Source of the DNA: Eledone cirrhosa
Taxonomy: Eukaryota
Assembly (NCBI GenBank): GCA_964016885.1
Contig: OZ024748.1
Coordinates: 46,314,001 to 46,378,000, forward strand
Direction of reading: 5' to 3'
DNA length: 64,000 nt
A program made the translations under genes and the position numbers. The first letter of the stretch is position 1, and each line of letters opens with the position of its first letter. Below the pieces are notes generated by a model. The model worked only from the letters and a program-made list of their open reading frames with translations, had not been told where the DNA came from and ran no database searches. Positions 1 through 64,000 of the stretch are shown in pieces.

Positions 1-3000
1 TGTTGGTAGTGTAGTGGTTGTTGTTGGTAGTGTAGTGGTGGTTGTTGGTAGTGTAGTTGTTGTTGCTGGTAGTGTAGTGGTTGTTGTTAGTAATGTAGTG
101 GTTGTAGTTGGTAGTGTAGTGGTTGTTGTTGGTAGTGTAGTGGTGGTTGTTGGTAGTGTAGTGGTTGTTGTTGGTCGTGTAGTGGTGGTTGTTGGTAGTG
201 TAGGTGTTGTTGTTGGTAGTGTAGTGGTTGTTGTTGGTAGTGTAGTGGTTGTAGTTGGTAGTGTAGTGGTTGTTGTTGGTAGTGTAGTAGTTGTAGTTGG
301 TAGTGTAGTGGTTGTTGTTGTTCGTGTAGTGGTTGTTGTTGGTAGTGTAGTGGTTGTTGTTGGTAGTGTAGTGGTGGTTGTTGGTAGTGTAGTGGTTGTT
401 GTTGGTCGTGTAGTGGTGGTTGTTGGTAGTGTAGGTGTTGTTGTTGGTAGTGTAGTGGTTGTTGTTGGTAGTGTAGGTGTTGTTGTTGGTAGTGTAGTGG
501 TTGTAGTTGGTAGTGTAGTGGTTGTTGTTGGTAGTGTAGTGGTGGTTGTTGGTAGTGTAGTGGTTGGTGTTGTTGGTAGTGTAGTGGTTGTTGTTGGTAG
601 TTTAGTGGTGGTTGTTGGTAGTGTAGTGGTTGTTGTTGGTAGTGTAGTGGTTGTTGTTGGTAGTGTAGTGGTGGTTGTTGGTAGTGTAGTGGTTGTTGTT
701 GGTAATGTAGTGGTGGTTGTTGGTAGTGTAGTGGTTGTTGTTGGTAGTGTAGTGGATGTTGTTGTTGGTAGTGTAGTGGTTGTAATTGGTAGTGTAGTGG
801 TTGTTGTTGGTAGTGAAGTGATGGTTGTTGGTAGTGTAGTGGTTGTTGTTGGTAGTGTAGAGGTTGTTGTTGGTAGTGTAATGGTTGTTGTTGGTAGTGT
901 AGTGGTTGTTGTTGGTAGTGTAGTGCTGTTTGTTGGTAGTGCAGTTGTGGTTGTTGGTAGTGTAGTGGTTGTAGTTGGTAGTGTAGTAGTTGTAGTTGGT
1001 AGTGTAGTGGTTGTTGTTGGTAGTGTAGTGGTGGTTGTTGGTAGTGTAGTGGTTGTTGTTGGAAGTGTAGTGGTGGTTGTTGGTAGTGTAGTGGTTGTTG
1101 TTGGTAGTGTAGTGGTTGTTGTTGGTAGTGTAGTGGTTGTTGTTGGTAGTGTAGTGGTTGTAGTTGGTAGTGTAGTGGTTGTTGTTGGTAGTGTAGTGGT
1201 GGTAGTTGGTAGTGTAGTGGTTGTTGTTGGTAGTGTAGTGGTTGTTGTTGGTAGTGTAGTGGTGGTTGTTGGTAGTGTAGTGGTTGTTGTTGGTAGTGTA
1301 GTTGTGGTTGTTGGTAGTGTAGTGGTTGTTGTTGGTAGTGTAGTGGTTGTTGCTGGTAGTGTAGTGGTTGTTGTTAGTAATGTAGTGGTTTTAGTTGGTA
1401 GTGTAGTGGTTGTTGTTGGTAGTGTAGTGGTGGTTGTTGGTAGTGTAGTGGTTGTTGTTGGTCGTGTAGTGGTGGTTGTTGGTAGTGTAGGTGTTGTTGT
1501 TGGTAGTGTAGTGGTTGTTGTTGGTAGTGTAGTGGTTGTAGTTGGTAGTGTAGTGGTTGTTGTTGGTAGTGTAGTAGTTGTAGTTGGTAGTGTAGTGGTT
1601 GTTGTTGTTCGTGTAGTGGTTGTTGTTGGTAGTGTAGTGGTTGTTGTTGGTAGTGTAGTGGTGGTTGTTGGTAGTGTAGTGGTTGTTGTTGGTCGTGTAG
1701 TGGTGGTTGTTGGTAGTGTAGGTGTTGTTGTTGGTAGTGTAGTGGTTGTTGTTGGTAGTGTAGGTGTTGTTGTTGGTAGTGTAGTGGTTGTAGTTGGTAG
1801 TGTAGTGGTTGTTGTTGGTAGTGTAGTGGTGGTTGTTGGTAGTGTAGTGGTTGTTGTTGGTAGTGTAGTGGTGGTTGTTGGTAGTGTAGTAGTTGTTGTT
1901 GGTAGTGTAGTTGTGGTTGTTGGTAGTGTAGTGGTGGTTGTTGGTAGTGTAGTGGTGGTTGTTGTTAGTGTAGTGGTAGTTGTTGGTAGTGTAGTGGTTG
2001 TTATTGGTTGTGCAGTTGTGGTTGTTGGTAATGTAGTGGTGGTGGTTGGTAGTGTAGTGGTGGTTGTTGGTAGAGTAGTGGTTGTTGTTGGTAGTGTAGT
2101 GGTTGTAGTTGGTAGTGTAGTGGTTGTTGTTGGTAGTGTAGTGGTAGTTGTTGGTAGTGTAGTGCTTGTAGTTGGTAGTGTAGTGGTTGTTGTTGGTAGT
2201 GTAGTGGTGGTTGTTGGTAGTGTAGTGGTTGCTGTTGGTAGTGTAGAGGTTGTTGTTGGTAGTGTAGTGGTTGTTGTTGGTAGTGTAGTGGTTGTTGTTG
2301 GTAGTGTAGTGCTGTTTGTTGGTAGTGCAGTTGTGTTTGTTGGTAGTGTAGTGGTTGTAGTTGGTAGTGTAGTGGTTGTTGTTGGTAGTGTAGTGGTTGT
2401 TGTTGGTAGTGTAGTGGTGGTTGTTGGTAGTGTAGTGGTTGTAGTTGGTAGTGTAGTGGTTTTTGTTGGTAGTGTAGTGGTTGTTGTTGGTAGTGTAGTG
2501 GTGGTTGTTGGTAGTGTAGTGGTTGTTGTTGGTAGTGTAGTGGATGTTGTTGTTGGTAGTGTAGTGGTGGTTGTTGGTAGTGTAGTGGTTGTTGTTGGTA
2601 GTGTAGTGGTTGTTGTTGGTAGTGTAGTGGTTGTAGTTGGTAGTGTAGTGGTTGTTGTTGGTAGTGTATTTGTGGTTGTTGGTAGTGTAGTGGTGGTTGT
2701 TGGTAGTGTAGTGGTGGTTGTTGGTAGTGTAGTGCTGGTTGTTGGTAGTGTAGTGGTTGTTGTTGGTAGTGTAGTCGTGGTTGTTGGTAGTGTAGTGGTT
2801 GTTGTTGGTAGTGTAGTGGTTGTTGTTGGTAGTGTAGTGGTTGTTGTTGGTAGTGTAGTGGTTGTAGTTGGTAGTGTAGTGGTTGTTGTTGGTAGTGTAG
2901 TGGTGGTTGTTGGTAGTGTAGTGGTTGTTGTTGGTCGTGTAGTGGTTGTTGTTGGTAGTGTAGGTGTTTTTGTTCGTAGTGTAGTGGTTGTTGTTGGTAG

Positions 3001-6000
3001 CCTAGTGGTTGTAGTTGTTAGTGTAGTGGTTGTTGTTGGTAGTGTAGTAGTTGTAGTTGGTAGTGTAGTGGTTGTTGTTGGTAGTGTAGTGGTGGTTGTT
3101 GGTAGTGTAGTGGTTGTTGTTGGTAGTGTAGTGGTGGTTGTTGGTAGTGTAGTGGTTGTTGTTGGTAGTGTAGTGGTTGTTGTTGGTAGTGTAGTGGTTG
3201 TTGTTGGTAGTGTAGTGGTTGTTGTTGGTAGTGTAGTGGTTGTTGTTGGTAGTGTAGTGGTTGTTGTTGGTAGTGTAGTGGCTGTAGTTGGTAGTGTAGT
3301 GGTTGTTGTTGGTAGTGTAGTGGTGGTAGTTGGTAGTGTAGTGGTTGTTGTTGGTAGTGTAGTGGTTGTTGTTGGTCGTGTAGTGGTGGTTGTTGGTAGT
3401 GTAGGTGTTGTTGTTGGTAGTGTAGTGGTTGTTGTTGGTAGTGTAGTGGTTGTTGTTGGTAGTGTAGTAGTTGTAGTTGGTAGTGTAGTGGTTGTTGTTG
3501 TTCGTGTAGTGGTTGTTGTTGGTAGTGTAGTGGTTGTTGTTGGTAGTGTAGTGGTGGTTGTTGGTAGTGTAGTGGTTGTTGTTGGTCGTGTAGTGGTGGT
3601 TGTTGGTAGTGTAGGTGTTGTTGTTGGTAGTGTAGTGGTTGTTGTTGGTAGTGTAGGTGTTGTTGTTGGTAGTGTAGTGGTTGTAGTTGGTAGTGTAGTG
3701 GTTGTTGTTGGTAGTGTAGTGGTGGTTGTTGGTAGTGTAGTGGTTGTTGTTGGTAGTGTAGTGGTGGTTGTTGGTAGTGTAGTGGTTGTTGTTGGTAGTG
3801 TAGTTGTGGTTGTTGGTAGTGTAGTGGTGGTTGTTGGTAGTGTAGTGGTGGTTGTTGTTAGTGTAGTGGTAGTTGTTGTTAGTGTAGTGGTTGTTATTGG
3901 TTGTGCAGTTGTGGTTGTTGGTAATGTAGTGGTGGTGGTTGGTAGTGTAGTGGTGGTTGTTGGTAGAGTAGTGGTTGTTGTTGGTAGTGTAGTGGTTGTA
4001 GTTGGTAGTGTAGTGGTTGTTGTTGGTAGTGTAGTGGTGGTTGTTGGTAGTGTAGTGCTTGTAGTTGGTAGTGTAGTGGTTGTTGTTGGTAGTGTAGTGG
4101 TGGTTGTTGGTAGTGTAGTGGTTGCTGTTGGTAGTGTAGAGGTTGTTGTTGGTAGTGTAGTGGTTGTTGTTGGTAGTGTAGTGGTTGTTGTTGGTAGTGT
4201 AGTGCTGTTTGTTGGTAGTGCAGTTGTGTTTGTTGGTAGTGTAGTGGTTGTAGTTGGTAGTGTAGTGGTTGTTGTTGGTAGTGTAGTGGTTGTTGTTGGT
4301 AGTGTAGTGGTGGTTGTTGGTAGTGTAGTGGTTGTAGTTGGTAGTGTAGTGGTTTTTGTTGGTAGTGTAGTGGTTGTTGTTGGTAGTGTAGTGGTGGTTG
4401 TTGGTAGTGTAGTGGTTGTTGTTGGTAGTGTAGTGGATGTTGTTGTTGGTAGTGTAGTGGTGGTTGTTGGTAGTGTAGTGGTTGTTGTTGGTAGTGTAGT
4501 GGTTGTTGTTGGTAGTGTAGTGGTTGTAGTTGGTAGTGTAGTGGTTGTTGTTGGTAGTGTATTTGTGGTTGTTGGTAGTGTAGTGGTTGTTGTTGGTAGT
4601 GTAGTGGTGGTTGTTGGTAGTGTAGTGGTGGTTGTTGGTAGTGTAGTGCTGGTTGTTGGTAGTGTAGTGGTTGTTGTTGGTAGTGTAGTCGTGGTTGTTG
4701 GTAGTGTAGTGGTTGTTGTTGGTAGTGTAGTGGTTGTTGTTGGTAGTGTAGTGGTTGTTGTTGGTAGTGTAGTGGTTGTAGTTGGTAGTGTAGTGGTTGT
4801 TGTTGGTAGTGTAGTGGTGGTTGTTGGTAGTGTAGTGGTTGTTGTTGGTCGTGTAGTGGTGGTTGTTGGTAGTGTAGGTGTTTTTGTTCGTAGTGTAGTG
4901 GTTGTTGTTGGTAGCCTAGTGGTTGTAGTTGTTAGTGTAGTGGTTGTTGTTGGTAGTGTAGTAGTTGTAGTTGGTAGTGTAGTGGTTGTTGTTGGTAGTG
5001 TAGTGGTGGTTGTTGGTAGTGTAGTGGTTGTTGTTGGTAGTGTAGTGGTGGTTGTTGGTAGTGTAGTGGTTGTTGTTGGTAGTGTAGTGGTTGTTGTTGG
5101 TAGTGTAGTGGTTGTTGTTGGTAGTGTAGTGGTTGTAGTTGGTAGTGTAGTGGTTGTTGTTGGTAGTGTAGTGGTGGTAGTTGGTAGTGTAGTGGTTGTT
5201 GTTGGTAGTGTAGTGGTTGTTGTTGGTAGTGTAGTGGTTGTTGTTGGTAGTGTAGTGGTGGTTGTTGATAGTGTAGTGGTGGTTGTTGGTAGTGTAGTGG
5301 TAGTTGTTGGTAGTGTAGTGGTTTCTATTGGTTGTGCAGTTGTGGTTGTTGGTAGTGTAATGGTGGTGGTTGGTAGAGTAGTGGTGGTTGTTGTTAGAGT
5401 AGTGGTTGTTGTTGGTAGTGTAGTGTTTGTAGTTGGTAGTGTAGTGGTTGTTGTTGGTAGTGTAGTGGTGGTTGTTGGTAGTGTAGTGGTTGTAGTTGGT
5501 AGTGTAGTGGTTGTTGTTGGTAGTGTAGTGGTGGTTGTTGGTAGTGTAGTAGTTGTTGTTGGTAGTGTAGAGGTTGTTGTTGGTAGTGTAGTGGTTGTTG
5601 TTGGTAGTATATTGGTTGTTGTTGGTAGTGTAGTGCTGTTTGTTGGTAGTGCAGTTGTGGCTGTTGGTATTGTAGTGGTTGTTGTTGGTAGTGTAGTGGT
5701 TGTTGTTGCTAGTGTAGTGGTATTTGTTGGTAGTGTAGTGGTTGTTGTTGGTAGTGTAGTAGTTGTTGTTGGTAGTGTAGTGGTTGTTGTTGGTAGTGTA
5801 GTGGTTGTTGTTGGTAGTGTAGTGGATGTTGTTGGTAGTGTAGTGGTTGTTGTTGGTAGTGTAGTGGTGGTTGTTGGTAGTGTTGTGGTAGTTGTTGGTA
5901 GTGTAGTGGTTGTTATTGGTTGTATAGTGCTGGTTGTTGGTAGTGTAGTGGTCGTTGTTGGTAGTGTAGTGGTTGTTGTTGGTAGTGTAGTGGTGGTTGT

Positions 6001-9000
6001 TAGTAGTGTAGTGGTTGTTGTTGGTAGTGTAGTTGTTGTTGGTAGTGTAGTGGTTGTTGTTGGTAGTGTAGTGGATGTTGTTGGTAGTGTAGAGGTGGTT
6101 GTTGGTAGTGTAGTGGTTGTTGTTGGTAGTGTAGTGTTTGTTGTCGGTAGTGTTGTGGTTGTTGTTGGTAGTGTAGTTGTTGTTGGTAGTGTAGTGGTTA
6201 TTGTTGGTAGTGTAGTGGATGTTGTTGGTAGTGTAGAGGTGGTTGTTGGTAGTATAGTGGTTGTTGTTGGTAGTGTAGTGTTTGTTGTTGGTAGTGTTGT
6301 GGTTGTTGTTGATAGTGTAGTGGTTGTTGTTGTTGGTAGTGTAGTGGTTATTGTTGTTGGTAGTGTAGTGGTTGTTGTTGGTAGCGTAGTAGTTGTTGTT
6401 GGTAGTGTAGTGGTTGTTGTTGGTAGTGTAGTGGATGTTGTTGTTGGTAGTGTAGTGGTTGTTCTTGGTAGTGTTGTGGTTGTTGTTGATAGTGTAGTGT
6501 TTGTTGTTGTCGGTAGTGTAGTGGTTGCTGTTTGTAGTGTAGTGGTTGTTGTTGGTAGTGTAGTGGTTGTTGTTGGTAGTGTAGTGGTTGTAGTTGGTAG
6601 TGTAGTTGTGGTTGTTGGTAGTGTAGTGGTTGTTGTTGGTAGTGTAGTGGTGGTTGTTGGTAGTGTAGTGGTTGTAGTTGGTAGTGTAGTGGTTGTTGTT
6701 GGTAGTGTAGTGGTGGTTGTTGGTAGTGTAGTGGTTGTTGTTGGTAGTGTAGTGGTGGTTGTTGGTAGTGTAGTGGTTGTTGTTGGTAGTGTAGTGGTGG
6801 TTGTTGGTAGTGTAGTGGTGGTTGTTGGTGGTGTAGTGGTGGTTGTTGGTAGTGTAGTGGTAGTTGTTGGTAGTGTAGTGGTTGTTATTGGTTGTGCAGT
6901 TGTGGTTGTTGGTAATGTAGTGGTGGTGGTTGGTAGTGTAGTGGTGGTTGTTGGTAGAGTAGTGGTTGTTGTTGGTAGTGTAGTGGTTGTAGTTGGTAGT
7001 GTAGTGGTTGTTGTTGGTAGTGTAGTGGTGGTTGTTGGTAGTGTAGTGGTTGTAGTTGGTAGTGTAGTGGTTGTTGTTGGTAGTGTAGTGGTGGTTGTTG
7101 GTAGTGTAGTGGTTGCTGTTGGTAGTGTAGAGGTTGTTGTTGGTAGTGTAGTGGTTGTTGTTGGTAGTGTAGTGGTTGTTGTTGGTAGTGTAGTGCTGTT
7201 TGTTGGTAGTGCAGTTGTGGTTGTTGGTAGTGTAGTGGTTGTAGTTGGTAGTGTAGTGGTTGTTGTTGGTAGTGTAGTGGTTGTTGTTGGTAGTGTAGTG
7301 GTGGTTGTTGGTAGTGTAGTGGTTGTAGTTGGTAGTGTAGTGGTTGTTGTTGGTAGTGTAGTGGTTGTTGTTGGTAGTGTAGTGGTGGTTGTTGGTAGTG
7401 TAGTGGTTGTTGTTGGTAGTGTAGTGGATGTTGTTGTTGGTAGTGTAGTTGTGGTTGTTGGTAGTGTAGTGGTTGTTGTTGGTAGTGTAGTGGTTGTTGT
7501 TGGTAGTGTAGTGGTTGTAGTTGGTAGTGTAGTGGTTGTTGTTGGTAGTGTATTTGTGGTTGTTGGTAGTGTAGTGGTTGTTGTTGGTAGTGTAGTGGTG
7601 GTTGTTGGTAGTGTAGTGGTTGTTGTTGGTAGTGTAGTGCTGGTTGTTGGTAGTGTAGTGGTTGTTGTTGGTAGTGTAGTCGTGGTTGTTGGTAGTGTAG
7701 TGGTTGTTGTTGGTAGTGTAGTGGTTGTTGTTGGTAGTGTAGTGGTTGTTGTTGGTAGTGTAGTGGTTGTAGTTGGTAGTGTAGTGGTTGTTGTTGGTAG
7801 TGCAGTGGTGGTTGTTGGTAGTGTAGTGGTTGTTGTTGGTCGTGTAGTGGTGGTTGTTGGTAGTGTAGGTGTTGTTGTTGGTAGTGTAGTGGTTGTTGTT
7901 GGTAGCCTAGTGGTTGTAGTTGTTAGTGTAGTGGTTGTTGTTGGTAGTGTAGTAGTTGTAGTTGGTAGTGTAGTGGTTGTTGTTGGTAGTGTAGTGGTGG
8001 TTGTTGGTAGTGTAGTGGTTGTTTTTGGTAGTGTAGTGGTGGTTGTTGGTAGTGTAGTGGTTGTTGTTGGTAGTGTAGTGGTTGTTGTTGGTAGTGTAGT
8101 GGTTGTTGTTGGTAGTGTAGTGGTTGTAGTTGGTAGTGTAGTGGTTGTTGTTGGTAGTGTAGTGGTGGTAGTTGGTAGTGTAGTGGTTGTTGTTGGTAGT
8201 GTAGTGGTTGTTGTTGGTAGTGTAGTGGTTGTTGTTGGTAGTGTAGTGGTGGTTGTTGGTAGTGTAGTGGTGGTTGTTGGTAGTGTAGTGGTAGTTGTTG
8301 GTAGTGTAGTGGTTTCTATTGGTTGTGCAGTTGTGGTTGTTGGTAGTGTAATGGTGGTGGTTGGTAGGGTAGTGGTGGTTGTTGGTAGAGTAGTGGTTGT
8401 TGTTGGTAGTGTAGTGTTTGTAGTTGCTAGTGTAGTGGTTGTTGTTGGTAGTGTAGTGGTGGTTATTGGTAGTGTAGTGGTTGTAGTTGGTAGTGTAGTG
8501 GTTGTTGTTGGTAGTGTAGTGGTGGTTGTTGGTAGTGTAGTAGTTGTTGTTGGTAGTGTAGAGGTTGTTGTTGGTAGTGTAGTGGTTGTTGTTGGTAGTA
8601 TATTGGTTGTTGTTGGTAGTGTAGTGCTGTTTGTTGGTAGTGCAGTTGTGGTTGTTGGTATTGTAGTGGTTGTTGTTGGTAGTGTAGTGGTTGTTGTTGG
8701 TAGTGTAGTGGTATCTGTTGGTAGTGTAGTGGTTGTTGTTGGTAGTGTAGTAGTTGTTGTTGGTAGTGTAGTGGTTGTTGTTGGTAGTGTAGTGGTTGTT
8801 GTTGGTAGTGTAGTGGATGTTGTTGGTAGTGTAGTGGTGGTTGTTGGTAGTGTTGTGGTAGTTGTTGGTAGTGTAGTGGTTGTTATTGGTTGTATAGTGC
8901 TGGTTGTTGGTAGTGTAGTGGTCGTTGTTGGTAGTGTAATGGTTGTTGTTGGTAGTGTAGTGGTGGTTGTTAGTAGTGTAGTGGTTGTTGTTGGTAGTGT

Positions 9001-12000
9001 AGTTGTTGTTGGTAGTGTAGTGGTTGTTGTTGGTAGTGTAGTGGATGTTGTTGGTAGTGTAGAGGTGGTTGTTGGTAGTGTAGTGGTTGTTGTTGGTAGT
9101 GTAGTGTTTGTTGTCGGTAGTGTTGTGGTTGTTGTTGGTAGTGTAGTTGTTGTTGGTAGTGTAGTGGTTGTTGTTGGTAGTGTAGTGGATGTTGTTGGTA
9201 GTGTAGAGGTGGTTGTTGGTAGTGTAGTGGTTGTTGTTGGTAGTGTAGTGTTTGTTGTTGGTAGTGTTGTGGTTGTTGTTGATAGTGTAGTGGTTGTTGT
9301 TGTTGGTAGTGTAGTGGTTATTGTTGTTGGTAGTGTAGTGGTTGTTGTTGGTAGCGTAGTAGTTGTTGTTGGTAGTGTAGTGGTTGTTGTTGGTAGTGTA
9401 GTGGATGTTGTTGTTGGTAGTGTAGTGGTTGTTCTTGGTAGTGTTGTGGTTGTTGTTGATAGTGTAGTGTTTGTTGTTGTCGGTAGTGTAGTGGTTGCTG
9501 TTTGTAGTGTAGTGGTTGTTCTTGTTGGTATTGTAGTGGTTGTTGTTGGTAGTGTAGTGGTTGTAGTTGGTAGTGTAGTGGTTGTTGTTGGTAGTGTAGT
9601 GGTGGTTGTTGGTAGTGTAGTGGTTGTAGTTGGTAGTGTAGTGGTTGTTGTTGGTAGTGTAGTGGTGGTTGTTGGTAGTGTAGTGGTTGCTGTTGGTAGT
9701 GTAGAGGTTGTTGTTGGTAGTGTAGTGGTTGTTGTTGGTAGTGTAGTGGTTGTTGTTGGTAGTGTAGTGCTGTTTGTTGGTAGTGCAGTTGTGGTTGTTG
9801 GTAGTGTAGTGGTTGTAGTTGGTAGTGTAGTGGTTGTTGTTGGTAGTGTAGTGGTTGTTGTTGGTAGTGTAGTGGTGGTTGTTGGTAGTGTAGTGGTTGT
9901 AGTTGGTAGTGTAGTGGTTGTTGTTGGTAGTGTAGTGGTTGTTGTTGGTAGTGTAGTGGTGGTTGTTGGTAGTGTAGTGGTTGTTGTTGGTAGTGTAGTG
10001 GATGTTGTTGTTGGTAGTGTAGTGGTGGTTGTTGGTAGTGTAGTGGTTGTTGTTGGTAGTGTAGTGGTTGTTGTTGGTAGTGTAGTGGTTGTAGTTGGTA
10101 GTGTAGTGGTTGTTGTTGGTAGTGTATTTGTGGTTGTTGGTAGTGTAGTGGTTGTTGTTGGTAGTGTAGTGGTGGTTGTTGGTAGTGTAGTGGTTGTTGT
10201 TGGTAGTGTAGTGCTGGTTGTTGGTAGTGTAGTGGTTGTTGTTGGTAGTGTAGTCGTGGTTGTTGGTAGTGTAGTGGTTGTTGTTGGTAGTGTAGTGGTT
10301 GTTGTTGGTAGTGTAGTGGTTGTTGTTGGTAGTGTAGTGGTTGTAGTTGGTAGTGTAGTGGTTGTTGTTGGTAGTGCAGTGGTGGTTGTTGGTAGTGTAG
10401 TGGTTGTTGTTGGTCGTGTAGTGGTGGTTGTTGGTAGTGTAGGTGTTGTTGTTGGTAGTGTAGTGGTTGTTGTTGGTAGCCTAGTGGTTGTAGTTGTTAG
10501 TGTAGTGGTTGTTGTTGGTAGTGCAGTAGTTGTAGTTGGTAGTGTAGTGGTTGTTGTTGGTAGTGTAGTGGTGGTTGTTGGTAGTGTAGTGGTTGTTGTT
10601 GGTAGTGTAGTGGTGGTTGTTGGTAGTGTAGTGGTTGTTGCTGGTAGTGTAGTGGTTGTTGTTGGTAGTGTAGTGGTTGTTGTTGGTAGTGTAGTGGTTG
10701 TAGTTGGTAGTGTAGTGGTTGTTGTTGGTAGTGTAGTGGTGGTAGTTGGTAGTGTAGTGGTTGTTGTTGGTAGTGTAGTGGTTGTTGTTGGTAGTGTAGT
10801 GGTTGTTGTTGGTAGTGTAGTGGTGGTTGTTGGTAGTGTAGTGGTGGTTGTTGGTAGTGTAGTGGTAGTTGTTGGTAGTGTAGTGGTTTCTATTGGTTGT
10901 GCAGTTGTGGTTGTTGGTAGTGTAATGGTGGTGGTTGGTAGGGTAGTGGTGGTTGTTGCTAGAGTAGTGGTTGTTGTTGGTAGTGTAGTGTTTGTAGTTG
11001 CTAGTGTAGTGGTTGTTGTTGGTAGTGTAGTGGTGGTTATTGGTAGTGTAGTGGTTGTAGTTGGTAGTGTAGTGGTTGTTGTTGGTAGTGTAGTGGTGGT
11101 TGTTGGTAGTGTAGTAGTTGTTGTTGGTAGTGTAGAGGTTGTTGTTGGTAGTGTAGTGGTTGTTGTTGGTAGTATATTGGTTGTTGTTGGTAGTGTAGTG
11201 CTGTTTGTTGGTAGTGCAGTTGTGGTTGTTGGTATTGTAGTGGTTGTTGTTGGTAGTGTAGTGGTTATTGTTGTTGGTAGTGTAGTGGTTTTTGTTGGTA
11301 GTGTAGTAGTTGTTGTTGGTAGTGTAGTGGTTGTTGTTGGTAGTGTAGTGGATGTTGTTGTTGGTAGTGTAGTGGTTGTTCTTGGTAGTGTTGTGGTTGT
11401 TGTTGATAGTGTAGTGGTTGTTGTTGTCGGTAGTGTAGTGGTTGTTGTTGTTGGTAGTGTAGTGGTTGCTGTTGGTAGTGTAGTGGTTGTTCTTGTTGGT
11501 ATTGTAGTGGTTGTTGTTGGTAGTTTAATGGTTGTTGTTGGTAGTGTAGTGGATGTTGTTGTTGGTAGTGTAGTGGTTGTTGTTGCTAGTGTAGAGGTTG
11601 TTGTTGGTAGTGTAGTGGCTGTCGTTGGTATTGTAGTGGATGATGTTGGTAGTGTAGAGGTGGTTGTTGGTAGTGTAGTGGTTGTTGTTGGTAGTGTAGT
11701 GGTTGTTGTTGGTATTGTAGTGGGGTATGTTGGTAGTGTAGAGGTGGTTGTTGGTAGTGTAGTGGATGTTTTTGGTAGTGTAGAGCTAGTTGTTGGTAGT
11801 ATAGTGGTTGTTGTTGGAGGTGTAGTGGTTGTTGTTGTTGGTAGTGTAGTGGTTGTTGTTGGTAGTGTAGTGGATGTTGTTGGTAGTGTAGAGGTAGTTG
11901 TTGGTAGTGTAGTGGTTGTTGTTGTTGGTAGTGTAGTGGTTGTTGTTGGTAGTATAGTGGCTGTTGTTGGTAGTTTAGTGGATGTTGTTGTTGTTAGTGT

Positions 12001-15000
12001 AGTGGTTGTTGTTGGTAGTGTAGTGGTGGTTGTTGGTAGTGAAGTGGTTGTTGTTGGTAGTGTAGTGGTTGTTGTTGGTAGTGTAGTGGTTGTTGTTGGT
12101 AGTGTAGTGGTTGTTGTTGGTAGTGTAGTGGTTGTAGTTGGTAGTGTCGTGGTGGTTGTTGGTAGTGTAGTGGTTGTTGTTGGTAGTGTAGTGGTGGTTG
12201 TTGGTAGTGTAGTGGTTGTTGTTGGTAGTGTAGTGGTTGTTGTTGGTAGTGTAGTGGTTGTTGTTGTTGGTAGTGTAGTGGTGGTTGTTGGTTGTGTAGT
12301 GAAGGTTGTTGGTAGTGTAGTGGTTGTTGTTGGTAGTGTAGTGGTGGTTGTTGGTTGTGTAGTGGTTGTTGTTGGTAGTGTAGTGGTTGTTGTTGTTGGT
12401 AGTGTAGTGGTGGTTGTTGGTAGTGTAGTGGTTGTTGTTGGTAGTGTAGTGGTTGTTGATGGTAGTGTAGTGGTTGTTGTTGGTAGTGTAGTGGTGGTTG
12501 TTGGTAGTGTAGTGGTGGTTGTTGGTAGTGTAGTGGTTGTTGTTAGTGTAGTGGTGGTTGTTGGTAGTGTAGTGGTTGTTGTTGGTAGTGTAGTGGTTGT
12601 TGTTGGTAGTGTAGTGGTGGTTGTTGGTAGTGTAGTGGTTGTTGTTGGTAGTGTAGTGGTTGTTGTTGTTGGTAGTGTAGTGGTTGTTGTTGGTAGTGTA
12701 GTGGTTGTTGTTGGTAGTGTAGTGGTGGTTGTTGGTAGTGTAGTGGTTGTTGTTGGTAGTGTAGTGGATGTTGTTGTTGATAGTGTAGTGGTGGTTCTTG
12801 GTAGCGTAGTGGTTGTTGTTGGTAGTGTAGTGGTGGTTGTTGGTAGCGTAGTGGTTGTTGTTGGTAGTGTAGTGGTGCTTGTTGGTAATGTAGTGGTTGT
12901 AGTTGGTAGTGTAGTGGTTGTTGTTGGTAGTGTAGTTGTGGTTGTTGGTAGTGTAGTGGTTGTTGTTGGTAGTGTAGTGGTGGTTGTTGGTAGTGTAGTG
13001 GTTGTTGTTGGTAGTGTAGTGGTGGTTGTTGGTAGTGTAGTGGTTGTTGTTGGTAGTGTAGTGGATGTTGTTGTTGGTAGTGTAGTGGTGGTTGTTGGTA
13101 GTGTAGTGGTTGTTGTTGGTAGTGTAGTGGTGGTTGTTGGTAGTGAAGTGGTTGTTGTTGGTAGTGTAGTGGTTGATGTTGGTAGTGTAGTGGTTGTTGT
13201 TGGTAGTGTAGTGGTTGTTGTTGGTAGTGTCGTGGTTGTTGTTGGTAGTGTAGTGGATGTTGTTGGTAGTGTAGTGGTTGTTGTTGTTAGTGTAGTGGTG
13301 GTTGTTGGTAGTGTAATGGTAGTTGTTGGTAGTGTAGTGGTTGTTATTGGTTGTATAGTGCTGGTTGTTGGTAGTGTTGTGGTCGTTGTTGGTAGTCTAG
13401 TGGTTGTTGTTGGTAGTGTAGTGGTGGTTGTTGGTAGTGTAGTGGTTGTTGTTGGTAGTGTAGTGGATGTTGTTGTTGATAGTGTAGTGGTGGTTGTTGG
13501 TAGCGTAGTGGTTGTTGTTGGTAGTGTAGTGGTGGTTGTTGGTAGTGTAGTGGTTGTTGTTGGTAGTGTAGTGGTGCTTGTTGGTAATGTAGTGGTTGTA
13601 GTTGGTAGTGTAGTGGTTGTTGTTGGTAGTGTAGTTGTGGTTGTTGGTAGCGTAGTGGTTGTTGTTGGTAGTGTAGTGGTGCTTGTTGGTAATGTAGTGG
13701 TTGTAGTTGGTAGTCTAGTGGTTGTTGTTGGTAGTGTAGTTGTGGTTGTTGGTAGTGTAGTGGTTGTTGTTGGTAGTGTAGTGGTGGTTGTTGGTAGTGT
13801 AGTGGTTGTTGTTGGTAGTGTAGTTGTGGTTGTTGGTAGTGTAGTGGTTGTTGTTGGTAGTGTAGTGGATGTTGTTGGTAGTGTAGAGGTGGTTGTTGGT
13901 AGTGTAGTGGTTGTTGTTGGTAGCATAGTGGTGGTTGTTGGTAGTGTAGTAGTTGTTGTTGGTAGTGTAGTGGTGGTTGTTAGTAGTGTAGTGGTTGTTG
14001 TTGGTAGTGTAGTTGTTGTTGTTGGTAGTGTAGTGGTTGTTGTTGGTAGTGTAGTGGATGTGGTTGGTAGTGTAGAGGTGGTTGTTGTCAGTGTAGTGGT
14101 TGTTGTTGGTAGTGTAGTGTTTGTTGTCGGTAGTGTTGTGGTTGTTGTTGGTAGTGTAGTTGTTGTTGTTGGTAGTGTAGTGGTTGTTGTTGGTAGTGTA
14201 GTGGATGTTGTTGGTAGTGTAGAGGTGGTTGTTGGTAGTGTAGTGGTTTTTGTTAGTAGTGTAGTGTTTGTTGTTGGTAGTGTTGTGGTTGTTCTTGATA
14301 GTGTAGTGGTTGTTGTTGTTGTTGGTAGTGTAGTGGTTATTGTTGTTGGTAGTGTAGTGGTTGTTGTTGGTAGTGTAGTAGTTGTTGTTGGTAGTGTAGT
14401 GGTTGTTGTTGGTAGTGTAGTGGATGTTGTTGTTGGTAGTGTAGTGGTTGTTCTTGGTAGTGTTGTGGTTGTTGTTGATAGTGTAGTGGTTGTTGTTGTT
14501 GGTAGTGTAGTGGTTGTTGTTGTTGGTAGTGTAGTGGTTGCTGTTGGTCGTGTAGTGGTTGTTCTTGTTGGTATTGTAGTGGTTGTCTTTGGTAGTGTAG
14601 TGGTTGTTGTTGGTAGTGTAGTGGATGTTGTTGTTGGTAGTGTAGTGGTTGTTGTTGCTAGTGTAGAGGTTGTTGTTGGTAGTGTAGTGGCTGTTGTTGG
14701 TATTGTAGTGGATGATGTTGGTAGTGTAGAGGTGGTTGTTGGTAGTGTAGTGGTTGTTGTTGGTAGTGTAGTGGTTGTTGTTGGTATTGTAGTGGATGAT
14801 GTTGGTAGTGTAGAGGTGGTTGTTGGTAGTGTAGTGGTTGTTTTTGGTAGTGTAGAGGTAGTTGTTGGTAGTGTAGTGGTTGTTGTTGGAGGTGTAGTGG
14901 TTGTTGTTGTTGGTAGTGTAGTGGTTGTTGTTCGTAGTGTAGTGGATGTTGTTGGTAGTGTAGAGGTAGTTGTTGGTAGTGATGTGGTTGTTGTTGGTAG

Positions 15001-18000
15001 TGTAGTAGTTGTTGTTGTTGGTAGTGTAGTGGTTGTTGTTGGTAGTGTAGTGGCTGCTGTTGGTTGTTTAGTGGATGTTGTTGTTGTTAGTGTAGTGGTT
15101 GTTGTTGGTAGTGTAGTGGTGGTTGTTGGTAGTGAAGTGGTTGTTGTTGGTCGTGTACTGGGTGTTATTGGTAGTGTAGTGGTTGTTGTTGGTAGTGTAA
15201 TGGTTGTTGTTGGTAATGTAGAGGTAGTTGTTGGTAGTGTAGTGGTTGTTGTTGGTAGTGTAGTGGTTGTTGTTGTTGGTAGTGTATTGGTTGTTGTTGG
15301 TAGTGTAGTGGTGGTGGTTGGTAGTGTAGTGGTTGTTGTTGTTGGTAGTGTTGTGGTTGTTGTTGGTATTGTAGAGGTAGTTGTTGGTTGTGTAGTGGTT
15401 GTTGTTGGTAGTGTAGTGGTTGTTGTTGGTAGTGTCGTGGTTGTTGTTGGTAGTGTAGTGGATGTTGTTGGTAGTGTAGTGGTTGTTGTTGTTAGTGTAG
15501 TGGTGGTTGTTGGTAGTGTAATGGTAGTTGTTGGTAGTGTAGTGGTTGTTATTGGTTGTATAGTGCTGGTTGTTGGTAGTGTTGTGGTCGTTGTTGGTAG
15601 TCTAGTGGTTGTTGTTGGTAGTGTAGTGGTGGTTGTTGGTAGTGTAGTGGTTGTTGTTGGTAGTGTAGTGGATGTTGTTGTTGATAGTGTAGTTGTGGTT
15701 GTTGGTAGCGTAGTGGTTGTTGTTGGTAGTGTAGTGGCGGTTGTTGGTAGCGTAGTGGTTGTTGTTGGTAGTGTAGTGGTGCTTGTTGGTAATGTAGTGG
15801 TTGTAGTTGGTAGTGTAGTGGTTGTTGTTGGTAGTGTAGTTGTGGTTGTTGGTAGCGTAGTGGTTGTTGTTGGTAGTGTAGTGGTGCTTGTTGGTAATGT
15901 AGTGGTTGTAGTTGGTAGTCTAGTGGTTGTTGTTGGTAGTGTAGTTGTGGTTGTTGGTAGTGTAGTGGTTGTTGTTGGTAGTGTAGTGGTGGTTGTTGGT
16001 AGTGTAGTGGTTGTTGTTGGTAGTGTAGTGGTGGTTGTTGGTAGTGTAGTGGTTGTTGTTGGTAGTGTAGTGGATGTTGTTGGTAGTGTAGAGGTGGTTG
16101 TTGGTAGTGTAGTGGTTGTTGTTGGTAGCATAGTGGTGGTTGTTGGTAGTGTAGTAGTTGTTGTTGGTAGTGTAGTGGTGGTTGTTAGTAGTGTAGTGGT
16201 TGTTGTTGGTAGTGTAGTTGTTGTTGTTGGTAGTGTAGTGGTTGTTGTTGGTAGTGTAGTGGATGTGGTTGGTAGTGTAGAGGTGGTTGTTGTCAGTGTA
16301 GTGGTTGTTGTTGGTAGTGTAGTGTTTGTTGTCGGTAGTGTTGTGGTTGTTGTTGGTAGTGTAGTTGTTGTTGTTGGTAGTGTAGTGGTTGTTGTTGGTA
16401 GTGTAGTGGATGTTGTTGGTAGTGTAGAGGTGGTTGTTGGTAGTGTAGTGGTTTTTGTTAGTAGTGTAGTGTTTGTTATTGGTAGTGTTGTGGTTGTTGT
16501 TGATAGTGTAGTGGTTGTTGTTGTTGGTAGTGTAGTGGTTGTTGTTGGTATTGTAGTGGATGATGTTGGTAGTGTAGAGGTGGTTGTTGGTAGTGTAGTG
16601 GTTGTTTTTGGTAGTGTAGAGGTAGTTGTTGGTAGTGTAGTGGTTGTTGTTGGAGGTGTAGTGGTTGTTGTTGTTGGTAGTGTAGTGGTTGTTGTTCGTA
16701 GTGTAGTGGATGTTGTTGGTAGTGTAGAGGTAGTTGTTGGTAGTGATGTGGTTGTTGTTGGTAGTGTAGTGGTTGTTGTTGTTGGTAGTGTAGTGGTTGT
16801 TGTTGGTAGTGTAGTGGCTGCTGTTGGTTGTTTAGTGGATGTTGTTGTTGTTAGTGTAGTGGTTGTTGTTGGTAGTGTAGTGGTGGTTGTTGGTAGTGAA
16901 GTGGTTGTTGTTGGTAGTGTAGTGGTTGTTGTTGGTAGTGTAATGGTTGTTGTTGGTAATGTAGAGGTAGTTGTTGGTAGTGTAGTGGTTGTTGTTGGTA
17001 GTGTAGTGGTTGTTGTTGTTGGTAGTGTATTGGTTGTTGTTGGTAGTGTAGTGGTGGTGGTTGGTAGTGTAGTGGTTGTTGTTGTTGGTAGTGTTGTGGT
17101 TGTTGTTGGTATTGTAGAGGTAGTTGTTGGTTGTGTAGTGGTTGTTGTTGGTAGTGTAGTGGTTGTTGTTGTTGGTAGTGTAGTGGTTGTTGTTGTTGGT
17201 AGTGTTGTGGTTGTTGTTGGTATTGTAGAGGTAGTTGTTGGTAGTGTAGTGGTTGTTGTTGGTAGTGTAGTGGTTGTTGTTGTTGGTAGTGTAGTGGTTG
17301 TTGTTGTTGTTGGTAGTGTAGTGGTTGTTGTTGGTTGTGTAGTGGTTGTTGTTGTTGGTAGTGTAGTGGTTGTTGTTGGTAGTGTAGTGGTTGTTGTTGG
17401 TACTGTAGTGGTTGTTGTTGGTAGTGTAGTGGTGGTTGTTGGTAGTGTAGTGGTTGTTGGTAGTGTAGTGATTGTTGTTGGTAGTGTAGTGGTTGTTGTT
17501 GGTAGTGTAGTTGTGGTTGTTGGTAGTGAAGTGGTTGTTGTTGGTAGTGTAGTGTTTGTTGTTGGTAGTATAGTTGTGGTTGTTGGTAGTGTAGTGGTTG
17601 TTGTTGGTAGTGTAGTTGTGGTTGTTGGTAGTGTAGTGGTTGTTGTTGGTAGTGTAGTGGTTGCTGTTGGTTGTGTAGTGTTTGTTGGTAGTGTAGTGGT
17701 TGTTGTTGGTAGTGTAGTGGTTGTTGTTGGTAGTGTAGTAGTTGTTGTTGGTAGTGTAGTGTTTGTTGGTAGTGTAGTGGTTGTTGTTGGTAGTCTAGTG
17801 GTTGTTGTTGGTAGTGTAGTGGTTGTTGTTGGTAGTGTAGTGGTGGTTGTTGGTAGTGTAGTGGTTGTTGTTGTTGGTAGTGTAGTGGTTGTTGTTGGTA
17901 GTGTAGTGGTGGTTGTTGGTAGTGTAGTGGTTGTTGTTGGTAGTGTAGTGGTTGTTGTTGGTAGTGTAGTGGTTGTTGTTGGTAGTGTAATGGTGGTTGT

Positions 18001-21000
18001 TGGTAGTGTAGTGGTTGTTGTTGGTAGTGTAGTGGTTGTTGTTGGTAGTGTAGTGGTTGTTGTTGTTGGTAGTGTAGTGGTTGTTGTTGGTAGTGTAGTG
18101 GTGGTTGTTGGTAGTGTAGTGGTTGTTGTTGGTAGTGTAGTGGTTGTTGTTGGTAGTGTAGTGGTTGTTGTTGGTAGTGTAGTGGTTGTTGTTGGTAGTG
18201 TAGTGGATGTTGTTGTTGGTAGTTTAATGGTTGTTGTTGGTAGTGTAGTGGTGGTTGTTAGTAGTGTAGTTTTTGTTGTTGGTAGTGTAGTTGTTGCTGT
18301 TGGTAGTGTAGTGGTTGTTGTTGGTAGTGTAGTGGATGTTGTTGGTAGTGTAGAGGTGGTTGTTGGTAGTGTAGTGGTTGTTGTTGGTAGTGTAGTGTTT
18401 GTTGTCGGTAGTGTCGTGGTTGTTGTTGGTAGTGTAGTTGTTGTTGTTGGTAGTGTAGTGGTTGTTGTTGGTAGTGTAGTGGATGTTGTTGGTAGTGTAG
18501 AGGTGGTTGTTGGTAGTGTAGTGGTTGTTGTTAGTAGTGTAGTGTTTGTTGTTGGTAGTGTTGTGGTTGTTGTTGATAGCGTAGTGGTTGTTGTTGTTGG
18601 TAGTGTAGTGGTTATTGTTGTTGGTAGTGTAGTGGTTGTTGTTGGTAGTGTAGTAGTTGTTGTTGGTAGTGTAGTGGTTGTTGTTGGTAGTGTAGTGGAT
18701 GTTGTTGTTGGTAGTGTAGTGGTTGTTCTTGGTAGTGTTGTGGTTGTTGTTGATAGTGTAGTGGTTGTTGTTGTTGGTAGTGTAGTGGTTGTTGTTGTTG
18801 GTAGTGTAGTGGTTGCTGTTGGTAGTGTAGTGGTTGTTCTTGTTGGTATTGTAGTGGTTGTTGTTGGTAGTTTAGTGGTTGTTGTTGGTAGTGTAGTGGT
18901 TGTTGTTGGTAGTGTAGTGGTTGTTGTTGGTAGTGTAGTGGTTGTTGTTGGTAGTGTAGTGGTTGTTGTTGGTATTGTAGTGGTTGTTGTTGGTAGTGTT
19001 GTGGTTGTTGTTGGTAGTATAGTGGTTGTTGTTGGTAATGTAGTGGTTGTTGTTGGTAGTGTTGTGGTTGTTGTTGGTAGTGTAGTGGTTGTTGTTGGTA
19101 GTGTAGTGATTGTTGTTGGTAGTGTTGTGGTTGTTGTTGGTAGTGTAGTGGTTGTTGTTGGTATTGTAGTGGTTGTTGTTGGTAGTGTAGTGGTTGTTGT
19201 TGGTAGTGTAGTGGTTGTTGTTGGTAGTGTAGTGGTTGTTGTTGGTAGTGTAGTGGTTGTTGTTGGTAGTGTAGTGGTTGTTGTTGGTAGTGTAGTGGTT
19301 GTTGTTGGTAGTGTAGTGGGTGTTGTTGGTAGTGTAGTGGTTGTTATTGGTAGTGTAGTGGTTGTTGTTGTTAGTGTAGTGGTTGTTGTTGGTAATGTAG
19401 AGGTAGTTGTTGGTAGTGTAGTGGTTGTTGTTGGTAGTGTAGTGGTTGTTGTTGTTGGTAGTGTAGTGGTTGTTGTTGGTAGTGTAGTGGTGGTGGTTGG
19501 TAGTGTAGTGGTTGTTGTTGGTAGTGTAGTGGTTGTTGTTGCTAGTGTAGTGGTTGTTATTGGTAGTGTAGTGGTTGTTGTTGGTAGTGTAGTGTTGGTA
19601 GTTGGTACTGTAGTGGTTGCTGTCGGTAGTGTAGTGGTTGTTGTTGGTATTGTAGTGGTTGTTGTTGGTAGTGTTGTGGTTGTTGTTGGTATTGTAGAGG
19701 TAGTTGTTGGTAGTTTAGTGGTTGTTGTTGGTAGTGTAGTGGTTGTTGTTGTTGGTAGTGTAGTGGTTGTTGTTGCTAGTGTAGTGGTTGTTATTGGTAG
19801 TGTAGTGGTTGTTATTGGTAGTGTAGTGGTTTTTGTTGGTTGTGTAGTGTTTGTAGTTGGTTGTGTAGTTGTTGTTGTTGGTAGTGTAGTGGTTGTTGTT
19901 GGTTGTGTAATGTTTGTAGTTGGTAGTTTAGTGGTTGTTGTTGGTAGTGTAGTGGTTGTTGTTGGTAGTGTAGTGGTTGTTGTTGGTAGTGTAGTGGTTG
20001 TTGCTGTTGGTAGTGTAGTGGTTGTTGTTGTTGGTAGTGTAGTGGTTGTTGTTGGTAGTGTAGTGGTTGTTGTTGTTGGTAGTATTGTGGTTGTTGTTGG
20101 TAGTGTAGTGTTTGTTGTTGGTAGTGTAGTGGTTGTTGTTGGTAGTGTAGTGGTGGTTGTTGGTAGAGTAGTGGTGGTTGTTGGTAGTGTAGTGGTTTTT
20201 GTTGGTAGTGTAGTTGTGGTTGTTGGTAGTGTAGTGGTTGTTGTTGGTAGTGTAGTGGTTGTTGTTGGTAGTGTTGTGGTTGTTGTTGGTAGTGTAGTGG
20301 ATGTTGTTGTTTGTAGTGTAGTGGTTGTTGTTGGTAGTGTAGTGGTTGTTGTTAGTAGTGTTGTGGTTGGTGTTGGTAGTGTTGTGGTTGTTGTTGGTAG
20401 TGTAGTGGTTGTTGTTGGTAGTGTAGTGGATGTTGTTGTTGGTAGTGTAGTAGTTGTTGTTGGTAGTGTAGTGGTGGTTGTTGGTAGTGTAGTGGTGGTT
20501 GTTGGTAGTGTAGTGGTTGTTGTTGGTAGTGTAGTGGTGGTTGTTGGTAGTGTAGTGGTTGTTGTTGGTAGTGTAGTGGTTGTTGTTGGTAGCATAGTGG
20601 TGGTTGTTGGTAGTGTAGTGGTTGTTGTTGTTAGTGTAGAGGTTGTTGTTGGTAGTGTAGTGGTTGTTGTTGGTAGTGTAGTGGTTGTTGTTGGTAGTGT
20701 AGTGGTTGTTGTTGGCAGTGTAGTGGTTGTTGTTGGTAGTGTAGTGGTTGTTGTTGTTAGTGTAGTGGTGGTTGTTGATAGTGTAGTGGTTGTTGTTGGT
20801 AGTGTAGTAGTTGTTGTTGGTATTGTATGGGTTGTTGTTGGTAGTGTTGTGGTTGTTGTTGGTAGTGTAGTGGTGGTTGTTGGTAGTGTAGTGGTTGTTG
20901 TTGGTAGTGTAGTGGTTGTTGTTGGCAGTGTAGTGGTTGTTGTTGGTAGTGTAGTGGTTGTTGTTGGTAGTGTAGTAGTTGTTGTTGGTATTGTAGTGGT

Positions 21001-23020
21001 TGTTGTTGGTAGTGTTGTGGTTGCTGTTGGTAGTGTAGTGGTTGTTGTTGGTAGTGTAGTGGTTGTTGTTGGTAGTGTAGTGGTGGTTGTTGGTAATGTA
21101 GTGGTGGTTGTTGGTAGTGTAGTGGAGGTTGTTGGTAATGTAATGGTTGTAGTTGGTAGTGTAGTGGTGGTTGTTGTTAGTGTAGTGGTTGTTGTTGGTA
21201 GTTTCATGGTTTTTGTTGGTAGTGTAGTGGTGGTTGTTGGTAGTGTAGTGGTTGTTGTTGGTAGTATAGTGGTGATTGTTGGTAGTGTAGTGGTGGTTGT
21301 TGGTAGTGTAGTGGTTGTTGTTGGTAGTGTAGTGGTGCTTGTTGGTAGTGTAGTGGTGGTTGTTGGTAGTGTAGTGGTTGTAGTTGGTAGTGTAGTGGTG
21401 GTTGTTGGTAGTGTAGTGGTTGTTGTTGGTATTGTAGTGGTGGTGGTTGGTAGTGTAGTGGTTGTTGTTGGTAGTGTAGTGGTGGTTGTTGGTAGTGTAG
21501 TGGTTGTTGTTGGTAGTGTAATGGTTGTTGTTGGTAGTGTTGTGGTGGTTGTTGGTAGTGTAGTGGTTGGTGTTGGTAGTGTTGCGGTTGTTGTTGGTAG
21601 TGTAGTGGTGGTTGTTGGTAGTGTAGTGGATGTTATTGTTGGTAGTGTTGTGGTTGTTGTTGGTAGTGTAGTGGTTGTTGTTGGTATTGTAGTGGTGGTG
21701 GTTGGTAGTGTAGTGGTTGTTGTTGGTAGTGTAGTGGTGGTTGTTGGTAGTGTAGTGGTTGTTGTTGGTAGTATAGTGGTGATTGTTGGTAGTGTAGTGG
21801 TGGTTGTTGGTAGTGTAGTGGTTGTTGTTGGTAGTGTAGTGGTGCTTGTTGGTAGTGTAGTGGTGGTTGTTGGTAGTGTAGTGGTTGTAGTTGGTAGTGT
21901 AGTGGTGGTTGTTGGTAGTGTAGTGGTTGTTGTTGGTATTGTAGTGGTGGTGGTTGGTAGTGTAGTGGTTGTTGTTGGTAGTTTTGTGTTTGTTGTTGGT
22001 AGTGTAGTGGTCGTTGTTGGTAGTGTAGTGGTGGTTGCTGGTAGTGTAGTGGTTGTTGTTGGTAGTGAAGTGGTTGTTGTTGGTAGTGTAGTGGTGGTTG
22101 TTGGTAGTGTAGTGGTTGTTGTTGGTAGTGTAATGGTTGTTGTTGGTAGTGTTGTGGTGGTTGTTGGTAGTGTAGTGGTTGGTGTTGGTAGTGTTGCGGT
22201 TGTTGTTGGTAGTGTAGTGGTGGTTGTTGGTAGTGTAGTGGATGTTATTGTTGGTAGTGTTGTGGTTGTTGTTGGTAGTGTAGTGGTTGTTGTTGGTAGT
22301 TTTGTGGTTGTTGTTGGTAGTTTTGTGGTTGTTGTTGGTAGTGTAGTGGTTGTTGTTGGTAGTGTAGTGGATGTTGTTGTTGGTAGTGTAGTGGTGGTTG
22401 TTGGTAGTGTAGTGGTTGTTGTTGGTAGTGTAGTGGTGGTTGTTGGTAGTGTAGTGGTGGTTGTTGGTAGTGTAGTGGTGCTTGTTGGTAGTGTAGTGGT
22501 GGTTGTTGGTAGTGTAGTGGTTGTAGTTGGTAGTGTAGTGGTGGTTGTTGGTAGTGTAGTGGTTGTTGTTGGTTGTGTAGTGGTGGTGGTTGGTAGTGTA
22601 GTGGTTGTTGTTGGTAGTGTTGTGGTTGTTGTTGGTAGTGTAGTGGTCGTTGTTGGTAGTGTAGTGGTGGTTGTTGGTAGTGTAGTGGTTGTTGTTGGTA
22701 GTGTAGTGGTTGTTGTTGGTAGTGTAGTGGTGGTTGTTGGTAGTGTAGTGGTTGTTGTTGGCAGTGTAGTGGTTGTTGTTGGTAGTGTAGTGATGGTTGT
22801 TGGTAGTGTAGTGGTTGTTGTTGGTAGTGTAGTGGTTGTTGTTGGTAGTGTTGTGGTTGTTGTTGGTAGTGTAGTGGATGTTGTTGTTGGTAGTGTAGTG
22901 GCTGTTGTTGGTAGTGTAGTGGTTGTTGTTGGTAGTGTTGTGGTTGGTGTTGGTAGTGTTGTGGTTGTTGTTGGTAGTGTAGTGGATGTTGTTGTTGGTA
23001 GTGTTGTGGTTGTTGTTGGT
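1..23020 (-). repeat. Coding 21-bp VNTR (TTTTTLP heptad, roughly 1,050-1,100 units) with higher-order duplications
   Basis: Plus-strand unit ggtagtgtagtggttgttgtt. Length variants are 18, 24 and 27 bp, all multiples of 3. Diagnostic variants recur at offsets of 507, 1287, 1764, 1893, 2205, 2574 and 2991 bp. Confidence 0.97.
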
Positions 23021-24069
23021 GTTATTTTGGTTGTTGTTGTTTGTGTTGTTGTTGGCGTTGTGGTGGTTGTTGGTGTTGTGGTGGTTGTTTGTGTTGTGGT
23101 TCTTGTTGGTGTTGTTGTTGTTGTGGTTGTTGGTGTTCTATTTGATGTTGCTGTTGTTGTTTCACTGGGTGCTGCTGCTGAAGTTTGACTAGACAATTTT
23201 AGTATGTGACTGGATGTTGTTGTTATTGATACCCTCTTTGATATTTTCGTTAGTGTGTGATTGGGTGTTGCCGATGTGTGACTAGGGGCTTTTGCTATGT
23301 GACTAATTGTTGTTGTTGTTGGTGCTGTGCGACTATGACTTGTTTTCGATTGTCTAGGCATGTTTGTGATTGTTACTGGTGTAGAGCTAGTTGTACTAAT
23401 GAGGGCTGGACTAGAAGTTTTAATGAAAAATAAACTATTTATTGATGTTGTTGGTATTCTAGATGATTCTGTAGATGTCATCTGTTGAGAATTATTGCTA
23501 ATTCTTTCAGATTTTTCTGGTATTGTATTCACCGGAATTGAATCTGTCCTTTCTATCGGACTTGTCACCGTCCTGGCAACACCTTGTGTTGTTGCTACGG
23601 CTTCTATCACATTAGTAACTGGTACTTTAGTACCACCTCTCCAGGAGGTGGATTTTTCTGTCGTACTATATACAAAGTTGACATCACCAGATCTGACGAA
23701 GGTCGCATCAGTTGAGCGTGGGGAAGCTTGTTTAGTTAGTTTCATCACATGGAACGAAGTTTGTCCCATTGTACTCTCTTTGCCTTTTTTCTGTATATCT
23801 TTCCTAAATGGCTCGATACTTTCTGTACGAGGTGTAAATTCCACTTTTGGAGAATTCCTAGTTGGCATTGCATCATTTGTCGGATAGGGCATAGCAGAAG
23901 ATTTAAACGTATTACCTGGAAATGTAGACCTAACTATCTTTCTACTGTTTCTGACTGTTTCTGACGTTGCAGAAGATGTGCTAGATGTAAATTGAGGTAA
24001 ATTTTGACTTTTATGGGCTTCCCCTGTACTCTCAGTATGACCGGTTGAGGTTTCGGGCACTTTTCCTGG

Positions 24070-24119
<50 letters not shown>

Positions 24120-25499
24120 GGTGTTGTGAAGTATTTATATTTGTAGAAGGTGTAATAAAATAACTCGACGTGGCAGATGTTACCGAGTTTAAATTGAGAT
24201 CATTAGTTGTAAAGGGCTCCTTCATTACTGAAGATTTTCTTGGTGTTGTTGTTGTTGGGGTGATGGTTGTGGTAGTGTTGGAGTTCATTTTCATCACCGG
24301 TGCCATTGGTGAAGTTATTTCTGTTGTTGATATTGTAGTGGTGGTCATCGCCGTCGTTGGTGGTGATGGTGATTTAGTTTTATGTCTTCCGGATGATTCA
24401 GTGCTCTGTTCCCAATTGTGGCCAGCCGTCAGATTGGGCAGTTGCTTATGTATAAATGAGATGTTAGCTTCTCCAGTTGTACCAGACAAATGGCCGCCAG
24501 GTTGCGATGAAACTTTAGAAAGATGATCCGGGTTTGATGAAAATGACAATGACGACGATGATGGAGATGATGTCAGCAATGAAACCTGCAGTGGTGATGA
24601 TGATGGTAAGAGAGAAGAGGAGGAGGAATATAAATACGAGGGGGCTGTTTCTGTTGTTGCTGCAGATGTTGTTGTTGAAGGTGATAGTGATGATGATGGT
24701 GGTGAAGGTGTTATCGATGTTGAGGATGAAGATCCATATGAAACAGAAGCAGTTACCGGGGTTACAGATGCTAGAAGTGGTGGGTTTGTGGTATGTATTA
24801 CCCTCTTTAAGCTGTGACTTTGAGTCTGGGTCACTTGAGAATCTGCAGTGGGTTTTTCACCGAAAATACCAGAACCTTCTTCTGTATAACTCAAACCGAT
24901 ATTCTGATCATATGTTTCTGCTCCATCGGGTTTGTTTGTTTTAAATATATCACTTTCAGATAAATAAGAATTTTCACCGGGGTTTTCACTGGGATTGTCA
25001 TGTTTTAATAACTTTCTTGTTTGAAAAATATCAATCTTCCTTGAGAAGCGATTTTTCTTGCTCGGAATGTTACTGTAAGCCATATTCTCTTTGCGTTCAA
25101 GTGAAGATTTTTGGTGACTTAAAGAAACAACCGAATTGTTTGAAAATTTATTGCTAGTTTGAAGAATATCAATCTTCTCTGAGAAACGATTTTTCTTGGA
25201 CGGAACCTCACTATTACCCATACTTTCTTTGCGTTCAAGTGACGATTTTTCGTGGCTTAAAGAAACAGCAGCATTGTTCGAAAATGTATTTCTTGTAGAA
25301 AATATAACTTCTAAATGTTTATCATGTCTAAGTCTTGAAATTAATCGCTTTGAGTAAGATCTCTTTTGGTTCCGCTGTTCTGCTGCATCACTCTCTGTCT
25401 TTAAGCTTATCATTCTAGTAATATTCATGTATAAATGTATTTTCGAAACATTTATTCTATTTTGATTGTGTTCCGCATAGGATTTTGGTATGATTAATA
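1..25499 (-). CDS. Giant exon of a secreted mucin-like PTS glycoprotein (3'-partial, runs off window start)
   Basis: I read the minus frame by hand from the acceptor (cctttctctttaatacAG, AG at 25501-25500) to 23101 and found no stop: (V)LIIPKSYAEHNQNRINVSK...EEGSG...poly-Ser...T-rich. The same frame reads ACA ACA ACC ACT ACA CTA CCA = TTTTTLP at position 1 and at every variant spot-checked. It is probably missing from the ORF track because it has no stop inside the window. Confidence 0.9.
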
Positions 25500-26381
25500 C
25501 TGTATTAAAGAGAAAGGTAAAAAAACATACATGTAAACAATTTTCTAGAACTTCTTATTTTGTAAAAAGTTTTTAATGGATCAAAAAATTTTTAAGGGAT
25601 CAAAACATGAAAAAAGAATAAAAAGAAAAAAAAAATTAATATCACAATATAGAAGAATAACATTTTGATATTCAACTCAAATTTCATATTTTCTGAATGG
25701 CTTATGCAGCGAATTTTACTGGCTGTTCTCTGCCGAAAGACCTTCACCATTTTATCTGTGGCAGGCTACTTTCAGATATGTTCGGCACAGAAGGCTTAGC
25801 CACACCATGTTGTCTGTGGGGTGCCACATCATAGATATGCTATGCAGCAGATGATTCAGGGCTTTGCCGCGCCTTTTTCTCTGTGGCGGGCCATGATTTG
25901 GATATGGTAGGCAACGGAGTACCCAAGGCTTAGCCACTTCCTAATTATTATTATTTTTTTATTTTACTTTTAATAATGTTTTTTAAAAAAATTGTACATT
26001 GTGAATAAATAAATATTCGATTAAATTTTCAACATATCCCTGTTAAATACATGAACGGAAAATAAATTTCAGGAGAAATTAGAAAAATGAAAAATAAAAA
26101 TAAAATATACGTGTAAATATTTTCAAGTATAACATATGAAGGTGATATGCTAGAGCTGTGAAATCTGGAATGCACTAATTTCAACTCTTCTTATTAATAC
26201 ATTATTGGTCAGCCTATGAACCTTTCAAACTATGAACTTTTCAGCCAATTTATAATCATGTAAGTATATCAATTTAAAACCATGTAACTATATCAATTTA
26301 AAATTATGTAAGTATATAAATGTAAAATTATGTAATTATATCATTTAAACTGTGGTTAAAGATTATCAAAGATTGACTTAC

Positions 26382-26439
26382 CATTAGTGAGTATACAAGT
26401 TAACAACAAACTTGTTTTATCCAAATATCGTAAAATCAT
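26382..26439 (-). CDS. First coding exon of the mucin-like gene (signal peptide)
   Basis: The minus strand reads ctctctttatttcAG ATAATT ATG ATT TTA...AAT G|GTAAGT, giving MILRYLDKTSLLLTCILTN. The phase-1 donor matches the phase of the 25499 acceptor. The spliced product MILRYLDKTSLLLTCILTNVLIIPKSYA-EH resembles a signal peptide with an SYA cleavage site. Confidence 0.8.
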
Positions 26440-26761
26440 AATTATCTGAAATAAAGAGAGAGATATAAATTTAGAGGATACTTTTCAATGAATATAAGAT
26501 GATGTAGAATATATAACTCATTGTAACTATGTAATATGATAAATATACTATATAATATATATGTCGAAGGCACGCGGCCCAGTGGCTAGTATGTTAGACT
26601 CATTTTCGTAATGCTGCGGGTTTCATTATGTTCTTGATCAACAGACCTCACTTCACCGACTCTCAAGCACTCTGGTGAATATCAGCATTAATACCAGCTT
26701 AGGGTTATATACATATATACACATATATATAACCCTAAGCTGCTACTGATATATATATAAT

Positions 26762-27168
26762 CATCATTATCATCATCATCATCATCATCACCGTTTTACG
26801 TCTGTTCTTCCACGCTAGCATGGGTTAGACGGGTTGTCCTATTGTACGCAGTGTCCGGTTGGCTGACCATGCCTTGCTCATACGGGAACTGATTCTGGCT
26901 TAATTTCTACAGCTGGATGCCCTTCCTAACACCAACCTTATTTAGAGTGAGTGCTGGGTGCTTTTTTTCCATGGCGCCTACACGACCACTTTGCAGTGGC
27001 ATGATATGGACCCCAGTCCCTATCATCTCATTTCTAAAGCTGAGTAAACTGGAGCAATGTGAAATAAAGTGTCTTGCTCAAGGAAACAACACATCACCCG
27101 TTCTGAGTATTGAACTCACAACCATTCGATTGCAAGGCCAATGCTCTAACCACTAAGCCATGAACCTT
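26762..27168 (-). mobile_element. Composite tRNA-headed SINE with RTE-like 3' tail
   Basis: The minus strand has A/B-box-like tggcttagtggttaga and gagttcaatac, then a CORE-like tccttgagcaagacactt. Its tail (ttaggaagggcatccagctgtagaaa...gacgtaaaacggt(gat)n) is shared with 28090-28342 and 48340-48620. Confidence 0.7.
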
Positions 27169-27219
27169 CACATATATATATATATGTCGTTAATAAATGA
27201 AACATACAAATACAGGGGA

Positions 27220-27398
27220 TAAAGAAGTAGAATCGATCCCCGTACTTGACTACTTGACTGGTACATTTTTTTATCAACCTCGAATGGATAAAAGGCAAAG
27301 TTGACACTGGTGGGATTTGAACTCAGGGAGCAGAGAACTGGAATGAATACCATCAAGCATTCTCTCCGACGTTTTAACAATTCTATCAATTCACCGCC
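27220..27398 (-). mobile_element. tRNA-derived SINE (Meta-domain-like)
   Basis: The minus strand reads ggcggtgaattgatagaattgttaaa...ctgagttcaaatccc...actttgccttttatcc...gataaaaaaatgtaccag. The same family recurs many times in the window. Confidence 0.75.
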
Positions 27399-27494
27399 AA
27401 AGGACTAGTGGTAAGAAGCTCTCAGGAGAACTGGGCAGCAGAAGGGCTCTAGAGTAGAAACCCCCCACCCTCAAGTGAGTGTTTCAGCTTTTAG

Positions 27495-27528
<34 letters not shown>

Positions 27529-27630
27529 GTGTTAAGAAACTCCCAAGAAAGTTGGGCAGCAGAAGGTCTCCAGAGTAAAAAAACCCACCCTCATGTGAGT
27601 GTTTCAGCTCTTAACTTATATATATATACA

Positions 27631-28342
27631 ACAATGTTACATGGTAGTGAGACCTGGTGCTGACTGTGGAAGACTTGCGTAGATTAGAAAGAAACGAAGC
27701 CTGCTTACTCCATGTAATAGTAATATACGCGATATGTAATAGTAATATACGCGAACGGCAAAGCATAAATGAATTGAGAGAGAGACTGAGCATAAGAGGA
27801 ATCAAATGTTGTGTGCAGGAGAGGCGGTTGTGTTGGTATGGACATGTGATGCGTATGAAGGATGACAGCTGCATAAAAAGGTGCAGAGCACTAGAAGTCG
27901 ATGGAAACCGCGGAGTGGGGAGACCCAAGAAGACCTGGGACGAGGTGATAAAAGCCGACCTTACCCAATTACACCTCTCAAAGGCGATGACACACGCACG
28001 TGACCTCTGGCGTCACGCAGTAATACAGAAGACCCGACCCCCCACGGGTACAAGCCGAAGCTGAAGCATATAGACAATATGCCCCTACACCCTCCCACTG
28101 CAAAATGGTCGTGGAGGTGCACGGCAAAAAAGCACCCAGCCCACACTGTAAAGTGGATGTGTAGGCGCCACGGAAAAAAGCACCCAGCACTCACTGTAAA
28201 TGAGGTTTGTGTTAGGAAGGGCATCCAGCTGTAGAAATCAAGCCAAACTCAGTTCCCATATGAGCAAGACAAGGTCAGCCGACCGGACACTGCCCACAAC
28301 AGGACAACCCGTCTAACCCATGCTAGCGTGGAAGAACGGACG
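27631..28342 (+). mobile_element. RTE-clade LINE 3' fragment (degenerate) with 3' tail
   Basis: The peptides MLHGSETW...RRLERNE...RRLCWYGHVMRM...RGVGRPKKTWDEVIKADL match an RTE ORF C-terminus, with a frameshift. The fragment ends in (gat)n. Confidence 0.85.
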
Positions 28343-28865
28343 TAAAACGGTGATGATGATGATATATATAGTGGTGAGAAACTCCATGAGAGTTGGCAGC
28401 AGAAGGTCTCCAGAGTAGAAACCCCACAACTCAAGCCAGTGTTTTGGCCCTTAACTTACATATATATATATAGTGGTCAGAACCTGTCAGGAGAGCTGGA
28501 CAGAGGAAACCTCACACCTCAATCCAGTGATTTGGCCCTGTCTTATCACCCTCAATTATGACCTTGCCCTGTTTATGAGGTTAAGGTGTGATTTTAATAG
28601 TATTTGGTTGCTGTTTCTAGCAGGCGGAGTGACAACCTGGAGACTTACCTATTTTCTATAGTACGCAGATATAGGTTAATAAAGAGTATCTTGTTACTCC
28701 TGTGTTTAGGGAAGGGGGAAAGTGTGTTGACTTGTAGAGTCACCCCCTGCCTGGCCCAATCCTACAGGTGGTTGGGACACACCCACCACGTGACTACTAC
28801 TTGTTGCTACAACTGCCGAAATTAGAACAATTGATAAAGGGTGAAGCAGGGAGATAAGGAAGTGC

Positions 28866-29205
28866 GTGTTTGGGTGTGTGTGTGCGGGTGTGCGGGTGTG
28901 CGTGTGCATGTGTGCGTGGGTGTGTGTGTGTATGACACTATGCATGCGTGTGTATCTGACTTACTATGTGTGTCAGTTTGTGTGTGCCTGACACTGTATA
29001 CGTGTGTGTGCGCGTGTGTATGTCTGTGTGTGTGAGTATCTGACTTAATATGTGTCGGTTTGTGTGTGCCTGACACTGTATACGTGTGTGTGCGCGCGTG
29101 TGTATGTCTGTGTGTGTGAGTATCTGACTTAATATGTGTCGGTTTGTGTGTGCCTGACACTGTATATATGTGTGTGCGCGTGTGTATGTCTGTGTGTATG
29201 TCTGT

Positions 29206-29286
<81 letters not shown>

Positions 29287-30260
29287 TGACTTAATATGTG
29301 TCGGTTTGTGTGTGCGTGTACGTGTGTGTGTGACTCTGTGTATGTGTCTCTCTGTGTCTGAACTCTATATGTGTCAGTGTGTGTCTGCCACTGTATGTGT
29401 GTGTCTGTGTGTTGGTCTCTTAAATTTGTAGCGTGTGAGTGTGTAAGTGTATGAGGAAGCGACTGTGTGTGTGCGGGTTTGTCTGTGTGTGTGTGTTTAA
29501 GCTTTGAGAATAATGTTTGACAGCGTGTGCGTCTGTGTTTGAGTACGTGTGTGTGTATATATAATAGTATGCATGTGAGACTCTCTCTTTCTCCCTCTGT
29601 CTCTCCCTATCTCTCTCTCTGTCTCTCCCTCTCTCCCTCTGTCTCACTCTCGTTCTCTCTCTCTCTGTCTATCGTTCGTTCTCTCTCTCTCTCTCTGTCT
29701 CCCCCTCTCTCCCTCTGTCTCACTCTCGTTCTCTCTCTCTGTCTATCGTTCGTTCTCTCTCTCTCTCTCTCTCTGTCTCCCCCTCTCTCCCTCTGTCTCA
29801 CTCCTCTCGTTCTGTCTCTCTCTCTCTGTCTATCGCTCGTTCGTTCTCTCTCTCTCACTCACTTACACACTCTCCCATTCTCTCTCTCTCTCTCGTTCTC
29901 TCTCTCTCTCTGTTTCTGTCTATCACTCATTCTCTCTCTCTCCCTGTGTCTGTCTCCTCTCTCACTCACTTACTCACACTCTCTCTCTCATTCTCTCTCT
30001 ATCGTTCTCTCTCCCTCTGTCTATCACTCTCTCCTCTCTCTGCTCCCCCCCCCCCCCTCCCCTCTCTCTCATTTTCTCCTCTTTGCATTTGTGACGTTTG
30101 ACTGTGTGTGTTTCTGTGCGTGTGTGCGAGAGGATGTTTTGGAGGATGTGAGTGTGTGACTATCTCTATACGTGTGTGTGTATATGACTTCATGTTTGGT
30201 TTGATATGAGTGTGTGCATGACAGTATGAATGCGTGTGTGTGTGTGTGTGTCAGTACGTG
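28866..30260. repeat. Compound (GT)n/(CT)n microsatellite field with an ~84-bp minisatellite
   Basis: (GT)n at 28866-29560, including four copies of tctgacttaatatgtgtcggtttgtgtgtgc. (CT)n at 29581-30070, then further (GT)n. Confidence 0.95.
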
Positions 30261-30390
30261 TGGATGTGGGTCATAGGAGCTCGAGATTCGTATATAGACA
30301 AATAGATTAATGGATAGATGACACATCAAATCATACTTTGACAATTTGTCAATTTAGACTATCTACCGGTTAGTCTATCTATCTATATAT

Positions 30391-32318
30391 AGTGGGGCTC
30401 TGATCAATTTAGATCAGTCTAAGGCATTTGATAGGGTCGACCATCAATACTTGGAAGCAGTTCTCAAGGCGGCCGGCTTCTGTCTCGTCTTCAGAGGCTG
30501 GATCGCTGCCATGCACACCAGCATCTGCTCGGCAGTCAAGGTGAATGGCTACCTATCGGAGTCATTCGAAATCATGCGTTCCATCCGTCAGGGATGCCCT
30601 CTCTCCTCCATTCTGTATGTACTGACTCTCGAGCCGTTACTGCGGATGTTGCATCTGTTTCAGGGCATCCTGAACGAACCAGGACTGCGGAAAGCAACGT
30701 CGGCCTATGCCGACGACATAACTGTAATGGAGTCAAAACCTCGGAAATCAGGGTAATTGGCAACCTATTACAGGAATACGTTGACAGGAGCAAGACTAAA
30801 CCCAAACAAGTCTGTCGGTTTGCAACTCGGCACATGGAGAGGAAAACCCATGCCTTCCGACAGTGTCGTTGGACGCTGGATGGAAGGACAGGTGAAATTG
30901 CTCGGGATCTGGTTCGGTCCAGACCTCCAGGTAGACAAGAACTGGAACGAGGTCACGGCGAAGGTGTTTGCACTCACCCAGAAGTGGGCTGAGGGCAAAC
31001 TCTCCTTGAAAGGTCGAGCGGAGATGGCGAACACTTACATAGCGTCCGTCATCTACTACCGCTTGACAGTCGTGCCTTGCTCCCACGAATACCTTACCAA
31101 AATGGAACGCCTACTCTTCAAGTTCCTCTGGAAGAAACAGGCTCCATTGGTGAGGAGATCCATCTGCTGTCAACACCCTTCTAACGGAGGGCTGGGCATG
31201 CCGTGGCTGATGATGCGCAAACATGCGCTGAGGCTACGCCATCTCCAGGTATTCCTGAGCGGTGAACCGGTGTGGCTGTCGTTTGTGAGACAAGCTCTTC
31301 CACAACTTGTCTCACTAACATAGCTGCAGTCCTGTGTCAAGCGAAGACCGAAAATGGGTGCCTGGCACCTCGAGTGCCTACAGACGCTCACAGCCCTCTA
31401 CCAAGCGGAAACGGCAATCAGCGGAGACTCCACTTCGACATTCTATAGGGGATTAGTGGAGGATAAGTGCGACGACGTTTCCGGGGAAACTCTAGGCATC
31501 GAGGAGGACGAACTGATCAGTCTGTTCGGGAGTAATTTCCGTCCAGGGCCTATGGATAACTTCCAGAGGTCTCTGGCCTGGCAGTGCTACCGAGGAGCTC
31601 TAACTGTTCGAGACAAAATCTACATGCACGGACACCCTGACAGAGATCCTGCCAAAAAGACCTGTCCAAGATGCGAGCAGAACATCGAAACCGTTCTGCA
31701 CGCAATTGTTCAGTGCCCAGGGGTGACCGACCTGTGGAATTGTGTCGAACAGCTGCTGTCACGTGTGGGACGCATCCAGTTGTCAGCCGAGTCCATTGTG
31801 AGGATCACCCCGCCGCCTTCATTTAATAACGAAGGAGAGGCGGTTTTCCTCTTCTGGTGGCTATGGCGGAAGAGGTAATATGGTGGACGAGGTTAAAAGG
31901 ACTGAGGGCAAACACCTTTCTCTCCGGACAACAAATTATCCCCTTCTTTAAGTATCACTTCAGAAGGAAGGTGGGAGTGGAGAGAGAGGTGCTACACCCC
32001 AGTAAATTCGCTGAAACGTGGGTGAATGTGGCAACAATGGCCCGAATGAATGGGCCTTCTCTGTATATAAACCTGTAGGTTGAGGAAGATAAACAGAGGG
32101 AAGACAGGAACACCTACAAAACGTGTTCCTGGTGTTGAGGGTTGTTCTATCCACGGGGTGTAAAACAACCCTGCAGTAACTTTCCCCCCTACTGGGGATT
32201 TCAATTGTTATTTTATTATATATAGTTTATTGTTATTTATTAATCTTAACCTTATTTCTATGTAAAACCCCCGCCGTCACGTCTTGTAATGTCCTCTTTT
32301 TGTAAGCCCCTGTGGCAA
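30391..32318 (+). mobile_element. 5'-truncated L1/Tx1-clade LINE (RT plus CCHC finger), inactivated
   Basis: Motifs LDQSKAFDRVDH, SIRQGCPLS, AYADDITV, GGLGMP and CPRCEQNIETVLHAIVQC. There are frameshifts near 30735 and 31850 and a stop at 31321. A 3' UTR runs into (TA)n. Confidence 0.93.
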
Positions 32319-32461
32319 TATATATATATCTACCTCCCTACCTATCTCCCCATATAACCACTCATCCACCCATAGGTTTTGCGTTTTTCTGTCGCTGCAG
32401 CATATGTAGATAATTATCTAGAGCTTTGACAATTATACACAGTTATATATATTATATACAG

Positions 32462-32510
<49 letters not shown>

Positions 32511-32707
32511 ATATACAGATATATATGCAATATATATATGCAATATATATATATGAATGCAATATATATAGTTCTTCTCTGATGACCCTGTGAGAAGCAG
32601 GTAGACCTTCAGAAAACAAGATTCACTATTTACCCTTAATCAATATGTAGTTAGGATCTAGCTGTCGAAACGGCCGGAGCTCAGCCGTCGTGGTCCTGAT
32701 TCTTTTC

Positions 32708-32758
<51 letters not shown>

Positions 32759-32813
32759 CATATAAGAACAAAAGATGGTTAAAAGAGTTCCATGTATTTT
32801 ATTATGCGCATTT

Positions 32814-32853
<40 letters not shown>

Positions 32854-32855
<2 letters not shown>

Positions 32856-33046
32856 CGAAGGAAATGTCGTAAGGAACCAGGTGGACCATAACGCACCAAA
32901 GTACTCAATACTTGGGGTAGTAGAGTGGGTAATAGGAACCAGTAAGACCCCGACGGCTGAGCTCAAGCCGTTTCGACGGCTAATTCTGGACTCTCAGAAT
33001 TAGCCGTCGAAACGGCTTGAGCTCAGCCGTCGGGGTCTTACTGGTT

Positions 33047-33050
<4 letters not shown>
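32854..33050. mobile_element. Asymmetric hairpin insertion, family 1 (hammerhead 3' half; probable Penelope-type terminus)
   Basis: Inverted arms of about 65 bp around a 6-nt spacer, plus an ~80-nt unpaired tail, with (TA)n on both sides. It contains GAAA-cggc(ttgagctca)gccg-TC. Copies lie at 41712-41942 and 51655-51854, with relatives at 39743-39930 and 32657-32710. Confidence 0.75.
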
Positions 33051-33083
<33 letters not shown>

Positions 33084-33086
<3 letters not shown>

Positions 33087-33334
33087 GAAGTGAGGTTTTT
33101 TTTTACAAAATGAAAAATAACCGAGGTGTCCTACACGAGTGAAAGTATAAAGAAAAAAAGATGAAATCGAAAATGCAACTGGAGTCTTATTTAAAAAAAA
33201 ATATATATATATTTATTTGGTTCCTTTACCGGTTTCGAACTGCGAAACCAGTAAAGGAACCAAATAAATATATATATATATATTTTTAAATAAGACTCCA
33301 GTTGCATTTTCGATTTCATCTTTTTTTCTTTATA
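33084..33334. mobile_element. Asymmetric hairpin insertion, family 2
   Basis: Arms at 33146-33237 and 33243-33334, tail at 33084-33145. The arms begin cGAAAccggTA, a hammerhead stem III with a GUA site. Confidence 0.7.
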
Positions 33335-33559
33335 AATATATATATTAATAAATGAACAGAGAACAAAAAACAGAGAGGCAGTACAAATGATATGGTTTTT
33401 AGTTTCACGCTTGAGAGTGGGTTTCGCCTGCTTACCACAAGGTCATCAGACAAGAACCTGGGTACTGTCTTTTCTAGTTATTCATGTCCGATTATAATAT
33501 GTATCTCATAAAATTCCAACACACATATATACCAAGTCCGAACAGAAAAGTATCAAACT

Positions 33560-33912
33560 ATCACTGCCAATCTCTCCTGCTCTCTCCATCTCTCATGACC
33601 CCGGCGGACAAAATAGAGAAAGCGTTTCCTTGGAGGATGGTGAGGGAGACGAACACTAGATGAGCCATTCCAGCTCGCGAGGGTCACTCCTGCTGCTACC
33701 CAACTCTCTGGCGATGGTGGTGAGCAGGGAAGTGGGCCTAGGGCCAAGAGCACCAGAATTATCCACTGCCACGGACTCGACTACAAACCTGTCGGAGAGC
33801 GCCCGATATCTGGAGAGTTTAATCTCCTCAGCCCGATGTAGTGCAGCAGAGGCTGAATTATTCACAGGCTACATACACTAGGTCATCGCTGGAGAATGTT
33901 CTGCTGCATGTG
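33560..33912 (-). mobile_element. CRE-like non-LTR retrotransposon, restriction-like endonuclease 3' fragment
   Basis: Minus-strand peptides VTCSRTFSS...AEEIKLSRYRALSDRFVVESVAVDNSGALGP...DPRELEWL...VSLTILQGNAFSIL follow the D.TC.DT..AE..K..KY..G..G..QRGNA pattern of CRE-type RLE domains. Confidence 0.75.
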
Positions 33913-33945
33913 ACAACCCCAAAACATTGCTGGGTTAATCGCAGA

Positions 33946-36900
33946 TGGCATCAGGTTGTAGCTGGAGAATGTGCCACAGACTGCATCAGGTTGCAGCTGG
34001 AGAATATGTCACAGACTGCATCAGGTTGCCGCTGGAGAATGTGTCACAGACTGCATCAGGTTGCCGCTGGAGAATGTGTTACAAACTGCATCAGGTTGCC
34101 GCTGGAGAATGTGTCACAGACTGCATCAGGTTGCCGCTGGAAAATATGTCACAGACTGCATCAAGTTGCAGCTGGAGAATGTGTCACAGACTGCATCAGG
34201 TTGCCGCTGGAGAATGTGTCACAGACTGCATCAGGTTGCCGCTGGAGAATGTGTCACAGACTGCATCAGGTTGCCTCTGGAGAATGTGTCACAGACTGCA
34301 GCAGGTTGCAGCTGGAGAATCTGTTACAGACTGCATCAGGTTGCAGCTGGAGAATGTGTTACAGACTGCATCAGGTTGGCGCTGGAGAATGTGTCACAGA
34401 CTGCATCAGGTTGCAGCTGGAGAATGTGTCACAGACTCCATCAGGTTGCAGCTGGAAAATGTGTTACAGACTGCATCAGGTTGGCGCTGGAGAATGTATC
34501 ACAGACTGCATCAGGTTGCAGCTGGAGAATGTGTTACAAACTGCATCAAGTTGCAGCTGGAGAATGTGTCACAGACTGCATCAGGTTGCAGCTGGATAAT
34601 GTGTCACAGACTGCATCATGTTGCAGCTGGAGGATGTGTTACAAACTGCATCAAGTTGCAGCTGGAGAATGTGTCACAGATTGCATCAGGATGTCGCTGG
34701 AAAACATGTCACAGACTGCATCAGGTTGCAGCTGGAGAATGTGTTACAGACTGCATCAGGTTGCACCTGGAGAATGTGTCACAGACTGCATCAGGTTGCC
34801 GCTGGAAAATATGTCACAGACTGCATCAGGTTGCAGCTGGAGAATGTGTTACAGACTGCATCAGGTTGCAGCTGGAGAATGTGTCACAGACTGCATCAGG
34901 TTGCCGCTGGAGAATGTGTTACAAACTGCATCAGGTTGCAGCTGGAGAATGTGTTACAAACTGCATCAGGTTGCAGCTGGAGAATGTGTTACAGACTGCA
35001 TCAGGTTGCAGCTGGAGAATGTGTTACAAACTGCATCAGGTTGCAGCTGGAGAATGTGTTATAGACTGCATCAGGTTGCAGCTGGAGAATGTGTTACAGA
35101 CTGCATCAGGTTGCAGCTGGAGAATGTGTTACAAACTGCATCAGGTTGCAGCTGTAGAATGTGTTACAGACTGCATCAGGTTGCAGCTGGAGAATGTGTT
35201 ACAAACTGCATCAGGTTGCAGCTGGAGAATGTGTTACAGACTGCATCAGGTTGTAGCTGGAGAATGTGTCACAGACTGCATCAGGTTGCAGCTGGAGAAT
35301 GTGTCACAGACTGCATCAGGTTGCAGCTGGAGAATGTGTCACAGACTGCATCAGGTTGCCGCTGGAGAATGTGTCACAGACTGCATCAGGTTGCCGCTGG
35401 AGAATGTGTTACAGACTGCATCAGGTTGCAGCTGGAGAATGTGTTACAAACTGCATCAGGTTGCCGCTGGAAAATATGTCACAGACTGAATCAGGTTGCA
35501 GCTGGAGAATGTGTCACAGACTGCATCAGGTTGCAGCTGGAGAATGTGTCACAGACTGCATCAGGTTGCAGCTGGAGAATGTGTCACAGACTGCATCAGG
35601 TTGCAGCTGGAGAATGTGTTACAGACTGCATCAGTTTGCAGCTGGAAAATATGTCACAGACTGCATCAGGTTGCAGCTGGAGAATGTGTTACAAACTCCA
35701 TCAGGTTGCCGCTGGAAAATATGTCACAGACTGCATCAGGTTGCAGCTGGAGAATGTGCCACAGACTGCATCAGTTTGCAGCTGGAGAATATGTCACAGA
35801 CTGCATCAGGTTGCCGCTGGAAAATATGTCACAGACTGCATCAGGTTGCAGCTGGAGAATGTGTCACAGACTGCATCAGGTTGCAGCTGGAGAATGTGTC
35901 ACAGACTGCATCAGGTTGCAGCTGGAGAATGTGTTACAGACTGCATCAGTTTGCAGCTGGAAAATATGTCACAGACTGCATCAGGTTGCCGCTGGAGAAT
36001 GTGTCACAGACTGCATCAGGTTGCAGCTGGAGAATGTGTTACAAACTGCATCAGGTTGCCACTGGAAAATATGTCACAGACTGCATCATGTTGCAGCTGG
36101 AGAATGTGTCACAGACTGCATCAGGTTGCAGCTGGAGAATGTGTCACAGACTGCATCAGGTTGCAGCTGGAGAATGTTTTACAGACTGCATCAGTTTGCA
36201 GCTGGAAAATATGTCACAGACTGCATCAGGTTGCCGCTGGAGAATGTGTTACAAACTGAATCAGGTTGCCGCTGGAGAATGTGTCACAGACTGCATCAGG
36301 TTGCAGCTGGAGAATGTGTCACAGACTGCATCAGATTGGCGCTGGAGAGTGTATCACAGACTGCATCAGGTTGCAGCTGGAGAATGTGTCACAGACTGCA
36401 TCAGGTTGCAGCTGGAGAATGTGTTACAGACTGCATCAGTTTGGCGCTGGAGAATGTATCACAGACTGCATCAGGTTGCAGCTGGAGAATGTGTCACAGA
36501 CTGCATCAGGTTGCAGCTGGAGAATCTGTTACAGACTGCATCAGGTTGCAGCTGGAGAATGTGTCACAGACTGCATCAGGTTGCAGCTGGAGAATGTGTT
36601 ACAGACTGCATCAGGTTGCAGCTGGAGAATGTGTTACAAACTGCATCAGGTTGCCGCTGGAGAATGTGTTACAGACTGCATCAGGTTGCAGCTGGAGAAT
36701 GTGTTACAAGCTGCATCAGGTTGCAGCTGGAGAATGTGTTACAGACTGCATCAGGTTGTAGCTGGAGAATGTGTCACAGACTGCATCAGTTTGGCGCTGG
36801 AGAATGTATCACAGACTGCATCAGGTTGCAGCTGGAGAATGTGTCACAGACTGCATCAGGTTGCAGCTGGAGAATGTGTCACAGACTGCATCAGGTTGCA

Positions 36901-38664
36901 GCTGGAGAATGTGTTACAGACTGCATCAGGTTGCAGCTGGAGAATGTGTTACAGACTGCATCAGGTTGCAGCTGGAGAATGTGTTACAAACTGCATCAGG
37001 TTGCAGTTGGAGAATGTGTTACAGACTGCATCAGGTTGCAGCTGGAGAATGTGTTACAAACTGCATCAGGTTGCAGCTGGAGAATGTGTTACAGACTGCA
37101 TCAGGTTGTAGCTGGAGAATGTGTCACAGACTGCATCAGGTTGCAGCTGGAGAATGTGTCACAGACTGCATCAGGTTGCAGCTGGAGAATGTGTCACAGA
37201 CTGCATCAGGTTGCCGCTGGAGAATGTGTCACAGACTGCATCAGGTTGCCGCTGGAGAATGTGTCACAGACTGCATCAGGTTGCAGCTGGAGAATGTGTT
37301 ACAAACTGCATCAGGTTGCCGCTGGAAAATATGTCACAGACTGAATCAGGTTGCAGCTGGAGAATGTGTCACAGACTGCATCAGGTTGCAGCTGGAGAAT
37401 GTGTCACAGACTGCATCAGGTTGCAGCTGGAGAATGTGTCACAGACTGCATCAGGTTGCAGCTGGAGAATGTGTTACAGACTGCATCAGTTTGCAGCTGG
37501 AAAATATGTCACAGACTGCATCAGGTTGCAGCTGGAGAATGTGTTACAAACTCCATCAGGTTGCCGCTGGAAAATATGTCACAGACTGCATCAGGTTGCA
37601 GCTGGAGAATGTGCCACAGACTGCATCAGTTTGCAGCTGGAGAATATGTCACAGACTGCATCAGGTTGCCGCTGGAAAATATGTCACAGACTGCATCAGG
37701 TTGCAGCTGGAGAATGTGTCACAGACTGCATCAGGTTGCAGCTGGAGAATGTGTCACAGACTGCATCAGGTTGCAGCTGGAGAATGTGTTACAGACTGCA
37801 TCAGTTTGCAGCTGGAAAATATGTCACAGACTGCATCAGGTTGCCGCTGGAGAATGTGTCACAGACTGCATCAGGTTGCAGCTGGAGAATGTGTTACAAA
37901 CTGCATCAGGTTGCCGCTGGAAAATATGTCACAGACTGCATCAGGTTGCAGCTGGAGAATGTGTCACAGACTGCATCAGGTTGCAGCTGGAGAAAGTATC
38001 ACAGACTGCATCAGATTGCAGCTGGAGAATGTTTTACAGACTGCATCAGTTTGCAGCTGGAAAATATGTCACAGACTGCATCAGGTTGCCGCTGGAGAAT
38101 GTGTTACAAACTGCATCAGGTTGCCGCTGGAGAATGTGTCACAGACTGCATCAGGTTGCAGCTGGAGAATGTGTCACAGACTGCATCAGATTGGCGCTGG
38201 AGAGTGTATCACAGACTGCATCAGGTTGCAGCTGGAGAATGTGTCACAGACTGCATCAGGTTGCAGCTGGAGAATGTGTTACAGACTGCATCAGTTTGGC
38301 GCTGGAGAATGTATCACAGACTGCATCAGGTTGCAGCTGGAGAATGTGTCACAGACTGCATCAGGTTGCAGCTGGAGAATCTGTTACAGACTGCATCAGG
38401 TTGCAGCTGGAGAATGTGTCACAGACTGCATCAGGTTACAGCTGGAGAATGTGTCGCAGACTGCATCAGGTTGCAGCTGGAGAATGTATCACAGACTGCA
38501 TCAGGTTGCAGCTGGAGAATGCATCACAGACTGCATCAGGTTGCAGCTGGAGAATGTGTCACAGACTGCATCATGTTGCAGCTGGAGAATGTATCACAGA
38601 CTGCATCAGGATTCCGCTGGAAAATGTGTTACAGACTGCATCAGGTTGCAGCTGGAGAACGTGT
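33946..38664. repeat. 35-bp tandem satellite (~135 copies) with an 1855-bp higher-order duplication
   Basis: Unit ctgcatcaggttgcagctggagaatgtgtcacaga. Rare variants recur 1855 bp (53 units) apart, e.g. ctgaatcagg at 35486 and 37341. Confidence 0.98.
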
Positions 38665-38904
38665 CGCTGCATGTGGCGACCTCAAATCAATGCTAAAATT
38701 AGCGACCTTCTATCCACATGGCCTGGTTGTGCAAGCCGTATAGCACTTCAACCAGCTGCATAAAGATAAGTATATTTATTTAGTCTAGTCAATAGCGCTA
38801 CCTGCAGGAGTCCTTTCATTACATTTTATCACATCTGTCACTCCATCATGTTGACACTAAATTTGTCAAAAAAATTATATAATAACAATAATAATAATGA
38901 TTTC

Positions 38905-39110
38905 AGATTTAAGCACAAGGGCAGCAATTTGGGAGGAGGGGAAAGTCGAATAAATCAACCCAGTACGTTACTGGTACTTTATTTTATCGACCCCGTAAGG
39001 ATGAAAGGCAAAGCTAACCTCGGCAGTATTTGAACTCAGAACGTAAAGGGTCGTAACTATGCCACTAAGCATGTTGTCCGATGCTCTACTGATACTGCCA
39101 ATCCATTTCA
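38905..39110 (-). mobile_element. tRNA-derived SINE (Meta-domain-like)
   Basis: ctggtactttattttatcgaccccgtaaggatgaaaggcaaag...tttgaactcagaacgtaaag...gatactgcca; the B-box is on the minus strand. Confidence 0.8.
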
Positions 39111-39712
39111 TTTATTGGTGATAATGGCCGACTGATAGGGGACAATCCCACGACAAGGACAGTGAGGGTTTGCAATAAAATTGAGTAAAAATACAAAAGG
39201 AAAAACAAAAAACAAAAAAAAAACAGTTAACGATCGAAAAAATATCTAAAAACAAAAAAAAATAATAACAATTGGGGCACTCAAGTATTTGGTTAGGCTT
39301 GAATTTATCAACAATATTTCACAAGCCATTGTATAAATATTTGATAAAATTTGCCGTTTATCATTTCTGATAACCTATAAAATATTGATACTGTAACAAG
39401 CAAATGTTGTGTAATTACTCACTAGAAGAAATACACACATATTTATATATTTTATAAATACACGCATATTTATATATTTACACTTTTACCTCTTCCAGCC
39501 ATCCGGGTGGGGAGGCCTGTTGGAGATTTCGTAGTTGCTTTTCTATTTGTCTGCATATATAGTTAATAGATTTCTTAAATATATATATAAACATGTACTG
39601 AATGGAGGACTTGTATCCAGTTATTAGGTTCAAAATATTATACCCACACACACACACACATACACATACACACATACACACACACACACACACGCGCACA
39701 CCCACACACATG

Positions 39713-39744
<32 letters not shown>

Positions 39745-40451
39745 GGAAAATAGTCAGGACCCCGATGGCAGCGCTCCTGCCGTTTCAACAATGATCTAGC
39801 TGTCGAAACGGCCGGAGCTCAGCCGTCGGGGTCCTGACTCTTTTCCTATTACCCACTCTACTACCGTAAGTATTGAGTAGTCTGGTGCGTTATGGTCTAC
39901 CTGGTATCTTACCACACACTCTTTGTAGCAATTTATTTGTGCTCTGCGCTGGGATTTTTAGTTCTATACCTTTGACAACGAGGAGAATATTTTTAACAAA
40001 AAAGTATTTGAAGTCGCTGTGTAAAGTGATTGTGCTGGTATTGTAAATTTAATACACACAGTAAACACTATAAACGGGTTATTTTAGGAAGTGCATCCAG
40101 CCATAGAAACCATGCCAAATATGTAATGTATGAACAAAATAAGGTTGCTCTGATATGCTTGGTCTCGAACTGTGACTTCCACTCCAACACATGTCATTGA
40201 GGGATGAGGGCGTAAATTGAAGATGGCTAGATTTTTTTTATGTAATACTTGTATGTATAACTTTTAAATTTCAATTACTTGCGGAAACCGAAATTGAAAT
40301 CTAAAATTGGAGGGTTCGTGTATATTCTATAGTTTCGTGTATGCGTGACTCCCATGGTCTAAATTCGGCCGTGCATAAATACATATAAAATAAAGCGTAC
40401 ATGCATACATACTTACATAATACATACATACATGCATTTATACATGAATAT

Positions 40452-40865
40452 ATGGTGGTTCACAACTCGTTTTCGAGTACAGCCACTACTTTATATCCGT
40501 GTAGGAGAACCCCTACCGATGGACTGAACGAGTGTGACTTTTTAGTGCAGCCAGCGACTTGAAAACCCTGGTACAAACACTACACCTGTGACAATTATTG
40601 ACACATAGTGCTGGGAGCATGGTACCATGTGACGACAAGTGCAGAGAGATCTCCAGATACAAAGCAATGCCTGTGCCGTGAAGCTTTTATAGTGAGCAAA
40701 GGCAGTGCACAAAACCAGTCCCACTCTCTTAACCAAGATGATATTTACCAAAAAGAAGAACAAGTCAACATCATTGGATACCATAAGGGTTGCAGGTGTT
40801 ATATCAGAGTTTTCCTTCTCCTAGAATTCTGCCTTAACAAAGGCTAAGCGGTCATCTCTCCCGAT
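40452..40865. repeat. Interspersed repeat, possibly derived from an RTE-type 5' UTR; inverted partial copy at 50483-50744
   Basis: 40452-40714 is the near reverse complement of 50483-50744. It contains ttttccttctcctag...tgccttaacaaaggct, a motif shared with the 41148 family. Confidence 0.6.
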
Positions 40866-41147
40866 GAATACATACATGCATACATACATGCATAAATACA
40901 AACATATATACATATATTCATACAGACATACATACTTACTTAATATATACATACATAATACATCCTTACATATGTGCAACCATATATACATATATTCATA
41001 CGTAATACTTAGATAATATATACATACATAATACATATATATGTGCAAACACATATACATATATTCATACATACACACTTATACACGAACATACATACAT
41101 ATGTACAAACATATATACATATATTCATACATACATACATACATATA

Positions 41148-41682
41148 TGATGGTTGCCCCCTCATTTTCGAGTATGGCCATTGCATGATATACCATTATT
41201 AATGATTATTAATTAATTCTATTGTGCAATGTCTGTGCGTGAAGATATTTTTTAAAGTGTGGGAAGACTGTGCACTGAGCCAATTCCACTCTCTGAGCGA
41301 CAGTAGCTATAACCCGAAAAGAAGAAAAGATCAACATCATCGGTAACTACTGAGCCGTAGGTTTTATATCGGTGTTATTCCAGTTTCCTGAGTTGCCTTC
41401 TCCTAGAAGAATGCCCTGACAAAGGCTAGGGGTCCTTCACTCCCAGTGGTTTAACCGCGCGGTACATGTGTATATACATATTTACACACTTTCGGATCGC
41501 CGTTGACTCTTATGAGTTATTCCGCCCTTTGTCAGGTTTTTTTCTTTTGTCCTGCAGGGTGTCCAAAATCACCCTCCACACCAAGTAAACTTGGTGGGGT
41601 TGCCGGTTTAGTCGCCGACGACCCGGCCATGCGACGGGTTGTGGTGGGTTACATGTTACCAGTAGCACCCAAGAGTGACCCG

Positions 41683-41683
<1 letters not shown>
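41148..41683. repeat. ~540-bp interspersed repeat (RTE-like 5' UTR motif), copy 1
   Basis: Direct repeat of 45767-46305, end to end. It contains gttgccttctcctagaagaatgccctgacaaaggct. Confidence 0.7.
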
Positions 41684-41711
<28 letters not shown>

Positions 41712-41713
<2 letters not shown>

Positions 41714-41942
41714 GGAACCAGTAAGACCCCGACAGCTGAGCTCAAGCCGTTTCGACGGCTAATTCTGGACTAAAAAAAAATCATTGATTTTTTTTTTTTT
41801 TTTAGTCCAGAATTAGCCGTCGAAACGGCTTGAGCTCAGCTGTCGGGGTCGTACTGGTTCCTATTACCCACTCTACTACCTCAAGTATTGAGTACTTTGG
41901 TGCGTTATGGTCCACCTGGTTCCTTACCACATTTCCTTCGTT
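41712..41942. mobile_element. Asymmetric hairpin insertion, family 1
   Basis: Same sequence as 32854-33050 in the opposite orientation, with an A-tract/T-tract spacer at the turn and TA flanks. Confidence 0.75.
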
Positions 41943-42330
41943 ATATATATATATATATATATATAGATAACTTAATATATCAACTAACATAAGCGCACAG
42001 ATGCACGCCCATGCTAGCAAATACACAGGTTATGTCATAGTACCTAGGTCGTTCAATGCAGGAGAATGCAGAACAATAATATAAAGGACGTAAAATAAGA
42101 AAATATTTTTTAAAAAAAATTTTTAAAATATTTTTTACTTACTTAAATTTTCACTCCAACTAATTAGTTTCTGCAATGTTATATATATATAAAATGGAGA
42201 TTAACATCATCGGTAACTACAGGGCTGGTTCATGCACAGGTCAAGTTTACGGCCTCATTCGATCCTGTGCTAGCTGACAGGTGGCAATATATTTTGCCGT
42301 CCCTGGGACTTTTGTCCTAAGTAAGGAAAA

Positions 42331-42412
42331 TGCTCTCTGATGATCCGAACATTTCCACTGGAGGTCCCTAGAATCTCCAATCTTTTGTAAGGTGAAACCG
42401 TCGGTAAAAGCA
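42331..42412 (+). ncRNA. Type-I hammerhead ribozyme candidate (long stem II)
   Basis: tgctct-CTGATGA(42337)-...-GAAA(42394)-ccgtcgg-TA-aaagca. Stem III is near-palindromic with a GUA site, and stem I has one mismatch. Confidence 0.55.
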
Positions 42413-42479
42413 AAAGGAAAATTATATTTTTTTATTTATTTTAAAAAATTGTTTGAATCTTACTTGCTCCGCTTATCTC

Positions 42480-42536
<57 letters not shown>

Positions 42537-42539
42537 CTC

Positions 42540-42576
<37 letters not shown>

Positions 42577-43195
42577 CTCAATTATATATATATATATATA
42601 TTATCTCAATTATATATATATATATTCCCTTGGTGTGAGTTTTTGATTATCACCCAGGGAATACTTCTCGAGGAGTTCCTTCCCAACTCTCATGATCTTA
42701 TCTGTTGTATGTAAGATTGTATGTATATATATTTGTTTGCATTTCTGTATGTATATATATATGTATGTATATATATTTGTTTGCATTTCTGTATGTATAT
42801 ATATATGTATGTATATATATTTGTTTGCATTTCTGTATGTGTATATATATATATATATATGAAAAAGTGAGTCCTTCATCAGTGACCCTCCAACCGTCCT
42901 CGGCATTTCATCGCTTTAAGGGCCATATGCCTCAGGTTGGTGCGAACAACGGCTAAAAAAAGTCGTTGGGACACGTAAATAAAGGGGGACGCTAGAGTAA
43001 CAACAAAAAGGGTTTAAGCAACGGAAAGTGAGTAGAAATAGACAAGTCCCAGATCTCTATGAATATAAACTCTGTGAAATCGTGAACAAGAGACGAAAGA
43101 CCATCGAACCTGGTAGAAATGTGAGCAAGGAAAGAATTTCGCCGAAGTTTGACGGGGGGGGAAAAAGAGAGAGAGAGAGAGAAAGAAAAAGGAGA

Positions 43196-43266
43196 GAAGA
43201 GGAAGAAGAAGAAGAAGAAGAAGAAGAAGAAGAAGAAGAAGAAGAAGAAGAAGAAGAAGAAGAAGA
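43196..43266. repeat. (GAA)n microsatellite
   Basis: Near-pure gaa run. Confidence 0.95.
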
Positions 43267-43469
43267 TAAGGTGGTCTGGTCTGCGAATTCGGTAAACGCA
43301 AGTTTTGTGAAGTTACAGACGAAAGAGAGAGAGAAAAAAATTCCATACCAGCTCGGTCAAGACTGCGCGAGAAAAGAATTACACACAGGTCAAACTTGAA
43401 GGAGGAGGAGGAAAGAGGAGGAGGAGAGGTGCAAACAAATATATATACATACAATCTTACATACAACAG

Positions 43470-44640
43470 ATATGATCATGAGAGTTGGGAAGGAACTCCT
43501 CGAGAGGTATTCCCTGGGTGATAATCAAAAACTCACACCAAGGGAAGTCGCTCAGCAGTATCGCAGTGAATCCATGGATGAAAAACTGCATCCTTATCAG
43601 CAAAACATCATGCATATATTTGTGGCCAGGGAGCTTCGGAGTGAGGGTACTATAGATAAAGAAAGTAGTCTATCTCGGACCCACAACCGCTATATTGGCT
43701 CTGACTTTGAAGGATACGCTTTTCCAATCCAAGACAGGAAATCAACACGAAATACCTGATTCACAAAAAAGATAGCGATGCAGGCAAAACACCTAGATGT
43801 GATAACAAGTGTAGACTCTGCAGAATTAACATCGAATATGTCACCCATGTCATAAGCAGCTGTCCAAAGATGTCATCGCTGTACTATCTACCTATGAGGC
43901 ATGATGTAGTGGCCAAAACACTGTACAATGCAATCAGTAGAAAAGATAGCCTCGATAATAAACACATTAAAAGCTACAGAAATGTGGAAGACATACATAT
44001 ACATAATATGAAAGAGTACTGGTGGAATGTTCCAGTAAAAACCCCAATAAAATGCAGACATAACATACCAGATATGATATGGACAGGGAAAAGTAGGTAT
44101 GCACAGTAGTGGAAGTTTGCTGTCTAGCAGATGCCAATATAATATCAAAGATTAGCCAAAAGGAGAATATTTATGCAGAGCTGATGAGAAATCTGCAGAT
44201 ACTCCACCCTGATTACACCTTCAGATTTATGCCTTTGATTATTGAGTCACTGGGATATGTTAGTAACTGCCTCAATACAAATCTTGAGAAGCTGGGCTTC
44301 ACAGTAACAGAAAGAACACAACTAGTTAGGAAATTACAAGTAGAATCCATGAATGGAACAGTAAAAATATGTAAAACATTCCAAAAATTGTGTATCTAGT
44401 AACTGCATATACACATGTACAGATACTAAGCATATACACACGCACACATACAACTCAAAACATACACTTCCACACATACAATAACATCCATATCTACACA
44501 TGCATGCATGCAGATATACATACATATCTACCTAGTTGATGTTGTGTAAATTCCAATGAGAGAGTCTTGTGTCTATGTTAGAAACCGACTCTCTCTCTAT
44601 TGGTAAACGTTTGTGAAATTATAAAACCAGAAGAACATAC
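43470..44640 (+). mobile_element. R4/Dong-like (RLE) non-LTR retrotransposon 3' fragment, degenerate
   Basis: CRLCRINIEYVTHVISSCP zinc knuckle, RHDVVAK, WWNVPV...HNIPDMI...VEV...KENIYAEL...PLIIESLG (PD-D/ExK nuclease). It has frameshifts, and its 3' UTR ends in (TACA)n. Confidence 0.85.
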
Positions 44641-45040
44641 ATATATACATACTTACATAGACATAGATACATACATACTTTTATATATGGATATACACAA
44701 ACATACATTGACACAATTACACAATATGTATATTCAAATATTTGAAAATATTATATAAGTTTTAGTGCGTAGATGAAGCAAACGCCAAGGCGTGTCTCTA
44801 TTCTATATATCATTGTTAGAGTTTATCTTTGTTTGTGTAACTTAAGTGCAACAATATCGGAAGAACAAGGCACAGTAAAATAAACAGTATTTTTGTAAAA
44901 ACCAAAGTATGTGACATCTATTCTCTCCTTTATTCCCTTTCGTGTTTGTCGTGTTTTGTCTCCATTGCAATGTGTTAGTATATTATACTCCGAGATAATT
45001 CACATTGTATACATACATATAAATATATATACATATATAT

Positions 45041-45113
<73 letters not shown>

Positions 45114-45114
<1 letters not shown>

Positions 45115-45637
45115 GTTATTCCGGGTTGAATCGGAGGTAACCACAGTAAGTAAGGTACTCAATACATTGCAGAGTATAAAAGTTTTAATATAGATGAGAT
45201 TCTACAGGACTAGAACTGTTTCATTCTTTAGAAATCATCAGGAATCTGGGTATCAAAAAATAAATATGGTATTTATAGGTCTCTACAAGTGGTAGGAGAG
45301 GGTGGGGAGTGGGATGGGTGTAGGTCATTGGTTGATAGAAAAGGGAATTCATTAAAAGCTAATTCTACAAAGCTATAGTTTATTTTTATTTATTTTTGTT
45401 TTTAGAGTAACAAAAGCAGACAAAAATAAATAAAAATAAACTATAGCTTTGTAGAATTAGCTTTTAACGAATTCCCCTTTCTATCAACCAATGACCTACA
45501 CCCATCCCACTCCCCACCCTCTCCTACCACTTGTAGAGACCTATAAATACCATATTTATTTTTTGATTCCAAGATTCCTCTTGATTTCTAAAGAATGAAA
45601 CAGTTCTAGTCCTGTAGAATCTCATCTATATTAAAAC

Positions 45638-45638
<1 letters not shown>
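45114..45638. mobile_element. Asymmetric hairpin insertion, family 3
   Basis: Arms at 45181-45399 and 45420-45638, tail at 45114-45180, TA flanks. A short relative lies at 58810-58914. Confidence 0.8.
45197..45247 (-). ncRNA. Type-I hammerhead ribozyme
   Basis: The minus strand reads agattc-CTGATGA-tttctaaagaat-GAAA-cag(ttctagtc)ctg-TA-gaatct: a perfect 6-bp stem I, intact core and GUA site. Confidence 0.8.
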
Positions 45639-45709
<71 letters not shown>

Positions 45710-45766
45710 AGCATGTATGTATACATTCAAATATATATATATATATATAAATACATATATATATAT

Positions 45767-46305
45767 ATGATGGCTGCCCCCTCGTTATCGAGTATGGCCA
45801 TTGCACGATATACCATTATTAATCATTATTAATTAATTCTCTCGTGCAATGCCTGTGCGTGAAGATATTTTTTAAAGTGTGAAAAGACTGTGCACTGAGC
45901 CAATCCCACTCTCTGAGCGACAGTAGCTATAACCTGAAAAGAAGAACAGATCAACATCATCGGTAACTACTGAGCCGCCGCAGGTTTTATATCGGAATTA
46001 TCCCAGTTCCCTGAGTTGCCTTCTCCTAGAAGAATGCCCTGACAAAGGCTAGGGGTCCTTCACTCCCAGTGGTTTAACCGGGCGGTACATGTGTATATAC
46101 ATATTTACACACTTTCGGATCGCCGTTGACTCTTATGAGTTATTCCGTCCTTTTTCAGGTTTTGTTTTTTGTCCTGCAGGGTGTCCAAAATCACCCTCCT
46201 CACCAAGTAAACTTGGTGGGGTTGCCGGTTTAGTCGCCGACGACCCGACCATGCGACAGTTTGTACTGGGTTACATGTTACCAGTAGCACTCAATGGTGA
46301 CCCTA
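45767..46305. repeat. ~540-bp interspersed repeat, copy 2
   Basis: Direct repeat of 41148-41683. Confidence 0.7.
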
Positions 46306-46324
46306 CACACAGGTATGTATACAT

Positions 46325-46405
<81 letters not shown>

Positions 46406-46416
<11 letters not shown>

Positions 46417-46653
46417 ATAGCTTTCACCGTATTTTTAACTAAAGGAATTTTAGCTTGATAACGGGGTTTAGAACCCTCAGATAAATGGAAAAAGATGAGT
46501 ATTGACGTACATGTACGCCAATACTCATCTTTTTCCATTTATCTGAGGGTTCTAAACGCCGTTATCAAGCTAAAATTCCTTTAGTTAAAAATACGGTGAA
46601 AGCTATATATTTTCTAATTTCAAACTCGCTCACTGTTTCAAAACATACTTACT

Positions 46654-46658
<5 letters not shown>
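46406..46658. mobile_element. Asymmetric hairpin insertion, family 4 (spacerless palindrome)
   Basis: Palindrome centred at 46511/46512 (cgtacatgtacg), with ~106-bp arms, an ~40-nt tail and TA flanks. Confidence 0.75.
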
Positions 46659-46719
<61 letters not shown>

Positions 46720-46725
<6 letters not shown>

Positions 46726-47288
46726 ATACTTTGGGAGGGTCATGTTGCCAATAAGAAACACACGCACCAGTTGCTTTCACTTCAATTTAATTTATTATAT
46801 ATTTATAAATTTACAAATTTATAAATTTTTGGTTGGTTGGTTCCACAACCAGATAGTTGTTTATATATATATAGTCATAGTTCTTTCGTCACACACTCTG
46901 TGACCTCTTCAGTGACTGGGGATTTCTTTCTTCGTTTCTGTGCCTTTCTTTTCTTCTATCCTACGCCATTTTGAAAAATGGCGTAGGATAGAAGAAAAGA
47001 AAGGCACAGAAACGAAGAAAGAAATCCCCAGTCACTGAAGAGGTCACAGAGTGTGTGACGAAAGAACTATGACTATATATATATAAACAACTATCTGGTT
47101 GTGGAACCAACCAACCAACCAGAAATTTATAAATTTGTAAATTTATAAATATATAATAAATTAAATTGAAGTGAAAGCAAATGGTGCGTGTGTTTCTTAT
47201 TGGCAACATGACCCTCCCAAAGTATAACAATATCGGTTTCAACACACGATTTCAGATAAAGAATCTTGCTAAACAAATTCAGAAACGA
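46720..47288. mobile_element. Asymmetric hairpin insertion, family 5
   Basis: Arms of ~255 bp turning at 46973, tail at 47232-47288, TA flanks. Confidence 0.8.
47030..47074 (+). ncRNA. Minimal type-I hammerhead ribozyme (mirror copy at 46873-46917, minus strand)
   Basis: agtca-CTGAAGA-g-gtcaca(gagtg)tgtgac-GAAA-gaac-TA-tgact. Confidence 0.8.
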
Positions 47289-47313
47289 TATATATATATA
47301 TATGTATATATAT

Positions 47314-47779
47314 ATTCAATGATATTAAATAAATAGAAACTATATTTATTAAACCATATTTATTTTATTATATATTTCAAGGGCAACCAAGACAACAGTG
47401 GTACGCTTTCATCAGATAAAATACAAAGATTGTTTTATAAATAGAGACATACCCATGAAAATTATACCTTATCGGTTGGAAATTCACTGGATAGTATTCA
47501 CTGGATACTATCCAGTGAATTTCCAACCGATAAGGTATGATTTTCATGGGTATGTCTCTATTTATAAAACAATCTTTGTATTTTATCTGATGAAAGCGTA
47601 CCACTGTTGTCTTGGTTGCCCTAGAAATATATATAATAAAATAAATATGGTTTTATAAATATAGTTTCCATTTATTTAATATCATTGAATATTTACTCCA
47701 GTTATGTTGAGTGCTCTAAATCAGTTATAAACATTTATATTTGTCGGACTTCCAATAAATTAAATACCACTTCTACTTA
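47314..47779. mobile_element. Asymmetric hairpin insertion, family 6, with hammerhead at ~47581-47640 (+)
   Basis: Arms at 47314-47497 and 47505-47690, tail to 47779. It contains ttttat-CTGATGA-aagcgtacca...tggttgcccta-GAAA-tata-TA. Relatives lie at 48128-48330 and 52097-52556. Confidence 0.75.
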
Positions 47780-48005
47780 TATATATACATACATAAAAAT
47801 AAGTATGTATACGTACATACATATATGTATACAGACGTACAGTAGTATATATATATATACATACATGCACACATACATATATGTACGTATGGATTTATTG
47901 TACGTCTGTATACTTATATGTATGTACGTATACATACTTATATTTAAGTAACAGCCGTACTAAGAGTGAGAAATGAAATTTCGTTTCATTTTTTCCATTT
48001 ATACA

Positions 48006-48050
<45 letters not shown>

Positions 48051-48339
48051 TATGTGTAAGTATATATATGTATATATATATATATATATCTGTGTGTGTA
48101 TATGTATATATGTATATATATATATACAATATTTATAAAACCATATTTATTTCATTATACATATTTCAAGGGCCACCAAAATATATATAATGAAATAAAT
48201 ATGGTTTTATAAATATAGTTTCCATTTGTTAATATATTGTATATTTAATCCAATTAATTTGTTTAGTGCTTTATATCAGTTATAAAAATATTTTGCTTGT
48301 TGTATCCCAACAAATTAAATATAACTTCTACATATATAT

Positions 48340-48620
48340 ATCATTTCATCATCATTTCATTTTACGTCCCCTTTTCCCTGCTTGCAAGGGTGGGACGGGA
48401 ACTGATTCTGGCTTGATTTCTACAGCTGGATGCCCTTCCTAACACCAACCTCATTTACAGTGAGTGCTGGGTGCTTTTTTTCCGTGGCGCCTACACGTCC
48501 ACTTTACAGTGTGGGCTGGGTGCATTTTTGCATGGCACCTCCACGACCACTTTGCAGTGGAATGATAGGGACCCCAGTCCCTATCATCTCATTTCTACAG
48601 CTGAGTAAACTGGAGCAATG
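48340..48620 (-). mobile_element. Truncated copy of the composite SINE at 26762-27168
   Basis: Shares ttctacagctggatgcccttcctaacaccaacc...gaccccagtccctatcatctcatttc...gctgagtaaactggagcaatg. Confidence 0.75.
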
Positions 48621-48809
48621 GTAGATTATGTATGCATGCATGTGTAGATATGGATGTTATTGTATGTGTATGTATGTATGTATGTATGTAACAGGTAAAC
48701 AGAAATAACAACACAATTGGTACAGCATATGGAAGGAATATATTAGTTAACTATTGAAATAGCAGGAAGAGGGTCTTAACGTTTCGGATGCTAGTCCTTC
48801 ACATACAAA

Positions 48810-48875
<66 letters not shown>

Positions 48876-49239
48876 TATATACATACAAATATACATACAT
48901 ACATTCATGCATAGGATAAAGATAAAGATCCCATAATTCCTTGAGGGGTTGTAAAGACACCGTCATACGGCGTGTCTAGGGCACTTTTAAACCTGGTGGA
49001 CCCCTACGTTCTCTAGATCCTAACACATTGTAACGTCTTGTAACTCCCAAAGTACTTCATATCAGTAGTATATTCCAGCTAAAAGTTGATAATGAGGGCT
49101 GACAGCTGCAATCACATCTGGGTGGCAACACATGACCAGCGATATATCCCCATTATTGCATAACTACACATATGAATGTATAAGCATCTGATGAAGTCAC
49201 ATGCATAACCACGCAACAAAACAATTATGGTGAAATAAC

Positions 49240-50055
49240 GAAGGGATTTAAAATCAGAACGCAAAGGGCCGTAATTGAATGCCTGATTGTATTAGTAATG
49301 ATAATTTGTAATATAGACACTTGGCCAATAATTTTGAAGAGAGGAGTCTTTAACATCGACGCCATTATTTAATATATACAGGCGGTGGATTGGCAGTATC
49401 GGTAGAGGGTCGGACGTCATGCTTTGACGCTTAGAGTTATGGCCCTTGCCATTCTGAGTTCACCGAGGTTAACTTTGCCTTTCATCCTTACCGGATCGAT
49501 AAAATAAAGTACCAGTAATGCACTGAATAATTGGTAGCCTTGTGCCAAAAGTAGAAATAATTATTTGATATATACTATATTTTGGTCGACACTTGAGGAA
49601 TGAGAGAAAGTTAATCTGACCGGGGTTCGAACTCGGAACGCAAAGGGCCGTTACTGATACGTAAAGATATTAATAATACAAATTTTTAATTTTGGTACAT
49701 GCCAAGCAATTTGGTGAGGGGACAATCGACTAACTAGATCCATGTATTACTGGTAAGTACTTTCTTTTCTGGACTCCCTGAAAACTGAAGGGTAGAGTTA
49801 ACTAGGTGTAATTTGAACTCAGAACGTAAAGTCCTGGATGTAAATACCGCAAGGTATTTTGGCTGACGTTCTAAAGATTCTAGCAATACTAACAAGAAGA
49901 AAATAGGAGCTGGTAAGGACATCTTTTCTGGACTACCAGAAGAATGAAATGGAAAGTTAAGCTCGGTGGAATTTGAACTCACAACAAAGGTAAAGGGCTG
50001 GACATAAAAACTACAACGTATTTTGGCTGACGTTCTAAAAATACTACCAATCCCA
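49240..50055. mobile_element. Cluster of Meta-like SINE copies in both orientations
   Basis: A plus copy at 49381-49560 (ggcggtggattggcagtatcggtag...actttgcctttcatcc). Minus partial copies near 49240, 49570-49670, 49690-49885 and 49910-50055 (tttgaactca). Confidence 0.7.
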
Positions 50056-50336
50056 TCAGGACAACTTTTTAAAATTGAGGTTAAAGCATGTTGTTTGTCA
50101 GTGTACGAGAACATTTACCTTTGGGTGTGTATATAGAACTGAATTAACTAACGACTGACATATCAAAGTGTCAGCTCCATGTCAATTGCTACGTATGTAT
50201 ACACAATGCCTATATAGGACCAATTTCTCATCGAGGCAATGTGATACATTCGTATATACATATATATATATATACATACACACACACATTTATATATGCA
50301 TATGTTCATCCACACAGCGATGCACACACATATATT

Positions 50337-50372
<36 letters not shown>

Positions 50373-50825
50373 CACACAGACACACACACACATATATGTG
50401 AGAGTGTGTGTACGTTTGTGTGTGCGTGTATGTATGTATGTATGTATGTATGTATGTATGTATGTATGTATGTATGTATGCATTTTGTGCAGTGCCTTTG
50501 CTCACTATAAAAGCTTCACGGCACAGGCATTGCTTTATATCTGGACATCTCTCTGCACTTATCATCACATGGTACCATGGGCCCAGCACTATGTGTCAAT
50601 AATGGTCACAAGTGGGGTGTTTGTGCCAGAGTTTTCAAGTCGCTGGCTGGACTAAAAAGTCACACTCGTTCAGCGCATCTGTAGAGGTTCTCCTACATGG
50701 ATATAAAGAAGTGGCCGTACTCGAAAACGAGTTGGCAGCCACCATGTATGTATGTATGTATGTATGTATGTACATTTGTATGTATGAATCTCTCCGGTAA
50801 TGTACATAATAATATATTAATAAAT

Positions 50826-51008
50826 GTTTCTACATTTGGCACAAGGCCAGCAATGACCCCAGTGCATTACTGGTACTTTATTTTATCGACCCCGTAAGGA
50901 TGAAAGGTAAAGTTAACCTCGGAGGGATTGAACTCAGAACGTAAAGGGCCGTAACTCCTATGCTGCAAAGCATGGTGTCCGACGCTCTACCGATACTGCC
51001 AAACCACC
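50826..51008 (-). mobile_element. tRNA-derived SINE (Meta-domain-like)
   Basis: Closely matches 38905-39110. Confidence 0.8.
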
Positions 51009-51030
51009 GATAATAATAATATATAATAAT

Positions 51031-51654
<624 letters not shown>

Positions 51655-51656
<2 letters not shown>

Positions 51657-51854
51657 CGAAGGAAATGTGGTAAGGAACCAGCTGGACCATAACGCACCAA
51701 AGTACTCAATACTTAGGGTAGTAGAGTGGGTAATAGGAACGAGTGGGACCCCGACGGCTAAGCTCAAGCCGTTTCGACGGCTAAATCTGGACTCATTCCA
51801 GAATTAGCCGTCGAAACGGCTTGAGCTCAGCCGTCGGGGTCCCACTCATTCCTA
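51655..51854. mobile_element. Asymmetric hairpin insertion, family 1
   Basis: Same structure and turn point as 32854-33050. Confidence 0.75.
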
Positions 51855-52039
51855 TATATATATATATATATATTGCGGTCGGCCGCGAAGAGGCTGGTGT
51901 CGTTTACTTATCAAATTTTCTTCATAGGAGCCTTTTAATCTTATAGCCTGGTCTAATTGATTTTTATGTGGTTAATTATGCTAATTGGGTGAGGAAATGG
52001 TGTATATATTTTATCAAATGATTCTATGGACATACTTTA

Positions 52040-52096
<57 letters not shown>

Positions 52097-52100
<4 letters not shown>

Positions 52101-52556
52101 TAGATGGGATATTCAATTTGTTGGAAATCCAATAAATATAAATGTTTATAACTGATTCAGAGAACTCGACAAATTTCTGGAGTAAATATTCAATGATATT
52201 AAATAAATGGAAACTATAGTTATAAAACCATATTTATTCTAGTATATATATTTTTCAAGGGCACCAAAAAAACTTTGGTACGTTTTCATCAGATATAATA
52301 CAAAGAGTGTTTTATAAATTTTGACATAGCCAAGGAAAATCATACCTTATCAGTTGAATATTCCTTGGGTAGGAATATTCAAGGAATATTCAACTGATAA
52401 GGTATGATTTTCCTTGGCTATGGCAACATTTATAAAACACTCTTTGTATTTTATCTGATGAAAGCGTATCAAAGTTTTTTTGGTACCCTTGAAAAATATA
52501 TATAATAGAATAAATATGGTTTTATAAATATTGTTTCCATTTATTTAATATCATTG
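52097..52556. mobile_element. Asymmetric hairpin insertion, family 6
   Basis: Tail on the left, turn at 52368-52379, CTGATGA at 52455. Confidence 0.75.
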
Positions 52557-52559
52557 TAT

Positions 52560-52594
<35 letters not shown>

Positions 52595-52621
52595 GATAGA
52601 TAGATATATAAATATATATAT

Positions 52622-52669
<48 letters not shown>

Positions 52670-52680
<11 letters not shown>

Positions 52681-53555
52681 TGAGGTTGTCTGTCTACTAA
52701 AAGGTTCGGCACACATCTCCTCCTAAACCGTACGTTCAAATTTCGGTGAAATTGCTACATTTATAGATGAAGGTCTGGCGGAGACATCGGTCAAAAACAT
52801 TTTCAAATCGACCCACGCCAAGTGCAAAAATCGAATTTGTAATGTATTGATTTTTCAGTTCAAATGTATATATAGAGATGAGAGACGAGTTATTTCCCTT
52901 TTATGGCGACATTTGCTTATCTATTTATGTTACGTATAAACGACGCGTGCAAAAGTACAAACATATACAAACAACTTTCGGGCCAGCCAAATTTTAACCT
53001 GCAAAATTTCAACATTAAGCTTCCATTTTGCTTCATTTCCATTTAAAAGTATTTTAAGACAATATTTTTACTTGAAAACAAGCCTATTTGAATACACCGT
53101 AAAACAAGCAAATATTTTGTAAAAAAAGCATTCATCTCGAATAAATCCTTATGAGATGTTCATTTAGAAGCAATGATTTTAAACGAGAGATAGATAACGC
53201 ATGTTTTTGTTTTTTTTCATGTCCATCCAATTTCTTTGTTTCAAAATAACTGATAGTTTGGTTACGCTGATGTTTTTCTCAGAGACAAGTGTTGCAGTGT
53301 TTACATTTTCGATTTGTTAATAGATTACCAGTGCAGCTTTTATCCCCAGCATCCTCTTTTGTTTTAAAATTCGGGTTATGGTTATGTTTTCTTAACTTCA
53401 TAAGGCATACTGCTGGTTGAGGAATATTAATCAAAAGTACCACATGAAAGTCTACACTGTAGACTCTACAGTTTTTAAGCCAAGAAAGGAACTTAACATT
53501 GTAACTTTAACACAGCTACTGAGCAGCCCCGAGCAACGCCGGGCTTTACTGCTAG
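52670..53555 (+). mobile_element. Non-autonomous Helitron-like element
   Basis: Starts tatatataaaactgag and ends with the GC hairpin ccccgagcaacgccgggc followed by CTAG|t. The same 3' end recurs at 63942-63970. Confidence 0.65.
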
Positions 53556-54114
53556 TATTTATTAAAATAACAGATTAAAGTTTAAGCAACGAATCGCTGC
53601 TTTCACCCTTAACGGGATCTTTTGAAACTAAAAAAAATCAATCTGTGAACGCAGAAGTAAATATTTCGAAAAAACGTTGCAACCTAAGGAAGACAGGAAG
53701 ACGATACTTTGGTTTGTGGAAACGTTCCCTGGCAAAGAACGGAAAAAAAACGAAGATAATACGTCATTATTTGTAGCATTGAAAACAATTACACGCAAAG
53801 ATAAAACCAGGTTAATGGTATAAATGAAGTCATACTCTAAAATTCCATTTAGGAAACCGAATGAATCTCGGCTTCAGAGTTAAGAATAATGTAAATAAAT
53901 TACAGAGGTAATTGAAATCAAGAAAAATTAAATATATACATGCATGCATCCATATACGTCCATATACATGCATACGCGAAAACAGCCGCCATGGGTATGC
54001 AAATAGAAGCACGTACACAAAAATACACGCACGCACATACAGAACCCACGCAACGCCTGTATATACATAATGACGTATTATCTTCGTTTTTTCCGTTCAT
54101 ATATATATACATAC

Positions 54115-54287
<173 letters not shown>

Positions 54288-54308
54288 CATATATATACAC
54301 ACACACAC

Positions 54309-54396
<88 letters not shown>

Positions 54397-54672
54397 TAAC
54401 TCATGTCTATAGAATTAATCAGATATTAAAATATATACTATTTCTTCTTCTAATCAGTATAATTAACCATATACATAATCAAATCTAGCAAGCTTTAAGA
54501 ATAAATTTTCTAACGGGGAAATCTCCGACAAATAACTGACCGCAGCTAGTTCGCGTTAACTCCGTTCACCATTTATCAAACATTTCGGCAGCATGCAGAA
54601 TCCGATCAAATACACCGTCAACCGCACGTAATTAGTAGTAAAATTAAACTTAGAAGAAATGCGCACATACCG

Positions 54673-54760
<88 letters not shown>

Positions 54761-54879
54761 GCATATATATATATACATTTATATATATATATATATATAT
54801 ACATGTGTAAACACTTCTCTCTGTGTAATATATTTGTATTTGAGGTCAGATGAAAATTGTCTGTTCTTCTTCGAGCTAG

Positions 54880-55050
54880 TATTAGAGGGTCGGACGCCAT
54901 GCTTTCCAACATAGTTACGTCCCTTTACGATCTGAGTTCAAATCCCGCCGAGGTTGACTTTGCCTTTCATCCTTACGGGGTCGATAAAATAAAAGTACCA
55001 GTAATGCACTGGGTATTTGCTGGCCTTGTACCTAAAGTAGAAACAATTAT
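54880..55050 (+). mobile_element. tRNA-derived SINE (Meta-domain-like)
   Basis: ctgagttcaaatcccgccgaggttgactttgcctttcatccttacggggtcgataaaataaaagtaccag. Confidence 0.8.
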
Positions 55051-55110
55051 TACTGTGAACTGCGGAATACTTTAATTCCGATCTTTGTATATATATTCAT
55101 ATATATATAT

Positions 55111-55248
<138 letters not shown>

Positions 55249-55656
55249 ATAATAATAAATTTGAAGACTAAAATAAATATATATATATATAATTATATCA
55301 TATATTGAGTTAGAAACTCAAAATAGTCTATCAAAGGCTTTTGCCCGATATAGGTTTGTTATTTTTATTGATTTATTACTTTAAATCGAGTCAGGCAAAC
55401 AAAAATTGTTTTAAATTAGCATTTTCTACAACTCGGTCCTTTGCAATTGGAACACATGTATACTTATATCTGTGTTAATCTCTCTCATATATTCAATTAA
55501 ATTATATACATACAAATATACACACAAATATACACACATATAGTAATAAAAGGAATTCCAACTTTGTCTGATTTACTCGTTTTATTTACAATCCTTTAAA
55601 ATTATAATGATATTATAATGAAATAGTAGGTAGAATATTAAATGTTAAATGGTAAT

Positions 55657-55695
55657 TGAACAAGTACTTTCATGCTTTCGCAATCTTCAGGTTCA
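55657..55695 (-). ncRNA. Minimal type-I hammerhead ribozyme
   Basis: The minus strand reads tgaac-CTGAAGA-t-tgc(gaaa)gca-t-GAAA-gtac-TT-gttca, with a palindromic stem III. It lies ~500 bp downstream of the Penelope ORF, on the same strand. Confidence 0.75.
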
Positions 55696-56007
55696 TATTC
55701 AGTGGTGACAGTCAGGTTGGCAATTTTCACCTGTAATGAGATGGCTAAAAACTGTGCCTTATAATACAGTTAAAAGGGGCTACAGAATGCTAAGTTTTGC
55801 AAACTGTATTTCGACAAAGCGGTGTGTGGTTTCACTAGATTACTAAAGCTGATTGGTTTAGGCGTCACAGTTGGTTGGGCATGTCTAACGACTTCTATTT
55901 GACCCTATCCAAAGCATCAATTGTTTTGCTATTTTTAGAAATGATGAAAATAGCATTTTCTAGGGTTTTTATAAAAAATCTTCAGTAGTCATCAAAATCA
56001 ACATCAC

Positions 56008-56135
56008 TAGGTTAACTTTGCCTTTCATCCTTACGGGGTCGATAAAATAAAGTACTAGTAATATACTGGGTTAATTACTGGCCTTGTGACAAAAGTAGAA
56101 ACAATTATTATTATTATTGTTGTTGTTGTTGTTAG
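56008..56135 (+). mobile_element. 5'-truncated Meta-like SINE with (tta/gtt)n tail
   Basis: ggttaactttgcctttcatccttacggggtcgataaaataaagtac. Confidence 0.75.
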
Positions 56136-56194
56136 TGGTGGTAGCCGACATGGTCGTAGGCGTAGTCATAGTAGAAGTAATACCCTAAGCATTA

Positions 56195-57885
56195 TTATTG
56201 TTCATTTAGCTTGGGTTGGAATTTATCAATAAAATTCTTTTCTTTAATTTTTCTCTTGATTTCACTTGGGCTGTGTAGTTTGTAGAATGGAAATATTATC
56301 AATATTTTCTTACCACATTTTGGTAGATGGTTACTCAGGGGTATCTGACGGACATTTGGGTCTCTGATTTGCTGTCGGTGCACCCGTGCACGTTCCGATA
56401 GTGCATTTCCAGTTTGACCGACATATAGTTCTTCACAATTCGGGCATTTAATGCAGTAAATTAGATTTCTGCTTTTGCAGTTCATATTTGCATTTGGGAA
56501 TATTTTTCCAGTTTTTGTGTTCATATATTGACCGGCGTGTATGGATTGACATGTGCCGCATCGACTATCATTGCATTTAGATACAGTGAATGATTGGTCT
56601 TTGCTGCTAAGGTCAAACTTTGCCTTTGTTAGTAATTGCTTCAAATTTTTCGGCTGTCTTTTACTAAGAATCAAAATCGGTCGGAGATTAAACCTTTTAA
56701 ATCATTACTTTGAGCAATGATCGTTAGGTTTGCTTTGGCAGTGTTGAAGATATTCTGGTGACAGGGGTTGTATGTCATTATAAATGGTATGACCAGTTCT
56801 TGGTTTCTTCTTCCTTGGGTTGTCCTAAGTTGTTGTATAGGTATTCTTATAGCCCGCTGTATGCCATTTTCTATAAGTAGAGATGGGTATTTTTGTTTGA
56901 ACAAAAATTCTCTTAGTTCTGTTAGGCGTTTGTTCCTGGTATTCGTATCTTCTACAATTGTACAAATTCTTCTGACTAGGCAATATGGGATGTTGCGTTT
57001 TTGTATGAGGTGGATGACACGACTTAAAATTCAGATATTGATGGGTGTCTGTGTGTTTAAAGTATATATCCGTGGTAATGGTGGTGTCGTTTTTGATTAT
57101 CATTATATCTAGGAATGGTAATTTGGTACTACTCATCTCTTTTGTAAATTGGAGAGATGGGTGTAGGTTATTCAGGAGGATATTGAACTCATCCACAGTA
57201 TCTAGAGATTCTGTCCAGATGATGAAACAGTCGTCAAGGTATCTCTTCCAAGACTTTTCAATGTACTTTCTAAATTCAGTGCTATATTTTCCTCTATTTC
57301 TTGGTAGAGTTGTTGTTCTAAGTATCCCATTACAGAGTTCGCGTAAACGAGAGCAAGCTTCGTTCCCATCGCTGTGCCTCTAATTTGGATGTAATTATTT
57401 CCATTGAAGAAGAATGTGTTGTTTTCCAGAATAAGTCTCACTGCGTCTAATATAAATGGCACTGTGAATCTGGTGGGAATCACTTCTCTATGTTTTTCCA
57501 CCCAGTATTTAACTGCCTTTATTCCTAAATCATGTGTAATGTTGGTGTAAAGGCTTACCACATCAAAACTAAGAACAAGTGAATTCGTTTCAGTGGTTTT
57601 GGGAAGATGGGACAGGAAGTCGATATCATCCCGGATGAAACTCGGTATGCGAATACATAGTGATTTCAACATAATGTCAACAAAATTGCTTAGACGGTGG
57701 GTAGGGCATGTTGGACCAGCTATAATAGGTCTAAGTTTTAAGTCTTTTGGCTGTAGTAGTTTAATGTACTCACTTTTTTGTTCTTTTTCTGCCAGTTGTA
57801 TTTCTTTTGACTTATGAATTTTCAGTAAGCCATAAAAGTTGCTGGGTTTTGGCACAACATTGGTGATGTAGTCTCTTTCATTATC
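56195..57885 (-). mobile_element. Penelope-like retroelement (RT plus GIY-YIG, Neptune-type Cys linker), 5'-truncated and frameshifted
   Basis: FYGLLKIHK, LRPIIAG, SFDVVSLYTNI, GTAMGT, WKRYLDDCF, LPFLDI, YFKHTDTHQYL..SCHP, CNDSRCGTC and NLIYCIKCPNCEELYVGQT, spread over four broken ORFs. Confidence 0.93.
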
Positions 57886-58002
57886 AGTCGGAGTGCCCGG
57901 CCCACTAAACTCACTCGATATGCAAATTAGGCTGCTCAGCCGTTAATATGCATAAGGAAAGTATATACTGTCAGACGTTCCGCCATCTGGCAGGAAGGTA
58001 TA

Positions 58003-58043
58003 CGATGCTGATGATAGCTAATAAGCTTAAAACTAGTACATCG
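58003..58043 (+). ncRNA. Hammerhead motif with mutated GAAA
   Basis: cgatg-CTGATGA-t-agct(aata)agct-t-aAAA-ctag-TA-catcg. All three stems are intact, but the core G is changed to A. Confidence 0.6.
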
Positions 58044-58294
58044 TTCCTGTGTCAGTGTTGAACAGAAAGGTGACGTGGTTGCCTAAACACTGTACGGCGT
58101 AATTCGGGCTGTTTGTTTGTTTACAAACAAACAAACCGAGCATTATAATAAATGTTCGGTATATATGTGTGCATGTATATATATACATACTACTATACAT
58201 CTGTATACATATATGTATGTACGTAAACATACATACATACATTTAAGTAAGTGCCGAACTAAGAGTGAGAAATGAAATTTCGTTTCATTCTATT

Positions 58295-58383
<89 letters not shown>

Positions 58384-58583
58384 TATATATACATATATAT
58401 ATATACATATATATATATACACATTTATATATATACATATATATATACGTATACATATATATATATACAAATATATATATACACATATATATATAAATGT
58501 ATAGGTAAATATATATATATATAAAATATATATATACATGCATATATATATATATATACACACACATATATACATATATATAT

Positions 58584-58694
<111 letters not shown>

Positions 58695-58723
58695 CATATA
58701 CACACATATATATATATATATAT

Positions 58724-58782
<59 letters not shown>

Positions 58783-58945
58783 CATATATATATATATACA
58801 TATATATAGGTAAGTAATTCCGGGTTGAATCGGAGGTAACCACAGTAAGTAAGGTACTAAATACACAGCAGAGTATAAAAGGTTTAATAGTCCTGTAGAA
58901 TCTCATCAATATTATACATATATATATATACATATATATACACAC

Positions 58946-59014
<69 letters not shown>

Positions 59015-59053
59015 GATATATACATATATATATACATATATATATATATACAT

Positions 59054-59142
<89 letters not shown>

Positions 59143-59233
59143 CATATATATACATACATATATATGCATATATACATATATACATAAATATTTATACATA
59201 CCTATATATATATACATATATACATACATATAT

Positions 59234-59300
<67 letters not shown>

Positions 59301-60580
59301 CTCTATGACTAACAGGAATCTCTCAAAGACAACGAGTCTCGCCAATAATATCTGGCAACTCAAATATGCAAACATGGAATATAAAATCAGCTGGACAAAG
59401 CTATCAAAAGCAAAGGCCTGTCAAATTGGTTACTCCCACTGTGGTCTTGTATTATGGAACTTTTCCAAATTTTAAATTACAACAAAATTCCTCTTAACAG
59501 TAAAATTGAAAAAACTATTTATTGTCGACTTAAATCAGCTACTAAATTTGAGAAATTTAGACCAGCTTAATTCCATCTTATCTATTCCATAACTCAGATT
59601 GTACCACTTGGATCTATTATGATATCACATTATCAACATCATCATCATTATCATTATAATTATTTTATATATCTCTATTTTTAACTGTTTATCTTTATAT
59701 TTCTCTCCCTAAAGTTATTTCATCTCTGTCATTCTATTTTATCATATAATATAACTAAAATCTAATTAATATATTTATTTATTAAAATAGCCAATACACA
59801 CATAAATATATTTAACATTATCATATTTTCACCTTATTATCTCTCCATATATTTCAACAATTCTCCCAAACCATTCTCAATAATGTTAATATGTTTAAAT
59901 ATTCTTCGCACATTTTTGCTCTTGTACTCCTTTTACGTATTTATTTTTATTCTTCATTTTTCACATTTTATACCATTTTATATCACATTAGATATAACTT
60001 ATTCATTTAACAATTTTTATATATTTTTATATATTTTTTCATATATTTTTTATATATCTACTTTTATTTTTATTTACATTTATTCATGTATTAACGTTTA
60101 TTCATTTATTTGTCCCTCTATTCTTCTTTCTATCCTACGTTATTTCTACTTATGTTTGTCTCTCCTCTATCTATCACCATCTTCTATATATCTTCTTCTC
60201 TATAAATTTCTATCTATAATAATTTCTCCTTTTTCTTCTTCATTCTGTTTTTCTTTTTCTTTTTCCTTCTTCTTATTTCTCCTTCCTTTCCTTTCTTTCT
60301 TTACAGTATCTATCTCTCTTTCTTCCACCTTTTTCTATCTATATTTTTCTTATTAATATTTTTATTGATGATGTAATTTGAATTTGTAAATTTGCAGATT
60401 ACATATATATTTTTTTAACAGTTTCCGAAGATCTAATAGAGTTAACATCGTATTTAAATTGAGTGGCACTGCTTTTAATGTTCAGCAATTTTTAGACAAC
60501 TCTATCAATGAAACAATAGTTAGACTGCAAATAAATCCCCTTTTTTGTATTGTTGACCATATTATTCTCCGCTTTTCCAA
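59301..60580 (+). mobile_element. Penelope-like element 3' fragment (GIY-YIG C-terminus plus long AT-rich 3' region)
   Basis: 59301-59570 reads, with frameshifts, TTSLAN..IWQLK..EYKISW..LSKAK..CGL(C)..E..LNSKIE..CR. This is a PLE endonuclease C-terminus, bounded by (TA)n. Confidence 0.65.
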
Positions 60581-60600
60581 ATATATATATATACATATAG

Positions 60601-60655
<55 letters not shown>

Positions 60656-60659
60656 CATT

Positions 60660-60753
<94 letters not shown>

Positions 60754-60805
60754 CATATATATATATATACATATATACATGTATATATATATACATATAT
60801 ACATG

Positions 60806-60845
<40 letters not shown>

Positions 60846-60857
60846 TACATATATATG

Positions 60858-61266
60858 TAAACGTTTGGAGTAGGAAGGCCAAGACGATGCAGGTATGGAT
60901 ATAGAATATAAATGCAAATGCAAAAGATATTGTTGACAATTAGTCTTTTACCTTAAATTTATTTAAATATCCTTAATTTTCGAGAAAATATCTCTTCTTC
61001 AGAAGGAAGTAAAGGGGTTAATCCAGTGTTCTAATTACCTTGGCAGAAGAAGAGATATTTTATCGAAAATTAAGGATATTTAAATAAATTTAGGTAAAAG
61101 ACTAATTGTCAACAATATCTTTTGCATTTGCATTTATATTCTATATCCATACCTGCATTGTCTTGGCCTTCCAACTCCAAACGTTTAAACCTCATTACGC
61201 AATGCTTCAAGTAAACTACAACTTCCTCCTATACATATATACATATATATACATATATATATATAA

Positions 61267-61297
<31 letters not shown>

Positions 61298-61494
61298 CAT
61301 ATATATATGTATAGGAGGAAGTTGTAGTTTACTTGAAGCATTGCGTAATGAGGTTTAAACGTTTGGAGTTGGAAGGCCAAGACAATGCAGGTATGGATAT
61401 AGAATATAAATGCAAATGCAAAAGATATTGTTGACAATTAGTCTTTTACCTAAATTTATTTAAATATCCTTAATTTTCGATATAATATCTCTTA
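60858..61494. mobile_element. Three-armed hairpin insertion, family 7, with hammerhead at 60970-61007 (-)
   Basis: Arms at 60858-61002 (-), 61044-61230 (+) and 61311-61494 (-). The motif reads tcctt-CTGAAGA-a-gaga(tattt)tctc-GAAA-at-TA-agga. Confidence 0.75.
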
Positions 61495-61500
61495 TATATT

Positions 61501-61568
<68 letters not shown>

Positions 61569-61601
61569 TATACACATATATATATATGTATATATATATA
61601 C

Positions 61602-61633
<32 letters not shown>

Positions 61634-61677
61634 GTGTATATATATGTATATATATATGTATATACATATGTATATAA

Positions 61678-61712
<35 letters not shown>

Positions 61713-61719
61713 TACATAC

Positions 61720-61879
<160 letters not shown>

Positions 61880-61922
61880 ATATATACGTATATATATATA
61901 TATATGTACATATCTGTACATA

Positions 61923-62619
<697 letters not shown>

Positions 62620-63379
62620 TATACATATATGTGTATACATATATATGTAACCAACGATTTGATTACTCAATGAATATAGTTTTACAATAGATTAAAAGCA
62701 CTCTAGTGTGAAGTTTTCTGGAGTTATTAATATTATTCAAAATATTAATAAATGAACACATCCACATAATCAAAATATATGTTTTATTATATATACTGGA
62801 ATTGAACCATCAAGACCGTTGGGGTATGTCATACATCAATTCATGTATTTTGTCTGAGAGGACGTACTGAAGAAACAGCACAGTACCTTCGATATCATAA
62901 TCTATAAAGCTCAGTGTGTGGTCATGCTCCTTTCTTATAGAAATCTACGATATAGAATTTCTTCAATTGAAATTTACAATTCAGTATTCGAAATAGCTTC
63001 GATTGCGTCTTGGCACAGATAATTTTTTCAATTTCACCCACAATTACGCAAAAAATAGATAAAACTCAATATTTTACGATTTTTCTGTCATTTAAATTGC
63101 TAAACTCTTTCCACTACCATTCAAAATCTATACAACTTCATACTTTCTGCTACTTTCTCTTTCCAAGCTTGATGGTGATACTGTCCGTTTTACTCTCTCA
63201 TATCATCTGCTTCTTATTACATTTCATACGAAACGACAATTATTCAAAAGCAACAGATACATTTATTCAACAACAAGCGATAAATCTTTTTTAAAACCTC
63301 TTTTCCAAACGCATACAAACAAACACTCACTTCAACAACAACAACAACAATCTGCCTTTTATAGATAATGATAAACAAT

Positions 63380-63655
63380 AATATCCTCTATGAGGTCACT
63401 AAACCTGCTAGAAACAGCAGCTAACTCTCCCCCATATCACACCCCTCCCTACTGTCTTAAATTTAGAAAACATATCTTCTATGAGGTCACTAAACCTGCT
63501 AGAAACAGCAGCTAACTCTCCCCCATAACACACCACTCCCTACTGTCTTAAATTTAGAAAAGACATATCCTCTATGAGGTCACTAAACCTGCTAGAAACA
63601 ACAGCTAACTCTCCCTCATATCACAACCCTCCCTACTGACTTAAATTTAGAAAAC
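63380..63655. repeat. Three tandem copies of a ~90-93-bp unit
   Basis: atatcctctatgaggtcactaaacctgctagaaacagcagctaactctcc...cttaaatttagaaaa occurs three times. A diverged inverted monomer lies near 28583-28640. Confidence 0.9.
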
Positions 63656-63941
63656 ACAGACAACCATGCAGAACAACTCCATCGCAGCTCTGTTGTTCGG
63701 CTAGCATCGTCTACGCGCGTGTTGCGCAAGTACTGTGAAACAATAAATTTCAACACTTTTTTGCACAGAGATAATATCCATAGGCGAAACTACAATTGTC
63801 ACTGCTGGCGCAGCTCCTGCTTCCAGGTCTGCAATTCATTCACCCAAAATTTCATTCACCCAATTCATTCACCCAATTCATTCAGACAAAAAAGTGTTGC
63901 CATAAAATGGGTGGTGCAACCTAACTTTGGTAACTTAATGA

Positions 63942-63970
63942 CCCCGAGCAACGCCGGGCTTTAATGCTAG
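63942..63970 (+). mobile_element. Helitron-like 3' terminus
   Basis: ccccgagcaacgccgggctttaatgCTAG|t, matching 53527-53555. Confidence 0.6.
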
Positions 63971-64000
63971 TATATATATAATAAAACATATTTTGAGTAT

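Follow-up and report, generated by a model that had tools for sequence, protein, structure and literature searches.

The window, the whole 64,000-nt stretch of DNA analysed here, carries at one end a minus-strand reading frame that is still open where the stretch stops. Six-frame translation of the window shows the minus frame 25554..1 to be stop-free over 8,518 codons. As the initial annotation had described, the frame stays open for more than 25 kb, passes from unique codons into TTTTTLP repeats and runs off the window edge, and its translation from 25499 to 1 contains no in-frame stop. Joined to a small upstream exon by a predicted splice, it would encode 8,519 aa (877 kDa), with residue 15 as the sole cysteine and the N-terminal segment as the only hydrophobic one. 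The features of the locus are listed below, together with their relation to P0002, the one homolog found.

26382..26445, minus strand: small exon of 64 nt with ATG at 26439 (A at -3), residues 1-19 of the predicted signal peptide and a phase-1 donor GTAAGT; splicing predicted from consensus sites.
25500..26381, minus strand: predicted intron of 882 nt, from GTAAGT to a long pyrimidine tract and TACAG; 20-23 stops per frame.
25474..25499, minus strand: start of the giant exon, supplying residues 20-28 that complete the predicted signal peptide, which is likely cleaved after Ser-Tyr-Ala; from hydropathy and the start of P0002.
25186..25497, minus strand: best conserved block, basic and Cys-free, 73 of 104 residues identical to the N-terminus of P0002; helices modelled at low confidence within its first 58 residues (alignment, AlphaFold).
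25019..25290, minus strand: two imperfect in-frame 138-nt (46-aa) copies, of which P0002 has a single one.
23055..25499, minus strand: unique part of the giant exon, rich in Ser, Thr and Pro and about 815 codons long, with neither a Pfam domain nor a confident fold.
1..23054, minus strand: 21-nt tandem array coding TTTTTLP, about 1,085 units; its 7,685 codons continue the frame of the unique part and are still open at the window edge.

The flanks are AT-rich and rich in microsatellites and retroelements, and in this they resemble octopus DNA. Remains of a non-LTR retrotransposon that include part of a reverse transcriptase (RVT_1, E 6e-14) lie at 30358-31875 on the plus strand, and a broken Penelope-like element with weak RT and GIY-YIG endonuclease (E 5.5e-7) occupies 56198-57942 on the minus strand. 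The segments 26741-27307 and 27497-28441 are very high-copy interspersed repeats, for which the summed contig depth of 10^4-10^5 times the unique level is not a copy number. Near-perfect long palindromes or inverted repeats were seen, by eye and as mirrored ORFs, at 32960-33040, 33140-33300 and 46964-47655. An Rfam scan of 23000-64000 returned no matches.

The unique part and the predicted start of the gene

The strongest case for coding is that of the unique part, whose openness exceeds chance. Its 2,445 bases (25499-23055) hold no stop in the coding frame, whereas the two remaining frames have 48 and 64; when the sequence was locally shuffled 2,000 times, even the best frame never had fewer than 25 stops. 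Pfam gave no match below E 0.1 for this part, and an AlphaFold model built from 2 sequences reached a mean pLDDT of 32, too low for a fold search. Three DNA-like runs from one sample, perhaps the assembly's own, covered the unique part and the intron at a depth near 8, flat across exon and intron, and one contig crosses the acceptor. The contigs of all three runs carry the unique part with six single-base variants (four of them non-synonymous), no stop and no indel, and they break off no more than about 160 bases beyond 23150, at the start of the array. The flat depth and the contig ends thus show that the locus is single-copy and that short reads break at the array, which bears out the earlier expectation of short-read assembly trouble at the repeat.

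A homolog search matched one of 2,394 candidates, the unnamed 735-aa protein P0002 (UniParc UPI000695822F), which aligns co-linearly over the unique part (E 8e-44, about 50% identity). It was also the only homolog among 1.84 billion representatives; none was found among 7,997 longer candidates or 899 near-length candidates, and an atlas search for P0002 gave a best score of 0.78, which is the chance level. With one homolog among the collections searched, the N-terminus is lineage-restricted, as had been proposed. The first residue of P0002 pairs in the alignment with the first complete codon that follows the acceptor at 25499. Since P0002 begins exactly there although the window frame is open for 18 codons further upstream, its start is independent support for the predicted exon boundary. 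At the other end, homology runs in frame for about 200 codons beyond 23916. Where the array begins, P0002 has a few degenerate His/Ser-rich heptads and, in the record, no TTTTTLP array; its tail shows a weak 7-residue period at the array position (26 matches versus 16 expected, 25 of 5,000 shuffles). Within its 735 aa, Cys, Pfam domains and a long array are all absent. P0002 lacks an initial Met and may be incomplete both at its start and at its end, and the latter may simply reflect an assembly gap.

For the start of the gene, a signal-peptide micro-exon had been claimed. The splice sites of this exon are indeed canonical and phase-matched: the donor GTAAGT after 26382 and the acceptor TACAG before 25499 would join ATG 26439 in frame, and only the predicted pair among the nine donor/acceptor offsets tried was open with GT and AG ends. 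The claim needs revising in one respect, because a polypyrimidine-AG acceptor also precedes the small exon, at 26446/26445; the exon is therefore probably internal, behind a 5' UTR exon further upstream. In the 38.5 kb upstream of 25499, its donor is the nearest of 36 consensus donors and its acceptor, after 25499 itself, the nearest of 32, making it by proximity and consensus the best candidate for the first coding exon. The same region offers 446 loosely defined ATG-to-GT candidates, and the small exon falls outside the 25 most hydrophobic. A signal peptide of about 28 aa is plausible, the hydropathy pattern and the Ala at -1 being consistent with it, conditional on the predicted 26382/25499 splice.

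Coding evidence in the TTTTTLP array

Repeat detection found a 21-nt unit in 1,088 copies with 89% matches, and canonical units run right up to base 1 of the window. Over its 7,685 codons the array consists of 67% Thr, 2% Ser (69% Ser+Thr), 14% Pro and 13% Leu; the Ser+Thr fraction stays at 0.68-0.71 across all 11 array blocks, and the window part holds at least 5,309 Ser/Thr residues. Pfam found nothing for 300 aa of array. Internal duplications lie at offsets of 1.3-5.6 kb with 95-99.7% identity, the copy at 2,574 bp being 99.7% identical, and on the basis of these kb-scale duplications the array has grown by unequal exchange. Because it comprises 191 distinct units and its longest exact duplicate spans 548 bp, a simple assembly loop is argued against. 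The array seems to be held by composition, not by exact sequence.

By itself, the open frame of the array is weak evidence for coding: the plus strand is open as well, and synonymous changes are about as frequent as non-synonymous ones. The frame would be open almost by composition. The opposite-strand frame 2-23185 (+) runs for 7,728 codons and reads Val/Gly/Ser. We rejected it as a gene and regard it as a shadow, the adjacent unique DNA having 26-81 stops in each plus frame and homologs giving it no support; it is a trap for ORF callers. In neutral simulations at the same substitution load, 25 of 300 arrays were stop-free, and only 143 of the 7,685 array codons lie one step from a stop; stop avoidance is not significant as a selection signal. 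The array's 83 indels are all multiples of 3. Frame retention was nonetheless ruled out as proof of selection, as the non-coding control array at 33948-38665 carries 223 substitutions and no indel, and the 21-nt unit is itself built of 3-nt sub-repeats. This control is a 35-bp minisatellite of 135 copies; its long plus frames are interrupted by a few stops in all three, and its Pfam matches are summed-repeat artefacts, with 0 stretches passing.

Variant scoring took in 1,004 of the 1,084 units that are 21 nt long. The raw counts per possible change were 26 synonymous versus 11 non-synonymous, and after de-duplication by clustering on flanks they were 6.3 versus 5.6 clusters. Both this near equality and the four non-synonymous variants of six in the unique part weigh against a mucin-type product. 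The six commonest array variants are all synonymous or Thr>Ser (rough p 0.007, inflated by slippage and shared descent), a mild hint of selection.

Two readings would deprive the array of a protein-coding role. It could be a neutral minisatellite expansion at the 3' end of a gene that is decaying, or be inflated by assembly, its frame open only since the unit is two changes from any stop. The open opposite strand, the stop-free neutral simulations, the near-identical duplication at the 2,574-bp offset and the presence of another long array in the window (35 bp x 135) all fit this reading. Yet the unique part is intact in the contigs of all three runs, the diversity of units and short exact duplicates speak against simple looping, and the commonest variants are conservative with the reservation given above; we consider the reading improbable. 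Equally improbable is that the gene is real and its main product a short Ser/Thr-rich protein of about 550-800 aa, the array being removed by splicing from a donor within the unique part or lost by early polyadenylation. The unique part does contain three 7-of-9 donor matches, including CAG|GTAATA after 23916, and five AATAAA/ATTAAA hexamers; P0002 has a suitable length, and codon-level selection in the array is slight. Against this, the P0002 homology continues in frame well past 23916, and the unique part passes gradually into the array without a change of frame, at the place where the P0002 tail has its weak 7-residue period. After 23533 there is no good donor, and homology to P0002 extends beyond this point too; the coding strand of the array has 3 GT dinucleotides in 23 kb, none of them donor-like. 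Because the array follows a conserved coding stretch in the same frame, with no usable donor and with homology past 23916 and 23533, we infer that it is translated, and predict that it belongs to the same exon as the unique part.

Comparison with known mucins and giant-exon genes

The closest parallels are found in layout. MUC4 has a first exon with the start and signal peptide, and a second exon with 2.8 kb of unique sequence and a VNTR of 7.5-19 kb; imperfect repeats directly follow the signal peptide (PMC2360313). The window likewise has a signal exon (by the predicted splice), 2.4 kb of unique sequence with two imperfect 46-aa copies, and a VNTR of at least 23 kb. In contrast, the MUC4 unit is 16 aa versus 7 aa here and its exon 22 kb versus at least 25.5 kb here, and we found no sequence relationship; the region that would correspond to the C-terminal EGF and transmembrane parts of MUC4 lies outside the window. 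MUC3A, MUC3B, MUC12 and MUC17 also have one PTS-coding giant exon, with imperfect and then perfect repeats, that older assemblies missed (PMC9578598, PMC13345508). Their exons are as long or longer, their SEA domain, transmembrane segment and PDZ tail have no counterpart within the window, and there is no homology. Exon 2 of MUC3B measures 39,267 bp and the MUC12 exon 32,428 bp (PMC9578598), and MUC12 reaches up to 23,080 aa (PMC13345508). The start that characterizes membrane mucins, a signal exon followed by a giant PTS exon without a Cys-rich N-terminus, is thus present here as well, given the predicted splice.

A similar layout is known from insect secretory proteins. Caddisfly h-fibroin genes consist of a 36-48 bp exon, one intron and an exon of 12.7-29.5 kb (PMC10387566), and the Chironomus Balbiani-ring genes have a repetitive core of about 35 kb (PMC4192438). 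They share with the window a short signal exon, a short intron and a very long repetitive exon; here, however, the repeat is Thr/Pro/Leu-based and mucin-like, the unique N-terminal part comprises about 815 aa versus 105-117, and no homology was found. We rejected h-fibroin identity, there being no Pfam match to the 105-117-aa N-terminal domain, no homolog other than P0002 and, in TTTTTLP, a repeat that is not silk-type. A gel-forming mucin of the MUC2/5AC/5B/6/19 type was likewise rejected. The protein has no Cys after residue 15 and its unique part no Pfam match, so that, as stated initially, no Cys-rich VWD-C8-TIL block precedes the repeat.

The likenesses to MUC4, MUC3, h-fibroin and Balbiani-ring genes are ones of layout, not of homology. 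Two points of the initial annotation do not survive them. The exon is not exceptionally long, with 39 kb published for MUC3B exon 2, 32 kb for MUC12 and up to 29.5 kb for caddisfly h-fibroin; and the missing VWD block does not imply secretion, because the membrane mucins MUC4 and MUC3A/B share the layout of signal exon, unique stretch and giant repeat exon.

Among molluscs, studies of octopus mucus and ink name mucin-4-, -19-, -3A- and -5AC-like proteins (PMC11431876, PMC10138644, PMC10142993). One from the ink proteome, called 'mucin-3A-like', has a Ser/Thr stretch followed, by eye, by SEA and EGF-like modules, which shows that such proteins occur in molluscs. Peptides of the window protein had no match in the searched parts of the octopus tables of PMC10138644 and PMC10142993, whose species may differ. 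TTTTTLP itself occurs in those parts solely in an Octopus vWA-domain protein from the supplement of PMC10142993 (A0A6P7U678, row 232), where two units form a linker; the heptad is thus shared with a protein that is unrelated. A literature search for motifs of the window protein found no paper, and none on this gene.

A probable mucin-type glycoprotein, anchored or secreted

We conclude that the locus is a real, lineage-restricted mucin-type gene of a known kind, with a predicted product of more than 8,500 aa. PTS domains are defined by Ser+Thr of at least 40% and Pro above 5%, and are generally O-glycosylated, extended, protease-resistant bottle-brushes (PMC4948705). The window protein exceeds these thresholds from residue 660 to 8,519, and in patches from 213, confirming the mucin-type composition noted initially. 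That the array is translated as a mucin-type domain, whether anchored or secreted, is likely.

For its fate, we put forward an ordered model in which the splice at 26382/25499, removal of the signal peptide, translation of the array in full, its glycosylation and the anchoring are all inferred steps. The predicted signal peptide of about 28 aa would direct the product into the secretory pathway. It would be followed by the basic, Cys-free conserved block with its low-confidence helices and then by a disordered Ser/Thr/Pro-rich region. More than 5,300 Thr/Ser residues of the repeat would be O-glycosylated, giving a stiff, extended, protease-resistant bottle-brush; at 0.25 nm per residue, the extended array would measure about 2 micrometres. 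C-terminal exons outside the window would likely supply a surface anchor, as in MUC4 and MUC3/MUC12. A single-copy animal gene for a giant mucin-type glycoprotein anchored at the cell surface in this way is our leading reading, held at slightly less than even confidence. Counting against the anchor, hydropathy and Pfam revealed neither a transmembrane segment nor a folded domain within the window part of the protein, P0002 ends at 735 aa without Cys, Pfam domain or long array, and the two-exon start also fits the secreted h-fibroins.

The same observations lend weight to a fully secreted orphan mucin or gland polymer, the view taken in the initial annotation, which we regard as a serious though somewhat less probable alternative. 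Here the giant exon behind the signal exon would terminate with a stop codon or with a short tail containing Cys, on the pattern of h-fibroin, Balbiani-ring proteins and lineage-specific salivary mucins, and the product would serve in mucus, egg coat or adhesive. Salivary mucins are far smaller than the window protein. The 8,519 aa without a transmembrane segment, the absence of an anchor in the 735 aa of P0002 and the h-fibroin layout of a short exon, a single intron and a 12.7-29.5 kb second exon are all in keeping with secretion. So are the lineage-specific mammalian mucins, which arose by repeat gain on secreted precursors, keeping the signal peptide and gaining TS repeats without transmembrane domains (PMC9417175). 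These orphan mucins resemble the window protein in their signal peptide, lack of a family domain and lineage-restricted TS-rich exonic repeats, but they are mammalian and predicted to be secreted. On the other hand, the C-terminus lies beyond the window, the mature N-terminus has no Cys for polymerisation, and P0002, which starts without Met, may be truncated on both sides. The diagnostic peptides were also missing from the searched parts of the octopus skin-mucus and ink proteome tables, where species may differ.

A more specific form of secretion is unlikely, if a little less so than the two readings that take the array as non-coding. It would be a case of mucinization at giant scale in an invertebrate, in which a secreted Ser/Thr-rich precursor of about 750 aa and the P0002 type, with a few degenerate heptads, gained more than 1,000 TTTTTLP units in one lineage. 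The outcome would be a Cys-free secreted polymer of at least 0.9 MDa, with the conserved basic N-terminal helices as a new disulfide-free module for assembly or tethering. P0002, with the weak heptad period of its tail, is compatible with such an origin, but the record may simply break off at an assembly gap.

Humans and insects already provide examples of both the gene type and the exon size, and the concept of an exon or of a mucin is unchanged. The locus bears on the study of mollusc and cephalopod mucus, whose proteomes are matched to gene sets that lack genes of this kind or contain them truncated. A full gene model would add a major candidate component of the glycocalyx or mucus, and would test whether giant mucins in invertebrates originate by repeat gain on a lineage-specific precursor.
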